Source: Ginglymostoma cirratum (Eukaryota). From it: DNA of 64,000 bases. Positions within the stretch are counted from its first letter, which is position 1; each line of letters opens with the position of its first letter. Shown piece by piece: positions 1 through 64,000 of this stretch. A program made the position numbers and the translations under genes. Location of the stretch: the NCBI GenBank assembly GCA_024137785.1, contig JAHRHZ010000289.1, positions 20,706,512 through 20,770,511 of the forward strand, written 5' to 3'. The notes below the pieces were generated by a model. It worked only from the letters and a program-made list of their open reading frames with translations, was not told the origin of the DNA and searched no databases.

Positions 1-1027
1 GTTCCTTAAACCAGCTCCACATTTCGATTGTCCCCATCCCCTGCATTTTGCTACCCCATTCTATCCCTCCTAAGTCTTGCCTAATCGCATTATAATTGCC
101 TTTCCCCCATCTATAACTCTTGCCCAGTGGCATGTTCCTATCCCTTTCCATCGCTAAACTAAACGTAACCGAATTATGGTCACTCTCTCCAAAGTGCTCA
201 CCTACCACTAAATCAAACACCTGGCCTGGTTCATTACCAAGTACCAGATCCAGTGTGGCCTCCCCTCTTGTCGGCCCTTCCACATACTGTGTCAGGAAAC
301 CCTCCTGCACACATTGGACAAAAACCGATCCATCCGACGTACTAGAGTTATAGCCTTTCCAGTCAATGTTGGGGAAGTTAAAGTCTCCCATAATGACCAC
401 CTTGTTCCTTTCACTCCTGCCCAGAATCGTTTTGCCAATCCTCTCCTCAATATCCCTGGAACTTTGCAGAGGCCAATAAAAAACTCCCAGCAGTGTGACC
501 ACTCCTCTCCTGTTTCTGACCTTTGCCCATACCACCTCAGTAGACGAGTCCTCGTCAAAAGTTCTTTCAGCCACCGTTATACTGTCCTTGACTAACAAAG
601 CCAGATCTCCCCCTCTTTTACCACCTTCCCTGATCTTTATGAAAGATCTAAACCCTGGAACCAGCAACATCCATTCCTGACTCTGCTATATCCATGTCTC
701 CAAAATGGCCACAACATCGAAGTCCCAGGTACCTATCCATGCTGCAAGCTCACCTACCTTATTCTGGATACTCCTGGCGTTGAAGTAGACACACTTCAAA
801 CCAGCTTGCTGTCTGCCAGCACACTCCTGTGACGGTGAAATCCTGTCCATGTCCTCCCTACTGTCATCCTCCTGTGTACTGGAACTACACCACAGGTTCC
901 CATGCACCTGCTGAGCTAGTTTAAATCCACCTGAATAGCACAAGCAAATTTCCCACCCAGGATATTAGTACCCCTCTGGTTCAAGTGAAGACCGTCCTGT
1001 TTGCAGAGGTCCCACCTTCCCCAGAAT
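1..1027 (-). mobile_element. CR1/HER1-type LINE, start of ORF2 (APE endonuclease); runs off the window start
   Basis: The minus strand reads KCVYFNARSIQNKVGEL..WDFDVVAILETW (ORF 686..943), then VVIMGDFNFPNIDW (~345-400) and GESDHNSV (~170-195). These are the canonical APE motifs of CR1 ORF2. Confidence 0.9.
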
Positions 1028-1984
1028 GCTAGATAGAGTTGAAATGCTTGAGTCTTGTTGGAACTGCATCCCTTCAGGCAAGTGCACAATATTGCCTCAG
1101 TCTTGTCTTTTGTGCTAAAGTGCTGAGGGTAGTAATATTTACGTTAGTTATTTAATTATTTACCCCATTAATCGCTATACCTTCCAGAACTGTGGCACTT
1201 AGACCTGATCCATTGGTTGTGGAATTGCTTAGCCCTGTCTATTGCATGATGCTTCTGCCTTTTGGCATGCAAATAATCCTGTTTTATAGCTTCACCTAGT
1301 TGACACCTCATTTTTGGATATGCCGTCTTGCACCCTTAATCAAATCCAGGGTTGACCCCTCAGCCTGATTGTTCAGTTTCAAAATGAAATTTCAGGTAAT
1401 TTTCTCTATTATTAATTTCTCTATGCATTCCCACACAATATAGAATAAATTGTCCTTTCTAAATGAATATTCGAGCATTCAACACAATGACAGCATTATG
1501 AAATGATTTAGAGAACAGATTTTTAAGAGCCTACCAATTCAAGTAAATTTTGCCATGCAAAGAGTACAATATGAATTAGGAATATTCAGTAAAGTATCAG
1601 ACTTCGTTACAAACTTTCATTGAAAATTTAGCGCCTACTAGTATAACAAGCTGCATTTTTCAGATTATATCCCTAAATAAATTGCTCAAGGATTTTGTGA
1701 TTCAGACTCTTGCTTCTATTCCACTGTTGAGCTCAGAGGTAAAGCTACTTCTTTCATTTTCAAAGGATGATAGACACTTTCTAATCAACCCATTCAAAGA
1801 TGCAACTATGCACCTAGGGACACTACCAGTGCAACACAAGAATCCTTCCAGAGGATGATAAACTGAGAAAGAAATACATGCATTTGTATGGTGATTTTCC
1901 TGATAACTAGCAGGGTCCAAGCTCCTTAGAGCCAGTGAGGAATCTGTGAGGTGTAGTCACTGTTTTAAAGTCAGAATCATCCAA

Positions 1985-2310
1985 CGCCCTCTTTAGCATC
2001 TTGTATTGAACTAGGCTCCACCAAACTTCCAGACAGTGCATTCCATATCCTAGCTACTCGCTGAGTGAAAATGTTTTTCTTCACTTAACCCTTGCTTCTT
2101 TTGCAGATCAGTTTAAATCTATGTCCTCTTGTTCTTATTTCCTTTATAACCAGGACCACTTTCTCTCTATCTAATCTATCCAGCCCACTCAAGATTTCGT
2201 AAACTTCTATCAGATCTCCTGTTAGCTCCTTCTCTCCAAGAGCAGCTCCAACTCCTTCAAACTATCCTCATAACTAAAATTACCCATCACTGCAAACATT
2301 CATGTAATGG
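1985..2310 (-). mobile_element. CR1 LINE 3' fragment (decayed)
   Basis: Resembles the CR1 RT C-terminus/3' region seen at 10620-11510 (gcattccatatcctagctactcgctgagtgaaaa...). Confidence 0.6.
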
Positions 2311-2367
2311 TTTTTGTAATATCACATCACCATCCCACTATCCATCCTCAAATAGTCTAGTGGAACG

Positions 2368-4668
2368 AAGAAGTTGCTGGAAAGGTTCAGCAGGTCCGGC
2401 AGCGTCTGTGAAGAGAATGTCTGTGAGTTAACGTTTTGGGTCCGGTAACCCTTGCTCAGAACTGATGCTAGCTAGGAAAATGTTGGTTTATATGCAGAAG
2501 ATAGGGTGGTGGGAGGAATTAAGGAGTAAACAATAGGTCAGGATAGAGCTCAAAGAGAGAAAAGACAGACAAAGAAGTGGATAACAATCTGGCTGGATGA
2601 GTGAATAGCTGATAATGGAGACTGTTAGTGGCTAGCAGCAGGTAGTATGCAATGGCAGACCATGTGATAACAAGGCCTGGTGCATGGGATTGGGAGCTAG
2701 CACATGGTAGAGTTCAGGCCCTAAAATTATTGAACTCGGTATTAAGTCCGGTGGATTGCAGGATCCGCAAGTGGAAAATGAGATGTTGTTCTTCCAGCTT
2801 GTGCTGAGCTTCACTAGAGCACTACAGCAAGCCTGAGACAGAGATGTTGACCAGGGAACAGGGTGGTGTGTTACAGTGGCAGGCAACTGGAAGCTCAGGG
2901 TCATTTTTGTGAGCAAAACATAGGTGTTCTGCGAAATGGTCCCTTTCCATGTCCATCCCCCAGCAGGATGGTCTCAGGTCTCTCCGCTTCTTCCTGGAGC
3001 AAAGGCCCGAACTGTCCCCACCCACCACCACCCTCCTCTGCATGGCTGATCTTGTCCTCACCCTTAACAACTTCTCTTTTAACTCCTTCAGGTCAGGGGG
3101 GTGCCCATAGGTACTCCCATGGGCCCCAGTTATTCCTGTCTTTTCGAGGGATATGTGGAACATTCCTTGTTCCAGTCCTATTCCAGGCCCCACCCACAAC
3201 CCTTTCTGCAATATATCAATGATATCATCGGTGCTGCTTCCCTCTCTTGTCCAGAATTGGAAAAGTTCATCAATTTCACTTCTACCCCATCCTCACTTTC
3301 ACCTGGTCTATCTCTGACGCCTCCCTTCCCTTCCTCGACATCTGTTACCATTTCTGGGGATAGACTGACCACTAATATCCACTATAAACCCACTGACTCC
3401 CACAGCTACCTGGGCTATACATCCTCATACCACACTTTCTGTAAAGACTCCATTCCATTCTCTCAGTTCCTCTGTCTCTGTCACATATGTTTCAATAAGG
3501 CCAATTTCAACAAGACAGCCTCTGAAATGTCCACTTCCTTCCTCAACTGAGGATTCCCCAGCACCTTTGTCAACAGAGCTCTCACCTGGGTCTGACCAAT
3601 CTCCCTCCCTTCAACCCTCACCCCCTCTCTTCCCTCTCTCAACAGCGATAGGGGTCTCCTTCTCCTTAGCTGCCATCCCACCAGCATCCACATCTAGAAG
3701 ATCATCAGCTGCTATTTCCACCCCCTCCAGTGAGATGCCACCACCAGACACATATTCTCTCCCCTCCCTTGTCTGCCTTCAGCAGGGACTGTTCCCTTCA
3801 GGACACCTTAGTCCACTCTTCCTTCACTTCCAACACCACCCAACAGCCCCATGGTACCTTCCCCTGTAACTGCCAAAGGTATAGTACCTGCCCATTTACC
3901 TCCTCCCTCCTCAGTACCCAAGAGCCCAAACTTACCTTCCAAGTGAAGCACCAATTTACCTGCACTTCCCTCAATCTAGTCTACTGTGTTCTCTGCTGAC
4001 AATGTGGTCTCCTCTACGTTGGGGAAACAAAGCATAGACTGGGTTATTGCTTCGCACAACACCTATATTCTGCCTGCAAAAAAAGACACTGAGCTTCCAG
4101 TAGCTGCCACTTTAACACACCATCCTGTTCCCTGACAAACATCTCCGTCTTTGGCTTGCTGTAGTTCTCCAATGAAGCTCAGTGCAAGCTGAAAGAACAA
4201 CATTTCAACTTCTGCTTGGGGATACTACAGCCTTCTGGACTCAATATTGAGTTCAAAAACTTTAGGGTCCAAAATCTTTCATCTCCTAGACCCCAACCCC
4301 GCACACCAAGCTGTGTTATCATATAGTCTGCCATTACACACTACCTAATGTTAGTCACTAACAGTCACCATTAACAACTATTCATTCTCCTAGCCAGATC
4401 GTTATCAACTCTTTTGTCTGTCCAACTGTTCCTTTCTCTCTTTGGGCTCTATCCCCATCTATCATTTACTCCTCACACTCTCACACCACCTTATCTTTTG
4501 CATATAAACCGTCATTTCCTAGCTACCATCAGTTCTGAGGATGGGTCACCAACCCGAAATATTAACTCTGGTTTCTTTTCACAGATTTTGCCAGATCTGC
4601 TGAGCTTTTCCAGCAACTTTTGTTTTTGTTTCTGATTTACAGCATCCGCAGTTCTTTCGGTTTTTATT
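2368..4668 (+). mobile_element. Neptune-type Penelope-like element, 5'-truncated, with an inverted copy of its 3' end at 2368-2940
   Basis: RT motifs GVPIGTPMGPSYSCLF and QYINDII. Linker GTFPCNCQRYSTCPF. GIY-YIG LVYCVLC..GLLYVGETK. HHR motif at 4531-4567. 15-bp TSD tagtctagtggaacg (2353-2367) / tagtttagtggaacg (4669-4683). Contains frameshifts and stops. Confidence 0.92.
4531..4567 (+). ncRNA. Minimal hammerhead ribozyme motif in PLE 3' terminus
   Basis: AGTT-CTGAGGA-T-GGGT(CACCA)ACCC-GAAA-TATT-AACT. Stem I is AGTT/AACT; stem III is the palindrome ATAT. Confidence 0.65.
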
Positions 4669-4779
4669 TAGTTTAGTGGAACGTCTGGTATATGTAACCA
4701 AATTGATGATCATTAGCTGTTGAGGAACAAATCGAAATTTTCATATTAGTTTGCTGTAATCTGGTACAATAACAACAAC

Positions 4780-5260
4780 AATGGGAATATTATTGCCAGC
4801 ACAACTTACGCTCAAAAGTCAAGTGTAAACAACGTTGCACAGTAATCAATTGTTGAACGATTCTGAGGCATAAAACACCTTTCTTCTAAGGCAGAGAAAA
4901 ATGAAAGAAGTGCATGACTATCAAGCAATACTGCACTGTGGTCAGTCAGGCACCAGCAAAAGATTTTCGAAGCTGCAACCAACCCAGATTATACCAAGTC
5001 ATCATTGATCATGATACTGCATTGTAAAGGAACTAAAGCCTACTCAGGCCATGTAAAATGCACCAGTCACACATGAAGAGAAACGATATCGAAATAATTG
5101 TGTGGTGATGTTGAGCGACAGCAACCAACAACATCACAACGAAGTTGTCAAACAACCGCAGTGGAGAACAGTACATACCTTTCAGATGGACATATAATCG
5201 CCAGATCAAGATGAGTTATCAAACCTCCAAGTAGTTACATAGAAGTTTCAAATGTTAGTC
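4780..5260 (+). mobile_element. Gypsy LTR-retrotransposon pol (integrase C-terminus) relic
   Basis: Manual translation gives PAK..CNQPRLYQVIIDHDTAL*RN*SLLRP (4952-5050) and ARSR*VIKPPSSYIE (~5200-5243). These match the PRSY.V....G...RRNR..LRP and TRSGR..KPP motifs of Gypsy integrase tails. Confidence 0.7.
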
Positions 5261-5411
5261 TTGTGAACACTGTTTCACTTGCTTGTATTGTTATCAAAAT
5301 GATAACATGTGCCTTCGTATAAACATTTTATCTGTTTGAGTTAAGTATTTATCTTTAGATAAAATGAAGGTTACGTTCATGCTCAGTATGTCAATATACT
5401 TTGATAGGATA

Positions 5412-5665
5412 TGTTTATGATATCATTGCTCTATCATAGCATGTGAATTGAGGATGTAAAGATTTTGTACTCTATCTTACTTTGAATCACTTAAAGCATA
5501 ACACGGCTGTTGGAAATCTACTGCTCTGTATAACTTTATACCTCAGCATTAGCTCAGATGTCGATGTTCCTCTGAGTGTAATATTTGTACACAATAGCTT
5601 GCTGTACTAAATGTCTGTTGGTTTCTTCAATACCGAGACATTCTTGCCTAGTTTTATATGTTACA
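5412..5665 (+). mobile_element. Putative 3' LTR of the Gypsy relic
   Basis: TGT...ACA-bounded segment directly downstream of the pol end; boundaries are approximate. Confidence 0.4.
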
Positions 5666-5779
5666 GGAAATAACTTAAACATTGTCACATCAGGTAAATT
5701 ACTTTTTGGAGGAAAAACCATGTTCCTGAGATAGCAATTTATCTCAGAGTTATAAAAAGCATTTTCTCAGTTTTGGTGG

Positions 5780-6290
5780 TTGCTTTACCACTAGTTTAGA
5801 AATCAGAGGTTCAAGAAATTTGAGTGCACAATGTAAACTAACACTTACTGTGGGAGTTCCACACTGTCGAAAGTACCAGCTTCCAAGTGAGATGCTAAAC
5901 CAAGAGTCCATCTGTCCTCTCAGGTGGACATAAAAAGATCCCGTTTTACATTCTGAAGAGTTCTTCCTGCTTTGCTTTCCAAAATATATTGTGAAATCAA
6001 ATCCACAAAACACAGTTTATGTTATTGCTGTATTGGAGATTTGCAATGTTCAAATTTCATTTCCCTAAACAAACAATTCTATACCAACTGAGTGAATTAC
6101 CCTTGGACAGGCTGCCCCATGGGCTGCTACATAAAGAGTCCCAAAACCAATGAGAGCTTGCACAGGAATTGATGTGAGTTTGTGTACTGTGGCTCAGAGC
6201 TTTGTGAGCAAATTTCTCTCTCTACATTTCCAAAGTACTAAATTGATTGTGAAGAGCTTTGAAAGTTCCTGAAATTGTGATAGTCGCTAT
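5780..6290 (+). mobile_element. DeuSINE (SacSINE1/AmnSINE1-like) SINE, decayed
   Basis: Deu-domain-like core gagatgctaaaccaagagtccatctgtcctctcaggtggacataaaagatccc (5889-5942) and an L2-like tail near 6225-6290. Recognised from memory of the consensus. Confidence 0.6.
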
Positions 6291-7803
6291 TTGACATTCA
6301 CCACAATCCAAATAGTGTCCAGATTTCAATGAACCCTCAAGCAGATTCAGATTCACTGAAACAAACTCAAACATTCTAAGTTTTTGTACTGAAATCATTC
6401 AAGAGATTTTCTCCATCAAGTCTTTCTAACCTGAACATAATTTATTCAGTGGACAGTGATTGCTATGTGCAAGGATAATGAATGCATTGAAGATATGAAA
6501 ACTTAGACTCCATTTCCCTGAATGTATTTGAACTGTGATAGTGTGAGCTACCGCAGAGTAGTTATACAGTGTTTCTCCCCCCCTTTTTTAAACCTGTTTT
6601 CTCTTTAGTAATTTTATTATTAGTTTTGTTGATCTCCAGGGACTATGGGTAGTAAACAAAATTATGCAGGAGATGAGGTATTCTGCTTTAAATGCAATCT
6701 ATAACAAGCACTTTATTACCATAATATTGGTGCAAACTGCAGTAATTAGGACAAAAATTGACAACAGAGCAGTTTCAACACATAACAAATCTTTCAATTT
6801 CCTTTTCTTAAGAGCAAACAATTCTCCTGCATTTGAAAAATTTCTGGAACAGTTCATGAATAAGAGATGACAGTCAAAATTTCTTTCCAAATCTTAAGGG
6901 CTCTGTAGTTCTCCTAAACTTTTAGATTGGACCCTCGGTTGATATTTAACATAATAAGAAATGTATGAGTTTAGATTTGGGTTAGGGTATATTCAAATTG
7001 TCAAAAATATCAATGCACTTCAAAGCAATGCAGTGACTTTCAGGTTTATCAGGCAGATTCAGCTGCATGCATAATCTCTGCTGAGGAAGCTTGTTAGTGA
7101 TTTGAACACTGAAACCAGTGAATGTAGTGACATTTTAACTGGTATTTAAGTTTAGAGCCGGATGCTTAGGTTTTCTGGGAAGTGCCAATGAAATCAAAGT
7201 GAGAATAAGTTGGCAATTTATAGGGCCTCATTAATAATAAATAGCAAAGTGATGTCTTACGTCATACTGCTTTAGGATTTTATCGAAAGTGTTAACCATA
7301 GGTTACAATGCACTTTGGAAGTCTTGGACTCAAGATCAAGCCGGGTGTTACTTTGATTACAAATGAGGACAAAATGAGAAGAACAACAATCAGCTGTGAA
7401 CAGGTTGTAGTCAGGAGAGGACAGCAGAGGGCGTAGGTTTGTACGTGACACTTTGGTATTTGTAGCTGAGAGGGTGCTGTCACTGATCTTCTTTCCTTTC
7501 ACAGGTGCCAAGGGCCTAATTGGTTTACAGTGGTCAAGGGTCAATTACTAATGAGTGTCAACAAGAAGACGCTCTTCTTAACTTAACAAGATGTAGTTTG
7601 TTGTATGATTATGATTGAGTTAAAATTACATTATTCAATTAAATATTGTTGCTAAGCCTGAGCAGACCTGGGAGTATTGGTGTGCACTTCTACAGATGCT
7701 AAGATGTTCTGCCTTATCCCCAGCTAAGCCTGAGAAGCATCATTAGATTGGATGGAGCTTAATGCAGTTGGAAAATTAATCCTTTCAAAATCGTTACCTT
7801 ATA

Positions 7804-8014
7804 TAACGGAAATAGAAATTGCTGGCAAAACTCAAGCGGTCGGGCAGCATCTGTGGGAAGAATGCAGAGTTAACATTTTGAGTACAGTGACTTGTCATCA
7901 GAAGATCAACATTAATTCTGCTTTCTCTCTACAGATGCTGCCGGACCTGCTGAGTTTCTCCAGCAATATCTGTTTTTGCTTCAGATTTTCAGTGTCCACA
8001 GTTCTTTGATTAAT
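7804..8014. mobile_element. Palindromic PLE-terminus mini-element (decayed HHR on the minus arm)
   Basis: Inverted arms gaaattgctgg..gcagcatctgt / acagatgctgc..ccagcaatatc. The minus strand has CTGATGA..AAAATGTTAACT at 7868-7903. 11-bp TSD gttaccttata (7793-7803 / 8015-8025). Confidence 0.8.
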
Positions 8015-8129
8015 GTTACCTTATACGATACCATTAACTGTAAAATGGGGAGTATCCACCCTGTCAGAGGTTCAGTTTCCAATATTTCTTGGAAAATCAG
8101 TATTTTTTAAAGGTGAGAATGTCATTGTC

Positions 8130-8990
8130 AGACAGAAATCTGTGGCCTCCTAGAAATGGAATTGTTTCCTGCTGGACTTGGGTATTTCCATGGTCTGACA
8201 GATATTTAGCATAGGCAATGGGCCAGATCTCATCTGCCAGCCAGAGAGCAGACAAGAGCCCTGTGTTGTTCGTGATGGGAAGACCTGAGTTTGGTGCTAA
8301 TTAGGCAGTGGCAGAACTGGTGAAGTACTCCAGGGGGAGGTCCAATGTCCCCTTGAGCTGCCAGCCAATGAGAAGTCAGCATAATCTACATGATGATTGG
8401 CAGTGCCATAGGGAGGTAGTGACTGCTGTGGGTAATGTACCCATCTGAGGCCCAGGATTTCTGTGGACCCATGCCACAGGTAGAGGATGACAAAATGGGA
8501 GTAAAGGATAGTGGTGGTCATGGATGGACGTGATCAGCAGCTCAGCATTCAGGGTGACTTCATCAGGAACCCTTCTTCTGATGGCAGATCCCATGATGAG
8601 ATATTAAGTGGCCTTGATTCAGTCGGTCACTATCCCACACAGCCAAACACACACCCCTGGGGCTCACATGCTACCCCAACAATGTTTGTTTTATGAGATT
8701 CCTGCACAATGAGTCCCTGTCTGCCATGAGGTATTTTCTGAAGGCAATGGAATGAAGCCATTAAACAATCATTAGTTACCCATTTAAGGACCTCAGTTTG
8801 GCCACAGTGTGGCATTATCCATGAAACTCCCAGCTCCAGACTTAAATAGATAAAGTAAGTTGGCAGGTCATCCTGATTAAACAGCCTTCAGGTCACTAAA
8901 CATACCTCAGAAGAAGTCAATAAATGTTGACTTTAGTGCCTGTAAAAGAAGTGACCGCCATACTTAACCTTCTTTTTCTTTCAAATTCTT
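8130..8990. mobile_element. Probable PIF/Harbinger-derived non-autonomous repeat
   Basis: GC-richer non-coding block resembling other Harbinger-type fragments in the window; boundaries uncertain. Confidence 0.3.
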
Positions 8991-9124
8991 CTGCCAGGGC
9001 TTGACTGAATCACACAAGATAGCTGCACATAAATACATCAGATAAGTTATTATCAGATAAGTTTCCATAACTAGAAATTATGTCAACTTTGTCCACGATG
9101 AGTTTCATTAGAATTTTGCTTTTC

Positions 9125-10205
9125 ACATTCACTTGGGATGTGACCATCACTGGCTGGCCATTTATTCTTCAGCCTTAGTTGCCCTTGAGAGGGTGTTGTG
9201 TGAACGCCTTCAACCGCTCAAGTCTATGTGCTGTAGGTAAACCCACAATGCTCTTAGTTAGAGAATTCCAGGATTTTGACCCTGCGACATTGAAGGAGCA
9301 GCAATGAATTTCCAAATCAGGATGGTGAGTGGTTTGGAGGGGAACTTGCAGGTGGTGGTGTTCCCATGTATCTGCTGCCCTTGTCCTTCTAGATGGAAGT
9401 AATCGTAGGTTTGGAAGGTGCTGTATAAGGTTCTCAGGCGAATTTTAGTAATGTATCGTATTGATAGTACAAACTGTTGCTACTGAGTATTACTGGTGGA
9501 GGGATTGGCGGTTTATAGTGCTAGTCTAGGGGGCTTATCCTTCTTGAGTGTTATTGTTGGAGCTGTACTCATCCAAGCAAGCAGGGAGTATTCCATCACA
9601 CTCCTGACTTGTGCCTTGTTAGACAGGTTTTAGGGAGTCTGGAAGTGCTTCTCCTCTTCCTAGCCTCTGGCCTCCTCTTATAACCATTGAGTTTATTTGG
9701 CAATTTCAGTAAGTTTCTGGTCAATTGTGACGACCAAAGCTATTGATAGTGGGGTGAAGGTAATGCCACTGAATGAATGAATAAGATTGTCTCTTACTGG
9801 AGATGGTCATTGCTTGTGCTGCGAATGTAACTTGCCACTTGTCAGCCCAAGCCTGGATATTGACAGGTCTCATTGCATTTGAACATAGATTGAGTCAGTA
9901 TCTGAGAAGTTGCAAATGGTATTGAACTCTTCGCAATCACCAAGAAACATCCCCACTTCTGATCTTATGATAGGGAAGGTCATTGATGAAGCAGTTGATG
10001 ATGGTTGGGCCTAGGCCACTACCCTGAAGAACTCCAGAGATGCCTCGGAACTAAGATGACTGACCTCCAACAACCATGACCATCTTCAGATGTGCCAGGT
10101 ATGACACCAACCAACGAAGAGTTTTTCCCCAGTTTTGCTAGGATTCCTCGATGCCACACATTCAGTCAAATGCGACCTTGATGCCAAGGGCTGTCACTCT
10201 CTCCT
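9125..10205 (-). mobile_element. CR1-group LINE, second family (3' part)
   Basis: Minus strand encodes KAQVRSVMEYSLLAWMSTAPT (~9555-9618). Homologous to 20560-21331, 32990-34680 and 61400-61720. Confidence 0.8.
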
Positions 10206-10619
10206 CACACACATACATCCAGGCAGCCTATACCAAGAAGATGATTAGGAGAAACTGTACACTTCAATACCCATCCTAGCCCTTAACTACTCAGCTCACC
10301 TTCTTTTCCAGCTCACGTATCATCCAGTAATTGGTGGTTTGACACTCAAACTCACCCCTGTAATACACAGGATTTCTTCATTGCTTTTGGATACCAGACA
10401 CAATCTTTTGGAAGGAACCCATGCTGCTAAACCTGGTCATTTCCATCTGGGTCTCCTTGGTAATTCATGTTTTTTTTAAGATTTTAAATGCTTTTAGATT
10501 TTAGATCTTATTATGATGACCTTTGAGGCCAGCAGCAGGAAGCAATAAATGTCTGTCCTCTTGAACAGTCTGGTTGGTCTTTGCTGAACCTATAAGGATA
10601 TACTGCCTGCATTGTAACA

Positions 10620-11510
10620 TAATAGAAGACAGGAGCAGGAGTAGCCATTCAACCCCTTGAGCCTGCTCCATCATTCAATATGATCATGGTTGGTCATTGA
10701 GCTCAACGCACTAATCCCACCCACCCCCTATATCCCTCGATCCCTTTAGCTACAACAGCTATATCCACCTCCATCTTGAAAACACATAATGTTTTGTCCT
10801 CAACCACTTTCTGGGGTAATGAATTCCACAAACTCACCACTCTCTGGATGAGGAAACTTCTCCTCATCTTAGTTCTATAAGGTTTACCCCTTACCTTTAA
10901 ACTATGGCCCTTTGTGCTGAAGACCTGCCACCATTGGGAACATCATTCCTGCATCTGACCTGTGTAGTTCTGTTAGGATTTTATGGGTTTCTAGGAGGTC
11001 TCCCTTCATTCTTCTAAACTCCAGTGAATACAATCCTAACCGACTCAATCTCTCATAAGTCTGTCCTGCCATCCAAGGAATCAATTGGGTAAACCTTTGC
11101 TGCACTCGGTCTATAGAAAGAACATCTTTCCTCAGATAAGGAGACAAAAACTGCACACACTATTCCAGGTGTGGCCTCACCAATGTCCTGTGTAATTGCA
11201 GCAAGCCACCTTGTTCCTGTACTCAAATTCTCTTGCTATGAAGGCCAACGTACAATTTGCCTTTTTTAACTGCCTGCTGCACCTGCACTCTTACATTCAG
11301 AAACCCATGTGTGATGGCACCCAGGTCTCATTGAACATTCCTCTTGCTCCTTTTACAGCCATTCAAAAACAGTCTGCTTCCTATTTTTGCTACCAAAGTG
11401 GATAACATCACATTTTTCCACATTATGCTGCATCTGCCAGGCATTTGCCTGCTCACTAGGCCTATCCAAATCACATTGCATCCTGACCCTTCACCCATCT
11501 TTGAATCATC
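10620..11510 (-). mobile_element. CR1/HER1 LINE 3' end
   Basis: ORF 10902..11156 QFLSPYLRKDVLSIDRVQQRFTQLIP..ERLSRLGLYSLEFRRMKGDL is the CR1 RT C-terminus; CR1 3' UTR follows. Confidence 0.9.
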
Positions 11511-12497
11511 TGCAAATATCCTGCAAAACAAGTGACATGATTAATGTCAGCAACTGAACTTGTGCTAAACTGAAGAATATCTCTAACTGGACAATTGAGA
11601 GTTCTTTGGTTAAACAAAGGCAGAAATTCAAATGTTGGAAAATTTAATTTCAAATCTCCCTTAGAAAACCCACATGCTGAACTAGAGCTGAAGCCTAGGG
11701 TTCATTATCTCTCCGTCAATTTGAGGATGACATCTACATTGGGTCACAAATTTCCGTCATGGATTTTCATGCAGCTGAATAGGTCAATTCTCAACCCTTA
11801 GACCTTTGGACACTTGGATTAGGGCAATATAATGGGGCCCAGAGTTCAGGAATTGCTTGTTTTCCTTGCGTTCTTTTCCACCTATCTGCTTCATCATTAA
11901 GGCATTTAGATCCGTGTGTGGAACCATTTCAGATCTTAAAGGAGTGAGACATCTGGTCCCTGTCAGTCTCTATAGCTATAGCAATGTCTGTTAGATCAAC
12001 ATAACTTATAAATAGGTGATAATATGCAATAAACTTTATCTTTACACCTGCAAGTGTCTCCTCTAGTGAGACTAGGAAGTGGCTTTCCTCTACCACATTA
12101 GACTGAGCAGGCCTAATAGTTTCCTACACTTAAAGAGGATGTTGGCAGCAACCTTCAGCATGGACAGCAGCCTGTAAAGTGTGGTGAGTTGGTACACTCA
12201 CACAATATTAGGGATACTCGAAAGGTATCCTCTTAAAATCTGTACTAAATTGCAAAGGTATCTCTCTCACACACATTCTCTTCAAGCTTCCCAATAGTGG
12301 ATCAATTTAAAAACAGATAAAATCTGTTTGAATCAGTTTCCTTATTCCATAGAAAGGATGATGTGGACAGCAGTAGCTTTAATCGGATTGGTTTATTCCA
12401 ATCAGTAATGCATGGACTATAATCAACTTTACGTAAAATAATGAATGAACAAGGATATTCTATTCTGGTAGGCCATCTGATAGTTCAGATAGTTGTC

Positions 12498-13030
12498 TGG
12501 TAGTACAGCACTTGAGCATTAGTGAAAAGAGACACATTTTGTCATTTCGTCCGGCATTCTTCAGGAAGTATTACACTAACAACTGATATAAGATTCTCGA
12601 CCAGGCTTATAGTGCGGCATACCTGCATGTTCTAGAAGTTATGTTTGTTAATGCACAAATCCCTTGTTCTTTGCAAACTGAATGAACACTTTTATATATT
12701 TGCACCTGTTTTATCTCATCAAAATAGATGACAAATGTTCCCTGGTTCATCGCTCCCAGGACACCTTGACCAATCAGAGTCAACCTGCCTAGTTAAATTT
12801 AAATAAAGCCTGGCAGTTAATTGTCAGTCATCACCTAATTGCTTCAAACTCTATGGTAATGCCTCTACTAATTAGAATATGCGTACCAACCAATCAGCAC
12901 TCTCCTCTCACGCAGTATGAATGTTGATTACCTTTTACATTGCTAACTCTTGTAAATTATTCTGGTTAGTGTAAGATAAAAAGCTTCAACAAAATGTCTC
13001 ACTTTCAGCAACACCTAAGTTTGAATACTG
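12498..13030. mobile_element. Old PLE 3' fragment of another family, with inverted terminus
   Basis: Plus strand KILDQAYSAAYLHVLEVMFVNAQIP (12590-12665) resembles a GIY-YIG C-terminus. Inverted ends 12498-12568 / 12960-13030. The minus arm keeps CTGAAGA-ATGCCGGAC-GAAA (12545-12564). Confidence 0.55.
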
Positions 13031-13589
13031 TAACTCCTCAATCCTACATTCCAAAGCAGACTTCACTTCCCTGTGAATTGCCATCTTTCGTTGATAGCCT
13101 ATTCTCTCTAATTTTCAAAGACATGTTTGTTTACTGTATGTTCCTTTTAACATGACTGACTCCAGTGTGAGCTTTTGCTCAAAACTGCCAAGCCTCATCA
13201 AAGAAACATGAAGTTCTCGGCCTTAACTAAGTCATTCCTCCTGCTCAGTTAAAATGAACAACCATAATGAGCATGAATGAAAGCTGGAATGTTAAATTTT
13301 CTTTCATTATCATTATTCAGATATGCTGTCTGAAATAAAATTCATGCCTTTCATCTCTGTTGTCTTAGGAAATTAACCCCTATGACGTAAACCACTGCTC
13401 AAATGCATGTTTTAAAATAATTCATTTCCAAATTACAATTGGTAGGACAGTCTTTACTATTGTTGGACTGCAAGATATTTTATTTATTTTACTTTTATTA
13501 TTATTATACATCCTTTTAAAGCTTGAGTAGTGAATAATACCCTGTGCACTATAGAAATTTACAATGTTTGCTTTCTGCTGCTGCTTCAA

Positions 13590-14702
13590 GCTAGCCAACA
13601 TGGTGCACTATCCCGCCTCAACCTATGGACTTTGATAAGGTTGACCACATCACACTCTTCCAAACTTTATCCCTTGTTGTCCCTTGCTGCCTAGCACTGC
13701 CTTTGGTCTACTTTTACATATCTAATTGCATCGGGAAAATCCTTTGTGAAGGGTTATTTTCCTATCACTGTAGTCTCATAGCTTGAGTCCTATAAGATTC
13801 TATCCTCTATGCATTCTTCATTTACAACCCGTGCCTTAGCTCATCATCCAATGACATGATGTCAGATTTCATATCAGTAGCAATGGTGACGAGCTGGTCT
13901 ATTTTTCTATCTCACTCGATTGTTCAGCTATCCCTGGGTTTGTCAGCCTGCTATCTAACAGCCAATACTGAATAAATCTCAATTCCTTCAGTTGAAAAGA
14001 TCTAAATCATTGTCTTCAGCTGGTCCCTGACATGCTGTTTCCTCACCAGTGATTTAATTTTGCAGTCTTGGCATTTTATTTAACTCTGAACTGAATCTTA
14101 CTCAAAAAAACATTTGTTTCTGTCTCTGTAAAGCTGTCTGTCTCCATTCATGTTAGCTTATCTGATCCTGAAAACCTCCACTTTTTATCTTCTTCCAGAT
14201 CTGTCTATTCCGTTCTCCGCTGGTTGACATCCCATCCTATACTTTCCATGCTCCCAAAGATCATTCAAAGCTTATATCCCTGTTAACTCCAAGTGGCACT
14301 CAGCTATCATGCCATGCTCACTTTCTTTGATTGGTTCCTATTCATTTCAAATGTAATATCTTTGTGTTCAAAACCATTCGGTCCTAACTCTGCAAAATCC
14401 TCTATTCTGTCAGGAAATCAAAGGAAATTCCTAAGGAAATTCCAAGGAATGGGCACGTCGATAACCTTGATCTACTTTGAATCCCAACACTCTTTACTTT
14501 ACCAGTATGACTATGCCTCAGTCATTAAAGCCAAAGTATTAACATTCCCTCTGGAAATGTCCTCAACTTTACAGTCCTCTTGTTAAAGTCTTCCTTAATC
14601 TTCAATCAATTTTTAAATTTGATTATTTCTCATCTATGCTTCTGTGAAACACTTTGGGGTCATCTCCCTGTATAAATAGCTGCTACATAAATGCATGTTG
14701 AT
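13590..14702 (+). mobile_element. L2 LINE 3' fragment (old)
   Basis: Decayed RT motif FDKVDHITL (~13630) and a typical L2 tail tgtgaaacactttgggg...gctacataaatgcatgttg. Confidence 0.65.
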
Positions 14703-14782
14703 TTTCGTTTGGCTCTGTAGATGTTCAATGACAAACATACAAGCAAGAAACTGGTACAGATCAAAACGACTGGGAGGTGCAG

Positions 14783-15990
14783 TCGTTCAACGCATCATCC
14801 TCCACCACTTCGGCTACCTGCAATCTGACCCCACTACCAAGGACATTTTTCCCACCCCACCCTTATCTGCCTCCCGGAGGGACCGCTCTCTCCGTGACTC
14901 CCTTGTCCGCTCCAAACTCCCCACCAGCCCCACCACACCCGGCACTTATCCCCGCAACCGCAGGAAGTGCTACACCTGCCCCTTCACCTCCCCCCTCACC
15001 CCCATCCCAGGCCCCAAGAAAACCTCCCACATTAAACAGATGTTCACCTGCACATCTGCTAATGTGATATGACAAGGTGTAGAGCTGGATGAACACAGCA
15101 GACCAAGCAGCATCAGAGGAGCAGGAAAGCTGACATTTCGGGCCTAGACCCTTCTTCATACTGTATCTGCTGTCCCCGACGTGGCTTCGTCTACATCAGG
15201 GAAACCAAGCGGAGGCTTGGAGACCACCTTGTGGCGCACCTACACTCGGTTCGTGACAAACGACTGCACCTCGCAGTCGCGAACCATTTCAACTCCCCCT
15301 CCCATTCCTTAGACAACATGTCTATCCTGGGCCTCCTCTAGTGCCACAATGATGCCACCTGAAGGTTGCAGGAACAGCACCTCATATTTCGCTTGGGAAC
15401 CCTGCAGCCCAATAGTATCAATGTGGACTTCACAAGCTTCAAAATCTCCCTGCCCCCGACCACATCCCAAAACCAGCCCAGCTCATCCCCACCTCCCTGA
15501 CCTGTCCATCTTTTCTCCCACCTATTCACTCCTCTCACCTCAACACCCACCCCCACCTCCTACCTATCAGCGTCATCCCTGCCTCCTTGTTCTGTCCATC
15601 TTCCCTTGACTGACCTAGCCCCATCCTAACTCCCCACCTACACTCACCTTTACTGGCTCCATCCCCACCTCCCTGACCTGTCCATCTTTTCTCCCACCTA
15701 TCCGCTCCTCCCACCTAAACCCCCACCCCATCTCCTACCTACCAGCCTCATCCCCACTTCCTTGACCTGTCTGTCTTACACTTGACTGACCAACCCCCAT
15801 CCCAACTCCCTATGTCCACTCACCTTTATTGGCTCCATCCCCACCTCCTTGACCTGTCCATCTCCTCTCCACCTATCTGCTCTTTTATCCATCTTCCATC
15901 CACCTCCCTCTCTCTATTCATTTCAGAATCCACTTGCCCTCACCCATTTTTGGAGAAGCATCCAGACCCAAAACATCAGCTTTCCTGCTC
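14783..15990 (+). mobile_element. Neptune-type PLE 3' fragment (linker, GIY-YIG, 3' UTR)
   Basis: QRIILHHFGYLQSDPTTKDIF..RNRRKCYTCP (ORF 14695..15072); same family as 51225-52342. Interrupted at 15071-15157. Decayed HHR at ~15945-15985. Confidence 0.9.
15071..15157 (-). mobile_element. 87-bp PLE-terminus/HHR mini-element inserted in a PLE endonuclease region
   Basis: Host gtgatat|actgtatc is split by gacaaggtgtagagc...cttcttc. The minus strand reads GAAGA-A-GGGTCTAGGCCC-GAAA-TGTC-AGC. Confidence 0.8.
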
Positions 15991-16025
15991 TGTACCTTGT
16001 TATTAGGATCCCCACAGTGTGGAAA

Positions 16026-16330
16026 GACCATAAGACGTAGGAGTGGAAGTAAGGCCCTTCAGCCCAACAAGTCCACACCAAACCTTGGAGTATCCCAACT
16101 ACACCTGTCCCCTTGTAACCCACCTAATCTACACATCCCCTGAACACTACAGGCAATTTAGCATGGCCAATCCACCTAACCTGCACATCTTTGGACTTTG
16201 GGGGGAAACGGGAGCAAACCCACGCAGACACAGGGAGAATGTGCAAACTCCACACAGACAGTCACCCAAGGCCGGAATTGAACCTGGGTCCCTGGTGCTG
16301 TGAGGCAGCAGTGCTAACCACCGTGCCACC
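16026..16330 (-). mobile_element. HE1-type tRNA-derived V-SINE
   Basis: Minus strand has a tRNA-like head (ggtggcacggtggttagcactgctgcctcacagcaccagggacccaggttcaattcc, A/B boxes), a V-domain (tgtctgtgtggagtttgcacattctccc) and a CR1-derived tail. Confidence 0.9.
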
Positions 16331-17421
16331 TCAGGTTATAACACAGATAACTTTTGGTATAAAGAATTTACATGAGCAAGCTCAAAAATTCTTACATATT
16401 AAATATGTAGCAAAATCTAGGCAAAAATACTATACACAAATGTGTATGTTTTAACAGCACTGATTATTTTAAGCTATACCTCTTTTTTTTTTTACTTATG
16501 CCATCAATTTAGCAGTGGAGCCCATTCTTCTATTTAAATGCGCTGCATTTTTAAATAATGCCAATGCATTTAATGAGTTCAGCATAAACTCTTCAAACAA
16601 AGATTTCACATATTTTTCTAATAAGATGGTTGTTCTCTGTGTGATATTATATTTGAGGTTTATGACATACAATCCAGACTCACTGGAATCATGTTATGGA
16701 CAATACAAGTTTGGGTTTTAGAAATAGCTTTCCCCTCTTTGTCAGTCCCATTATAGCCAATTCACATTACTGGAACATGTGTTATAGGAGAACCCCCTGT
16801 ATCATGTAGTGTAACTCCTAATTTGGGCAATCAGCAAGATTTACAAGAAAGGAATGGGTATTTGTCTCTGTGATAGTAAACAAAATCCAAAGCTGGTCCT
16901 AGGAGTGCGGTGTAGGTGAGTGTTGCATTAGGGGGAGTGTGAAGTGGAAGAAGTTGTGGATATGAATGGTTGCCAAACCTGTTTGGACAAATTCCTTGAG
17001 GTTTCATCACTTCAACCTCTCCACCTTCTCTATCACCAGCTCCACCACTGGTTACCTGAGGCTCCTACTTTCATAACAGACCCCTCAAGTCAAGAGAACT
17101 GATTATTCAAAAACCAACTGGAAGGGTGTTATGCAGACTTTTCCCTGTGCCAAGTACTTTTCCAGCTAATTAATGAAAATTTTCAAAGAAAATAGACAGA
17201 AAATTAGTAAAGATCCTGTCGTCCTTCACCTTGGTTTCTTGCAGCAGTGTCATGGAGATTAAATATTCATTCATGGAAAATCCAGAAAACAGCAAGAATG
17301 TAGGTGACTGGGTGTGTGCATTAGAGAGGGAGTGAATATGGTTGCTGTCAGTCCTTCTAGCAGCAGGACAAAGCATTGGCTGCCAGTTCCAACCACTCCA
17401 CTGCTAGAGAATCTCAATGCG

Positions 17422-17546
17422 AAATATGGATGCTGGATATCTGAAATAGAAATGGAAAATGGTGTAAGCATTCTTAACAGATCTGGCAGCATTCGTGGTG
17501 GGAGAACGAGAACTAACATTTCAGGTTGATGACCTTTCATCAGAGT
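17422..17546 (-). mobile_element. Single-arm PLE-terminus mini-element headed by an HHR
   Basis: The minus strand starts at the HHR and continues with the PLE terminus (..atgctgccagatctg..tttcagatatccagcatcc). Confidence 0.7.
17512..17546 (-). ncRNA. Minimal hammerhead ribozyme motif
   Basis: ACT-CTGATGA-A-AGGT(CATCA)ACCT-GAAA-TGTT-AGT. Stem I is ACT/AGT, stem II is AGGT/ACCT. Confidence 0.65.
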
Positions 17547-17596
17547 GAGTATTTCTAGTTTTACTTACATTTTGGCTAGGCAGGAATGTATGTACA

Positions 17597-17965
17597 TAGA
17601 ATATAGAATATCGAACTGTACAGCATGGAATGGCCCCTTCAGCTCACAATGTTGCGCCAAACGTGACGCCAAATTAAACTAATCCCTTCTGCCTGCCCTT
17701 GGTCCACATCCCTCTATTCCTTTCATATTCATGTGCTTACCTAAAAGTGTCTTAAATGCCTTAATGAATCTGCCTCCACCACCACATCTGGCAGCATGTT
17801 CCAGACTCCTACCACTCTCTGAATAAAAAACCTACCCCTCATATCTCTCTTGAACTTTTCCCCTCTCACCTTAAATGCATGCCTCCTAGTTTTAGACATT
17901 TCAAGTCTGGAGAAAAGATTCTGACTGTCAACCCTATCAATGCATCTCATAATTCTCATAATGCA
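17597..17965 (-). mobile_element. CR1/HER1 LINE 3' end
   Basis: ORF 17741..17980 IMRCIDRVDSQNLFSRLEMSKTRRHAFKVRGEKFKRDMRGRFFIQRVVGVWNMLP; terminal (atagaat)n microsatellite. Confidence 0.88.
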
Positions 17966-18139
17966 GTGGCATGATGACATCTAAGAATGTGAATCAGCCT
18001 TTATTCAATATCATTTCTTCTTTTTATTCATTAAATCATGGGGTTCAGATGTTTTTCTCTTCAGTACTACAGAGATGCACAGATATCTATCCTGAAAATA
18101 TTGAACTCTCAAAACTCTCAAATCAGCATCTTTATCTTA

Positions 18140-18270
18140 CGAAAGGTCATGAGCTGAAGTTAACACTGTGTTTCTCTCTCCACAGACCGAGCCTGGCTTG
18201 CTAAGAACAATACATCCAGCATTTTCTGATTTTATTTCAGATTTCCATCATCCACAGATTTTAGCTTTTT
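18140..18270 (+). mobile_element. Decayed PLE-terminus mini-element
   Basis: gaaaggtcatgagctgaagttaacactgtgtttctctctccacaga...tttcagatttccatcatccacag matches the HHR-headed terminus; the core is broken. Confidence 0.55.
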
Positions 18271-19232
18271 GACCATTTTATTTATTGAATACTGTTGTTT
18301 AATCATTAATTTCTCAGTTTGACAATGGAGAGACTTTCAAACAAGAAAACTTCCAATATGAGCTTTTCCTACCAAGAGTTTACATCACAAAGATTCCATG
18401 AAGTAAAGCAATTCTTTCACATCAGTTGCACAAGATCCTATTTAGTTCTGTTATTGATTTAGATTTTTTTCAATCTGCCTTAGCTTTTCTGTGACTTCCA
18501 GTCGGTGAGGCAGTCATACAGTTGATGGATGACCAGTGCAGATGTAACATGGACAGGTTATTCCCTGCTGGGGATGAGAGAGAATTTTGAGTTACAGCGT
18601 TCAAGAAGGTTGGAGTGATGAATTATCTTAATTCCACACAAATACTGGGGAAGATAGTGTATGCACTAAGTATACGCTCGTAATATTTGAACTTTTTTTA
18701 TTATTGTTACATTCAGTATGTAGAAACAATTGCCCCTAGAGTTTCACTTGCCATGAGAAAAACTCCACAAAAGTCTAAGTGGGTCATACATTTTCAATTA
18801 AAACTATGGTGACCTCTTGTCCCTTTCCGGATAAATGAGGCATAGTTCACCCAGTACGGGAAAATAGCATCCGAGAAATCGATTTTTCCTATCCCTCACT
18901 ATTGTCTGTCTGCCCTGCAGGTGAAAGAAGGAATTTCTAAGGATTAGATCAGGAATTGGGGAATTAGCTGATAATCACTTGTACAGGATTCTGCCTATGT
19001 CAGGCTGTTAATTTATAAGTCTGTTCCTACACCAGTTCTTATGTGTTAGCAAGGAACTCTTTGACTGGGCTGGTTTTGCCATCAAGGCCTGATCCAATGC
19101 CCGGATTGCAGCTAAAGGGTTCTTTTGCTTTTACTCTAGTTTTTATTCTTTGCCATAGTTTGATACAACTGTGTGGCTTGATGCACCATTTTGGAAAGCA
19201 ACATTTATAATCAATTGGTGCTCATTGCATAA

Positions 19233-20138
19233 TGACCTGGAATTTCCAATCGCCTGACAGTTGTTATTTCAGGGAATTGTATGTGGGGAGCTTTCACGGC
19301 AAACTCCAAACAAATGGCTAAGGAGATGGAAATTTCTGCTGGGAAATTTCCCATGCCTGGAATCCTCTGAAAGTCTCAGTATTAAATCGGAGAATTCGGA
19401 AGATTCCAATGAAATTAACTAAATAGTCACTTAGAAGAAGCTGAACTGTTAAATGCATATCCTACCTCATGTTTGACTGGTCAACTGACTTCATATTTAT
19501 AACACCTGACTGCAACTAGACCTCTGCCTGATCACTTACACTCTTCAGACCCTGACCTAAGCCCCCTTCCACAACTCTGCAGCTGACTCATCTCCCAACG
19601 CCTCTGGACTGCACCCTCTCTTGACCCTGCTCCATACGCAAACCCCTTCTCCCCCTCTGGATATATTCCCCCTTCCCCTGCCCTCAGATTGGATCTCCAC
19701 AGTACCACCAGACTCATCACACACCTCAGACCTGACTCTCACCCTCAATGCCCCCTGCCAGACCAGATCTTTAAGTCTACCCCAACCTACTCTAAGTACT
19801 GCATTACTTACCAAGCCCATTGCCACCTTGCACGCTGACATTCTAACCACTTGGTGCTTTATCCTTTCCAACCCTGACACCTTCTACACCTGGCACCCTA
19901 GCTCCTACCCAGCTGCCAGTTCTGAGGAAGGGTCACCACACCTGAAAAGTTAACTCTGATTTTTTTCTTCACCAGACCTGCTGAGCTTTTCCAGCAACTT
20001 TTGTTTTTGTGTCAGTTTGCTTATCTGGCTCTCCATAATGAAAATTCTGTCCTTGCCAGCACTTTCCCCAAAGGCAGTGGGCTGGACCAGGAATTTTCCC
20101 AAATTGCAGTATCTGAAATAAGGGTGAAAATCCAGACT
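19233..20138. mobile_element. Non-autonomous TIR (Harbinger-like) element with a C-rich interior
   Basis: Ends gacctggaatttcc / gaaaatccagact are roughly inverted. Start and interior are homologous to 34768-34810 plus 37115-38060. Confidence 0.45.
19917..20010 (+). mobile_element. HHR-headed PLE-terminus mini-element (no tail)
   Basis: AGTT-CTGAGGA-A-GGGT(CACCAC)ACCT-GAAA-AGTT-AACT (19918-19955), then ccagacctgctgagcttttccagcaacttttg. Confidence 0.75.
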
Positions 20139-20559
20139 ATCAGAGCTGATGTTTGGACTTAAGCAAAATTTGTCCCTTATCTCTTAATCTGTTACTTTAC
20201 ACCACATGATGTTAACATAGCTATGCCATGATATACCCTAAAGTTTTTTTATTCAAGTGACATTCCCAAATGATGATATGAAACCTTTAAATCCTACTGA
20301 CAGAATTTAACAGCCATTGAGAAATTGAAGCAGCAAGTTCTAACAAGATAATCATTGTATGTAAAGAACAAAGCAATTTAGCTGATCAATTCTGCACTTA
20401 GACAATATTTAACTTGATTTAATTGGGCATTCAGATTGTTACAGGACAGAGAATTTATGTAGGCGGATTGTGTATATTTCAAGCACTAGCCTGCAACAGA
20501 GACTTGTTATGTATTTTACTTTTAAATTATTAGATATTAAATAGAAATTATAAAAAAAA

Positions 20560-21331
20560 TCATTTGCTGGATGTGGGCTTCTTTGTCAAGGCCATCTTTT
20601 ATTGCGCATTATTATTGCCCTGTAGAAGGGTGTGGTGAGGTTCCTTTTTTAACAGTTCAGTGCCTGGTGGATAGGTACATCCAGAGTGCAGATAGGAGGG
20701 GAATTCCAGGATGTTGAGCCAACAACAGTAAAGGAACAGAAATATATTTCCAAGTTAGGATCGCATGCGACTTGCAGAAGTTGCAAGTGGTGGTGCTCCC
20801 CTGTGTCTGATGCCCTTATCCTTCCACGTAGTAGCAGTCAGGGTTTGGAAGGTGCTGACAAAGGAGACTTAGTGAGTTGTTACAGTTCATCTTGGAGATA
20901 ATACACATTGCTGCCACTGTGCATCGGTGGTGGAGAGGGTGAATATTGAAGGCGGTGAATGGTGCAACAATCAACTGGGTTGCTGTGACCGGGATAGTGC
21001 TGAGCTTCCTGACTGTTGTTGGAGTTGTGCTCCTCTGGGCAAGTGAAGAATATTTCATCACACCCCTGACTTGTGCCATGTATGTGATGGATAGGCTTTG
21101 AAGAGTCCAGGAATAAGTTGCTTGCTGAAGAATTCTGAGCCATTGATCTGATTGTAGCCGTAATGTTTGTAGGCTGGTCCAGATCAGTTTCTGATCAATG
21201 GCAACACCTAAAATGTCAACAGGGATTCAACAATAATAATGTGATTGAATGTCAAGGAGTGATGGTTAAATTCTCTTTTGTTGGAAATTGTCATTGCATA
21301 ACATTTGTGCAGTGTGAATGTTACTTGCCAC
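20560..21331 (-). mobile_element. CR1-group LINE, second family: left part of an interrupted copy
   Basis: ORF 20816..21079 AQVRGVMKYSSLAQRSTTPTTVRKLSTI..NIHPLHHRCTVAAMC; the copy resumes at 22843. Confidence 0.8.
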
Positions 21332-22839
21332 ATGAAATTGGATAAATCTGCAAGACATCATCAGGTGTACGCTGTAATTCTGTGGGAAGCTAGGGAAGTG
21401 ATTTCTGGACCCATTGCTGAGATATTTGTATCATCAATAGCCACAGGTGAGATGGGTGGTAGCCTGGAGGTTGGCTAACATGGTGCCACTATTTAAGAAA
21501 TGTGGTAAGGAAAAGCCAGGGAACTATCAACCAGTGAGCCTGAAATTGGTGGTGGGCAAATTGTTGGAGGGGATTCTGATGGACAGGATATACATGTATT
21601 TGGAAAGGCAAGGACTGATTAGGGATAATCAACATGACTTTGTGCATGGGAATCATGTCTCACTAACTTCATTCAGTTTTTTGAAGAAGTAGAGGATTGA
21701 TGAGGGCAGAGTGGGGAACGTGATCTATATGGACTTGAGTAAGGTTATCGACGAGGTTCCTCATCATAGACTGGTTAGCAAGAATACAGGGAGAACTAGG
21801 CATTTGGACACAGAACTGGCTCAAAGGTAGAAGACAGAAGGTGGTGGTGGAGGGTTGCTTTTCAGGAGGCCTGTGACCCGTAGTGTGTCACAAGTATAGG
21901 AGTTAGGTCCACTGCTTTTTGTCATTTATATAAATGTTTTGGATATGAACATAGACGTATGGTTAGTATGTTTGCAGATAACACCAAAAATAGGAGGTGT
22001 GGTGGACAGCAAAGAAGGTTATTTCAGAGTACAGTGGGATCTTGATCAGATGGGCCAATGAGCTAAGGAGTGGCAGATGGAGTTCAATTTGGATAAGAGT
22101 GATGTGCTGCGTTTTGGAAAGACAAATCAGGGCAGGACATATACACTTGATAGTAAGATCCTGGGGAGTGTTGCTGAACAAAGAGACCTTGGAGTACAGG
22201 TTTGTAGTTCCTTGAAAGTGGTGTCACAGGTAGTTAGGATAGTGAAGAAGGCATTTCGTATGCATGCCTTTCTTGGCCAGTGCATTGAGTATAGGAGTTG
22301 GGAGATCATGTTGCAGCTGTACAGGACATTGGTTAGACCATTTTTGGAATACTGCATTAAATTCTGGTCTCCCTGCTATAGGAAGGATGTTGTGAAACTT
22401 GAAAGGGTTCAGAAAAGATTTACAAGGAATCCCTGTTGCCAGGGTGGGAGGGTTTGAGCTGTAGGGAGAGGTTGAATAGGCTGGGGCTATTTTCTCTGGA
22501 GTGTCAGAGACTGAGGGGTGACCTTACAATGGCATATAAAATAATGAGGGGAACAGCCAAGGTATTTTCCCCAGGGTCGGGGAGTCCAAAACTAAAGGAC
22601 ATAGGAGAAAAATTTAAAAAGGGTCTAAGGGGCAACTTTTTCATACAGTGGATGGTGTGTGTATAGAATGAGCTGCCAGAGGCATTTAAAAAGCTGGATA
22701 GGTATATGAATAGGAATGGTTTAGAGGAATACAGGCCAAACACTGGCAAATGGGACTAGGTTAACTTAGGTTGTCAGCTCGGCATGAATGAATTGGACCA
22801 AAGGGTCTGTATCCATGCTGTACAGCTCTATGGCTCTAT
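21332..22839 (+). mobile_element. CR1/HER1 LINE RT and 3' end, nested in an older LINE
   Basis: WRLANMVPLFKKCGKEKPGNYQPVSL, VIYMDLSK, SMFADNTKI, LYRTLVRPFLEYCIKFWSP; CR1 3' tail ctctatggctctat. Confidence 0.93.
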
Positions 22840-22842
22840 CAT

Positions 22843-23310
22843 ACTTACTAGTGTAAGCCTGAATGTTGCTCAGGTCTTGCTGCATTTGAACATAGACAAT
22901 TTCAATTCCTAAAGAGTTCGAATGATGCAAAACTATGTGCAATTATTAGGAAATGTCCCATCTCTGATCTTATGGTGGACTGAATGTCATTAATGAGGCA
23001 GTTGAAGCTGATTGGCCTCTTGTGATGTAGGATTAATGAACCTACTTCTGACCTTGGAGGCCTGTGTTCAAGTCCCACCTACTTCAGGTGTTTGTAATAA
23101 GATTTCTGGAAGGGTTTGTTGTAAAAGACCTATCCTGAGGAACTCCTGCAGTGATGTCCTTTAGCTGAAATGATTGATTCCCAATAAACACAACAATCAT
23201 TCTCTGTTTTAGATATAACATCAACCAACAGAAATCTGATTCCCATTGACTTCAGTTTTGCTAAGGCTGAATGATACCAAAATTGGTCAAATGCTGCATT
23301 GGTATCAAGG
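22843..23310 (-). mobile_element. CR1-group LINE, second family: right part of the interrupted copy
   Basis: Continues the host sequence (aagcctgaatgttgctcaggtcttgc); minus strand LDTNAAFDQFWY is an RT motif. Confidence 0.75.
23018..23128 (+). mobile_element. Short tRNA-derived SINE fragment
   Basis: B-box-like gtgttcaagtccc; homologous to 46520-46664 on the minus strand; interrupts the LINE. Confidence 0.55.
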
Positions 23311-23460
23311 AAAATTATCCTTACATGTGTTCCTGAAAATAGAGAATACAAGGATGAATGAAAGTTAAATGTAATAAATGGCATTGTTTCTATCAGTGAA
23401 TGATTTTCTTTTTGTTTTTCAATGTACATTTACAAAGTTAATTTCACTTCATTTCAGCAT

Positions 23461-23592
23461 AATCAGAAGTCATTTGACACCAGGTTATAGTCCAACATGT
23501 TTATTTGAAATCACATGCTTTTGGAGCTATAACCTGGTGTCATGTGACTTCTGACTTTGTCCACTCAAGTTCAACACTGGCACCTCCACATC
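23461..23592. mobile_element. Palindromic terminus mini-element, probably from another PLE family
   Basis: tcagaagtcatttgacaccaggttatag (23463-23490) is inverted relative to ctataacctggtgtcatgtgacttctga (23527-23554). Only a remnant (ctccaaaagc, minus strand) of an HHR 3' half is left. Confidence 0.6.
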
Positions 23593-23948
23593 ATCACAGC
23601 ATGGCTTTTAACATCAGCCCTTGGTGGCTATTAGATGAAGTATAATGGTAGGTGTAAGAGCAAAGCATAGGGTTGGGTAAATAGTTAGAATGAGTTGGCA
23701 CTAATTAGACACTGAGAGATAAAGAGCCATGGAAGTTGGGTACAGAGGCATAGGTTGGAATGGACGGTATGAGTGATGTGTGGGTGAAAGGTATGAAGTG
23801 GCAAGTGGCACGTGGGGAGTGCTTTGAGAGAAGAGGTATCAGGGTCATTGTTAGGATTTTGTTTTTCTCTTCTTATAAAGTGCCAGTGCATTAATGCAGG
23901 CATTCTGGCTAACCCGACTGTTACTCAACAGCCTCTGTACTCTGTCAC

Positions 23949-24080
23949 AACTGAAAGAACTGTGGACGCTGTAAATCAGCGACTAAAACAGAAATTGCTG
24001 GAAAAGCTCAGCAGGTCTGGCAGCATCTGTGGAAAGAAATCACAATTAACATTTTGGGTCGAGTGACTCTTCCTCAGAAA
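23949..24080 (-). mobile_element. HHR-headed PLE-terminus mini-element with full tail
   Basis: Minus strand CTGAGGA-A-GAGTCACTCGACCC-AAAA-TGTT-AATT, followed by the same terminus as 4531-4668. Confidence 0.8.
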
Positions 24081-24517
24081 ACTTGAGGACTGCAACAATA
24101 TAGTAATGCAGGCATTCCAGTTAACTTCATTCTTACTCAACAGCCTCTGTACTCTATCCATCCCATTATCTCTCACAGCCCCCCGGAAGCAGGTCCAACT
24201 TTAAGGACCTTCTTTTTTAACCTGGATCAGACTTGTGGAATGAGGAATTGTCCCAACACTGGAAAATTCCAGCCTAATTGACAAAAAATGGCAGTTGATG
24301 CATTTCAAAAGGGAGCATGGACTTCAGTGCACCGCTGGTAAAAAATAAAATTTAACATCAATATGAAAATCAATATAAAATAACTGCCGGCTGTAGGATG
24401 AAGTGTTAAGAATACATGCTGAGCATGTACGTAAGGGGCTGTGTTGTAATGACGTTCATCATGTCAAACTGGGACCAGAGTCCAGAGGATTACGGGTAAG
24501 TCCTTTAGAGAGGAAGA

Positions 24518-24680
24518 AGTAAGAAATAGGAGCAGGAACTGGCCATTCAGCTCTTTAAACTTACTCTGCCATTCAATGAGATCATCACTGATCTTGTACT
24601 CCAGCTCCATTTTCTTGTACTATCCCCAAATTCATTTATGTTTTTTAACATGTACGTGCCATTTATCAGTGGCAGTTTTG
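24518..24680 (-). mobile_element. CR1 3' UTR fragment
   Basis: agtaagaaataggagcagg..ggccattcagc..gccattcaatgagatcat matches the CR1 tail at 10620-10700. Confidence 0.65.
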
Positions 24681-27600
24681 AATATAATGTCTTATGATCC
24701 CTTGTGTGTAGTTTACAGACAATAAAATTTGCTGGTGTACTTAGGTGTGGACTAGTTTCTATAAACAAACCAACGCTGATCAGCCTTTTGTAACTAAATG
24801 AACACAGGAACACTCAGTGTCCAGCCCTCAATACTGCTGTTTTCTATCTCAAAAATGTGTCCAGATTTATATGGAGCAAAAATAACTTCTGATTGATTCC
24901 ATCTCCATTTTCCAATCTATCTCATATTGAGAGACTCCAGTGGCATCTTCCTTATTTTTGTATTTATCAATCCTGACAATCTCCAATATCAGTGAAAAAG
25001 CTGTCAAGCTGATACATAGGATCACAAGCTAAGGTCAGTTTAACACGTTAGCAATTGAATTCAATTAATTTCCTCTGGTTAATAAATATTTGAAGTATAT
25101 TTTGGTTTGGTGCTACTTAGTATTTTGTCACTTGGTATAATTAACAATTCATGAGAGGAAATTTGTCTCAATTTAGCACATTTGTACAGTAACTGATTTC
25201 TCACCAATTACTCTCAATTTCATTAAGTTGATGTCAAGAAGAGAACAAACTTTGAGAGGAACATTGGTTAAAAGCAAATCTCAGTGCACCAAGAAGCTTA
25301 CGTTTTTGCAATTTTCGATAAACAGCAGCTGACGCCCACACAGTAAAAGGCAACAGGGGCAAAATGGACTTTCAATGCTCTTGTTAAAATAAATGGAACA
25401 CAGCCAAGTACTGCACATCCAGCACTGATCTTGAAGTACAATCTTCCATCTTTGTTTCTGTCTGCTTTCACCCTGTCAGGTTACTGAAACAGGCAAGATT
25501 TGTATTTCCCTTTTGTTGAATAATTCTATGAAAACGCTTCGTTACTGATTTTCTGTATTATACAATTTTATAGAATTCCTTTCAGCAATTCTCTCTGCAG
25601 TCATTGAATCCCTACAGTGCAGAAAGAGGCCATTCAGCCCATCAAGTCTTCCTATTATTCTTCCTATTAATCTCTGAAATGCATCCCACCTGGACCCATT
25701 CCCTAACTCTACTTGGGGTTTTTTTAAAAAAGTCTGATTTCTTCTCTGCTTCCTCCCCCCGACCCCCACAACTTTCCTCAGTACCTATATTTATATGCAC
25801 ATGTTACTCTCCGTTATTGAGAGAATGAGATGTCATGTTGGCTCTATGGCTGGTCATCTAATGTCTGTTCTTGACATACAATTGAGAGGTGTACTTCAGT
25901 AGACCATGAACCGTTCCCTGTGACCTCTTTCCTGTGATATATTGGTCAATTCTGGGGAAACAGCTGACAGGAAACATCATGTGACAAGATTTTTCAATTG
26001 TGTTTGAGGCTTAGATAAACTTGTGGTTCAATGTTTTAGATTACTGGACTGCAAGTTATTTTAAATAAGTTTGTTTTGCAGGAATTCACATTACCATTTC
26101 TCTTAGCTTGTACTACTTGGATATGATTTGCACCTTTAGTACTGTTTAGGATTGATAGGAAGGACTTTAATGTAGCAGATCAGTTTTAGGTATGAATATC
26201 AGGAAGTTAAAACTGGCAAAATTGACATTGTGCCAGGAAGTTGGGTCCAACATTCTGACTTTTGGGCTCACCAGTGTGTATTGGGCTATATGTGAGTGAT
26301 CTCCTCAGCAGAGGCAGGTTGCTACTTATGACATGTTAACTGTTCAATGAAAGTGATGTTAATTGAATTTTTAGTCTAGTTTTAGGTCTACTAATACCCT
26401 CGGCTTCCTAGGACTCTCTCGTAAAAACAATTTCATGGATGTATATTCTTATAGCTGATGTCCTTAGTTGCCTGTATGAAAGGCTTATTCACTGTACTTG
26501 TGCAGAATGGTTGATTTACACATTTTAGGTGTTGTTTAAACAATTTGGAGGTGTCAGGCATACTGTGGTATTTTGGAGATCTGATCTGCGTTTGGATCTT
26601 TGATCAATCAGGTCCGCATGTTGCTACTGAGATTTGGAAAGAACACTGACATGGACCAAGATCACCAGCAAAAGGACTAGCAGCAGTAGCAGCATGCTGT
26701 TTATATACCTCTGGCTCCAAATGAGAGAAGCAAGCAAAGATAGACATGCTCAGCACAGAGGGACTAGAGCTTCTCACTCTTTCGGAGCAGAGTCTGCTAC
26801 TAGCTGGACCTTGCTTTATCATGATTGTCACAGTCTCCACTGTCTCAAAAGTCTCTGTCTCTGGATCCTTTCTGCACTCGGCTGGAGACGTGATCTCACA
26901 GTCAGTGGCACACAAATACACAGATGCTGATTGCTTCTTTGTCAATGTCAACAATTACTTTGAGCACAACTGTGATAGTAACAGTCAGAGTTAGTCAGTG
27001 GCTAACTTGCAGTACTGTTTGGATATCAACAACTGAACACACAGCAATTAAGATACACATAGATATCAACCATAATGGTTTTCCTTTGATACATACTTTT
27101 AAGTCCGCCATAAGGTAGTTAACAGATCCACATCTCATCTCTTGTGGCTGTGAAAATGAGACTGTGCTGATCTCTAGTGCCCCTTTCTTGAGTGGTTAAC
27201 TGTGAGATGGCTGGAGGCCGACATTTAATTCTTTACATTTCCCTGGGGTTCAGTGGAGTTTGTCCTCACACATGACGGGAACAAAGAGATCTTTGAGTTA
27301 AAGGGATGGCATGTATTTATCTGATGATTAGAGTTTATTTGGCGAGGGTGATCATGAGGGAGACACGTTACTTTACAGTGTTCTTGGTGGTTAAATAGAT
27401 AGGGTTGTGAGAAAGTACATAGCTAAGGATGTGTGTATCCTAAAGGTACTTCGGTGTGCAGAGTGAAATGTCAGATAAAGCAGAGTAAAGGGGTTAGGTG
27501 ATGCACATATCAGAGAGAAAAATGATTGTGTCATTGTATCAACTTTTCCACACCCCTTAAATCAATGAACAACTTTCTGCATTGAATCCAGGATTATGGC

Positions 27601-27904
27601 ACCACACTCCTACAGCTGGTGTCTTCTGTTACCTCCAATCACATATGATTGGTTTCCTCTAGAAGTTCAATTCTTCCATTGCTAGGAGAGATATTTCACT
27701 CTGAATTTTCATAGACACTAGCAGCATATCCAGGGACGCAAGACGCCGTTTTTAATTTTCTACCATTCATTGTAACACTTCCTCCTCTCCCCTTTCCAAC
27801 TTCAACTTGTCAACATTTAAATGCTGGTGTTGAAATTTTGTAGGAGTATCATTATAGTAGCTGACACTAATTGGATTGGAAATAGATATCAAATAAATAT
27901 GTTT

Positions 27905-28580
27905 TTGTAGGCCAGGCATATTTAATTCAGCCCCTCACTCTATGCCTCAATTTATTCCCTTGATACTATTCATCAAACCCTGTTGATATCAGTTTTTCAT
28001 TGATTGAGGAGAGAATTTCAGATTCCAATTGTGTGAAAAGAGTTTCCTCTTGTTATTCCTGAATGACCTCATTCTAGTTCTAAGGTTATACTTCATTTTG
28101 CTGTTTTCCCCAAACAGGGGTAATAGCCCCTCTGTATCTACCCTATCAAATCATTTTAAAAATCCCAAGTAGATCAGTCTAATCTCAAGGGAATACAAAC
28201 CAAGCATAAGCAAACCGTCCTCACAATACCCTTTACTTTATGGTATCATTTCAATAAACTTAGACTGTGTCGATGTCAACATATCTTTCCTGAGGTGTGA
28301 TGCCCACACTGAGAGCAGTATTTCAGATGGCTCTGACAAAAGTTTTATACAACTGATTATTTCCTTTCCTTTGAATTCAAGCTCCCAAGATGAAGATTGA
28401 ATTCCATTAAGATGTTTGAATACATTTGGTTCCTGCACACTAGATTTCAGTGATTTGTGCACCTGAGGTCTAAAGCCCTTTTCTGCTCCACTATTCCTAT
28501 TCTCCCATCATTTAGAAGTCTTCTTTTTGTTTTGGATCAATAGTGGATTACATTATAGACCCACAACTTGAACTCTTTCT
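27905..28580 (-). mobile_element. CR1 LINE 3' fragment (old)
   Basis: ORF 28238..28462 ..VWASHLRKDML.. is a decayed CR1 RT C-terminus. Confidence 0.65.
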
Positions 28581-30929
28581 GCTGCTGTATCTACTTGCAC
28601 AACTTAGAATGTCTCCTAACAGAGCTATCTGCAAGTTTGGATGTACAGCTCTTTGTCTCGTCTTCTAACTTCATTGTTTTCCACAATGGGAGGGTGATCT
28701 GCTTTACCACGTTATCTTCCTAATAGCAAATAGAGTTGAAATGTTTGTTTGGTTAGACATTTCCATTCTATAACTTTTTTGTTGTTCCTGTAATAGAAAT
28801 GCACTAGCAGCAATTTTATAAAAATAATAAAACAAAATCCCTCAAAGTCTTCTGATTAACTGTTATGAATATAGATGATATTGTAATTCACAACATTAAC
28901 GGAATGTTTGTGAGAGACCATTTAGGGAACATGTTATCCCAATTAAGAAGGATTTTGTAGTGCACACCTTTAGTAAACGGGAGTTATTTAAAGTAACTGA
29001 TTTATTTCAGCCAGGATGCAGTAATTGATTTGTTTGATTATTGACTTAATACATGATTGTGTTTGTAATTCACAGTGCAACAACAAAATTTACTCCAGAA
29101 GATTTTCTGTCAGATTCCAAGCAGACATGAGTTAATTTTGATTGACACATGTTGTTCCATCTGCAGGTAGTGTTTCTAAGCTTCTTCTGCTGCTCAAGTT
29201 AATTCTCTCTGCGCAGCATTTTATTCAGTTCTGCTATAGCAAATGTATTCAAATGAAACTTTCCATTATTGCAGGCTCCTAAAATAATATAACCTATTTT
29301 TCTTTTAAGCTTTTACTTTATTTCTATAGCTAGCTATGCATTTGATTTTAGAGCAGTAAATAGTTTAAAACTGGATAATGATTAGAACCACTAGGGACAA
29401 AACGCATAATTTTATTCTTGTCCAATTTCCTTCTTTAGTGGTAAACTGCAATTAATTTAACTGAAGCATAAGGCTAATTTCTTCAATAAATTGAAAGGTT
29501 ATTTATTTTTAATTACATTTTTTTGCACTTGCACTTCAGGCATTTTCAGGGCAGCCAGATAAGAAAATGAATTAGTGAGGTCTAAAATACATTGAGGTGT
29601 TCCAAATATTCTGTCCTTTGTAAATAGTATTTAAATAGTATCATGACATCAGCTAATTGATAATCTGCCATTTTGACCTTTGACTGACCATCACTAAGAA
29701 TTTCAGTGTGTAAAGACATCAGGGTCAGAACATGACATTCAGGTAAAAAAGTCAGCCATGATCTAATCTTATTGCAGCGAAGGCTCATGGGATCGAATGG
29801 CATATTGCTGCTCCTTTTTCAAAGTTGATACGTTGCACATTGTCAGCAAATACTTTCTTTTCTTATTTTGTCCAATAATTCTGTGCATATCAGAAAATCA
29901 GAATGTGTATTAGTAAAGGCATCCTCCTGATTTTCGTCCATTTACAATTAATAGAAAAGATGGGATATTCCTTTACATGTATGTGCTCTGAGAACCACCC
30001 AATTTTCCCACATTCATTATGCTCATGTCAACAAAGAACAAGGGCACAGACCTAGTCATTACAGAAAACTGCACTGAATCGGTCATGTGTTATACACCTA
30101 AGTGATCTTATAACTAGGGCAGGGATTGAAAATCACAACAGGTAAATGAATAATCTTACTCAAAATGGAAGTTACCATCATTGAATGGCTGTTGGGAGGA
30201 GAAATTTGGAAATGAAACTTAATGAGAATAGGAAACCAGACTGGTTATTTTTTGTCGAACATGGAGAAGGAAGAAGGGTAACATCACTATGATAAATACA
30301 GACTTTTAAATTAACAATTAAAGTTTCAAACAGGAAATTCTAATTCTCTGTAGCTTTAAATACTGGATAAATTGAGAACAATACTCCAAAATAGTAATAT
30401 AAGTTAACAAATGTTACAAACAGACAGTGATCTATAGAACGAGGAGCTTTAGGGCAAGCAAAATAAAGTTAGTAAATATTCTGACTTAGATACATTTTTC
30501 TTTTTCTACATGACAAGAACAAAATGTTACAGATCATTTCCAAGAAGAATGAGAATTTCTGAATGTGTGGGATTAAAAACAAGCATACAATTAATCGCGT
30601 GAAGCTTAGTTAAGTATCGTAATCAATCTCATCAATGGCACTGCCATTCGAAACAACCCTCCTTCTCACAGAGTCCTACAGTAGCACTTTATTTATTACA
30701 CATTAAGAAGTTGTTATGGTGGGTGGATTTCTGATAGCTGAGACTGCCTGATTATGTACTGAGTTATAAAGACCAGGAAAGGCCTGCCTTAATCCTTGGT
30801 TTAGGCCGCATCCACAATTCTCAAGTAGAAACATATTGCTTCAATTTTCTTAGGCTCTGGAGAGTACATTTGGCAACTATGTTTACTTTTTAACTGAAAC
30901 CCAATGGACCCCTTATGTAGAGATAACAA

Positions 30930-31329
30930 NNNNNNNNNNNNNNNNNNNNNNNNNNNNNNNNNNNNNNNNNNNNNNNNNNNNNNNNNNNNNNNNNNNNNNN
31001 NNNNNNNNNNNNNNNNNNNNNNNNNNNNNNNNNNNNNNNNNNNNNNNNNNNNNNNNNNNNNNNNNNNNNNNNNNNNNNNNNNNNNNNNNNNNNNNNNNNN
31101 NNNNNNNNNNNNNNNNNNNNNNNNNNNNNNNNNNNNNNNNNNNNNNNNNNNNNNNNNNNNNNNNNNNNNNNNNNNNNNNNNNNNNNNNNNNNNNNNNNNN
31201 NNNNNNNNNNNNNNNNNNNNNNNNNNNNNNNNNNNNNNNNNNNNNNNNNNNNNNNNNNNNNNNNNNNNNNNNNNNNNNNNNNNNNNNNNNNNNNNNNNNN
31301 NNNNNNNNNNNNNNNNNNNNNNNNNNNNN
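30930..31329. other. Assembly gap (400 N)
   Basis: Run of N. Confidence 1.
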
Positions 31330-31504
31330 CATCAGAGGAGCAGGAAGGCTGACATTTCGGGTCTAGACCCTTTTTCTGAAGAAGGGTTTAGACCCGAAAC
31401 GTCAGCTTTCCTGCTCCTCTGATGCTGCTTGGCCTGCTGTGTTCATCCAGCTCTACACCTTGTTATCTCAGATTCTCCAGCATCGGCAGTTCTTACTATC
31501 TCTA
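31330..31504. mobile_element. Palindromic PLE-terminus mini-element (left arm cut by the gap)
   Basis: catcagaggagcaggaaggctgacatttcgggtctagaccc is inverted relative to gggtttagacccgaaacgtcagctttcctgctcctctgatg; the right arm ends in the full tail. Confidence 0.85.
31374..31405 (+). ncRNA. Minimal hammerhead ribozyme motif
   Basis: CTGAAGA-A-GGGT(TTAG)ACCC-GAAA-C-GTC. Core is intact; stem I is only about 2 bp. Confidence 0.65.
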
Positions 31505-31654
31505 AAGGCAATATCAATGTTTTTGGATTAAGCCAAAAGTAGTATGGAAATATTCTGAATTCAACAATTCAGGCACTAGTTTCGAAGACGTGACTATTGA
31601 TGCAAGGGTTGATTTGCGTTGCTTCCATGGGAATTCCAATATCAACAAAATTAA

Positions 31655-32655
31655 GGGCTGAATCTTAATTTATTTTTGACTAAATCTGAGTTGCATTTTG
31701 GAAGGTTTTTCACCGTGAGACCAAAGAAGTTTTCTTGCTGCATCTTAGCAAATTTTCCTCCTTAATTATCTATCATGCCCCATGACATTTTTCACATCCA
31801 ATTTCTGTCCAATCTTACTGTGTGCCATTCTCACAATAACTTAGCAGATATCCCCCAAAAGCTTGGCACCCATGTATCTGTGCCATCTTTAAAAGGCCAC
31901 TGTGCATGTGGACGAGCATTGGTATTTCAAATTTGCCCTTCTTGGTCAAGGACAGAGTCAGAACATGGCACAGAAGTGGAAGGTGGCACCAGGTTTTGCC
32001 CGAGTTCTGGTGGATGGACTGGTCCAGAAGAGAGGCTTCCTCTTTCCAGAGAACTAGCAGAGGAGGCCGCACCACCAGACCCTGCCAGGCTGGTCCAAGA
32101 CCCGACACTTACTTCAGTGCCATCTTGAGCATGTAGAAGAATGGGCAGCAGAGGAGCAAGAAGGTCAATGACTTTCTCTGCTTCATCAGGATAAGTGCCA
32201 CACTGATTTCTGGCACTTCATGCTCACTCTGCTATTATACCCACCTCCCACTGAGGATTATGCTCTGCCACACTTTTCCTCACTTGCTCTGTCTATGTTT
32301 GAGGAGTCTGTGAAGCTGGTGCACGTGGATCATGCCAGGCATTTGGTTGTGGGCAACAGCAAGATCTTTCAGACCAAATGATGAGATGAACCTGGTTTGG
32401 TTTTCTTGTTGAGTTTTTCTGACTAAATTTGTCTGGTGACTTTTGGAAAGATAGGAGGCTGAATATTAATAAGATGAGTTGCGCCATTAACAATCAATTG
32501 TCCCATCAATTGGCAAACTCATTGCGTCCTAGCAAGAATCTCGCCATGACACTTGCGGAAAGCATAAAAGATGACGTGATGGGCCTTGCTGCACTTTTTG
32601 GTTAAATCTGTTACACTTTTCACCACTTCACTCATATCCCTATAAAATTCTACCT
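31655..32655 (+). mobile_element. PIF/Harbinger derivative with a Myb/SANT relic
   Basis: Imperfect TIRs gggctgaatctta / taaaattctacct with TAA on both sides (31652-31654, 32656-32658). Decayed Myb/SANT-like peptide QTLPGW..QQRSKKVNDFL (32075-32178). Confidence 0.65.
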
Positions 32656-32989
32656 TAAGGAGTTTGTAAGGCACAGCCTTACATAAAATTTATGACTCTT
32701 AGGGCAGAAACACCACCTCCATAAGAACTACTGGTTAATGACACTTTAACTGTCAATGGTTGTTGCTCCTGATAGTGCTCTAATGACTTCACCAAAGATA
32801 ATTGCTGCATTCTTGGACATAGGTGAGAGAAGGCAGGATGGGGTTGCAAGAAGGCAATTTGCTGGGGATCGATTGGCGAGTGCAGGGGGTTTGGCTTTGA
32901 GCAGACAGCCCCATCCCCATGCTGGGTCCTTTAATCAGGAACTGAGTGGGTAGCATCAAGGAATCTCCCTGCTAGGCCACTAGTAGGTG

Positions 32990-34680
32990 GCTTTCAGGAG
33001 GTGTGGCAAAGATTTGGGAACTCTCATTTAATCCTGAGTCAAGATAATATGTGGTTTGGAGGCGAAGTTGCTGATGGTGGTGTTACCATGCATCTGTTGC
33101 TGATGTCTTAGGTCACAGAAATTACTGGTTAGGAAAGTACTTTTGAAGGAGCCTTAATGAGATACTGTAGTATGTCTGAAAGAGAGTACACAATGTTGCC
33201 ACTATGAATCAGTGTGGGAGCAAATGAACATTGAAGTTCGGATGCCGATCAAGCAGACTGCTTTGTCCTGGATAGTGTTGACTTTCTTGAGTCTTGATGG
33301 AACTGCATCATCCACGAAACTGGTGAGTCTTTCATCACATTCCTGGTTTTGTCTTGCAGATACTGAACTGAAGAGAAGGAAGGTGATTTAGTCATTGCAG
33401 AATTCAAAGCTTCTGATCTGCTCTTGTAGCCACACCATTTATAAAGCTGGCCTAATTCAGTTTCTGATAGTGATAGAGCTCAGGATATTGACAATGAGGG
33501 ATTTAGTGATTGGAATGCCATTGACTGTAAAGAAATATGGCTAGATTCTCTCTTGTTGGCAATAGTAATGCCTAGGCACTTATGTAACATGACTGTTGCT
33601 TGCCACATATCAGCCCAAACATGAATTCCATCTAAGTTCTTATGGACATGAACTGTCTCAATATTCAAATAATGTGGAACATTGTGCAATCATCAATGAA
33701 CATGACTTTATGATGCACAGATGCTCACTGGTGAAGTGGCTGAGGATGATTCAGCCTAGAACACTACCCTGAGGAACTTCTGCAGAGATGTTCTGGAACT
33801 GAGATGATTGACATACAACAACTACAGCCATTTTCTTCTGTGCTAGTTATGATACTAACCAGTGGAGATTTTCCCTTCCATTCCCATTGACTTCAGTTTT
33901 GATGCCATACCTGATCAAATGCAGCCTTGATATCAGGGGCAGTCACTTTCACGTCACATCTGGAATTCTGCTCATTTGTCTGTGTTTTTACCAAGCTTGT
34001 AATGAGGTCAGGAGCTGAGTGGTCCTGATGGAACACAAGCTGAGCATCAGTGAGCAGGTTATTGCTGAGCAAGTGCTGCTTGACAACACTGTTGGCAACC
34101 TTTTCCATCACTTTGGGATGATTGAGAGTGTTGTGTTATGTTTCACAGTTAGTACGCAGTATACTTTGAAGCAACACGTTTATGAGATTGTCACTATATG
34201 ATCGCATGTGACCTGATGGTATAAAGGTCACTGTCACCATCTTACTGAGGCCACTTGCAACGTGACACTCTGAGGGAAGATTGCAACAGTTTGTAACCGA
34301 ATTACTCAGTACAAGCTAGACACTGAAGTGTCTGTAGTTGTAATTTATGTGTTGCTACCAGGAGCTGCAATGTAAGTCTATTGAATAGTTCAGTACTAAT
34401 GACTCACTTCTAGTTGTTATGTGACTGAAATTAACATAAATATCACCTTATCAAGTGAAAGTACCTGGTGACTGTAAAAGCACATCACTGCACCTATGGC
34501 AGATCATAAGGGCAGAAAAGTTCAGGATAACTGCCCTGTCTATTCATAAGGAAATGACTCCCAGATCCCAAATATCCCATCAGAGAGTAGTAATTGGCCA
34601 GGTTGAATTTGTATCATTTTCATGGATATATCTCGGCAATTTTCTACATTGCCATGTAAGATGTCAATGTCGTAGCCTCC
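32990..34680 (-). mobile_element. CR1-group LINE, second family (RT region)
   Basis: ORF 33893..34111 MEKVANSVVKQHLLSNNLLTDAQLVFHQDHSAPDLIT..DIKAAFDQVWH (RT motifs); interrupted at 34129-34582. Confidence 0.85.
34129..34582. mobile_element. Solo-LTR-like insertion
   Basis: TG...CA ends with a 5-bp TSD GAGAG (34124-34128 / 34583-34587); it cleanly splits the host LINE. Confidence 0.7.
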
Positions 34681-34882
34681 AACCTAAAGGACATCAGACA
34701 CAAACCCTTCTATTTCCCCAAAAAGGGACATTTTGATTTAAAATTAAGTACTTTTGCTGTAACCAATGACCTGGATTTTCTAATGGCCAGATAGTTATTC
34801 CTGAAGCATGGATGGAAGATCCATGATAGAAGCCTACAGATTCTGCAAGGTAGTAGAGTCTGAGGAGGATGGCCAGAAAATC

Positions 34883-34971
34883 CCCTCTCCCTCTCCAACC
34901 TCTCCCCTTCCAACCTCTCCCCCCCAACCTCTCCCCCTCCAACCTCTCCCCCTCCAACCTCTTCCCCCTCC
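34883..34971. repeat. ~15-bp C-rich tandem repeat (tctccccctccaacc)n, about 5-6 units
   Basis: Directly visible; it produces the GERLE/GRGWR repeats in the ORF track. Confidence 0.85.
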
Positions 34972-34974
34972 GAA

Positions 34975-37110
34975 CATGCAGTGCTCCACTCTCTCCGCAC
35001 CAATCCCAGTTTCTCTATCAAACCCACTGACAAAGTGGGGGTGGGGTGGTGTGGGTCGGTGGTAGTCTGGAGAACAGACCTCTATGTCGCAGAGGCCGAA
35101 TGCCAACTCTCCGACAGCATGTCTTACCTCCCGCTTGACCATAACCCCACCATGGCCCATCAAGCCACCGTCTCCCACACTGTCCATGATTTAATCGCTT
35201 CTGGTCTCCACCCCTTCACTGCCTTCAGCTCCCCCTGCCCCACACTGCCCTGTTCCACCTGCTCCCCAAGATCCACAAGCCCAACTACCCCAGCCTACCC
35301 ATTGTCTCCACATGCTCCTGTCCCACCAATCTCATCTCTTCCTCCCTCAACTCCATTCTCTCCCCCTTGGCCCAGGCACTCCCCAACTACATCTGGAGCA
35401 CCAACTATGCCCTCCACCTCTTTATGGAAACTTCTAGTTCCCAGGCCCTCAGTGCTTCATCTTTACTATGGATGTGCAATCCCTATACACATCCATACCC
35501 CGCAAGGAGACCCTGCAGGCCCTCAGCTTTTCCCTGACCAACAGACCTATCCAGTCCTCCCACCAATATCCTCTTCCACCTCGCCAAACTAGTCCTCATC
35601 CTCAATAACTTTTCCTTCAATTCTTCCCACTTTCTCCAAATCCAGGGGGTTGCCATGGGCCCTCGTATTGGCCCCAGCTACGCCTGCCTGTTTGTTGGTT
35701 CTGTTGAACAGTCGTTTTCAGTATGTACACAGGTACTGTTCCCCAACTCTTCCGCCATTACATCGATGACTGCATTGATGTTGCATTCTGCACCCAAGCT
35801 AAACTGGAGCAGTTCATCAACTTCGTTAACAACTTCCATCCCACCCTGCAATTCACTTGGACTATCTAAGACACCTCCTTTCCCTTTCTTGACCTCTCCA
35901 TTTCCATTTCTGGCAACAGTTTACACACTAACATTTACTATAAACTCATAGCTACCTAGACTACACCCCCTCTCACACTGTATCCTGCAAAACCTCCATC
36001 CTGTTCTCCCAATTCCTCTGTCTCCATCATATCTGCTCTGACAAGGAAACCTTCCGCTCCCAAGCATCCTGGATGTCTGCCTATTTCAAACAACGCTATT
36101 CACTCCCCTCCCCATCATCTAGACAGCCCTCTACTGCGCCTCCTCCATTCTCTACTCCACAGCTCTTAAACACCCCCCTTCCAAACATAATAAAGATTGT
36201 GTCCCCTTGTCCTCACTTTCCACCCCACCAGCCTCCTCATCCAAAGTATCATCATCAAACACTTCCACCAACTCCAATTAGACCCCACCAACCAGAGCAT
36301 TTTCCACTCCCACTCCTCTCTGTCTTCTGCAAGGACCATTCCCTTCGCCACTCCTTAGTTCACACCACACTCCCCACCAACCACTCCAACCCGCCCAGTA
36401 CCTTCCCATGTAACCGTAAAAGATGCAGCACCTGCCCACACACCACCTCCCTCACCTCCGTCCAGGGCCCAAACCAGTCCTTCCAGGTAAGACAGAGCTT
36501 CACCTGCATTTCCTCCAACCCAGTCTACTGCATCCGATTCTTCCGATGTGGCCTTCTCTACATCGGTGAGACCAAACGTAGATTCGGAGATTGTTTCACT
36601 GTGCGTCTTTTCCCGGCCCGTGATGGCCAACTTATCCTCCCAGTCACTGCCCATTTCACCTCCTGCCCCACTCCCCCTCCAACATGTCCGTACTCACTTC
36701 CTCCAGTTTCACAACGACTCAGAATGCAAATTTGAAGAACAAAACGTTATCTTCCACCTTGGCACCCTACAATTCAACACTGAGTTCTCCAATTTCAAAT
36801 AACCTGCCCACCCGCTCCCTGGATCCCTTTCCAGCCCCACCTCCTCCCTTCCATTCCACCTTCTGACCCTCCCATAGACCAAGCTGGTCAAACCTACGAC
36901 TATTGTCCACCTATCACCACCATTCCACTTTCACCCCTGCCTCCTGTTCTTTACCTGCAGATCCCCTACCCTCACATCCAGTCCTGAAGAATGGTAATAC
37001 CCGAAACATTGACTGTTCCTTTCCTCTAGATGCTGCCTGGGCTTGCTGTGTTCCTCCAGTGTCCTCTTTGTCTACCTTGGAATCCAGCATCCGCAGTTTT
37101 TTTGTCTCTA
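34975..37110 (+). mobile_element. Neptune-type PLE (RT, linker, GIY-YIG, terminus), decayed
   Basis: SIKPTDK, GVAMGPRIGPSYACLFVG, LFRHYIDDC, TFPCNRKRCSTCP, PVYCIRFFRCGLLYIGETKRRFGD; HHR at 36979-37015. Confidence 0.92.
36979..37015 (+). ncRNA. Hammerhead ribozyme motif (partly decayed)
   Basis: CAGTC-CTGAAGA-A-TGGT(AAT)ACCC-GAAA-CATT-GACTG. Perfect 5-bp stem I; one mismatch each in stems II and III. Confidence 0.6.
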
Positions 37111-37114
37111 AACG

Positions 37115-38060
37115 AAGATTTTAATTGGTAATTCTCCAGTGCCGGGTATCTTCTGAACGCATTTATTTAAATCCGGGAATTTATAGGCTTCTATTGCGCG
37201 TAACAGTGGCCCAGGAAAAATTAGATGATTAACAACCTAGTCTAATTCCTCGGTAACTACAAATCTGACCCTTCCAACTCACCACTCGTACTCCAACGTT
37301 ACACCTCCTTCAAACTACTTACAACATTCCCAGAACCTGATCTAATAGCTTGCCCACCTCTTGACCCAGCACCAAAACCCTCCCCCACCTAGGACCCAAT
37401 GTATCCATCCCCCACACGGTACATGACATCCTTTTCCAGCTGAGGCCTGATGACTTCTCCCTTTACAGGTCCTGACATCCCACCCTCCCCCCGTTGCCAA
37501 GCCTGACAATCACCCCTCACTGCTGGATCTGACCCGTCCCTCCGCAGGGAGCCAACAACTGCTGACCGTCCCCGGCAACCAACACCGTTCTCTTCCCCTG
37601 GGAGCTACACTGCCTCTCTCTTTTTGCCAATCCAACTACCATTGTCCAGCTGAAGCCCAACATCCCTTCCTGCCCACTGAGGCCCAACAGCCTCCCAAAC
37701 CCAACAACACTTTCCTTCGGACCCAATAGTCCTCCTCTCCTCCCAGTTCCGGATACCCACCCCATCCCTTGACCAGACATGTTACCGTCTCCAGCCATAC
37801 CAATCTATCCCAAATATTCCATCATTTATCTTGCACTCTACCCACCAATGCACTGGCAACTTAACCACCTTAAACATTGTCACTTTAGCTACACGGAACC
37901 CTACTCTCACTGTACTCTATTATTCTGGCATCTACACACTTGGCACCCTAGCACGACATTCATCTGGGACCCTCCCACATAACACACTGTTCTCCGGGCA
38001 CCCACACTTACCTAATGCACTTATCCTTCAACAGTAGCTGTCAGCAGGAGCTGTGTTGCT
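37115..38060. mobile_element. Remainder of a non-autonomous element with a C-rich interior (host of the PLE)
   Basis: Homologous to 19335-19915 (..aaatccgggaattt.. versus ..aaatcggagaattc..; acacctggcacccta-type repeats). Confidence 0.45.
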
Positions 38061-39344
38061 GGATATTTACCTCACAGGATACACAGGTATAGGAAGAACA
38101 TTGATGCCTCTCCTTCCCCAAAAGAGTCATTAGTATGAATTATTTGCGATCTTTCTGTAACTGTCTCCAGCATTTGTCATAAATTATTAAGCTTAAAGCG
38201 TAAATTGTGTCTGGAATGAGAAAATAATTATAATGTAGTCTTTGTGGTGCTGAGTCTATAGTTGATGCAAATACATTTCCTGCACAGAACAAATTATGCG
38301 AATTAAACATGAAACAAGTTCTCTCTCAGCTATCTTCATGCCTTTCCGAATGGTTCTCACTGCTAAATGCAGTATAGTGTAGCAGCCCTAAGTTATAGCT
38401 TTCTACCAGAAGAGGGTGCAAGTAGTCTTTGTCTTATTTTTCATTTAACTCTGGAGCTTTATTGTTCTTTAACTGGCATTTCTATCTCTAATTCTTGAAA
38501 ACAAATAATTTTAGCATTCTGGCTACATTGAGAAGATATTGATTCTAAACCTTTGTTTAAATCCCATTCACCTTGGCTGATGTTAGTTTGCCTTTGCAGA
38601 TTGGGTCACTCTGGATCAATTGGTTCAGTTATTCATCGAATGAACACTCTGATCCATCAGGGAAATGAATCATTCATAGGAGCTCACTGCTATTCTGTTA
38701 GCTAATTTATTTTCCTCCATATTATACTTCCTCCAGTGGTCTTACATTATATAAAACCTGTTGGACATATATGATGGTGTAAACTGCCTCCATTTCGAGC
38801 AAATATTAATATTGTTGTACCAATGGACCTTTGGTCTATTGAGTTCTGCTTCTGTGGTGGACATGACTTGGACATTAATTGAATGGTAGTCTCCATTTTC
38901 ATGCTAGATTATTTTCTGATGCCCTGTCATAGCCAATAGCTCCCTGGATGCGATGGAAGCAACACAGTTCTTGCACAACCTTCAGTGTCTCTTGTGGATT
39001 GTTAATATCGTTCAACAAGTTGAGCAATTGCCTAGACCTGGTAAACAAGCCACTTGTTTAATGTCGTCATGTCTTGCAGACTAGGGGACACAGATAATGG
39101 CCCCTTAAGCAAATTGAAAGCACCTCTTGGCAAAGCAATTATAGGCTGTAGTAACTGTGGCTACAGCTAACGTATAGACTCATTGGCTAGTGGGCAGCAT
39201 ATCCCGATTGCTGGAGACTACCCAAGTTGACAATAACCTGCTTGGGGATGCACTATAACTTTTGAAATCATTTTTGACATATAAACATTGTGTGCCTTCT
39301 ATGCGAACTGACTGCCACTAAACCCTCTGATTCAATTTTCAGAG

Positions 39345-39551
39345 AGTCAGTGGATGGCTGGTATGTTATACAGAGTAATACCAACTGCATGAGTTCAATT
39401 CCAGTACTGGCTGAGGTCACCGTGAAGGCACTGCCTTCCTCGCTTCACCCTCATCTAAGGTTAAACTCCCCACGAGTTCGCTCTCTCCTTCTCTCTGTCA
39501 TTCTCTCTCTAATGAGTCCTTTGGTTTTCTGGGAATGTGGAGACTTTCACT
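39345..39551 (+). mobile_element. tRNA-derived SINE-like repeat
   Basis: B-box-like gagttcaattcc; homologous to 45585-45790. Confidence 0.55.
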
Positions 39552-39619
39552 AATTCGGCTGTTTTCTTCCAATAGGCCTGTCTGGTGCTGGTTATGGTGC
39601 TTTTACTCCTGTCAAATGT

Positions 39620-40250
39620 ACTTGTAAGGAGAACACAGAAAGTTAACTTATAGGTATTGCAAGCAATTAGAAAGCAAATAGCACATTGGCCTTTATCACA
39701 AGAAGTTTGTAGAATAAGAACAAAGAAGTCTCTCTACAATTGTGCAGAAATTTGGTAAGGGCTGCATCTGCAGTACAGTGTGGAGTTCTGGTTTCCACAT
39801 ATAAAGAAGGGAACACTTGCATTAGGAACAGTACAGCAAAGACTGGACCCTTGGACTAGAAGGTTTTCCTATGTTGAGAAGCTGTGCAAATTGGCTGTAC
39901 GTTCTCTGCAGTTTAAAAGAATGACAGGTGATTTCATTGAACCATTCAATATCTGAAGGGTTTGAGAAGGTTGTTTCCCTTCTTAATCATGTAAGACAAT
40001 TGTGTAGGACAGAGTGGATGAGGAAGCTCTTCATTCGAAGAGTTATGAATCTTTGGATTTCTCTTTCCCAGAGAGTAGTGAATACTCCATCATAATCTAG
40101 GTTAATTTGGACAAATTCTTCACTCAGGAAATCAAGGGATATGAGGAGCAGTTGTAATTAAAGCCTAAGTACAGACATGATTAAATTGAATGGTCAGACA
40201 GGAGCAATGGGTGTGTGGGTTATTCCTGTTCTAGTTTCTTATTTTTTACA
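39620..40250 (+). mobile_element. CR1 LINE 3' fragment (old)
   Basis: Decayed QYSVEFWFPHIKK (~39770-39808) and a CR1 3' UTR. Confidence 0.7.
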
Positions 40251-43167
40251 TCCCATCTTAAAAAGTTTGGAAATAATGCAACATACGGGAAACAGGTAGA
40301 CTTGTCTGGGGGTAATTTAATCAAAGTGAGAAGCAAGAGATCAGATAGCTGTAAAGTTGTCTTGTGCCCTTAACACCAGAATACCACAAGGATCTGAAAG
40401 TGTTCATTTAAACATTGTATTAGTGGCTGTAAGACAAACAACATTGGATGGAAAATCTACAAATTTGTACTAAGATGCTGTTGAGGTCCTAATTGTGTTA
40501 TAGGACTCTGATTTAATGCATTTGTCATGATATCAACTCTGAAAGATGTACACTTAAAATGGTGGCATGGCAACCAAGGTGAATCATAAACAGAGCAGTA
40601 AGTACATTACTCACTGTCACTGTTTCCTCTGGATATCCAGGGTTCAAATAATCACTTCATATTTAACAATATTTTACAAGTTATAGTCAGTAGAGTGGCA
40701 GTTCAGGAACTAACCAGCTTGGTTGATTTAAGCAAAACACAAGTACAGGGTCAGACTTTCCCTCACAATTGATGTATTATGGACATATGTTAAATATCAG
40801 TGCTTTTATTGCTTGAGTGTTTTATGGCACTGGGTTAGTTTAGTAAGTGTGGTTTCCATAATGAAGGGGGAAACGTCAGTTTCTTCTTTTCAGTCTCTCT
40901 ATTTCCTTTTACTCATGTGTCCCACATTAACATTTTATGTGTCTTTCAAGGGATCGTGATTTCAATTTTACTGCAGAAAATTAAATATTTTTGTTTACTT
41001 TATATCTAGTTGGAGCACTCAGTGCCAGTCGTATAACTTGCTTTGCCCGGTGCAAGAGGTAGGGAGACTTTACAGAAAGGGCAAATTAGAATAACTCAGA
41101 CGATGTAGAACCGCTACTGACCCACCATCTGATTTTCTGCTTATGAAATTCCGCCAAAGAGAGAAACAGCTGGAGATTGGCCTTGGCGCAAAACTGTTTC
41201 TCTGGCTGCTACAGCAGGACCTGAGCTCGGTTACAGACCCTTCTTATTCTCACGGCAATTGATTCCCATCTATAATCTGTTTGCATTCAGTTATCTGTTC
41301 AACATGAAGGCAGAGAAGCAAAAAGACAGTATGCCTTACATGTCTCAATTTAACATTCCTGCAAACTCTCTATTCTCTAACACAATTGTTTTGAAGTAGA
41401 TGGCTACATATGTCACCAGTGGTCAGATGTTTACAAATTCCCATCTGATAGTTAATCTTGGCAACGGACATTCACAAAAGAAATGGTCACCTGTCCAATT
41501 CCAAACCCCAGATCACAGATTTTAAAATATCTGTTATTTCACTTCAGTGGTGTGTGCTCAGTGCTTTACTTTGTCTTCTGTAGACCAAAGATTGGAGATA
41601 AAATGTAAGTTTTCCTGGATCAGATTGCCTGGCCTGGTGAGTTCCTTTTACACACACACTCTCTGACTTGCCAAAAGTTCTTATATTTTTTGCACCCAGA
41701 CAGTGTAGTGGGCCAGGGCAAATACTTAGGAACATCCCCCATTTTAATTTTGCTCATAAACTTCCATGGGAGAAAGAAAATCGGGAACAAGATGTTGCTT
41801 TTGCTAGAGATCGAAAGAAGTAGCTACAGTTATTTACTGAACTTCTTGATAAGTAAAATTTTTTGTACCACTTTGAAATAATGGTATTTAGGTATATAGG
41901 TCACATGGGATTGCATGCTTGTCCTTTTTCTCATCCGGAAAATATCGAAAGCAGCTGCAAACTTTAACGTAAGCTAACCTGTGAAGCAGTAACATTTAAC
42001 CAATACCTATCTGTTTTGATAGTTTTCTCTGACGTAAGTTACACACCAGAATTTTCATTACCCATCGTTTCTCTTTACAGATGCTGGAGTTAGCTGTCTG
42101 TTGTAAACAACCTTCCTCCGCCTTGATTTTTCCTTCCATTTGAGAGCAATAGGAAGGAAAACGGGGCAGGGTGAAAATAGGTGTCTAATTCTATCTTGTA
42201 AAGTAGAAATGAACCCACTGACTGACAATCTGTGCTGTTCCAGCAGTTTTTAATATTCTGTTTTATTTCAGTTTGCTAGCATTTGCAGCTTTTCCTTAAC
42301 ATTTTTACTTTTATGATAAATTGATCAGGCAATTATTGCTAACTTTGCAATAACAAATGCTAACCACTACAGCTGACTGCTGACAGTTGATTTCAGGAAG
42401 CTTAGTTCTGGTAAATCGCCAATGAAAGCAATCATTTCTAAAAAGGCAATCTTAAATCTGTCAGAAGGAGTGACGATCTATGAAAACATTGATTAAAAAA
42501 AATCTTTCAGTAAAGTTACTTTAAAATACTTTGAAGGAGTTGAAAAAAAGGTCAAGAAAGGAAAACTTTTATAAATATATCATAGGTATTGGAACTTTCA
42601 ACAAAATGTATCCCAGACAAAACACAGATACCAAAATTAACAATTGACTACAGAGAATGACTCTCTGTGCGTTAAACAAAATTGCAAGCAAGTTCTTTAT
42701 AAAAATTAGCCTACAAATTCATGTCACGTAGAGCACAGAAAATGTTCCATACAAGTGCTCCAAAAAGCTACCCAGAGATACACAGATGCCTACAGTGTGA
42801 TTACAGAGAGGATTTCAACTCAATAGTTTGGATTATTCACAAGCTCAGAATATCGGTAACTGGGAATGTTGTTGGGCCACAATCTAACTGAGGACTGAAG
42901 ACGGTTTGTTGATCAGTCTGAAAGTAATAAAGATTTGAAAGTGAACTCCTGTCTCTAATCTATTAAGAGTTTGGACAGTTTACATAGAAGCAGTGATTCT
43001 ATTGAGTTCTATCTCGAGAGTTTCAGTGCATGCAATCATGAATTGAGGAATCGGGGGCCCAATCCCCAACCTCCAGTTTCAGCATTCGTAGATCCCTGTT
43101 GGAGACAGGTGGTCATGGAAACATCTCTATTGGATAAAGAAAACATGGCAGTGGCTACAGACCTAAT

Positions 43168-45540
43168 GGGCTAAATCTTACCAGAATTCAGCTGAGTGCC
43201 TGCTTTGTCAATTTTCATTGAGGGTTTCTCCTCATGGGGCTGAGTAAGTTTTCACCTACTATTGTCCAAATCTTGCCTCGTTAGCTCTGTACTGTGCCCC
43301 TATGTGGCCTGCTGATCATCTGATGCTAGCCTGATTCTTCCACTTGTGAAAGGTCCCACTGCTGGGTACCCTGAGATTCCTGGCACTCACTTCATATGGA
43401 AGGCTGTAATGCATCTGGTAAAACAATGGCAGGCTGCAGTTCCCCTGCATGGTTCATGATATTTACTCCTGGCATGTCAGGTAAGGGGCAATTGTATCTG
43501 CTTTGCAGACAGGCACCTGGAGAGGATGTTATAGAAGAGGGCTTATACAACCCACAGGATTGGCAGAGGCCATGACAGCAGACCCTGCCAGCCTGGTCTA
43601 ATGTTGCCACTTAGGTCAATGCCGCCTCCATGGTGTGGAGGACTATGCAGCAATGCAACAAGAAGTTCATCCACTTCCCATCAAAGCTCATGCTCTACCA
43701 CTCTAAGGATCAAATGCAATGTCTTCCCTCACTTGCAGTTCCACCCTATTAACCCAATATGCCATCTGTGCTACTTACTTAGTCACTTGAAACACCACGC
43801 CACCTTTCCCTCATCTACACCAGTATGATCGGCTGTGATACCCTCATTCATCTCACTCAATCTCTTCCTTCCACTCATTCCAAATGAAAGTAATCCACAG
43901 TAGGGCCAAGAGAACCAGGACAAGTGGTGTCCCCTAACAGTTAGCTCCTGACCTGTCTGTGAAAAGAGCATCTTAGCAACGCCCCACACCCCACACCCCA
44001 CCACCACCCCCCGCGATGAGGTCTGGCACCACTTTTGTAGAGACACAGAAACATTGGTATCTTCGAAACCAAGAAAGAAACGTTGCCCATTGCTGTGCTA
44101 CTCTCCCATTAGCTCCACTGGGAATCAATACTTAATGTGCCAGAACTTCTCCCTCTGTTTGCTACCCATTCTCTCTTTTGTCTCCTGCACTTATGAATGG
44201 TATTAGCACAGAGACCATCGTTAAGAGGACAATGCCACAAGACATTCCTTCCTCCATCTCTGAGAAAGAGAGAATGGGTCTACTGGTAACACTGCCTGCT
44301 GCATCCTTCACCAGCTCCAAAATTGACCACTCAGTGCGTATTTTTGCTAGATTAGAGTCGGAAGGACCTGCTGGTGAGAACATCACTGTCAATTCTTTGT
44401 AGCTGGTTGTGGAATAATCACCCCAGGGCACTGAAGGATTGCTGAAGACCAGGCAGCTGCTCAGCCCTAGGCAGGAGAGGATCCCCATGGTGTCGGCCAT
44501 TTGTCACTTCATTGACATGCACAAGCAGGAACAGTGGGCAGGTTTGTCAGAAGCACTGGGCAACCTGACACAAAGATTGGGGATGGCAGCAATGGTATTG
44601 GGACCCTGCTGCCTCAGGCATGTGACCACATGTCTGCTTCTCTGGGCAGCAGCAATGGAGAGCCATGTCCTGCAGATTACTGTATATATGCACAGACCTA
44701 CACTCCACTCCTCAGCACCATTGGAAAGAGAACAGGGGATGGGGGATTTGATGTCACTCCAGGTCTTCTTCCTTTCAAGAAGATGGGCAGTGCCAGTCTA
44801 TACACAGCTGGAGTTGGAGCCACATATCGTTCTCTCAAAAGTCTCATCTCAAGACACTCAGGAGATAATAGGGTTTCTACCTCTACCCTGACTGCCAATG
44901 TCCTCCCACTGAGAGTCCAAGCTGAGAAGGGTGCACATGCATTGGGTTAGGACACACTCAGCATGTCTGGCTGCTTCAGACAATCAAAAACCCCAAGGCC
45001 AATGGATTCCATGGTCGAGTGGGCTCCCTCCACTCCATTTGCAGCACCCATAACAGCACTGAAAATGTATTGGGAGGTCAAAAGGAACATCATGTAAGGC
45101 ATGGGTGACACATTCTTGTGAATATGTTAACACATTTGTAAACAATTGTTCACTTTCCTTCATCAATTGTGTGAGCGAATGACCATCTAGCCACAGCTAC
45201 AAAATTGAAGGAATACAGCCTAGACATCCTTAACAACACAGAATGGTTTATGGTCCAATATATGAAGTGAGCAGCTCCTGCACTATCTCCACACTATGGA
45301 AATTTGAAAGTTGATTGCAACTTTGACAACACAAGTCAATCTTTCCAGGCTGCACAATATTGTTTGTCCATCAAAGCCAATAGTGGGATTGATGTGTAAT
45401 ATTGCATTATGTTGTGAAGGGTGTTTTGTGCAAGGATCTATCCTGCACAAAAGAGTTCAATGCTAAAGTTTCACAGGTGTCTTTCAGCTGTACTGTATCA
45501 GTGGCTGTATAATGCTGTTGTCCAAGATTAAAGTCCTCTC
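43168..45540 (+). mobile_element. PIF/Harbinger relic with a Myb/SANT gene remnant
   Basis: Starts with TIR gggctaaatctta, like 31655. 43579-43677 translates QTLPAWSNVAT*VNAASMVWRTMQQCNKKFIHF, a Myb/SANT-like trihelix motif. Right boundary uncertain. Confidence 0.6.
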
Positions 45541-45584
45541 TTTTCCAGAATGAAATAATTACCTAAGGGGAGGGAGTAGGGGGC

Positions 45585-45790
45585 GCGGTCAGCTCAGTTG
45601 CTGGGCAGTTGATTTGCAATGCAGAGTAACACCAACAATGCCGTCTCGATACCTGCACCAGCTAGGGTTACCATGAGGGACTCTCCTTCTCAATCTCTCC
45701 CTTCACCTGAGGCATGGTGACCCTCAGGTTAACCCAGCACCAGTCGTTTTTCTCTCTCATGAGAGAACCGGACTATGGCAACTTTATCTC
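45585..45790 (+). mobile_element. tRNA-derived SINE-like repeat
   Basis: A-box-like agctcagttg; body cacctgaggcatggtgaccctcaggttaa; homologous to 39345-39551. Confidence 0.55.
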
Positions 45791-46519
45791 CTATTTACTC
45801 TTCCGTCACCAGGTGTGGTTGCAGCCATTTCATCTCTATTGAGCAGTTGTTGTTTTCTGTACGATTAAAGACAACAGTGATTACTCCTCAAGCAGCAAGT
45901 CTCAGCCTCAGCCTCAGCCTCTTACTATTGGTGAACCCCAAAATACACATTCCCTTCTTGATAGCCCTCTCTGTCAACCCCATATACTTTGAATTTCCCC
46001 AAGTCAACACCAATGTCATCTACCTGAACTTTTATCTCAACAATGTACACCTTCAGTCCAGGGCACAATTGAATAAACATGCCAGATCTAGTAGTACACA
46101 CAGGGAAACTAGGATGCTGCTGGAATGCCTCCCCCCACCAACATTACCCCTTTCCCTTTAATGCTCCATTGCCTCCCCTCCCATGTAGCTAATCAGCCTG
46201 CTCAGACATGTTATGATATCCTCTTCCCAACTTTCCATGATTGTTTTTATACTCTGAGATTGTCACAACTAACCACTTCTTTAACCAGTGTCATTACTTC
46301 CTGTCTTTACCTTCCTCCTTCAAACTATTTCAGGAGAAATTTTGCTTAAAACGAATCAACAAAAATTATGACCATCTTTAGGTGGACAAGTTCCTGGTAT
46401 GTGGTCCCTGAGCCAGAGGTACAGAAGAGTGAACTGTGCCATTAATGAAAGGATTTGTGAATGTATCAAAGATTTAATTCTCCCCTCAACCAGCAGAAAG
46501 CAGTTGCAATGATCATTAC

Positions 46520-46664
46520 ATTTCACATCAGGCCACCCTCCCAAATCCATTTTTAGATATTTTTAATCAACCTTTTTAGACATATCATCACCTCTGGAGC
46601 CGGTAGGAATTGAACCAAGGCCTCCCCTGGTTCAGTGATAAAGGCGCTACACTGTATCACAAGA
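46520..46664 (-). mobile_element. tRNA-derived SINE fragment
   Basis: Minus strand tcttgtgatacagtgtagcgcc..ggttcaattcctacc; homologous to 23018-23128. Confidence 0.55.
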
Positions 46665-46787
46665 ACACCTCCAACTTCAATTTTAAATTAAAAACTGAAA
46701 GAACTGTGGATGCTGTAAATCAGGAACAAAAAAAAAGTTGCTGGAAAAGCTCAGCAGGTCTGGCAGCATTTTTGAAGATAAAAACAG

Positions 46788-46825
46788 AGTTAATGTTTCG
46801 GGTCCGGTGACCCTTCCTCAGAACC
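46788..46825 (-). ncRNA. Hammerhead motif, left arm of the twin
   Basis: GGTT-CTGAGGA-A-GGGT(CACCGG)ACCC-GAAA-CATT-AACT (stem III CG changed to CA). Confidence 0.6.
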
Positions 46826-46862
46826 GTTCTGAGGAAGGGTCACCGGACCCGAACCATTAACT
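46826..46862 (+). ncRNA. Hammerhead motif, right arm of the twin (core variant GAAC)
   Basis: GTT-CTGAGGA-A-GGGT(CACCGG)ACCC-GAAC-CATT-AACT. Confidence 0.5.
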
Positions 46863-48197
46863 CTGTTTTTTCCTTCAAAGATACTGCCAGACCTGCTGAG
46901 CTTTTCCAGCAACTTTGTTTTTGTTCAATTTTAAATTGTCAGTGGTATTCACTCGAATCAACAAAGTGCCAACTTAAATGTGTAAATTGGATTCCAATGA
47001 TGCAGTATTGAAATCTTGGGTCCAGGTTTTCAAGGTAAAATCATGGGTTCATCCTTTATAGGGCTTCCTATTGAGGAAAGCAAATAGGTTTAGACAAGGC
47101 TGAATCAGTTGAGTTGCATTATATTTTTCATAATTTCCTGGATCCTCCCTTCTCTCAGTTTCTTGCTAAAGGTGATGAGAGGTTCTACTCCTTGTAGTTT
47201 TATGAGAATGGATATGATAATGAGGTGCTGATGAAAATTATCAGCATCAAATGTAACAGACTGTGAAGAAAGGATAGAATAGTCTGTACTAGTACACAAT
47301 GTTCTTATAGAGAGCACATGTTCATAAAAGAGTGTTCAAAAATGTACCAGAGTTAAATAACAGTCAATTATGGGTAATGGGAAGCCCTTACAGGCCACAA
47401 ATTACCAGAAGAGACAAGGATAGCCATCTCCCCAATGTGCATGTTGGAACCCTAAGCAATAAGCCTTGTATGAACACAAACCACTCTCCTCAAAGCCAAA
47501 TAAAGACTCGTGAGTCTGAGCCTTCCTGTTGGGCACAATCCCGACATTGACCTCAATTCCAGAATGGAACTCAGAAGTGGCCATGACTGGATATTGGTTG
47601 TGATCTCCCTGGAAGCTGCCAATTAAGAAGCTATCTCTTGAACTCCCATCTATTAAGGATGGCTGGCAAATCCAAGTAGGCAGGCAGCCCATTGGAATAG
47701 CTGGCAGAAGTCTCTGGCTGGTAACGCAACCAGGAAAGATGGGCATTGCTGGGGAAAACAAGAGATTACAAAGCTCCCTCAAAAGGAGGTGCTCTCTGCA
47801 GCCTTGTGAAAATTATGTTATATAATGGATGGCCATAGCCACACCTGGGTGAGTGTGTGCAGGTGTAGGTGGCTCGCTGTGCTGCCATCAAGAGGTTACC
47901 TTCAGAGCTCCATCTCAATGAGAAGCCCATCCACCATTGAGGAAGTACCCAGCTGACCCTCAGTGAGCCAAAAGGTAAACTAAATTGGTTAACAATGTGG
48001 CAAAGTCGCTTGGACGTGTCAAGGTACTGCATGGCTGATTGACACTTTTCTTCTGGTCCTGCCTCCTTATCTTGCCCATGAGACCAGGAAAATTAGTTCT
48101 TTGGATTTCGAAGGTCAATGTATCTGTTTCCATTCAATCCTTTGCTATATACTTTAGGATAATCCTGCTACAGCTATTGGGATTTGATGGAAACCTC

Positions 48198-48510
48198 ATA
48201 GAATCACAGAAAATTACAGAAATGTTAAAAGCAGAAGGAGGCCAATCAGCCCACTTTGTCTGTACCAAATCTCTGAATGAGCAGTTCACCTAATACCAAT
48301 GTCCCACCTTCTCCCTAAAGTCCAGAAGAAAGTCCTTTTTCAAATGACAGTGCATTTCATTTTTGAAAGCCCCAGTTGAACCTGCCTCCACTGTATTACC
48401 AAATGGTGCATTTCAGAACGTAACCACACTGCATGATATTATTTTCCACATATCACTTTTTGCTTCTTTTGACAATTACTTCAAATTTGTGCACTCTCAA
48501 TCCTTACATG
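48198..48510 (-). mobile_element. CR1 3' end fragment
   Basis: atagaatcacagaa..gcagaaggaggccaatcagccc CR1 tail. Confidence 0.65.
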
Positions 48511-49127
48511 AGTGGGAAACTTCAAGGAGATTTGAGGCCACATGGCTTCGCTCTTCTGAGAGCTTTTAGTAAGGTTACTGTCAGTATTTCTCCAGCATTC
48601 ATTTCAAAGTCAGTACTAACACTGTTGGTTTTAGTAATCTGAATTGTTAAAAAAAAGTCTATAATTTGCTCCCAGTTAGTTTCTTTTTGTCTAATTTAGA
48701 TTTGCTAAGATGTCTCATGAATAAATGGTAACTGTTAAAAGATTGTCTCACTATTGGGGTGGATTATATTGAATTGCTTCACAAATAACACCAGTTAAAT
48801 TTGTATGTGCTAAACGGTACAGTGCCAACAAAAAGCAGTGTGGAATGAACTATTACATTATCAGATTCCGAGGTGAAGTGGAAGTTACAGGATCTATAAT
48901 TACATTATATTTTATTTTGTACAATAAGTGGAGTCTGGTGAATGTAATCGGCTGAATTCTTGCAAAGATCAACCAACGCCAAAGGCATTTAAAAATAGCA
49001 TGGCCATAATACAGAAGTCCCATTCTCATTTATGGCAGGTCCTATCTTTGATAGCAGGAGGAAGAGGCAGGGTGTGAATCATGTGAATCTTACAATCAGG
49101 AAGCCTAACCATAACAGATGTATGTTA

Positions 49128-49460
49128 TAATCACAGAATTGTTGCGGCACAGAAGGAAGCCATTTGGTACATCATACCTGTGCCGGTTCCAATAACTATT
49201 GCCAATCTCCAGCCTTACTTCTGCATGCCTTTTCTATCCAAATAATTATCCGAAGCCTTCTTGAATGCCTCAGTTAAGTCTGTCTCCACTACATCTCCAG
49301 GCAGTTCTCTGTACCTCTTAACTACTCACAATGTGGAAATTGTTTATTTATTTACTTATTTATGTCTCAATTGAAATCTATGGCGTCTTGTTCTTTTTGT
49401 TTTTTTTCACAAATCAGAACAACTTCTCCCTATCTATATCTTGTATTACCTATATTTTAA
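49128..49460 (-). mobile_element. CR1 3' end fragment
   Basis: aatcacagaattgttgcggcacagaaggaagccatttgg CR1 tail. Confidence 0.65.
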
Positions 49461-49511
49461 TACAATTTAATCTGGATTTTTGGATTTTGAACCAACAGCT
49501 AATGAGTTTGG

Positions 49512-49619
49512 CTGATTCAGTTCTGAGGAAAGGTCACTGTACCTGAAACGTTAATTCTGTTTTCTCCTCCACAGATGCTGCCAGACCTGCTGAGGTTTTC
49601 CAGCAACTTTGTTTTAGTT
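49512..49619 (+). mobile_element. 108-bp HHR-headed mini-element with TSD
   Basis: Exact 14-bp TSD gctaatgagtttgg (49498-49511 / 49620-49633); contains only the HHR and the PLE terminus. Confidence 0.9.
49519..49556 (+). ncRNA. Minimal hammerhead ribozyme motif, intact
   Basis: AGTT-CTGAGGA-A-AGGT(CACTGT)ACCT-GAAA-C-GTT-AATT. All core bases and all three stems are present. Confidence 0.75.
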
Positions 49620-49654
49620 GCTAATGAGTTTGGACTGTGTTAATGATGTACATA

Positions 49655-50445
49655 TGTAATGATCAACTTTTAAGTCGTTTAAGCCATGATAATTTTTCTT
49701 TTTAAACTCAGAGACCTCCTGCAGAATAATAGTTTTGTTTTCATTGGGTGAGTTTTACAAGCGCAGAGTAAAGATTGGCGCTTCAGCTAGAAGCTATTGG
49801 AAATGATGCTTTCTTTTTAGCTTAGGAGAAACACCCAGTGCTTGGAAAGACCTTAGTTTCATTTTGGCAGGTTTGTAGAAATCTTGGCTGATGTATAAAA
49901 CCGTTGCTCCTAAAGAAGGCAAATAATCTATAGCTGTTCAGGAATAGATTACCTCGGTACAAAGAACTTAGTTTAAATGTTTCAGACTGAAAGTGTTTGG
50001 ATAAAGCCCTGAAGGGCTTATGTGAAGTTGGGAAAATCTAAGCCTGCTTGCATGAGGATTTAAGGAAGAGCAATCAGATTCTCAGGACTGATGAATTTAA
50101 GCCACAGTTGAGAAATTCTAGATCTGATAGAAAGTAAACTCTCTCTAGGGTGTATGGGTACTGTAAAGGAGGACTGTTAGGGTTAAAAGGATTAAATTTT
50201 ACCATGGGTTTCAAAATGTTTAAATCTGGTATGTTTAAATACTTTGTTTATTCTGTTTTTATTTTCATTTCTGATATATAACAAACTTCTGTCTTATGGC
50301 TTACACAAAGTCAAAAGCATCCTGTGCTTATTTTTCAATGAAAGACCATTTTAGTAAAACCAAAAAGAAACAGATACAATTTATCAAACTAGGTTATAGT
50401 CTGGGTTCTGATTTATCCAATAACAGTGTCATCAGAGATTATAAC
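49655..50445 (+). mobile_element. Putative solo LTR
   Basis: Inverted ends tgtaatgatc / gattataac; non-coding; T-rich tract before the 3' end. Confidence 0.5.
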
Positions 50446-50649
50446 TGGTCCGTTTGAGGTTACTAATTTAAAACTGGCACTATTTTCACTATCCTGGGTG
50501 GGAGCAAGGGTGGTGAGTTCACAATTTGATTGACAGTTTTAAGTGGCAGTTTTTATGAGACTATTATAGTATTACCTGCCTTTGATGTGGTTACTCAAAA
50601 GAAGTTAAAATAGAATGACCACTTGAGGAGACTGAAAATCTTTAAATCC

Positions 50650-50824
50650 ACCTCCGGATCCAACACATCATCCTCCGACACTTCCGCCATCTGCAATCAG
50701 ACCCCACCACCAAAGACATTTTTCCCTCCCCACCCTTATCTGCCTTCCGGAGGGACCACTCCCTCCGCGACTCCCTTGTCCGCTCCACACTCCCCTCCAG
50801 CCCCACCACACCCGGCACTTTTCC
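50650..50824 (+). mobile_element. Young Neptune PLE fragment abutting the gap
   Basis: Nearly identical (about 5 substitutions) to ~51346-51520. Confidence 0.9.
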
Positions 50825-51224
50825 NNNNNNNNNNNNNNNNNNNNNNNNNNNNNNNNNNNNNNNNNNNNNNNNNNNNNNNNNNNNNNNNNNNNNNNNNNNN
50901 NNNNNNNNNNNNNNNNNNNNNNNNNNNNNNNNNNNNNNNNNNNNNNNNNNNNNNNNNNNNNNNNNNNNNNNNNNNNNNNNNNNNNNNNNNNNNNNNNNNN
51001 NNNNNNNNNNNNNNNNNNNNNNNNNNNNNNNNNNNNNNNNNNNNNNNNNNNNNNNNNNNNNNNNNNNNNNNNNNNNNNNNNNNNNNNNNNNNNNNNNNNN
51101 NNNNNNNNNNNNNNNNNNNNNNNNNNNNNNNNNNNNNNNNNNNNNNNNNNNNNNNNNNNNNNNNNNNNNNNNNNNNNNNNNNNNNNNNNNNNNNNNNNNN
51201 NNNNNNNNNNNNNNNNNNNNNNNN
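50825..51224. other. Assembly gap (400 N)
   Basis: Run of N. Confidence 1.
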
Positions 51225-51227
51225 ACA

Positions 51228-51980
51228 GTGGTCGAGAACGCCCTCGACCGTGTCTCCCGCATTTCCCGGAACACATCCCTCACGCCCCGTCCCCGCAACA
51301 ATAACCAAAAAAGAATCCCCCTCGTCCTCACATACCACCCCACCAACCTCCGGATCCAACGCATCATCCTCCGACACTTCCGCCATCTACAGTCAGACCC
51401 CACCACCAAAGACATCTTTCCCTCCCCACCCTTATCTGCCTTCCGGAGGGACCACTCCCTCCGCGACTCCCTTGTCCGCGCCACACTCCCCTCCAGCCCC
51501 ACCACACCCGGCACTTTTCCTTGTAACCGCAGGAAGTGCTACACCTGCCCCCACACCTCCTCCCTCACCCCAATCCCAGGCCCCAAGAAGACATTCCACA
51601 TCAGGCAGAGGTTCACCTGCACATCTGCCAATGTGGTATACTGCATCCGCTGTACCCGTTGTGGCTTCCTCTACATCGGGGAAACCAAGCGGAGGCTTGG
51701 GGACCGCTTTGCAGAACACCTGCGCTCAGTTCGCAACAAACAACTGCACCTCCCAGTCGCGAACCATTTCAACTCCCCCTCCCATTCCTCAGATGACATG
51801 TCCATCCTTGGCCTCCTACAATGCCACAGTGATGCCACCCGAAGGCTGCAGGAACAGCAAATCATATTCAGCCTGGGAACCCTGCAGCCCAATGGCATCA
51901 ATGTGGATTTCACAAGTTTCAAAATCTCCCCTCCCCCAACCGCATCCCAAAACCAGCCCAGCTCATCTCCACCTCCCTAA
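51228..51980 (+). CDS. PLE polyprotein C-terminus: Cys linker plus GIY-YIG endonuclease (partial; the 5' part lies in the gap)
   Basis: RIPLVLTYHP..GTFPCNRRKCYTCP..VVYCIRCTRCGFLYIGETKRRLGDRFAEH..PVANHF..H..LGTLQPNGIN; 250 codons without a stop. Confidence 0.9.
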   Translation: MVENALDRVSRISRNTSLTPRPRNNNQKRIPLVLTYHPTNLRIQRIILRHFRHLQSDPTTKDIFPSPPLSAFRRDHSLRDSLVRATLPSSPTTPGTFPCNRRKCYTCPHTSSLTPIPGPKKTFHIRQRFTCTSANVVYCIRCTRCGFLYIGETKRRLGDRFAEHLRSVRNKQLHLPVANHFNSPSHSSDDMSILGLLQCHSDATRRLQEQQIIFSLGTLQPNGINVDFTSFKISPPPTASQNQPSSSPPP

Positions 51981-52231
51981 CCTGTTTTTCCTCTCACCTC
52001 AAGCCACACCCCTATCTCCTATCTACTAACATCATCCCGCCCCCTTGACCTGTCCGTCCTCCCTGGACTGACCTATCTCCTCCCTACCCCCCTACCTACA
52101 CTCACCTTTATTGGCTCCATCCCCGCCTCTTCGACTTGTCTGCCTCCTCTCCACCTATCCTCTCCTCTATCCATCCTCTATCCGCCTCCCCCTCTCTCCC
52201 TTTTTATTTCAGAACCCTCTTCCCCTCCCCC

Positions 52232-52267
52232 ATTTCTGATGAAGGGTTTAGGCCCGAAACGTCAAGT
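52232..52267 (+). ncRNA. Minimal hammerhead ribozyme motif, best-preserved copy
   Basis: ATTT-CTGATGA-A-GGGT(TTAG)GCCC-GAAA-C-GTC-AAGT. Canonical CUGAUGA/GAAA core; predicted cleavage after GUC (52263). Confidence 0.8.
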
Positions 52268-53214
52268 TTTCCTGCTCCTATGATGCTGCTTGACCTGCTG
52301 TGTTCATCCAGCCCCATGCTTGTTATCTCGGATTCTCCAGCTTCTGCAGTACCTTTTATCTCATGAATGAGACTTTTTTTTCATATTTAGTGTTTATGAC
52401 TGAGGGTTCTGTCAGAATATCGGATATTTTTCTTGTCTCCATATGGCACCTAAGGTCTGCTCAGAGGCTACATGATGACTGAATATAGAATTGGTATTTG
52501 GATATGAGATGCATGGAGATAGCATTGGGCTTATGGGGAGATTGGGAGGTAGATGGGCCATGAGGGCAAGAAAGTCTAGCAGCCTCTTTCACAACTTGGC
52601 TCAAATCTCAAAGAATCATGCTAAATCTTCTAACTAGCTGTCTTCACCATTTGCAGAAAGGATAAAGATTCACATATTGATTTATGCAGTACTTTTGAGT
52701 CTGTTCTGATTCTATGTATTTCTCGTGTTAAATGGGCCTATTAGGAGGAAATAAATTTGCTGATTTTTCTTTTAAAATCTGGTGTCAATAACAGCAAATG
52801 CTGTTTAGAAATTAGGTTTGCCAATTAATTTAAAGTTGTTATATAAAATGGTATGTGTAGATAGATCTTTCATTCTGATATACAGCCTTTTCAATGAGAG
52901 TGAAGTTTTATTAATGAGATTGTTGCAGATAGAGCAGATAACACGGGCTTAAGGCATTTTGGCTACTAAGCTGAATAATGTAAGAATGTGAAAGACAGGA
53001 AGCAAAGGAGAATTTTAATTAGGATTGCTGAAATGTCATAGACTATCAATTCTCCAAACATTTTCTCAGAATTTCATTATGTCCCTGTCTTACCAATGTA
53101 TAAATGTATGAAATTATCAGGAGCATCCAAAGTAATTTATTTTCCCTCTGTTTATAATTTTATTTATTATCCTGGCTGCATAATGATCCAGTTGCTACGT
53201 GAGATGACTTGCTT

Positions 53215-53610
53215 GGGAATGTTGGTCTTTATTTCAAAGACAATGGCTTATGAAGATAAGGAGGTTTTGCTAAAGCTATTCAAGACAATAATCAGAGTGT
53301 TTCGCCCTGTGGCAGAGTCCAAGACCAGAGGGCATAATCTCAAAATAAGAAATCTTCTATTTCATATAGTCTTCGCTCAGAGGTTAGTGACACTGCGGAA
53401 TTCTTTATAGTGGAGAGCTGTTGAAGCTGGGTTATTAAGTATAATTCAAAGCTGAGATAAACAGAGTTTTAATCAATAAGGAAATGAAGGATTATAGGGA
53501 AGAGAAAGTGAAGTCAAGGTTTATCAGATCGGCCATTATGTCATTGAATTGTGGAGCAGATCTACAGACAAAATGGCCTACTTCTGTTCCAATGTCTTAT
53601 GGTTTTATGG
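53215..53610 (+). mobile_element. CR1 3' fragment with an internal deletion
   Basis: MAYEDKEVLLKLFKT..ESKTRGHNLKIR..FAQRLVTLRNSL (ORF 53096..53410). Confidence 0.75.
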
Positions 53611-53784
53611 AATACAAGGTTAATCCAGTCTTTCTCTCATTATGTAACCTTTCATACTGTCAGTGTCAGGAGTATTTGGTTTAGCTCAATTTTTCATTGA
53701 ATGGGAGGGTTGAAATTATTATTCCATTGTTTAATGAGTGATGGCTTGTAGCCTGACAAGACTGCGTTATTGTGCCTTATTTTG

Positions 53785-54540
53785 GAACATAAAAACATAA
53801 GAACTATAAACAGACATAAGCCTTTAAGCCCCCTGGGCCTCCATTTCACCCTTCCATACTTTCATTGCTTAGATTCTACTTCAGCTACTCTGTCCCACAC
53901 CATCTATATCTCTTAATTTCCTTTGTAAAAAAATGTTGTTCTCTGACTTGATTCTGGACAATGGCTGTGCATGCATAGCTCTCTGCAGTAAAGAATTCTA
54001 AATGATCACTACACTTTGAATTAAAACATTTTTCATTACCTGAATCCTAAATCGCTCACCCTTTACTCTGAAGGTCCAAATATTGTCTTTCAGTGCAGAG
54101 AAAACATTCTCTCAGCACTAACCCTGTCAAACTGTTTCGGGATTTTATATGTTCCAATGAAATTATCTCTCACCTAAATTCTAGGGAGTATAGACCTAGT
54201 CTATTTAATCTGTCCTTATTTGGTAATTTTGTCATGTAAAGGATCAGTTCTGAAAATCTTTATCGTACTCTAAGGCAAAGTTGCCCTCTCACGTCAGGAG
54301 ACCAAGAATATATATAATCCTCTAGTTGTGGCCTCAGCAAGGCCCCAAATAATTGCTGGATGAACAGCTCTACCCTTATACTTATCTATCCGTGGTATAT
54401 CCGTTGCTTTCCTAATTACCTTCTGTAAATGCATATGAACTTTCTGTGACTCATGTACTCGGATAACCAAATCTCTGTCACCAATCTTTACTAGTCTCTC
54501 AGCATTCAAAAAAAAATTCTGCCTTTCTATTTCTCAATCC
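53785..54540 (-). mobile_element. CR1 3' fragment (old)
   Basis: RDLVIRVHESQKVHMHLQKVIRKA (ORF 54294..54509); tail aacataaaaacataagaa. Confidence 0.7.
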
Positions 54541-54579
54541 AGGATCTACTGAAAATTAACAACTTAAGAATGCTATTGT

Positions 54580-54890
54580 TAGGAAAGAAATCAAACTCGA
54601 GGAATTGTTGAGGCTTAAATTTTATAAATCTGCTGGATCTGAATTCTTGCATTCTTGCAGAGTACAAAAAAGGTAATTTTAGAAATGGCAGGTGTTCCAA
54701 AATTCCCTGGATTCTAGAATGGGCTGCATTGAGAGTAAAGTAACAGATATAATCCCACTATTCAAGGAAAGAGAGAGAAAGCAAGAAACTATAGACCAGT
54801 TAGCATGACATCTATAGCATGACTAATGCTATCTTTTACTATTAAGGATATGGCAACAAGGAACTTGGAACATCATAATTGGATTAGCCA
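54580..54890 (+). mobile_element. CR1 RT N-terminal fragment
   Basis: IIPLFKE..NYRPVSMTSI motif (54749-54816, with a frameshift). Confidence 0.7.
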
Positions 54891-56358
54891 AACTCTTTTC
54901 GTTATCTCATGTCTGGAGGACCTTTTGCTGTCATGAATCTTCATGACTAGAACCTATAATAAAGCTTAAGTGTGTAAAAGGAAGTTTGGAAACTATTCCA
55001 TTCATTTGAGAAGAGTGAGATGAATGGGTATTTGTACATTATGTGCAGTCAGACATAAACTAAAAACTTTTTGATAATATTACATGACTTCGACTCAAGC
55101 TCCTACCTAATACTATTCTTTGACCAGAAAATGTAGTACAGATCATTTCTGTCAAGGAATTTAGCCACATTATCATGAAAATATGGTCAAAATCCTGACC
55201 CCGTGATTCTATGATTCCAGAAGCATATAATCAAATTTTGATAACTGTTTCTCGATATTTCAACTGGAAATTTCAAAATTCCTTTATCAACACATTTATT
55301 TTGACTTGTTACCAGTTAAGGTTATTTCAGATAAACTGAGAAATTTTACAGCGAGCTGCTACATGACAGTGGATATAAGTAGATGGAGTTAGCTACAAGA
55401 TTCAAGTAGTGGAGAAGCTCATTAGCTGAAGTTTTCCTTGAGAAAATATTTATAATCTGAGGTTATGCAGCTGCTTTGTTTTCGACCATTACTGCATTGT
55501 AGCTCCTAGCACTTGGCATTCATCACAAATAATGGTTCTATTCCATGAGATCAAGCTGAAATGTTATGGAACCATCTCAAAACTGCTGAATATTTGCTTT
55601 ACATTTTTTTTAATCTTGTAAAATAACCTGGAAAGAGAGATTGTGCTGGCACCTAAACTCTGGGTTATAAGATGGTCCACACTCTTAGTCGAAAACATTA
55701 TTATTTTGGTTCTTTAAGAGGCTATCATTCAAAAATGAATTGATTTTTCATTTTTAAACAATATATTTCTCTCTACCTTCCTGTTTCCTCGGATCAGACA
55801 GCATTTCAGTGAGAAGGCAAAGAAGTAATCTGCTTCCAGGCTGGTGCATTTTTGAATCTATTGTAGAGAGCAAACTAGACTTCTCATGTTGATTCTGCAC
55901 AAGATTTTCTCTTCATTTTTATGGATGACCTCCTGTTTTCCTCATAGATCTCTTAACAGCAGCATATCTGAGAAAAGTAACTCATAGTGTGTGGGTCTAC
56001 ACCTAGGAACTGAATTCTAAACCCTTAGTGGGACTATGCTTTGGAGCTTGAGCTCCATTACCTAATTTTAGCATTTCCTTTTCATAGGCGTGGAAAATCT
56101 CTTAGATTCAATTATTTTGGTTAATGTTGTGGATTTTGCATCCAGCCGGATACCTTTACCTAATGTCACAATACTTATGTTATCCCTCACAACATGAAAA
56201 AACTAGGTATGGATAACTTGGTATTTAAAAATGCAAGAGACCTTATTGCAGCTGTCTACTACATATAAATATTACCGCCACAGGCAATTCAGTATCTAGG
56301 CCAAGGCGTAGAGCTGGAAGAACACAGCCGGCCAAACAGCATCTGAGGAGCAGGAAAG

Positions 56359-56390
56359 ATGACGTTTCAGGCCTAAACCCTTCTTCAGAA
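56359..56390 (-). ncRNA. Hammerhead motif, left arm of the twin
   Basis: CTGAAGA-A-GGGT(TTAG)GCCT-GAAA-C-GTC; core intact, stem I weak. Confidence 0.6.
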
Positions 56391-56392
56391 AA

Positions 56393-56424
56393 TTCTGAAG
56401 AAGGGTCTAGGCCCGAAACGTCAG
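56393..56424 (+). ncRNA. Hammerhead motif, right arm of the twin
   Basis: TT-CTGAAGA-A-GGGT(CTAG)GCCC-GAAA-C-GTC-AG; core intact. Confidence 0.65.
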
Positions 56425-57618
56425 CCTTCCTGCTCCTCTGATGCTGCTTGGCCTGTTGTGTTCATCTAGCTCTACACCTTGTTACATCAGATTGTCCAGC
56501 ACCTGCAGTTCCTACTATCTCAGTATCTAGGCCATTTGATTATAAAGAGTAACATGCTTTCAATAAAGTGTCATGATTCAAGTAATCCAAGTTAAGATGC
56601 GATTTTTATACCCTTAGGTCACATGCCATGATACAGTGATGATGTCATGAGCATGTCTCTTAAAGGCTTACTCTGCTACAATTTCATTTAAGGTATATTA
56701 ATATACTGACTGTGAGACATAGCACAAAACTTGATATTGCCAGTCCCTTTACTTTCCTTTCTGTTTGTTACAAAAGTCAATGGGTTAAATCATACTTTTT
56801 TTTGGCTAAATGTAAGTTGTGTTGAGTTTTTTGGAAGGATTCACAAAGTGAGGCCCAGTGATACATTTTTCTGTAGTTTACCAAGTCCATCTTATTAACT
56901 AGGGCATCCCTTGCATTTGATTCTAGCTCCATCTCACCAAATCTTCTGCTCCTCTCTGCTGTCTGACCCAAAACATCAATCTCCATTTTTTATTTCATTC
57001 TCCTCCCATGTTCTCCTGTCAATCAGGCAAATGTGAAAGAAGAATTGTTTTACCCCTGGATGATCATGCATTCTAAGACATCACCCCAATACAGCTCCAC
57101 ATCAAGGCACCTGGTGCCCTTCTTAAAGTGGTTAGAGCTTTATAAACCTTTTAAGTATGGGTAAGAAGATATAGTTGAGATGCCAGTATGAATTTGCTGT
57201 AACTCAGTACTAACATTGTGACTTCATTAAGTCACCCACAAATCATGAGGAGGTCATTTACTCCAGTGGATTCTCACCTTTACTGTAATTCAAAACATTG
57301 CAGAGGTGTAGGTGACAACTTGCCAGAAGCCTGTACAGATTTTATCACTCAATTTTAAACTACACACAGTGGTGGTCATTGCTGGCTCCCAAACCAACCA
57401 CAAATCACTAGCAGAATAGATGGGAGGAATCTACCACAGCATTGCTTGAAGAGAGATCCTGCTATAATTAAGGAAGTCTTGAAGTTGATCTGGCACTCAT
57501 ATTTCCTTCAGTCTCTCGAGCGTGTTCAATCTTAAAAGCTTCTTCAAGTTGATCACACTGCCGCTTTGTGTGATGATGAAATCTGCTGCTTAATTTAATC
57601 CCCAATGTTTCTTTTCAG

Positions 57619-57669
57619 ACAATCCTTCTGCCCACGAACAGCACCTGGCTTCCCGAAGGGCAAGTTGCT
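57619..57669 (+). CDS. Candidate 51-bp exon of an unidentified gene
   Basis: Branch-like cttaat, acceptor tttcttttcag, donor gct|gtaagc; length is a multiple of 3 and all frames are open. No homolog recognised. Confidence 0.2.
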
Positions 57670-58296
57670 GTAAGCAGCACAATTCATACTTACAGCTTTT
57701 CTATTCATGAGGCTCCTTACTATCACTGGATAGATGATGCATTTGCCTTGCCTACTTACTGCTGGATCTGAACTCCGGAACAAAAGGAATTGTATTAACT
57801 CCCAAATTGAATGTGTATACAGTCAATATGAGTTAGATTTTTTTACTCTGTTTTTTGTAAACTAAAAGTTGGAGTTTTAAACTCCCACCCACTTTTAGAT
57901 TGAATAGTAAAACCTAATACTTCACTGATCCTCTTCAGAGCTTTGTGAACCTTATTTTCTATATTGGGCTTGAATTTTCAGATGTTTACATTGACCTGGG
58001 CTATTCCACCAGCTCGGAGGTGGAACTGGATGCAGTAAGGATGGATAAATAGTGAGGGCAGTCACTACAGGACAGTTCTCTGACACAACCTCACCCCCAG
58101 TAAACTGTCCCCAGCTTGGCTAACTGCTCCATGAAAGGGACCAGTCAATGAATATAAGAGCCATTTTTACAATGCTTCCAGAATTTTGCCAACATTGGAG
58201 TGACCTCCAAAGTAACGGCAGAGGCTGACAGTCCAATTGAGGCAACGATAGATCAACAGTGGCCTTGGAATTAGAAACACATTGCCCCAGATATGA

Positions 58297-60813
58297 CGAG
58301 ATAGCAAAAACTGCAGATGTTGGAGTCAGGGATTACACAGTGTGGAGCTGGAGGAACACAGCAGGCCAGGCAGCATCAGAGGAGCAGGAAAGTTGACGTT
58401 TTGGTTCGGGACCCTTCTTCAAAAATGGGGAGGGGGAAGGAAGCCGGGATATAAATAGGGAGAGGAGGAGTGGGGCTGGGAAAGGTAGGTGGGATTGTGA
58501 TAAGTGAGTGCAGGTAGGGAGTGGTGGGGATTGGTCAGTGGGATATGGTGGGGTGAATAAGTGGGAGAGAAGTTGGACAGGTTGTGTCAGGCCAAGGAGG
58601 CAGGAGGGAGGTTGGGTGGGGCTGGTGAAAGATAGGTGGGGTGGTGATAAATTAGAAGAATGTAGTAGGGGTTGGTCAGTGGGAAGAGTAGGGCGGATAG
58701 CTGCGAGAAGACGGACAGGTTGTGTCAAGTCAAGGAGGCAGGGATGAGAGGAAGGGTTGGACATGGGATGAGGCCGGGAGTGGGGAGATTTTAAAACTGG
58801 TGAATTCTATGTTCAGACCATTGGGCTGTAGGCTCCCAAGGCAGAATATGAGGTGTTGCTCCTCCAGTTTGCATATGGTGTCATTGTGGCACTGGAGGAG
58901 GCCCAGGATGGACATGTCACCCAGTGAGTGGGAGGACGAATTAAAATGGTTGTCGATCAGAAGGTGTTGTCATTTGTTACATACAGAGCTCAGATGCTCT
59001 ACAAAACAGTCCCTGAGTCTACGCTTGGTCTCACCAATGTAGAGGAGGCCATATTGGAAGCAACAGATACAGTAGACCAGGTTGGAGGATGTACAGGTAA
59101 ACCCCTGTTGGATTTGAAATGTTTGCTTTGGGCCTTGGATGGAGGTGAAGTGGGGGAGGTGCAGGGGCAGGTGTAGCACTTCCTGTGTTTGCAGGGATAG
59201 GTGCTGGGGGTGGTGGGGTTAGTGGGGAGTGTGGAGCTGACGAGGGAGTCACGGAGACCCGTTCCTACAAAAGGCAAATAAGGGTGGGGAGGGAAATATC
59301 TCTTTGGTTGTGGGGTCAGATCATAGGTGGTGGAAGTGGCAGAGAATGATGTGTGGATGCGGAGGTTGGTGGTGTGGTATGTGAAGCCCAGGGGGATTCT
59401 GTCTTTATTTTTGTTGGGGGAGGGGGTTTGTGGCTAGAAGTGTAGGAAATGCAAGAGATGTGGTTAAGGACATTTTTGATCACCAGAGGAGTGTTGCGGT
59501 CCTTGAAATAGGAGGACACCTGGGATGTCTGGCATTGGAATGCTCCATTCTTGGGAGCAGATGTGACAGAGGCAGAGGAATTGAGAGTGGGAGATCACAT
59601 TTTTGTAGGAGGATGGGTGAGAGGACGTGTAGTCCAGGTAGCTAGAAGAGTCGGTGGGTTTGAAATAGCTGTTGGTGTTGAGGCAGAGAGGTCCAGGAAG
59701 GGAGGGAGGTATCGGAAATGGTCTAGGTGAATTTGAGGTTGGGGTGAAAGGTGTTAGTAAAGTTGATGAACTGTTCAAGCTCCACTTTCAGAGCATGAAG
59801 CAGCTCTGAAAGTCATCAATGTAGCGGAGGAAGAGGTTGGAAATAGTGCCAGTATAACAGCTGAAAAGGGACTGTTCCATGTATCCTACAAAGAGGTGGG
59901 CATAACTTGGACCCATGCAGGTGACCATGGCCACCCCCTTAGTCTGCAGTAAGTGGGAGGAGTTAAAGGGGAAGTTGTTCAGGCTAAGGACAAGTTCTGT
60001 AAAGCAGATGAGGGTGTCGGTGGCAGGGGATTGGTTGGGCTTGTGGGAGAGGAAGAAGCGGAGGTCTTTTAGGCCATATGCATGGGGAATACAAGTGTAT
60101 AGGGACTGGATGTCCATAGTGAAGATGAGGTATTGGGAGCCAGGGAATTGGAAGTCTCAGAGGAGGTGGAGGGTGTGGGTGCTGTCCTGCCTGTTGGTGG
60201 AGAGTTCCTGGACCGGGGAAAAAGACAGAGTACCTGGACCGGGTGGAGAAGACAGAAGGATACCATAGCAAACTGGAGGAGCAACACCTCATATTCCACC
60301 TCGGGAGCCTACAACCTGATGGCCTTAACATAGAACTCATCAGTTTTAAAATTCCCCCACCCGACTCCTGGCCTCATCCTAAGACCAAACCTCCCTCTCA
60401 TCCCCACCTCTTTGACCTGACACAACCTGTCCATCTTCTCTCCCACCTATCTACCCTACCCTTCCCGCAAACCAATCCCCTCTATCCCCTACATGCATCC
60501 AACCTATCACCACCCACCTATCTTTCACCAGTCCTACCCATCCTCCCTCCCGCCTCCTTAACCCGACACAACCTGTTCATCTTCTCTCCCACCTGTCCGC
60601 CCCACCTGTCCCGCTGACCAATCCCCACCACACCAAACCGTATTCACCTATCACCATCCCTCCTACCTTCCCCAGCCCCACCCCTCCTCTCTATTTGTCT
60701 CTGAGCTCCCTTCTCCATCCCCATTTCTGAAGAAGGGTCCTGACCGAAATGACAACTTTCCTGCTCCTCTGATGCTGTCTGGCCTGGCTGTGTTCCTCCA
60801 GATCCACACTGTG
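58297..60813 (-). mobile_element. Neptune-type PLE, 5'-truncated, with an inverted 3'-end copy (~60258-60813)
   Basis: MDIQSLYTCIP..KGVAMVTCMGPSYAHLFVG..LFLRYIDDF; LVYCICCFQYGLLYIGETKRRL. 15-bp TSD ttgccccagatatga (58282-58296) / ttgccccaaatatga (60814-60828). Decayed HHRs at ~58391-58426 (minus) and 60723-60757 (plus). Confidence 0.93.
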
Positions 60814-61399
60814 TTGCCCCAAATATGAACCCTTGGGCATGAAAGTCTATAACCCATCTATTAAAAGTCCTGGAGAGGAGTTTTCCTTCCACCCTCATGT
60901 CCCTACCAGATTCAAGTCTCTTTATTTCATAAAGCCTTCACAGGTGATGTCTCCACGTTGACATAATTGTGCATTTACCTGCCAGCTTTGCCAGCATATA
61001 CCTTGCCCTCTGTTACTGCCAGCCATTGTTCCAGGCCCCAGATTGAAACTGCAACCTTGGGAGCTCATCTGTTGCATTTAATGGAATGGTAAGTGTGACA
61101 CAGCCACTGAGGAGACCATCCTTCTGAAAGTCACGATAGCAGGTACACTGATGAGGTGGCTGGATTTGGGATCAATTATCACATTATTAAAATATCACTT
61201 GTACTGTTCATGACTGGTCTTTTGGTGATGTTTAATTCAGAGCTTTCTCTTCCTGACCATAAACTGTTGACTGATTTACATATAAGTAACTAAGTGGTTT
61301 GCTCTTACACCATTATTTTTATATCAAATTCTGACTCAATCTTTGCTTTGTTTGCATAAACAGAAACTGAAGAACTCAAAACACAAAGCTTTTCTTTAT

Positions 61400-61720
61400 G
61401 ATTCAATCATTGAATTTGTTAGGTTGCCCTTTATTGTCAGCTCCATACTGCCCGAGTGAAGGAGGCAGTGAGTTGCCTCTCTGAACCATTGTGGTCTTTA
61501 GGATGCAGCAATACTGATAGTGCTATTAGAAAGGGTGTTCCCGGATTTTGAAACAGCTACCCTGAAGGAATAATGATATATTTCCAAGCCTAGATGATGT
61601 GTGGCTTGGAGGGAAGCTTGTATGTGGTGGTATTCCCACATATCTTGCCCTTCTAGATGCTACAAGTCATCAGTTTGGAAGGTGCTGTCAAACAAGACTC
61701 GGTGAACTACAACATTGTTT
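61400..61720 (-). mobile_element. CR1-group LINE, second family: 3' end fragment
   Basis: Homologous to 9125-9460 and 20560-20890. Confidence 0.7.
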
Positions 61721-62144
61721 GTAAATGTGCTTGAAATACTTAATTCGATTAAATATAAAGATTATTTCTAAACCGACCATTTCTGCTCTTACGACCTGGT
61801 GTTTGTTGAACTTATATGATATATACCCATGCTGCATCTTGGCCTTTGACCACTCGGAAAAAATGTTGCTCTAAAATAGATGGATATGGATTTTATGTCT
61901 TTGCAAGGTCAACTAACGAGCCACTTCACAGATTTATATTTTCCCTCTGTCATATAGAGCTCTATTGCCCACTCCCCTCCACTTGAGCAAGTTATTTCAC
62001 TGCAATGTTCCCCCATTTCAGTCAATCATCATATCAATACCAAACCAGCTTAATGCACTGTCTTCCATCAACTTTTCCTGATTGTAGCCCTTTAGTTCCC
62101 CAGCTACTGACTGAAATTTCCTGGCATTTGTTCTGTCTCTCAGC

Positions 62145-62930
62145 AAACAAGAAGGAACGATGATGAAGGTGGAACGGGAGTTCAGATATCAATGAGGTGG
62201 TGGAGGCAGAGAGGGATTTGATAGGGAGAGAGGTGTATATGAGACGGGAAGAGAAGATGGAAGAGAAAAGAATACCAGAAAGGAAAGCACCTTTGGAAAA
62301 TTGAGACACAGAAGGGTGAGCAATGGAGAAGAGAGGTTGAGAAGAGGAAGGAGGAAAGGGTGCTCCAAGCATGATAGAGAAAAAGGAAAAGGGAAGAGAC
62401 AGGTGTTGGGAAGAGAGCAATAAGGGTGTTGACGGGAAACAGATTTATGAAGAAAGATGAGAAAGATAAAGGATGCCCAGAAGAGGGCAAAAGAAGTGGA
62501 AGAGAGACACACAGCAGAATATAAAACATAGGAGAGTGGTGTATCATACAACTCTTGGAACCTGCTCCACTATTCAATATGATTTTTTGGTTCACTGCAA
62601 CTTTCCCACCTGCTTCCCATGTCCTTTAGTTTCCTGAGGGGAGGTTACAGGAGAAGGACAGGAGAGGAAATGAGGAGTATTAGAAAAGCAGAGAAGATGA
62701 TAGAGGAGGAGTTTGGGAAGAAAAGAAGGATAAAAGATGAACAGGACAGAAAAGCAAATTGGACTAGGACTGGTAGGAATTAGGAAATAGGCAGACGGTG
62801 TTAGAAATAGACAAATGGAGAAAAGCAGGAGGATAAGAGGAACAGGAAGTGGCAATAGGGAAGAAGAGATCAAAGGAGAAAAGAAGGGAAGTGTGGAGGG
62901 GACAAGAAAGGGAGGGAATGAGAGCGGGCA
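62145..62930. repeat. Purine-rich (GA) low-complexity tract with a small CR1 tail at ~62540-62640
   Basis: The plus strand is almost entirely A/G; the ORFs here are S/F/L/P-rich artefacts. Confidence 0.8.
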
Positions 62931-64000
62931 ATATACAGTGACCTGCATGATAGGCTCAGACTAAGAGCAATGGTGCAGAGGCCATAGATGTGCCAGAAGC
63001 ATTCAGAGTGGACAGGCAGCGGTATCAAAAAGAATCTAATTGGATTGGCGCCCCACCTACCTCATTGGATCTCACATGTCCTGTTAATGGTCTTTCTTAC
63101 TGAGCAAGTATTCAGTTGCATGAGGGATTCCTCACAGGCACTATTTAAAGGGCTAACCACGCAAGTTTTGAATAAAATTGTCCTGACAATTTTTTACTGC
63201 TGCACAGTGGAAATGCAAGTGTTTTCAAACAGCTCTGTCTCTGGCTTTGAAGTTGAACAGCACACAACAGGCAGCAGCTGTCTGGGCTATCTGATTGGTG
63301 GAAAATTAGGTTTTATAATTTTGAGAGCACCATAGGTTGAAACAAAATCTACATTACAGTCCTATCATTGATCAGATTACCTTCTCACAATTCGAAGTCC
63401 TTTCGTGATTAACATGTTGTACAAAATGGAAACTACAGACAATCTTCGAGCAATGGGACCAAAGTCCTGAACAGGAATCCAACCCTATTTTTCTTCATTA
63501 AGCCTGAGGAAAAGCGATTCCCAGTGAAGATTTACCTTTAGAGTTTCCATAACAATGTGAACGTTGTTATGGCTGAAGTTAAGGGATGATTAATGTCTCT
63601 ATTTTCAGAACTTCTTCTCACTGAAATCTTGTGAAATAGAAAACACTATTTTTGAGTTCAGTTTAGTGTTCACTGGCATGATTGAGATCCGTAAAACAGC
63701 TGTCAGTTTTTTTTTGCAACATGTTTTATATTATTGTTTGATCCTACCACTTTTTTCACATAAAAAAAAGGGAGATACATTCTACTTAAGATTTAGCTGA
63801 TGTTAACCCTTTCTGGTCACAGCCAAGTGAACAATATACTAGTTCAACAAGAAGCTAAATGAGCCATAAGTTACAACAATTGTGTGCCTGGCTTTCTTCT
63901 TTATACCTTCAGTGTGAGATTCTACACAGTGAAGATTTATGATTCCTGTTCTCCTGTCATCTCCTCCCATTTACAAAGTTGGGACTTCCATTTCCTGAAT

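What the first reader, a model, noticed from the sequence alone, without database searches (positions are those of the whole stretch)
2368..60813. About 20 minimal hammerhead motifs in 64 kb, with stem covariation across families
Seen: stem I varies as AGTT/AACT (4531, 19918), AGTT/AATT (49519), ACT/AGT (17512), CAGTC/GACTG (36979) and ATTT/AAGT (52232). Stem II varies as GGGT/ACCC, AGGT/ACCT and GGGT/GCCC with different loops. The CTGANGA and GAAA core stays fixed except for CpG decay, and one extra base (usually A) follows CUGANGA. Stem III is a loop-less palindrome (ACGT; ATAT at 4559-4562). Known: such minimal type I HHRs are reported to cleave as dimers. Inference: the structure was under selection in the active elements.
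Basis: partly seen in the sequence, partly recalled or inferred. Interest (0 to 1): 0.75.

Follow-up and report, generated by a model that had tools for sequence, protein, structure and literature searches.

The report
Penelope retrotransposon hammerheads at transcript start
These are ordinary scattered copies of a known self-cutting RNA motif carried by Penelope-like jumping genes, but many copies begin sharply at the motif's first letters, about 30 bases behind a TATA-like box, so the ribozyme likely forms the very start of the element's RNA.

Summary
Real, but known. The window holds 21 minimal type I hammerhead remnants from about 14 insertions; 10 keep an exact core, and only 2 also keep both stems and the ACGU palindrome. 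All belong to Neptune-type Penelope-like retrotransposons (RT plus GIY-YIG, inverted ends, optional tail, target duplications), as described by Cervera and de la Pena 2014. The density is normal for this 4.36-Gb genome (111,547 exact-pattern copies, control 0).

Added here, not found in my literature searches: copy 5' ends pile up 2-7 nt before CUGANGA, in solo copies, in palindromes (7,612) and in copies that reach the ORF start (16 against 2.4 expected). A TATA-like box lies about 30 nt upstream in families A, B, D and E. The ribozyme likely starts at the transcription start, and solo copies are likely short cDNAs of uncleaved RNA. Cleavage-site starts are at most weakly enriched; RNA-seq was uninformative. 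The scan noted hammerhead-Penelope pairs before, in at least 29 other genomes.

The parts
2368..4673 (.). One family A insertion: inverted 5'-truncated copy (hammerhead C3 at 2459, - strand, decayed core), then a direct RT/EN fragment and pLTR (hammerhead C3 at 4535, + strand), with the tail on the right
   Evidence: target duplication TAGTGGAACG at 2358 and 4674
4503..4508 (+). TATAAA box, 28 nt before the A at 4531 that opens stem I (predicted initiator, TCAGTT)
   Evidence: -32 from C3; the same box at -33 on the - strand for the 2459 copy; genome-wide
4531..4567 (+). Family A minimal hammerhead, core exact, stem III decayed to ATAT
7804..8014 (.). Asymmetric head-to-head pair of old hammerhead+tail arms (C3 7901, - strand; right arm truncated inside the motif)
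   Evidence: target duplication GTTACCTTATA at 7793 and 8015
15048..15991 (.). Family B2 insertion: inverted hammerhead+tail arm (C3 15159, - strand), EN fragment, pLTR with 89/176-bp repeats, decayed hammerhead (C3 15950, + strand)
17456..17547 (-). Family D hammerhead+tail (C3 17543; A-U at 10.1-11.1)
18133..18227 (+). Heavily decayed D-like hammerhead+tail
19918..20018 (+). Family A hammerhead+tail (C3 19922), core exact
23945..24080 (-). Solo family A hammerhead+tail (C3 24077), decayed
31331..31502 (.). Family B2 head-to-head pair (intact + arm with C3 at 31376)
34972..37110 (+). Family C element: broken RT/EN, pLTR, hammerhead (C3 36984, stem I CAGTC/GACTG) and tail
46690..46923 (.). Family A palindrome, axis in the 5' strand of stem I (C3 46821 on -, 46829 on +); long tail on the left, short end on the right
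   Evidence: target duplication TTCAATTTTAAATT at 46676 and 46924
49512..49619 (+). Solo family A insertion of about 108 nt (C3 49523); GUU triplet; A10.1 and U11.1 are decay
   Evidence: target duplication GCTAATGAGTTTGG at 49498 and 49620
51225..51980 (+). C-terminal part of the young family B1 ORF: cysteine linker and GIY-YIG endonuclease
   Evidence: Pfam PF01541 E 8.9e-6; 150 of 150 scored genome matches listed at 100% identity
52232..52267 (+). Youngest hammerhead (B1): AUUU-CUGAUGA-A-GGGU UUAG GCCC-GAAA CG UC-AAGU; predicted cleavage after 52263; best test candidate
52268..52362 (+). Tail with the two family 3' ends (near 52329 and 52362)
56304..56519 (.). Family B2 palindrome (C3 56388 on -, 56395 on +), optional tail on the right
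   Evidence: target duplication TCAGTATCTAGGCCA at 56289 and 56520
58297..60813 (.). Family B3 insertion: long - strand copy (RT/EN, TATTTA at -35, C3 58422) head-to-head with a short + strand copy (C3 60727)
   Evidence: target duplication beginning TTGCCCCA at 58282 and 60814

Best explanation
The motifs are fresh and decayed copies of the minimal type I hammerhead carried in the pseudo-LTR of Neptune-type Penelope-like retrotransposons; the motif likely begins at the element's transcription start, and most copies are likely short cDNAs copied from the internal tail priming sites back to that start. Shown: the carrier, the copy number, the two fixed 3' ends, the sharp 5' boundary 2-7 nt before CUGANGA, the TATA-like box about 30 nt upstream, target duplications, and family-level pairing. 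Inferred: RNA polymerase II starts at the A that opens stem I, so this strand would serve as initiator and helix at once. The RT primes inside the RNA at the tail (shown in vitro for the anole element); priming on the 5' copy of the tail would give 100-135-nt solo copies, and fold-back of the cDNA end would give the head-to-head palindromes. The template would be mostly uncleaved RNA, cleavage being slow, dimer- or protein-dependent, and reserved for a minority route such as unit-length circles that rebuild promoter-bearing tandems. The identity as PLE hammerheads is near certain (0.97); the stated confidence covers the whole model.
For: Carrier: RVT_1 plus C-terminal GIY-YIG in 3 of 3 long ORFs tested, CX4CXXC linker and YIDD, hammerhead 184-331 nt behind ORF homology. 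5' ends in the unselected sample (138 evaluable of 148): 69 at -9..+1 from C3 (27 at -3), 25 extend 50 nt or more, 35 lie at +3..+20, 1 at +28. The same boundary holds in families A and B, whose upstream sequences differ: -1..-3 kept in 88-97%, background by -6. Copies reaching the ORF start (84 unmasked of 91, out of 2,114 in the genome): 16 end at -7..-2 against 2.35 expected, P 4e-9. L293 is a long copy that starts at -4, with its ATG at +166. TATA-like box at -33 in A (4 of 4 extended copies; 4,515 pattern hits, control 0) and -35 in B (46 of 54); similar boxes by eye in D and E, weak in C. 7,612 palindromic junctions within 16 nt, with varied junction letters, also seen in raw reads at -7..+1. 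Target duplications of 9 nt or more in 11 of 37 solos against 0.3 on shuffled pairing. Two 3' ends 33-34 nt apart match the two RT start sites in PMC11167929, where uncleaved RNA was the dominant template.
Against: No direct evidence of a start site: poly(A) RNA-seq was unstranded, mostly host read-through (87% and 94% of reads run on into unlike sequence) and showed no pile-up of molecule ends. No cap-derived G excess at 5' junctions (8 of 38 with G before the A). The initiator match is short and family E departs from it. The five boxes may share one ancestor. 13-14 of 91 long copies run seamlessly into the upstream pLTR, which a linear RNA starting at -4 cannot give without a circle, a template switch or read-through. 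The anole element places its ORF start inside the hammerhead, so the layout differs between clades. The D. virilis Penelope promoter is internal and TATA-less.
Confidence: 0.62

Rival explanations
1. The 5' boundary is not a transcription start. It is where the RT stalls or folds back after unwinding the hammerhead, or where the GIY-YIG endonuclease cuts the element's own DNA; transcription starts further upstream.
For: 35 of 138 5' ends also fall inside the 5' half of the motif. The anole protein cuts an ATT motif in its own pLTR, and family B has ATTT here. Seamless tandems show that RNA or DNA reaching upstream is copied.
Against: Family A has AGTT, not ATT, yet the same boundary. A TATA-like box sits at about -30 in several families. 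Truncation falls off just upstream: 3 ends in -8..-39 against 16 in -7..-2.
Confidence: 0.25
2. Cleavage is the main route: the two hammerheads of one transcript pair through ACGU, both cut, the unit-length RNA is circularised, and RT on the circle makes the insertions (the model proposed in PMC4209133).
For: Core and palindrome are fixed across families with four double changes. Seamless pLTR-hammerhead-ORF tandems exist. Three long copies start exactly at the cleavage site: L344, L356 and L314.
Against: Cleavage-site starts are 2 of 84 against 0.39 expected (P 0.06), 4 against 1.56 in +27..+30 (P 0.07), and 1 of 138 in the unselected sample. A circle has no end at -4, yet that is the dominant end. 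Predicted homodimers pair through stems I and II, not through ACGU (energy models do not score the core). Published cleavage is low and dispensable for insertion in vitro.
Confidence: 0.2
3. The fold is kept mainly as a binding site for the element's protein or as promoter and splice signal, and catalysis has lapsed in some families.
For: B2 and B3 amplified with a U x C mismatch in a 4-bp stem I. Families A, C, D, E have GUU, recalled as a poor triplet. A branch-point-like YTRAC, a pyrimidine tract and CAG follow the cleavage site in A, C and D.
Against: Catalytic core letters are invariant in all family representatives apart from CpG decay. The youngest family restores stem I with a U-G pair (85 of 90). 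The anole homologue cleaves with protein help. Reads gave no sign of acceptor use (inconclusive).
Confidence: 0.12
4. This window is a special cluster of host-selected ribozymes.
For: The motif region is abundant in poly(A) RNA (36,057 reads laid of 12.9 million).
Against: The density equals the genome background. 11 of 21 copies have broken cores or triplets. The reads are read-through on both strands.
Confidence: 0.02

Closest known systems
Minimal type I hammerheads (min-HHR) of metazoan Penelope-like elements (Cervera and de la Pena 2014, PMC4209133; parts 1-2 of 4 read, one supplement table searched)
   Same: Extra base between 9 and 10.1, G10.1-C11.1, palindromic 15.2-16.2 without loop, short helix I, many covarying families per genome, mostly single motifs, pairs on opposite strands, location in pLTRs; reported from fish Neptune and Poseidon elements, coelacanth (about 4,000) and Xenopus (about 9,000).
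   Different: At least 111,547 exact-pattern copies here (a different descriptor, so not strictly comparable). One family has A10.1-U11.1. The parts read do not place the motif at the transcription start or describe the 5' boundary.
PAc (Poseidon of Anolis carolinensis; Frangieh et al. 2024, PMC11167929; parts 1-2 of 4 read)
   Same: Two internal RT start sites that define the optional tail; hammerhead upstream of them; uncleaved RNA as template.
   Different: The PAc ORF starts in stem II; here the main ATG is 166 nt after C3 and the protein has a Neptune-type cysteine linker.
Neptune-clade EN+ PLEs (Craig et al. 2021, PMC8557442, passages) and Adineta vaga Penelope (Arkhipova et al. 2013, PMC3846280, passages)
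   Same: RT, cysteine linker, C-terminal GIY-YIG; inverted 5'-truncated copy; 30-40-bp tail; palindromes at inverted junctions; a putative TATA box plus initiator in the pLTR of Pen2a.
   Different: The A. vaga passages do not link TATA/initiator to a ribozyme, and read the palindromes as self-priming on an antisense template.
Non-LTR retrozymes (PMC7229834, passages; bioRxiv 10.64898/2026.07.22.740005, parts 1 and 3 plus passages)
   Same: Type I hammerheads in short non-coding PLE-derived units; found in the one chondrichthyan sampled.
   Different: Retrozymes are tandem arrays, often with canonical hammerheads; the window's copies are dispersed solos, palindromes and truncated elements.

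Membership tests
PLE minimal type I hammerhead | CUGANGA and GAAA core with UH triplet | tested here: met
   Exact in 10 of 21 window copies; invariant in 9 family representatives apart from CpG decay
PLE minimal type I hammerhead | Unpaired base between positions 9 and 10.1 | tested here: met
   Present in all 6 strict hits; mostly A
PLE minimal type I hammerhead | G10.1-C11.1 pair | tested here: met
   Commonest pair in A, B1, B2, B3, E; G-U by CpG decay in C; A-U in family D, 24 of 30
PLE minimal type I hammerhead | Palindromic 15.2-16.2 with no loop 3 | tested here: met
   ACGU in young copies; TG, CA and TA variants are CpG decay
PLE minimal type I hammerhead | Helix I of 4-5 bp with compensatory changes | tested here: inconclusive
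   Met in A, B1, C, D, E; consensus mismatch in B2 and B3
PLE minimal type I hammerhead | Location in the pLTR of a PLE | tested here: met
PLE minimal type I hammerhead | Self-cleavage as dimer or with protein help | not testable with these tools
   No assay; genomic cleavage-site starts only weakly enriched; RNA-seq uninformative
Rfam hammerhead families | Match to an Rfam hammerhead model | tested here: not met
   0 hits at the gathering score, none among 11 hits at E<=10
EN+ Penelope-like element, Neptune type | Single ORF with RT and C-terminal GIY-YIG | tested here: met
   Pfam PF00078 and PF01541 in 3 of 3 ORFs; Atlas neighbours share this make-up
EN+ Penelope-like element, Neptune type | CX2-5CxxC linker between RT and EN | tested here: met
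   CNRRKCYTC in P0001; feature named in PMC8557442
EN+ Penelope-like element, Neptune type | Inverted 5'-truncated copy, optional 30-40-bp tail, target duplication | tested here: met
EN+ Penelope-like element, Neptune type | RT phylogeny inside Neptune rather than Nematis | not tested
   No reference PLE sequences were on hand; the clade name rests on the linker
Non-LTR retrozyme | Tandem array with a hammerhead in each unit | tested here: not met
   None of the 8 tandem-repeat rows covers a hammerhead; only occasional two-unit tandems in other loci
TATA/initiator RNA polymerase II promoter | TATA-like box about 30 nt before a pyrimidine-A initiator | tested here: met
   consensus and spacing are recalled textbook values
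TATA/initiator RNA polymerase II promoter | Capped transcripts starting at that A | tested here: inconclusive
   No pile-up of ends in fragmented, unstranded RNA-seq

The most novel reading that the evidence does not exclude
In vertebrate Neptune elements the hammerhead is the first 36 nt of the transcript: its stem I strand doubles as the polymerase II initiator behind a TATA box. The roughly one million solo and palindromic hammerheads of this genome are strong-stop-like cDNAs of uncleaved RNA, while dimer cleavage between the 5' and 3' ribozymes of one transcript is a rare switch that decaps the mRNA and makes the circle that regenerates promoter-bearing tandems.
Probability: 0.4. Interest if true: 0.6.

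Novelty: new member of a known kind. Interest (0 to 1): 0.36.

Why it matters
The motif class, its covariation and its dimer cleavage are published, so the finding as written adds little. What the hammerhead does for Penelope-like elements is still called unclear (PMC8557442). This genome has a very young family and over 100,000 near-intact copies, which record where reverse transcription starts and stops. If the ribozyme sits at +1, that explains why most PLE hammerheads are solo copies, shows that uncleaved RNA is the usual template in vivo, and gives exact constructs for promoter and cleavage tests.

Tried and rejected
Rfam scans gave no hammerhead hit; the 11 weak hits were other families, mostly on the palindromes. 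A relaxed descriptor with one core mismatch was not above chance. A locally special cluster was rejected on background density. One amplified palindromic MITE was rejected because junction letters differ from copy to copy. Deletion remnants were rejected as the main source of solos because of target duplications. A cleavage-site 5' hot spot like that of R2 elements (recalled) was not supported beyond a weak excess. RNA reads could not place a start, a cut or a splice acceptor; run X23 gave only 10 reads. Cofolding does not recover the ACGU dimer, and the 49519-49556 monomer is predicted to misfold (-4.5 kcal/mol), so it is a poor assay candidate. The upstream-extension step failed; the counts come from the corrected. 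No tRNA gene was found, and 7 other window ORFs had no Pfam hit. Lunse et al. (PMC5785218) and Arkhipova et al. 2017 (PMC5850863) are not held; I saw only the reference and a review passage for the first and the reference for the second, and either could already mention the 5' boundary or cartilaginous fish. One supplement of PMC4209133 was not searchable, and the bioRxiv supplements were closed.


Full report
Observation. The quoted letters are at the quoted places. An iterated profile of hammerhead plus downstream sequence finds 24 hits; I kept 21 (20 at E<1e-7 and the weak remnant at 15946) and dropped 3 weak ones. The reversed window gives none. A strict descriptor finds 6, against 0 in 10 shuffles. 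Ten of the 21 keep an exact core; only 49523 and 52236 keep core, ACGU palindrome and both 4-bp stems. Rfam does not detect the motif.

What carries them. The window lies in a 4.36-Gb animal genome; from recalled repeat content I guess a cartilaginous fish, which no call tested. Behind 51225-51980 is a GIY-YIG domain. [quoted passage not shown] The hammerhead lies 184-331 nt behind ORF homology and is followed by a tail with two fixed 3' ends 33-34 nt apart. Six window insertions sit between target duplications of 8-15 nt, several as inverted plus direct copies, so the 21 motifs come from about 14 events. The family of 52236 is very young: all 150 scored matches are listed at 100% protein identity.

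How common. One exact pattern occurs 111,547 times, control 0. In 535,300 readable bases of 1,064,000 fetched there are 146 hits, one per 3.7 kb, and the window's 20 are typical. If that density holds throughout, the genome has about a million remnants (extrapolation).

Covariation. I defined families by loop and tail letters and counted pairs. Loci for C, D and E were pulled with patterns that fixed at most one side of the pair under test. Four double changes stand: stem I pair 1 C-G in C (6 of 7), stem I pair 2 C-G in E (8 of 9), 10.1-11.1 A-U in D (24 of 30; 47 of 63 rows by eye), and 10.2-11.2 A-U in E (8 of 9). On nine representatives 93% of cells pair and no shuffle of 500 reaches the score, but each change may be a single event.

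What is known. Cervera and de la Pena 2014 (PMC4209133; parts 1-2 of 4 read) describe these motifs in PLE pLTRs with the extra base, the G10.1-C11.1 pair, the palindrome, covarying families, mostly single copies, and low cleavage of dimers. A review passage cites Lunse et al. for dimer cleavage (the paper is not held). Frangieh et al. 2024 (parts 1-2 of 4) show internal RT starts that define the tail, protein-assisted cleavage, and insertion from uncleaved RNA. Inverted copies, tails and junction palindromes are described in PMC8557442 and PMC3846280 (passages); the latter also notes a putative TATA box and initiator in one rotifer pLTR. The finding as written is therefore a new member of a known kind.

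What the copies add. In the unselected sample, 138 of 148 hits could be scored: 69 end at -9..+1 from C3 (27 at -3), 35 at +3..+20, 25 extend 50 nt or more into the pLTR, 4 end at -26..-11, 4 in the tail and 1 at +28. The boundary is the same in families A and B, which differ upstream. Among copies that reach the ORF start (90 loci of 2,114 matches, giving 91 copies, 84 unmasked), 16 end at -7..-2 against 2.35 expected, and 13 run on 40 nt or more into the pLTR. L293 starts at -4 and runs through the tail to an ATG at +166. There are 7,612 head-to-head junctions within 16 nt, with varied letters, and raw reads show them at -7..+1. Solos carry target duplications (11 of 37 against 0.3). A TATA-like box starts at -33 in A and -35 in B, that is 29-31 nt before the A that opens stem I; D and E show similar boxes and C a weak one (few copies, by eye). 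The A lies in pyrimidine-A initiator context (consensus recalled).

Mechanism. Most likely, polymerase II starts at that A, so the hammerhead is the first 36 nt of the RNA (inferred). The RT primes at the tail (shown for the anole element, inferred here). Priming at the 5' tail gives solos that end at the RNA's 5' end; fold-back gives palindromes; priming at the 3' tail gives long, truncated copies. Since the dominant end is -4 and not +28, the usual template is uncleaved. Cleavage-site starts exist (L314, L344, L356) but are only weakly in excess (P 0.06-0.07). Seamless tandems need a circle, a template switch or read-through, which leaves a minority role for cleavage. The main rival is an RT stall or endonuclease cut at the same place. 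RNA-seq could not decide: reads were unstranded read-through with no pile-up of ends.

Novelty. Searches returned no paper that, in the listings and passages I read, places a PLE hammerhead at the transcription start or treats these motifs in cartilaginous fish beyond one species in a 2026 preprint. Two key papers were not readable, so this is a bounded negative. The scan's index lists 401 notes with hammerhead and Penelope in at least 29 genomes and none matching this sequence or the promoter wording.

Verdict. Observation confirmed; interpretation partly supported; known class. Interest 0.36, resting on the 5'-end and promoter pattern.

Noticed in passing
L293:2562-2681 (-): A 39-codon upstream ORF starts at the conserved GATGCTG of the tail region and stops 2 nt before the main ATG, which suggests stop-start translational coupling.
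   Followed up: no
window 49549-49576 and equivalents in families A, C, D: YTRAC, a pyrimidine tract and CAG/TAG followed by ATG come straight after the cleavage site and look like a branch point and splice acceptor; families B and E lack the AG. Reads were inconclusive.
   Followed up: partly
L091:1843-2083, L115:9470-9716, L034:6605-6831: Head-to-tail pairs of hammerheads about 150-165 nt apart, joined where the leader just before the ORF start jumps back to the stem I start; natural in-cis dimer candidates.
   Followed up: no
5' junctions of family B copies: The T run after the opening A varies from 3 to 12, while the template has 3; slippage by polymerase or RT is possible.
   Followed up: partly
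window 31384-31395 (+): The B2 stem II hairpin variant GGGTCTAGACCC is a perfect palindrome, so stem II could also pair between molecules; this window copy differs by one base.
   Followed up: no
window 15478-15882: 89/176-bp tandem repeats inside the pLTR of an older family B copy.
   Followed up: no
window 22062-22457 (+); 20816-21226 (-); 9234-9385, 20672-20820, 33039-33107, 61506-61657: Other repeat fragments that resemble CR1/L2-type LINE ends by recall; no Pfam hit for the two ORFs.
   Followed up: no
L325:1403: 1,794 reads share one loose end, pointing to a single well-expressed host transcript that carries a tail fragment.
   Followed up: no
G000: Three matches show open frames of 1,049 codons, likely the full ORF length of the young family; the N-terminal part holds an Ala/Thr/Pro-rich repeat and no Pfam domain.
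   Followed up: partly

Follow-up and report, generated by a model that had tools for sequence, protein, structure and literature searches.

What produces a short palindrome in which two hammerhead ribozyme motifs point outward from a single central nucleotide? Such a structure, 234 bp long, lies in the window, the whole 64,000-nucleotide stretch of Ginglymostoma cirratum DNA analysed here, to which all coordinates refer. The first-pass annotation read it as a non-autonomous, MITE-shaped retro-element made by enzymes of Penelope-like elements (PLEs), with both arms copied from one template.

Architecture of the 234-bp unit

In the window sequence, inverted arms of 101 nt (46724-46824 and 46826-46926; 94% complementary) stand 1 nt apart, and an exact 14-nt direct repeat (46676-46689 and 46924-46937) flanks the 234-bp unit. 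The palindrome with its 1-nt centre and 14-bp target-site duplication (TSD) had been described as such and is borne out; the arms had been put at ~98 bp. The unit is asymmetric: the left arm is longer by 34 nt (46690-46723) that represent the PLE tail. The first 3 nt of the TSD match the element too, which constitutes a microhomology. In the numbering used throughout, +1 is the A located 4 nt before the hammerhead core. The features are as follows.

46676-46689, plus strand: TSD, left copy, 14 bp, an exact repeat; 14 is the modal TSD length (23 of the 59 loci with a clear TSD)
46690-46824, minus strand: long arm, equivalent to leader positions +2 to +136 of the PLE RNA; the same sequence ends long copies with reverse transcriptase (RT) and GIY-YIG remnants and opens full-length copies
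46690-46723, minus strand: PLE tail, 34 nt, +103 to +136 of the element RNA, left arm only; family 3' ends are bimodal
46787-46824, minus strand: hammerhead (minimal type I) carried by the long arm; its core is complete, while CpG decay has removed the helix III palindrome; activity is a prediction
after 46792, minus strand: predicted hammerhead cut of the long arm, from sequence
46825, no strand: junction base at the +1 position, not the templated base (sequence and junction comparison)
46826-46926, plus strand: short arm, +2 to about +102, its last 3 nt common with the TSD (sequence and TSD survey)
46826-46862, plus strand: the short arm's minimal hammerhead, with a core mutation at 46854, a position that differs from family contigs too
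46924-46937, plus strand: TSD, right copy, an exact repeat
2371-4669, no strand: a further, long insertion of this family with two arms, one inverted (2371-2935) and one direct (2940-4669), the latter holding RT and endonuclease (EN) remnants and a TATA/initiator-like region

The unit is one insertion of two head-to-head copies of the PLE leader, covering its first 100 and 136 bases, and it is an ordinary member of an already known PLE insertion shape. A subfamily with C at +1, considered as the source of the centre base, was found in none of 327 arms. Directly left of the unit lies a tRNA-like short repeat (46590-46670, minus strand) with repeat-level depth, in which ARAGORN calls no tRNA.

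Hammerheads were assigned on the basis of the motif described in PMC4209133, and the likeness to its minimal type I ribozymes comprises the core, the bulged base preceding helix II, the short helix I and the palindromic helix III. The minimal core and helices are present in the family majority sequence and in 70 of 110 arms. Two outward-facing cores had been reported for the unit, and one is sound: the left arm alone keeps every core nucleotide, the right core has GAAC instead of GAAA, and the palindromic ACGU of helix III is missing in both arms. Rfam returned no hammerhead match in the unit, only sub-threshold hairpin matches and nothing relevant. Truncation of arms at the ribozyme cut was rejected, since none of 87 arms had its 5' end at the predicted position (+35) and no peak occurred there. 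In the insertion process proposed below, the hammerheads would be passengers.

The 234-nt unit folds with -165.4 kcal/mol (z = -20.7; none of 200 shuffles was equally good). The claim that any transcript through it would be a long hairpin is thus correct as a fold prediction, with the right core mutated. Such palindromes are open to misannotation as MITEs or microRNA hairpins. The unit had also been described as non-coding, which holds for this minimal form without the main ORF, whereas full-length copies carry a 30-codon upstream ORF in the arm, with the main ORF beginning further on.

No empty site was seen among the contigs of a relative. In contigs from three runs (X1, X3 and X9) the short arm is followed by the right flank found here, and the site is therefore filled in the relative, whose flank is about 6% diverged (13 listed differences over about 210 nt). 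One contig of run X11 has, at 46932, 27 other letters ahead of the right TSD; they match neither the arm nor the left flank next to it and may reflect a deletion allele or an assembly artefact.

The parent element and the ends of its copies

A DNA search yielded 3,411 candidates, and the 40 that were scored match across both arms (two of them, L012 and L024, are one locus). An exact pattern of two cores within 30 nt identified at least 1,737 head-to-head junctions (control, 0), and a 33-nt arm motif gave 20,157 matches. Copies have TSDs of their own, and in the 59 loci with a clear TSD the modal length is 14.

The arm ends long copies in which decayed RT and GIY-YIG frames lie upstream of it. 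On these copies Pfam gave no match at E 0.01 and sub-cut-off matches at a looser setting (RVT_1, E 0.012; GIY-YIG, E 0.042), while Atlas places the endonuclease frame with GIY-YIG clusters at 0.96-0.97. A cysteine cluster precedes the GIY-YIG region and may correspond to the Zn-finger-like linker of the Neptune/Nematis clade. In 15 of 30 loci found by the N-terminal region of the main ORF, the arm continues into the ORF start; 3 of these 15 copies begin at -1/+1, 7 follow a partial tandem and 5 start within the arm. Since the arm both ends long RT/GIY-YIG copies and leads into the ORF, it represents the pLTR and RNA leader of an endonuclease-bearing (EN+) PLE, and the traits of EN+ PLEs are found here: a 30-40-nt tail, an inverted 5'-truncated copy and a TSD. 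Judged by its frames, the parent is a Penelope-like element with RT and GIY-YIG domains and a pLTR segment both at the 3' end and before the ORF. The earlier attribution to PLE enzymes is in agreement with this, the arms being the ribozyme-bearing end of such an element. L157, considered as a full-length copy, turned out to be two separate insertions.

Other products of the same family in the window are a solo short arm with a TSD (49500-49625), an asymmetric pair (7810-8007), a solo long arm inside a longer degenerate duplication (23949-24079) and a solo short arm (19919-20018). A second PLE family, with the same head-to-head layout and a core 4 nt after an initiator-like A, is found at 56220-56520, where it has a 14-bp TSD, and at 31330-31505. 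Elsewhere, the flanks of a solo arm (L128) resemble an inverted rather than a direct duplication, and L234 has two acceptor-like sites (branch point, pyrimidine tract, CAG), located at +56 of the arm and at about +173 and both followed closely by an ATG; within host introns, the arm might trap splicing.

The 5' ends of arms were surveyed in a sample of 90 among the matches listed for the 33-nt motif (five loci are unrepresented), three of which abutted N gaps and were left out. Of the remaining 87, 49 ended at -5 to +8, 19 further upstream and 19 downstream. Together with the junction census, this pile-up at +1 means that the fold-back centres are not scattered at random, a point on which the first-pass reading depended. 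Upstream of +1, TATAAA is found close to -29 in 9 of the 15 long copies, while 14 of them have an initiator-like motif. In the second PLE family, TATA-like and initiator-like motifs occupy matching offsets, and inspection by eye places the starts of its short copies at the corresponding position. We infer from the motifs that +1, 4 nt before the hammerhead core, is the transcription start; for the D. virilis element the start has been placed differently (PMC2377424). A cap-derived G at +1 was indicated in the sample (18 of 38, against 18 of 115 at other offsets) and was not clearly borne out genome-wide, where G was counted 1,171 times against 988 expected and A 1,604 times against 1,563; many of these G come from microhomology. 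The copied part does not include the predicted promoter, which lies upstream of it, and the 234-bp unit is therefore likely a dead, one-off product.

At the other end, arm 3' ends cluster near +100 and +136 (87 arms). Solo insertions and long copies also end near +100, which is therefore a primary start site. In the 43 of 49 pattern-picked pairs that could be scored for tails, exactly one arm was tailed in 37, both in 1 and neither in 5 (p 8e-7), and short arms ended well before +92 in 16 of the 43. The TSDs have a GC content of 31%, indicating AT-rich targets, and microhomology with the target at the two outer ends was 1.49 and 1.37 nt, against 0.53 and 0.60 (59 loci).

Source and priming of the two arms

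If both arms were copied from one template, they should share private variants. Using the 59 of 81 palindromes with both arms long enough, we counted 76 non-CpG variants that differ from the majority and are common to both arms, where permutation gives 19.8 +/- 4.5, and in a pattern-picked subset of 29 loci 58 shared variants against 17.4. A diagnostic site scored genome-wide was C/C in 198 loci, T/T in 114 and mixed in 43, where 168 mixed loci are expected under independence. Two different RNA templates per insertion were rejected as an explanation: 30 mixed loci were fetched and two duplicates dropped, and in the resulting 28 the arms still had 17 other variants in common, against 2.6. Later gene conversion or homogenisation was rejected as well, since CpG decay is independent in the two arms (at six CpG columns both were mutated 21 times, against 20.1 expected) and conversion hence does not explain the shared variants. 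Both arms derive from one source copy, and one RNA molecule and two RNAs of the same locus are indistinguishable in these data. This upholds the earlier claim of a single template, and half of the original argument for it: ttcaaa is informative (4 of 118 arms, two of these being the unit's own), whereas CATT for CGTT is CpG decay (34 of 116 arms).

An unselected set of 36 two-armed loci contained 31 tailed/tail-less pairs, 3 short/short, 1 long/long and 1 internal inversion. Among the 31 pairs, the tail-less arm reached more than 10 nt further 5' in 16 and the tailed arm in 7, with 8 equal; a TSD was found in 11 of the 16 (controls, 0). In L195, the tail-less arm spans -805 to +99 and the tailed arm +87 to +136, a difference in 5' reach of 890 nt. 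Such a tail-less arm holds sequence that the tailed arm lacks and is therefore not a copy of it. Shared variants were in excess in 22 asymmetric pairs, L148 being left out (13 against 7.1, p 0.003).

The reading we favour is twin priming in place. The endonuclease would nick the two strands about 12-14 nt apart, and each 3'-OH would prime reverse transcription by 1-3 nt of pairing on the same uncleaved RNA, one near +136 and the other near +100, i.e. ~35 nt apart. Both cDNAs would then run off the RNA 5' end at the predicted transcription start, with the leading cDNA displaced by the trailing copy, and host end joining, presumably polymerase-theta-like, would link the two cDNA 3' ends with microhomology and templated fillers. 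That the 234-bp unit is a one-source, twin-primed, in-place insertion of two PLE leader copies, likely dead, we consider probable. The direction predicted by a leading and a trailing enzyme draws weak support from the pairs (16 against 7, p 0.09). More tentatively, and with slightly less than even confidence, we propose that a PLE dimer primes both nicks on one RNA ~35 nt apart, that the tail reflects the spacing of the active sites, that the trailing enzyme displaces the leading cDNA, and that over half of what the family produces are run-off copies of the leader that lack a promoter, with helix I formed by the leader's first four bases; antisense self-priming would thereby be replaced as the origin of inverted pLTRs.

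The junctions bear on the alternatives. Of 50 examined, 38 were distinct (two L066 junctions among them are probably one insertion across a gap); the commonest, found 7 times, has a 1-nt centre, and an overlap junction occurred 5 times. Among 20 fillers of at least 6 nt, a 6-mer of the arm start is present in 10, compared with 3.6 after shuffling. In L255, L265 and L272 the arms are joined via the helix I complement, so that +1 in one arm meets a point near +35 in its partner.

The alternative that survives best, although we regard it as unlikely, is fold-back or self-priming, in which one cDNA snaps back at its 3' end and copies itself, close to the proposal in PMC3846280. It accounts directly for a single template and for variable short-arm lengths, and both the overlap junction (5 of 50) and the helix I-complement joins suit a snap-back. 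L155, with the head-to-head layout at 1.7 and 2.3 kb and arms that resemble each other at 93% and other copies at no more than 90%, is compatible with it too, as is L212, a symmetric palindrome with arms of about 540 nt, two short ends and a junction at -440, which is the best fold-back case. Symmetric units such as the 234-bp unit are, individually, compatible with fold-back as well. However, in 16 of the 31 pairs each arm has sequence absent from the other (up to 890 nt), the +100 end also occurs in long copies and solo insertions, a single nucleotide forms the centre of the most frequent junction (7 of 50), and like microhomology is seen at both outer ends. The simple fold-back implied by the earlier one-template wording fails on the tail-less arms that reach further 5', and the family statistics, from thousands of copies, favour twin priming on one source RNA.

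It is less probable still that twin priming occurs with the inner end set by RNA processing or structure, either a 3' splice site (CAG/TT) or release after the ribozyme fold. The upstream sequence can also be read as branch point, pyrimidine tract and CAG, the D. virilis intron ends at helix I (PMC4209133), and the G counts at +1 are not clearly cap-derived. Yet the arms have no common upstream exon and many keep bases at +1, -1 and -2; stalling should leave a 5'-end peak on the 3' side of the fold, and none is seen there; and TATA-like and initiator-like motifs recur at these offsets in the second family.

Very improbable is the MITE-like, non-autonomous retro-element propagating itself as a whole unit: uniform size, at least 1,737 junctions, a TSD of its own for every copy and two recurrent junction types would suit it, but 38 of 50 junctions are distinct, same-junction loci share fewer arm variants than others (0.05 against 0.18 per pair), 72 loci have 35 distinct both-arm variant sets, promoter-like motifs upstream of the copied part were left behind, and 8 of 88 loci are symmetric units, which grade into solo and asymmetric forms. 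With variants unlinked to junctions, this part of the first-pass reading is not supported. A MITE is copied whole, with a homogeneous interior and inverted repeats at both termini, whereas here most junctions differ and one end has a 34-nt overhang; the 234-bp unit is probably not a self-copying MITE.

Comparison with known systems

The head-to-head layout with a one-sided tail is already published: units of the EN+ PLE Pen2a_Av have an inverted pLTR, a one-sided tail of 30-40 bp and a TSD (PMC3846280; scheme in PMC8557442). Our unit resembles these in its head-to-head inverted copy, the tail on one end, the TSD and the palindromic junction, and differs in being a minimal form without ORF, both arms of which end at one fixed point, and in a TSD of about 14 bp as opposed to 8-10 in Pen2a_Av-type units. 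For the inverted pLTR, PMC3846280 proposes self-priming on an antisense template, whereas the present data favour twin priming. How the inverted repeats and one-sided tail arise is an open question according to PMC8557442, and PMC3846280 leaves it to experiment; twin priming, if true, would account for the mirror ends built by this class of elements. We found no twin-priming proposal for PLE palindromes in the literature covered, and Repbase, Dfam, subscription papers and supplements, which lay outside it, may hold such families.

Minimal hammerheads of PLE pLTRs are described in Schistosoma as dual motifs 100-700 bp apart on opposite strands (PMC4209133), whereas the cores here are 8 nt apart and the right one is mutated. 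With the tandem hammerhead units termed non-LTR retrozymes (bioRxiv 10.64898/2026.07.22.740005), the unit has in common that it is short, non-coding, PLE-derived and hammerhead-bearing; it is not tandem head-to-tail, its cores being head-to-head on opposite strands. MITEs share the inverted-repeat shape, but here there is no inherited unit, no fixed TSD sequence and no terminal inverted repeat at both ends.

In LINE-1 twin priming, the second target strand primes internally with microhomology. Non-overlapping inversions of that kind also occur here (L185, L195 and L220); unlike in LINE-1, however, synthesis from the second strand begins at a fixed point close to the 3' end, and as a rule the two cDNAs overlap over nearly their whole length.

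The proposed scheme fits what is described for the anole PLE Poseidon PAc (PMC11167929): in vitro it cuts and extends both strands, initiates reverse transcription at two points, one on either side of the tail, and accepts RNA that has not been cleaved, and the protein is a predicted dimer. The two starts, the extension of both strands, the uncleaved RNA and AT-rich targets are all features of our scheme. PMC11167929, as far as it describes these reactions, reports no homology between the cut DNA and the start site and does not derive inverted products, whereas 1-3 nt of microhomology are found here. In the present family, moreover, a leader containing a short upstream ORF makes up the arm, and a cysteine cluster suggests a linker of Neptune/Nematis type. 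The positions +1, about +100 and +136, together with the stagger of about 14 nt, provide exact values for testing such a reaction in vitro.

Follow-up and report, generated by a model that had tools for sequence, protein, structure and literature searches.

Penelope-like elements (PLEs), their hammerhead ribozymes, their tails and the internal initiation of their reverse transcription are already known (PMC4209133, PMC11167929), as are promoters within their pLTRs (PMC2377424, PMC3846280). For a lizard PLE studied in vitro, reverse transcription was initiated internally at two sites, unprocessed RNA was used as template and both strands were extended (PMC11167929). The D. virilis Penelope has a TATA-less internal promoter with a start approximately 120 nt before the hammerhead (PMC2377424, PMC4209133), so a start at the hammerhead itself is not a universal layout. 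Head-to-head pairs of a rotifer PLE were attributed to antisense self-priming (PMC3846280), and lone minimal hammerheads in animal genomes to truncation (PMC4209133). In the PLE literature searched, which omitted most subscription papers and the Repbase notes, no account was found of most copies ending, with a cap G, at a start that coincides with the hammerhead's initial base, or of template jumps into the 5' part of the mRNA.

In the window (the whole 64,000-nt stretch analysed, in whose coordinates positions are given), an insert of 108 bp at 49512-49619 was delimited by sequence inspection between perfect 14-bp target-site duplications at 49498..49511 and 49620..49633 (forward strand), the two 14-mers being identical and occurring nowhere else in the window. 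The original prediction of such an insert, beginning 11 nt before CTGAGGA (which starts at 49523), was thus confirmed, and the element's edge could be refined to about -6 to -4 (numbered from the C of CUGA as 0; +n on the unit is counted from the inferred start, with the A at -4 as +1). The last six of the 11 nt agreed with the family and four of the first five differed from the family majority, so that the first five bases were read as junction filler; the filler was annotated as 49512..49518 (forward strand), the last two bases of which agree with the family at -6/-5 and leave a 2-nt boundary ambiguity. Copying of the filler from the six bases right after the first 3' end was considered as well, and was not relied on since the match has a roughly 1-in-10 estimated probability of arising by chance. 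The focal copy carried no extra G at its 5' junction. Where single-arm copies had a duplication that could be read clearly, 14 bp was its most frequent length (7 of 16); at one locus elsewhere (L074) the left flank ended in an approximately 12-nt inverted copy of the right flank rather than in a direct duplication. The single insert is on its own ordinary, and the new part is the pattern to which it belongs.

The insert contains a minimal type I hammerhead (49519..49556, forward strand) with the architecture given in PMC4209133: the 5' side of stem I (49519-49522), CUGAGGA (49523-49529), stem II (to 49544), GAAA (49545-49548), the GUU cleavage triplet (49550-49552) and the 3' side of stem I (49553-49556). 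The features of PLE minimal type I hammerheads (PMC4209133) were all recognised, namely CUGANGA, an extra base ahead of stem II, GAAA, a palindromic minimal helix III, UH and a stem I of 4-5 bp. Every core base and stem had been noted as present; this held for the core (CUGANGA, GAAA and GUU are complete), but stem II is weakened by mutation, with one pair broken, and stem I contains a G-U wobble. At the base of stem II, G10.1-C11.1 has changed to A-U. The copy is decayed, with 8 differences from the family majority across 101 element bases; three of these fall within stem II and its loop, and another within stem I. In the lowest-energy fold of the focal monomer the core was sequestered, at an energy no better than that of shuffles (z -0.8), and the modelled fold looks like an alternative, inactive one. 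The Rfam hammerhead models gave zero matches at E<=1, and eight other Rfam matches were hairpin look-alikes, none of them a hammerhead. The first base of stem I, the A at 49519 (forward strand), is the putative transcription start (+1), on the strength of the genome-wide breakpoint peak, the TATA spacing and the extra G found elsewhere. The rest of the insert (49557..49619, forward strand) is the remainder of the pLTR as far as the earlier of its two 3' end sites (at +96, counting from the C of CUGA), as placed by the 3'-end clusters, and by comparison with PMC11167929 would hold the RT binding site and the first initiation site. Splice-acceptor-like pyrimidine runs ending in AG before an ATG were seen at 49565-49578 of the window and at about 4185-4200 (minus strand) of locus L264, one in the tail and the other ahead of the likely ORF start. 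An intron reading of these runs (AG-ATG at 49575, and the run before the likely ATG) was rejected, with no good donor by eye and the first AG missing from family B.

The remaining four single-arm copies in the window, with starts assigned by eye from sequence alignments, begin between -5 and +2, as expected from the claim that they start near the 5' edge of the hammerhead. Two belong to family A (19917..20010, forward strand, start -5; and 23949..24080, reverse strand, start about -2, with a 36-nt tail), one is an older copy of a related family (17422..17546, reverse strand, start about -3/-4), and one is a copy of the second family, B, that sits in another PLE and lacks the CU of CUGA (15071..15157, reverse strand, start +1/+2). 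A head-to-head pair of the family A short unit occupies 46724..46926 (no strand assigned; inverted repeat I7), its arms meeting at the inferred start. The 3' part of a long family B PLE lies at 51228..52312 (forward strand), with a GIY-YIG domain above the Pfam cut-off (E 8.8e-6), a 3' UTR carrying a TATTTAT-type box, and a hammerhead at 52236. Many further PLE pieces with RT and GIY-YIG similarity are scattered across the window. Among other features, a long family A-related insertion at 2364-4680 has two arms, one inverted (about 520 nt) and one direct (about 1,800 nt); 97% identical PLE stretches at 50650-50824 and 51346-51520 flank a run of N and may represent a tandem or a duplication made in assembly; the 3' UTR of a family B-type PLE contains, at 15482-15915, a repeat of about 88 nt in four to five imperfect copies; and another dispersed repeat with RT-like coding remnants, likely a LINE, is found at 9234-9385, 20672-21226, 33039-33107 and 61506-61657.

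The genome searched comprised 4.36 Gb, with repeats that seem to resemble those of cartilaginous fishes, and all counts are from this one genome, the single short locus from a metagenome scan being left out. A 41-mer taken 3' of the hammerhead had 9,291 exact matches genome-wide. Evenly spaced genome stretches totalling 400 kb (144,000 N included) were used mainly for base composition and family motifs. Walking up the ORF led to a full unit (locus L264), 3,147 bp long from one hammerhead to the next, and a tandem with an upstream pLTR was also found (L265). The unit is ordered as hammerhead, two 3' end sites, a likely ATG at about +174, ORF, 3' UTR and hammerhead. The ORF of L264 matched RVT_1 (E 1.4e-4) and GIY-YIG (E 0.002), both below the Pfam cut-offs, and with this predicted RT and C-terminal GIY-YIG nuclease the parent can be classed as an EN+ PLE. 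The arrangements known for EN+ PLEs were present, as a partial tandem (L265), a full unit (L264) and 27 head-to-head pairs, as was the optional tail of 30-40 bp: the 3' ends of 93 copies formed two clusters (37 and 51 copies) approximately 36 nt apart, placing the two end sites about 100 and 137 nt past the A at CUGA-4. Family A 3' ends lie in T runs and family B 3' ends outside them. A Cys-x4-Cys-x2-Cys motif is located between RT and nuclease, and in Neptune/Nematis a Cys-rich linker precedes the nuclease (PMC8557442); the clade of the parent element is likely Neptune, a tentative assignment made on this motif rather than on an RT tree. Variants at six tallied sites were common to short and long copies.

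Short copies ending at one spot just before the hammerhead number in thousands. The breakpoint histogram was built from the 41-mer anchor, which is free of 5'-end selection; the first 30 genome matches, which favoured copies containing the entire query, were kept out of it. From the first 100 matches listed for the 41-mer, 93 were taken, and dropping three with N left 90. Among the matches listed, 47 of the 90 tail-anchored copies start in -9..0 (33 single and 14 in head-to-head pairs), the remainder starting in +1..+47 (21), in -10..-40 (7) or spread beyond -40 (15). The earlier judgement that this clustering is not random 5' truncation, for which a flat histogram would have been expected, is therefore upheld by a peaked genome-wide distribution, and so is the view that self-cleavage alone is insufficient, as starts near the cleavage site (+27..+31) were found in two of the 90 copies and no peak was seen there. 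For the 17 recognised long copies, the end points are scattered at distances between 80 and more than 1,500 nt 5' of the anchor. In simulations with a true end at -4, this end was called at -4 in 202 of 300 trials, with a tail reaching -24, so scattered upstream start calls can be explained by chance straying of true -4 ends. Genome-wide, 5,640 exact copies reach -2 and 611 of them still match at -12; when 18 long copies whose core was exact were sampled, 9 had kept the 10-mer in question (-2 to -12) (a low estimate of retention, some loci having been chosen for a mismatch there), and corrected for this decay at most about 22% of copies continue upstream. The edge base is the A four bases before CUGA. 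Starts at -3 to -1 were as frequent as at -4, so that a second start or trimming is needed to account for them.

The upstream sequences of families A and B are otherwise different, with a TATA-type box common to both. In long copies, TATAAA was found at -29 from the A in 62 of 109 family A copies (64 with any motif, 45 without an exact one). Family B has TATTTA at -31 instead, present in 29 of its 46 long copies (31 with any motif, 15 without an exact one). Such a motif has only three matches in the 3,159-nt unit, two of them within the AT run past the tail. The consensus of the Pol II initiator is YYANWYY, and the A stands in an initiator-like context in families A and B alike, about 30 nt from the TATA box, as in the layout of a Pol II promoter.

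Exact copies that start at the A, without the family base at -5 and at -11, were examined for an extra G. It preceded the A in 400 of 755 family A copies, and in 409 of 1,143 (36%) family B copies, compared with 26% expected from composition in each case; the weaker excess in family B can be put down to dilution by pairs joined via a self-complementary AT run. In the sampled copies a G was present at 15 of 30 ends at -4/-3 and at 17 of 90 other breakpoints (P=0.002), and where the duplication was clear the G was not part of it in 8 of 10 cases for family A and 4 of 5 for family B. At one locus (L222) a 13-bp duplication is followed by one G and then by the A, and perfect pairs with both arms ending at the A and a single G between them were seen by eye. 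Since an extra G at full-length L1 copies has been read as the mRNA cap (PMC11702581), the extra G here is, by analogy, likely the signature of a copied cap; against this, some extra Gs are templated by the inverted arm or by slip, and the G could also be a non-templated addition at an uncapped end. From these sequence features we infer that the edge A is a Pol II start and is capped. A transcript start at this position had been among the causes suggested originally, and it is supported by the TATA spacing, the initiator, the extra G and the ORF-bearing copies that start at the same base.

ORF-bearing copies were collected with a motif just 3' of the tail that is found only in the 5' part of the unit (251 matches genome-wide); 71 anchors in 70 loci were sampled, leaving 68 after removal of three with N. 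The start falls in -6..0 for 16 of the 68, in +3..+133 for 32 and further upstream for 20; that of the full-length copy L264 is at -5/-4. Thus, of the 36 ORF-bearing copies that reach the start, 20 pass through it into the upstream pLTR. These 20 of 68 read-past copies would fit some templates being longer than cap-to-end, circular, or joined by transfer, and 3'-repeat transfer, read-through transcripts and a full-length circle, as in the model of PMC4209133, are all candidates.

Taken together, the short copy is quite probably the run-off of an internally started, target-primed reverse transcription at the capped end of a Pol II mRNA. Pol II would start at the A of CUGA-4, placing the hammerhead and the RT initiation sites twice in the mRNA, at the very start and at the end, and RT primed at a chromosomal nick would start inside the 5' end of its own capped mRNA, the template being uncleaved RNA. 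Priming at the 5' set would give run-off copies of 100 or 137 nt, with the cap often copied as an extra G, and priming at the 3' set would give long, randomly truncated copies, which would account for about one fifth of those reaching the hammerhead edge. The cDNA end may then be joined to the other target end, with a duplication of 12-16 bp and frequent filler; alternatively, it may be joined to a second cDNA primed on the opposite strand, to give a head-to-head pair, or RT may jump 170-1,000 nt into the same RNA and copy again. TATA-bearing solo pLTRs could be a further source of short templates.

The short unit lacks the upstream promoter and is therefore likely dead on arrival. The term 'minimal mobile unit' used originally was an overstatement, as the TATA box is left behind and re-copying as a unit has left no sign; the short unit is likely best read as a by-product of the full-length element. 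A shared upstream flank was found in none of 87 plain short copies, bar one pair that was reclassed as long copies. A SINE-like nature, with source copies and a promoter of its own, is likewise at odds with the absence of TATA from the short unit, the lack of a shared flank and the variants shared with long copies.

Directly upstream of 14 of 186 short family A units lies a piece that ends at +176..+932 of the unit, at 12 different sites (13 of the 14 chimeric units came from loci selected for that piece, and one otherwise). Sequence at +176..+932 follows only the 5' pLTR, so these units would have been copied from the 5' end of an ORF-bearing RNA, on which RT would then have jumped downstream. 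Three of the 14 jump pieces (L272, L295 and L306) end at +240, which may mark a third entry site for RT or a hotspot of microhomology. In four other loci (L142, L176, L184 and L189) the first 6-10 unit bases are briefly reiterated upstream of the start, which suggests cDNA-end realignment reminiscent of telomerase-type repeat addition.

In 20 of the 27 head-to-head pairs the outer end of the inverted arm lies at the first or second 3' site, and in 21 of the 27 one arm reaches 0 or beyond. In one pair (L235) private variants are common to both arms, which indicates that a pair may also arise from a single RNA, from a single source copy or by fold-back. By analogy with the lizard system, the pairs fit two priming events on two target strands better than antisense self-priming. 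Fillers of 11-13 nt at two loci (L182 and L212) are the reverse complement of tail ends, that is, very short aborted second arms.

An extension of this reading, put forward tentatively, would liken PLE replication to that of a chromosome-primed retrovirus, with cDNA that normally begins in the 5' repeat, makes a strong-stop at the cap and has to transfer to the matching 3' repeat before the remainder can be copied. The short units would then be failed transfers, and transfer would rebuild a promoter-bearing pLTR; both ideas are somewhat doubtful. Carry-over of the cap G into long copies found no support when G:A was compared between -5 and -8 (P=0.43; at -5, G 10, A 9 and T 29 of 48; at -8, G 3, A 7 and T 90, first 100 of 222). 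Transfer without the G would be compatible with this result, and 20 of the 36 start-reaching ORF-bearing copies pass through the start.

Run-off at a transcription start was weighed against other origins of the edge. The RNA end at -4 could be post-transcriptional, for example where a 5'-3' exonuclease is halted by the hammerhead or a bound protein, with the G added by RT without a template. The coincidence of the edge with the first base of stem I and the common ends at -3 to -1 agree with this; however, it leaves a TATA-type box at -29/-31 in two otherwise differing families unexplained, and the lowest-energy monomer fold leaves the first six bases unpaired, making such an end improbable. 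Still less probable is that RT, on a longer RNA, stalls or drops off at the hammerhead, as had been suggested together with template jumping at the ribozyme. Twenty-one of the 90 copies do end within the hammerhead region (+1..+47), but 15 of these are arms of head-to-head pairs, and the 21 of 27 pairs with one arm extending to at least 0 are consistent with trimming at the join. Stalling would be expected at the 3' side of the structure rather than once RT has passed, and it yields neither the extra G nor the promoter spacing.

That the unit is a retrozyme-like element in its own right, with a small circle or multimer as its template, has an equally slight chance of being correct. Animal retrozymes derive from PLE pLTRs (bioRxiv 10.64898/2026.07.22.740005), and at one locus (L231, about 1380-1640; G000:C8:3081482-3084516) a full short unit is preceded by two additional direct repeats, each of 38 nt, of the beginning of the family B hammerhead. 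These repeats end a few bases past the cleavage site and look like repeated re-copying of the RNA 5' end, an arrangement that could be the seed of a retrozyme-like array. Yet no whole unit of 100-137 nt was found in a head-to-tail array among 186 family A and 98 family B short units, so the circular or multimeric template proposed at first is unsupported for short units, and apart from the 38-nt repeats of L231 head-to-tail hammerhead units are missing. An end at -4 does not exist on a circle, and a monomer released by self-cleavage would begin at +30, near which two of the 90 copies start. The 12 end sites of the upstream direct pieces give no fixed junction, and short and long copies carry the same variants at the six tallied sites. 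U6-type promoters likewise have a TATA box near -30, and a Pol III transcript end carries no guanosine cap. That the edge is a splice junction (family A has AG at -4/-3) or a Pol III start of the U6 type (in family A, T runs mark the 3' ends) is highly improbable, given that family B has no AG at the edge and no T runs at its 3' ends, that no common upstream exon was seen among the 87 plain short copies, that T4 runs occur inside the first 90 nt, and that the start is common to ORF-bearing copies.

If the run-off interpretation is true, most lone minimal hammerheads in this genome (nurse shark assembly, GCA_024137785.1) are run-off products, the abundance of lone hammerheads in animal genomes would be explained, and thousands of insertions record the start site, the cap, template jumps and two-strand priming. 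The ribozyme would then occupy the first 33 bases of a capped mRNA, where cutting would remove the cap, and the RNA copied would be uncut. Direct predictions follow for the existing in vitro PLE system, and the breakpoint histogram together with the extra G makes a simple genomic assay, usable on any PLE family. Should the transfer reading be true as well, the pLTR would be a working U3-R analogue in a telomerase-related RT.

Retroviral minus-strand strong-stop DNA is a short cDNA that runs from an internal start to the capped 5' end, within the terminal repeat. The short units would resemble it in these respects, with a cap at the 5' end inferred here, and differ from it in being primed by the chromosome and integrated as such; copying of the cap as G would be shared with full-length L1 (PMC11702581). 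Non-LTR retrozymes are similar in being short, non-coding, pLTR-related and equipped with a type I hammerhead, but they form tandem repeats, carry mostly canonical hammerheads and are processed into circles (PMC7229834; bioRxiv 10.64898/2026.07.22.740005), whereas the short units here are dispersed, occur alone or in head-to-head pairs, and have a fixed 5' end that precedes the cleavage site. The Penelope elements of D. virilis and Adineta vaga also have promoter and start in the pLTR (PMC2377424, PMC3846280), and the pLTRs of A. vaga a putative TATA and initiator (PMC3846280). The A. vaga pairs were explained by self-priming on an antisense template (PMC3846280), while the arms here terminate at the start inferred for the sense strand, and some are separated by a G. 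The Anolis Poseidon PAc is alike in its two RT start sites matching the genomic tail, its uncleaved template and the extension of both strands (PMC11167929); its ORF begins within stem II and contains the RT start sites, whereas here these sites are in the 5' UTR, with the likely ATG about 174 nt after +1. Neither a transcription-start map nor run-off copies for PAc were found in the accessible part of that report. With EN+ PLEs in general, the family shares an ORF with RT and C-terminal GIY-YIG, a pLTR with a minimal hammerhead, a tail of about 36 nt that may be absent, arrangement in partial tandems and in head-to-head pairs, and target duplications, and it is set apart from them in that most copies end at one base instead of being randomly truncated.

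Follow-up and report, generated by a model that had tools for sequence, protein, structure and literature searches.

A short PLE insertion with head-to-head pseudo-LTRs in the shark Ginglymostoma cirratum

The insert at 56.3 kb of the 64-kb stretch of Ginglymostoma cirratum DNA analysed here (the window) is an insertion of a Penelope-like element (PLE), made up of an inverted pseudo-LTR (pLTR), a direct pseudo-LTR and a one-sided tail, all enclosed by a target-site duplication (TSD). It matches the published PLE insertion signature at its smallest size, and is a real new instance of a known pattern that also offers a modest mechanistic lead. The origin of the head-to-head inversions and one-sided tails of PLEs is stated as unresolved in the available text of two earlier studies (PMC8557442, PMC3846280). 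A literature search did not retrieve any account of shark palindromes that consist of pLTRs only and are centred on a start site; repeat databases (Repbase, Dfam), subscription papers and supplements may hold such cases.

The left TSD (56289..56303) and the right TSD (56520..56534) are exact 15-bp copies of one another, as the initial annotation had reported; in a control for chance, an exact shared 15-mer occurred in 19 of 20000 random pairs of 40-nt windows spaced 230 bp apart. Between the TSDs lie 216 bp (56304-56519) that had been described as palindromic throughout. Only 178 bp are so (56304-56481, arms 87% identical), and the last 38 bp (56482..56519, plus strand) constitute the tail, which is present on one side. 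The inverted arm (56304..56391, minus strand) is tail-less, with its proximal 3' end at 56304 and its 5' end at the centre, and the direct arm (56392..56481, plus strand) matches the terminus of a PLE at 51-52 kb. They meet at a head-to-head junction (56389..56394) located at the inferred RNA 5' end, which corresponds in long copies to an initiator-like A 4 nt before C3, the first base of the hammerhead core. There is no ORF or internal sequence between the arms. Target and element share 2 nt of microhomology at both insert junctions: the last 2 nt of the left TSD are complementary to the element at its tail-less end, with the arm-to-arm match reaching 56302, and the first 2 nt of the right TSD match the element's terminal TC. 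Of 87 sites compared between the arms, 11 differ, with 8 derived changes on one arm and 3 on the other; because the arms differ and because both carry derived changes, the palindrome is not the assembly fold-back that the initial annotation had kept in view.

An inverted pLTR followed by a pLTR and a tail is given as the typical PLE layout in the available text of PMC8557442. The accessible part of PMC3846280 describes Pen2a_Av, in which the inverted pLTR is 37 bp shorter than the direct one and a palindromic junction, a 31-bp tail and a TSD are found. Compared with what that source provides, the 56-kb insert is like Pen2a_Av in having a head-to-head inverted pLTR shorter by a tail of 30-40 bp, a palindromic junction and a TSD around the unit; it is unlike Pen2a_Av in that its junction occupies a set position immediately ahead of the hammerhead, and unlike rotifer cases such as Pen2a_Av in that its TSD is 15 bp (8-10 bp in those cases) and nothing lies between the arms.

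Parent family and related insertions in the window

The right arm and tail of the insert correspond to the final 130 nt of an element ending at 52363 (82% identity over 131 nt), which upholds the earlier assignment to the PLE at 51-52 kb and not to the family at 46.7 kb. This related copy (51225..52363, plus strand) is a 3' fragment comprising the end of the RT thumb, a linker motif resembling a zinc finger, a GIY-YIG domain, the 3' UTR, a pseudo-LTR and a tail. Its ORF has a Pfam match to GIY-YIG (E 8.9e-6), and its product shares 93% and 88% identity with proteins of Rhincodon typus and Stegostoma tigrinum, respectively (34 hits among 2841 candidates), matches that would probably point to a carpet shark as host; the 93%-identical relative carries RVT_1 together with GIY-YIG. 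Inspection of the translation by eye revealed a CCHH motif whose two cysteines fall between the boxes GIY and YIG, and a C-x4-C-x2-C motif in the RT-EN linker. As far as the available text of PMC8557442 goes, the former defines endonuclease-containing PLEs and a CX2-5CxxC linker motif is given for Neptune and Nematis elements. By its sequence, the parent family is an endonuclease-containing PLE with a predicted C-terminal GIY-YIG nuclease, and its linker motif would fit the Neptune (or Nematis) clade. The initial annotation, which placed the putative autonomous partner in the window, had the family right, but the copy is a fragment that spans residues 219-462 of a 469-aa relative and starts at an N gap, the RT core lying outside the window. 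A truncated second copy lies upstream of it. The stretches 50650-50824 and 51346-51520, which flank an N gap, are 97% identical duplicates; either the young PLE is partly repeated in tandem there, or two haplotypes overlap.

The 51-52-kb copy belongs to the same family as the 56-kb arms, yet is not their nearest copy: comparison with the right arm gives 13 differences over 85 sites for this copy, and 5 over 86 for each of two others, an arm at 31 kb and a solo pseudo-LTR at 15 kb. A profile search of the 64-kb window recovered 21 pseudo-LTR arms, of which 18 entered a tree, the 15.9-, 17.5- and 18.1-kb copies being left out. The 56-kb, 31-kb and 15-kb arms (family 1) formed one unresolved group (92/92), apart from the 46.7-kb family (99/96; family 2), and no palindrome-specific clade appeared among the 18 arms.

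All five composites with both ends readable (5/5), which span both families and sizes from 0.2 to 2.5 kb, have a TSD and two arms placed head to head, just one of which is tailed. Three are short: the 56.3-kb insert; a family-2 palindrome at 46676..46937, with a tail again of 38 bp on one side and an exact TSD (14/14); and an older family-2 palindrome at 7793..8025, whose tailed arm begins inside the hammerhead and whose TSD has an exact 11-bp core. Two are long, each with a TSD matching at 14 of 15 positions: a composite at 58282..60828, with a 1.9-kb tailed arm (minus strand) and a 0.56-kb tail-less arm (plus strand), and a family-2 composite at 2353..4683, with a 0.57-kb tail-less inverted arm and a 1.7-kb tailed arm. 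A second family-1 pair, the only other family-1 palindrome in the window, lies at 31330..31502. Cited in the initial annotation as a third example (31330-31504) with the same architecture, it is indeed head to head, but the CTGA box is missing from its left arm, which begins within the core and runs into a 400-N gap. A solo tail-less family-1 pseudo-LTR at 15071..15158 (minus strand) is inserted into another PLE copy. No convincing TSD was found for the 50.6-52.4, 14.8-16.0, 35-37, 17.4 and 18.1-kb copies, nor across the 31-kb gap. These data support a shared insertion mechanism behind the composites of both families, as had been proposed earlier. What does not fully hold is the independence then claimed for the recurrence: the pseudo-LTRs of the two families are homologous (nhmmer cross-hits mostly at E 1e-5 to 1e-11), so that their recurrence is not fully independent, and the layout is a known PLE pattern.

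Several further features of the window deserve mention. A palindrome of an unrelated repeat at 23449-23602 (palindromic over 23463-23554, 82%) is extended by 36 bp on one side and has a TSD-like pair that agrees at 10 of 12 positions; it has no other copy in the window and may represent a third PLE family, alike in layout but with its centre deleted. At 60200-60260, the head-to-head junction of the 58-60-kb composite contains an imperfect direct duplication of ~27 nt that resembles an end-joining templated insertion. A tailed family-2 solo at 23890-24160 is flanked by an imperfect duplication of ~55 bp, far longer than the other TSDs. At 17421-17544 (minus strand) and 18136-18262 (plus strand), two old solo pseudo-LTRs with tails, from yet another family, stand head to head 590 bp apart, with no common TSD. 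The solo at 15071-15158 sits in reverse in the nuclease-coding part of a copy of its own family, and only ~2 nt are duplicated around it.

Positions at which the arms begin and end

Short arms begin close to a fixed point. Eleven of the 13 start between -6 and +1 of C3 and the remaining two inside the core, a count in which the old 17.5- and 18.1-kb copies have approximate ends and from which the ambiguous 19.9-kb copy is left out; every short insertion event (9/9) has at least one arm starting between -6 and +1. A binomial on 9 of 11 arm ends was not relied on, since it treated paired arms as independent and lacked two copies. The seven long copies run hundreds of bases further upstream. The consensus motifs used were YYANWYY for the initiator and a TATA-like box. 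An initiator-like motif with its A at -4 is present in all eight copies tested (the seven long ones and that at 19.9 kb), which come from only about three related families, and occurs in the background at 1.3% of window positions. An exact TATA-like box lies at -28 to -31 from the initiator A in three of these eight copies, the other five having no exact match; initiator and box turn up together at 18 of 126400 positions. In the composite at 2353..4683, TATAAA and an initiator-like TCAGTT stand immediately upstream of the hammerhead.

The centres differ among all four palindromes, and that of the 56-kb insert is one base off two run-off ends joined via a 2-nt overlap. A centre placed at the RNA 5' end would be the simplest reason for a stop just past the structured hammerhead. 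Helix I pairing could also explain the A at -4, because that A is the first base of helix I. The available texts of PMC2377424 and PMC4209133 describe a TATA-less internal promoter for D. virilis Penelope, with a start well upstream of the hammerhead, which speaks against the proposed RNA start. Hammerhead cleavage was rejected as the source of the fixed 5' end, none of the 13 short arms starting at the cleavage site near +28. A D. virilis-like splice acceptor at helix I is unsupported as well: family 1 is without the AG, and the short copies of family 2 keep bases upstream of it. A splice-acceptor-like polypyrimidine tract ending in CAG lies at 52187-52211, 26 nt before the hammerhead core, where it overlaps the TATA-like position.

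The 3' ends are bimodal. Among the 18 arms read, nine end at a distal position and carry the tail, and nine end ~38 nt earlier, at a proximal position, and are tail-less. Four proximal-ended arms (15.1, 15.9, 19.9 and 49.5 kb) have no long inverted partner, and one of them has an exact 14-bp TSD; because the proximal site is also used by arms outside palindromes and composites, it looks like an independent priming site. The tail-less family-2 solo at 49498-49633, which has an exact 14-bp TSD, carries 4-5 extra 5' bases that could be a tiny inverted arm.

Routes to a head-to-head insertion

On balance, we favor as probable a dead-on-arrival PLE insertion formed in one event, in which both target strands prime cDNAs that run off their template and are joined head to head. 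The RNA would start at the initiator-like A, 4 nt before the hammerhead core and ~30 nt past the TATA-like box in the 3' UTR, and a nuclease would cut the two target strands ~15 nt apart. Each 3'-OH would then prime RT within uncleaved RNA, one at the distal start, giving the tail, and the other 38 nt inward, giving the tail-less arm; once 90-130 nt had been copied, both cDNAs would run off at the 5' end of the RNA, and end joining would give a palindrome centred on the transcription start. Because the promoter is not copied, each palindrome would form anew and would not amplify. A more specific version, which we entertain only tentatively, is that a dimer of the PLE protein primes both strands on separate RNAs at two RT start sites, that the run-off cDNAs are joined, and that the capped 5' end is the first base of helix I. 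If this two-RNA version is true, no antisense templates would be needed to explain the head-to-head inversions of PLEs and their tails on one side, and DNA sequence by itself would show where transcription of the element begins.

Twin priming of L1 offers a parallel, in that both target strands prime cDNA and an inversion arises inside the TSD. There, an upstream stretch of the same RNA is inverted, whereas the 56-kb insert duplicates the same terminal stretch and therefore needs two RNA 5' ends or a fold-back. The anole element Poseidon_Ac, as described in the available text of PMC11167929, has in vitro two internal RT start sites one tail apart, cleaves and extends both target strands, is predicted to be a dimer and uses uncleaved RNA as its main template. 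The shark case, read from DNA and with bimodal 3' ends that fit such a reaction, would resemble it in having two start sites separated by the length of a tail, in cutting both strands and extending them, and in its uncleaved template; it differs in belonging to another PLE clade and in its head-to-head joined products, which are not reported in that text.

Evidence on two-strand priming points in both directions. In its favor, the two kilobase-size composites have unequal arms. Two of the arm-to-arm mismatches are shared, in phase, by the 56-kb and 31-kb palindromes (P=0.04, post hoc), which is a weak hint of two templates; a site between those two, which groups by palindrome and not by arm haplotype, counts against that interpretation. 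At 46.7 kb (6/92 differences) and at 58-60 kb (6/85), the arms are each other's nearest copies, a pattern that would speak against two-strand priming, as it is also what fold-back predicts. Error-prone synthesis of the tail-less arm was considered and rejected: derived changes number 8 versus 3 at 56 kb (p=0.23) and 102 versus 95 when six composites are pooled (p=0.67).

The strongest competitor, which we judge somewhat unlikely, is that a tail-primed cDNA extends to the 5' end of the RNA and folds back to serve as its own template, its new end being joined or cut at the proximal site, again anew at each insertion. Such self-priming is near the published reading of palindromic inverted junctions in the available text of PMC3846280, accounts for the sister arms at 46.7 and 58-60 kb, and is compatible with the 56-kb arms having been identical at birth and decayed later to their present divergence. 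However, the centre would presumably call for a loop of 2-4 nt and additional bases that are not templated, the kilobase composites would require loops of >1 kb, and the coincidence of the tail-less end with the position used by solo copies is left unexplained. Short palindromes with fixed ends, at least four of which occur in 64 kb, allow a direct genome-wide test of two-template priming versus fold-back.

It is improbable that the palindrome is instead a non-autonomous lineage that amplifies from a master palindrome with PLE protein supplied in trans. The two mismatch sites shared in phase by the 56-kb and 31-kb palindromes would fit common descent, but, with respect to the tail, their haplotypes are on opposite sides, the two centres are not the same, and the 31-kb left arm is nearer the 56-kb right arm (3/47) than the 56-kb left arm (8/47). 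In addition, upstream promoter-like motifs are absent from the insert, and the lineage's RNA would be one hairpin: the insert transcript folds into a single hairpin of -137.8 kcal/mol (z -16, beaten by 0/200 shuffles). Spurious predicted proteins, used as a proxy for the centre in the form of a 45-residue read-through frame, yielded nothing of use for or against a lineage: 0/29 candidates matched, there were no candidates of near length, and a search of this proxy against 1.84 billion protein representatives gave one hit, without a matched stretch. Non-LTR retrozymes, as described in the available text of bioRxiv 10.64898/2026.07.22.740005 (see also PMC7229834), are like the insert in being short, non-coding, hammerhead-bearing and derived from PLE pLTRs. 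They form head-to-tail tandems with ribozymes on the same strand, in contrast to the head-to-head 56-kb insert, which has no sign of its own amplification.

It is very improbable that the palindrome is an artefact of folding back in the assembly or the library, or that it arose when a solo pseudo-LTR was later rearranged: the assembly does have N gaps, one of them beside the 31-kb example, but none lies within 5 kb of the 56-kb insert, both arms sit inside one exact TSD, only one side bears the tail, and the arm differences already noted fall on both arms.

Hammerhead motifs within the palindrome

The hammerhead motif quoted in the initial annotation is indeed found on both strands, with C3 at 56395 on the plus strand and at 56388 on the minus strand and 6 nt separating the boxes. 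CUGANGA and GAAA boxes, an NUH site and a palindromic helix III are present on each. The plus-strand core is a minimal type-I hammerhead (56395..56422, predicted cleavage after 56422) with a 4-bp helix II and a minimal ACGU helix III. The minus-strand core (56361..56388) is a degenerate version, keeping its boxes but with a G.U wobble in place of G10.1-C11.1 and helix I lost. Both cores had been called intact, which is accurate for the catalytic-box nucleotides; the wobble and the state of helix I, which as read from the alignment amounts to at most 2 bp on the plus strand and at most 1 bp on the minus strand, are at odds with it. Long parent copies retain 3-4 of the 4 helix I pairs, and part of helix I is missing from the insert because of the palindrome junction.

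Across 13 copies, 86% of cells are paired in the minimal type-I hammerhead fit, versus 12-47% in slid controls, and the covariation was matched by 5 of 500 shuffles, which is modest support given that related sequences can exceed shuffles. An Rfam scan of the whole 64-kb window gave 0 matches at the gathering score, and the hammerhead was the lowest-energy fold of a single arm in 0/6 sequences (z 0.05 to 1.26), which is no surprise with motifs this minimal. The PLE hammerheads described in the available text of PMC4209133 are likewise of type I, with an extra nucleotide that separates positions 9 and 10.1, a palindromic minimal helix III and a short helix I. That source also reports, in Schistosoma, minimal hammerheads in dual arrangement, with ~100-700 bp between motifs of opposite strand; unlike these pairs, the 56-kb motifs are 6 nt apart, with a 4-bp helix II and a helix I shortened by the junction.

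That the two ribozymes act together, or that their cleavage sets the centre, is barely credible even with catalytic boxes on both strands and family helices supported across the 13 copies: because the motifs sit on opposite strands, one RNA carries only one sense ribozyme; the pairing probability of helix II is 0.0 in the insert transcript in either direction (0.36 for the right arm alone); the centre lies ~30 nt from the cleavage sites, where no short arm starts; and one core is missing in two of the four palindromes. With a degenerate minus core and a transcript predicted to be one long hairpin, the insert is, by its modelled fold, no working twin ribozyme. The twin motif is a consequence of pseudo-LTR duplication and not a two-ribozyme device, and hammerheads in palindromes are probably passengers. 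In annotation, these palindromes are best recorded as PLE stubs and not as MITEs, hairpin RNA genes or paired ribozymes. An isolated hammerhead-like motif matching neither family profile lies at 12537-12564 on the minus strand.
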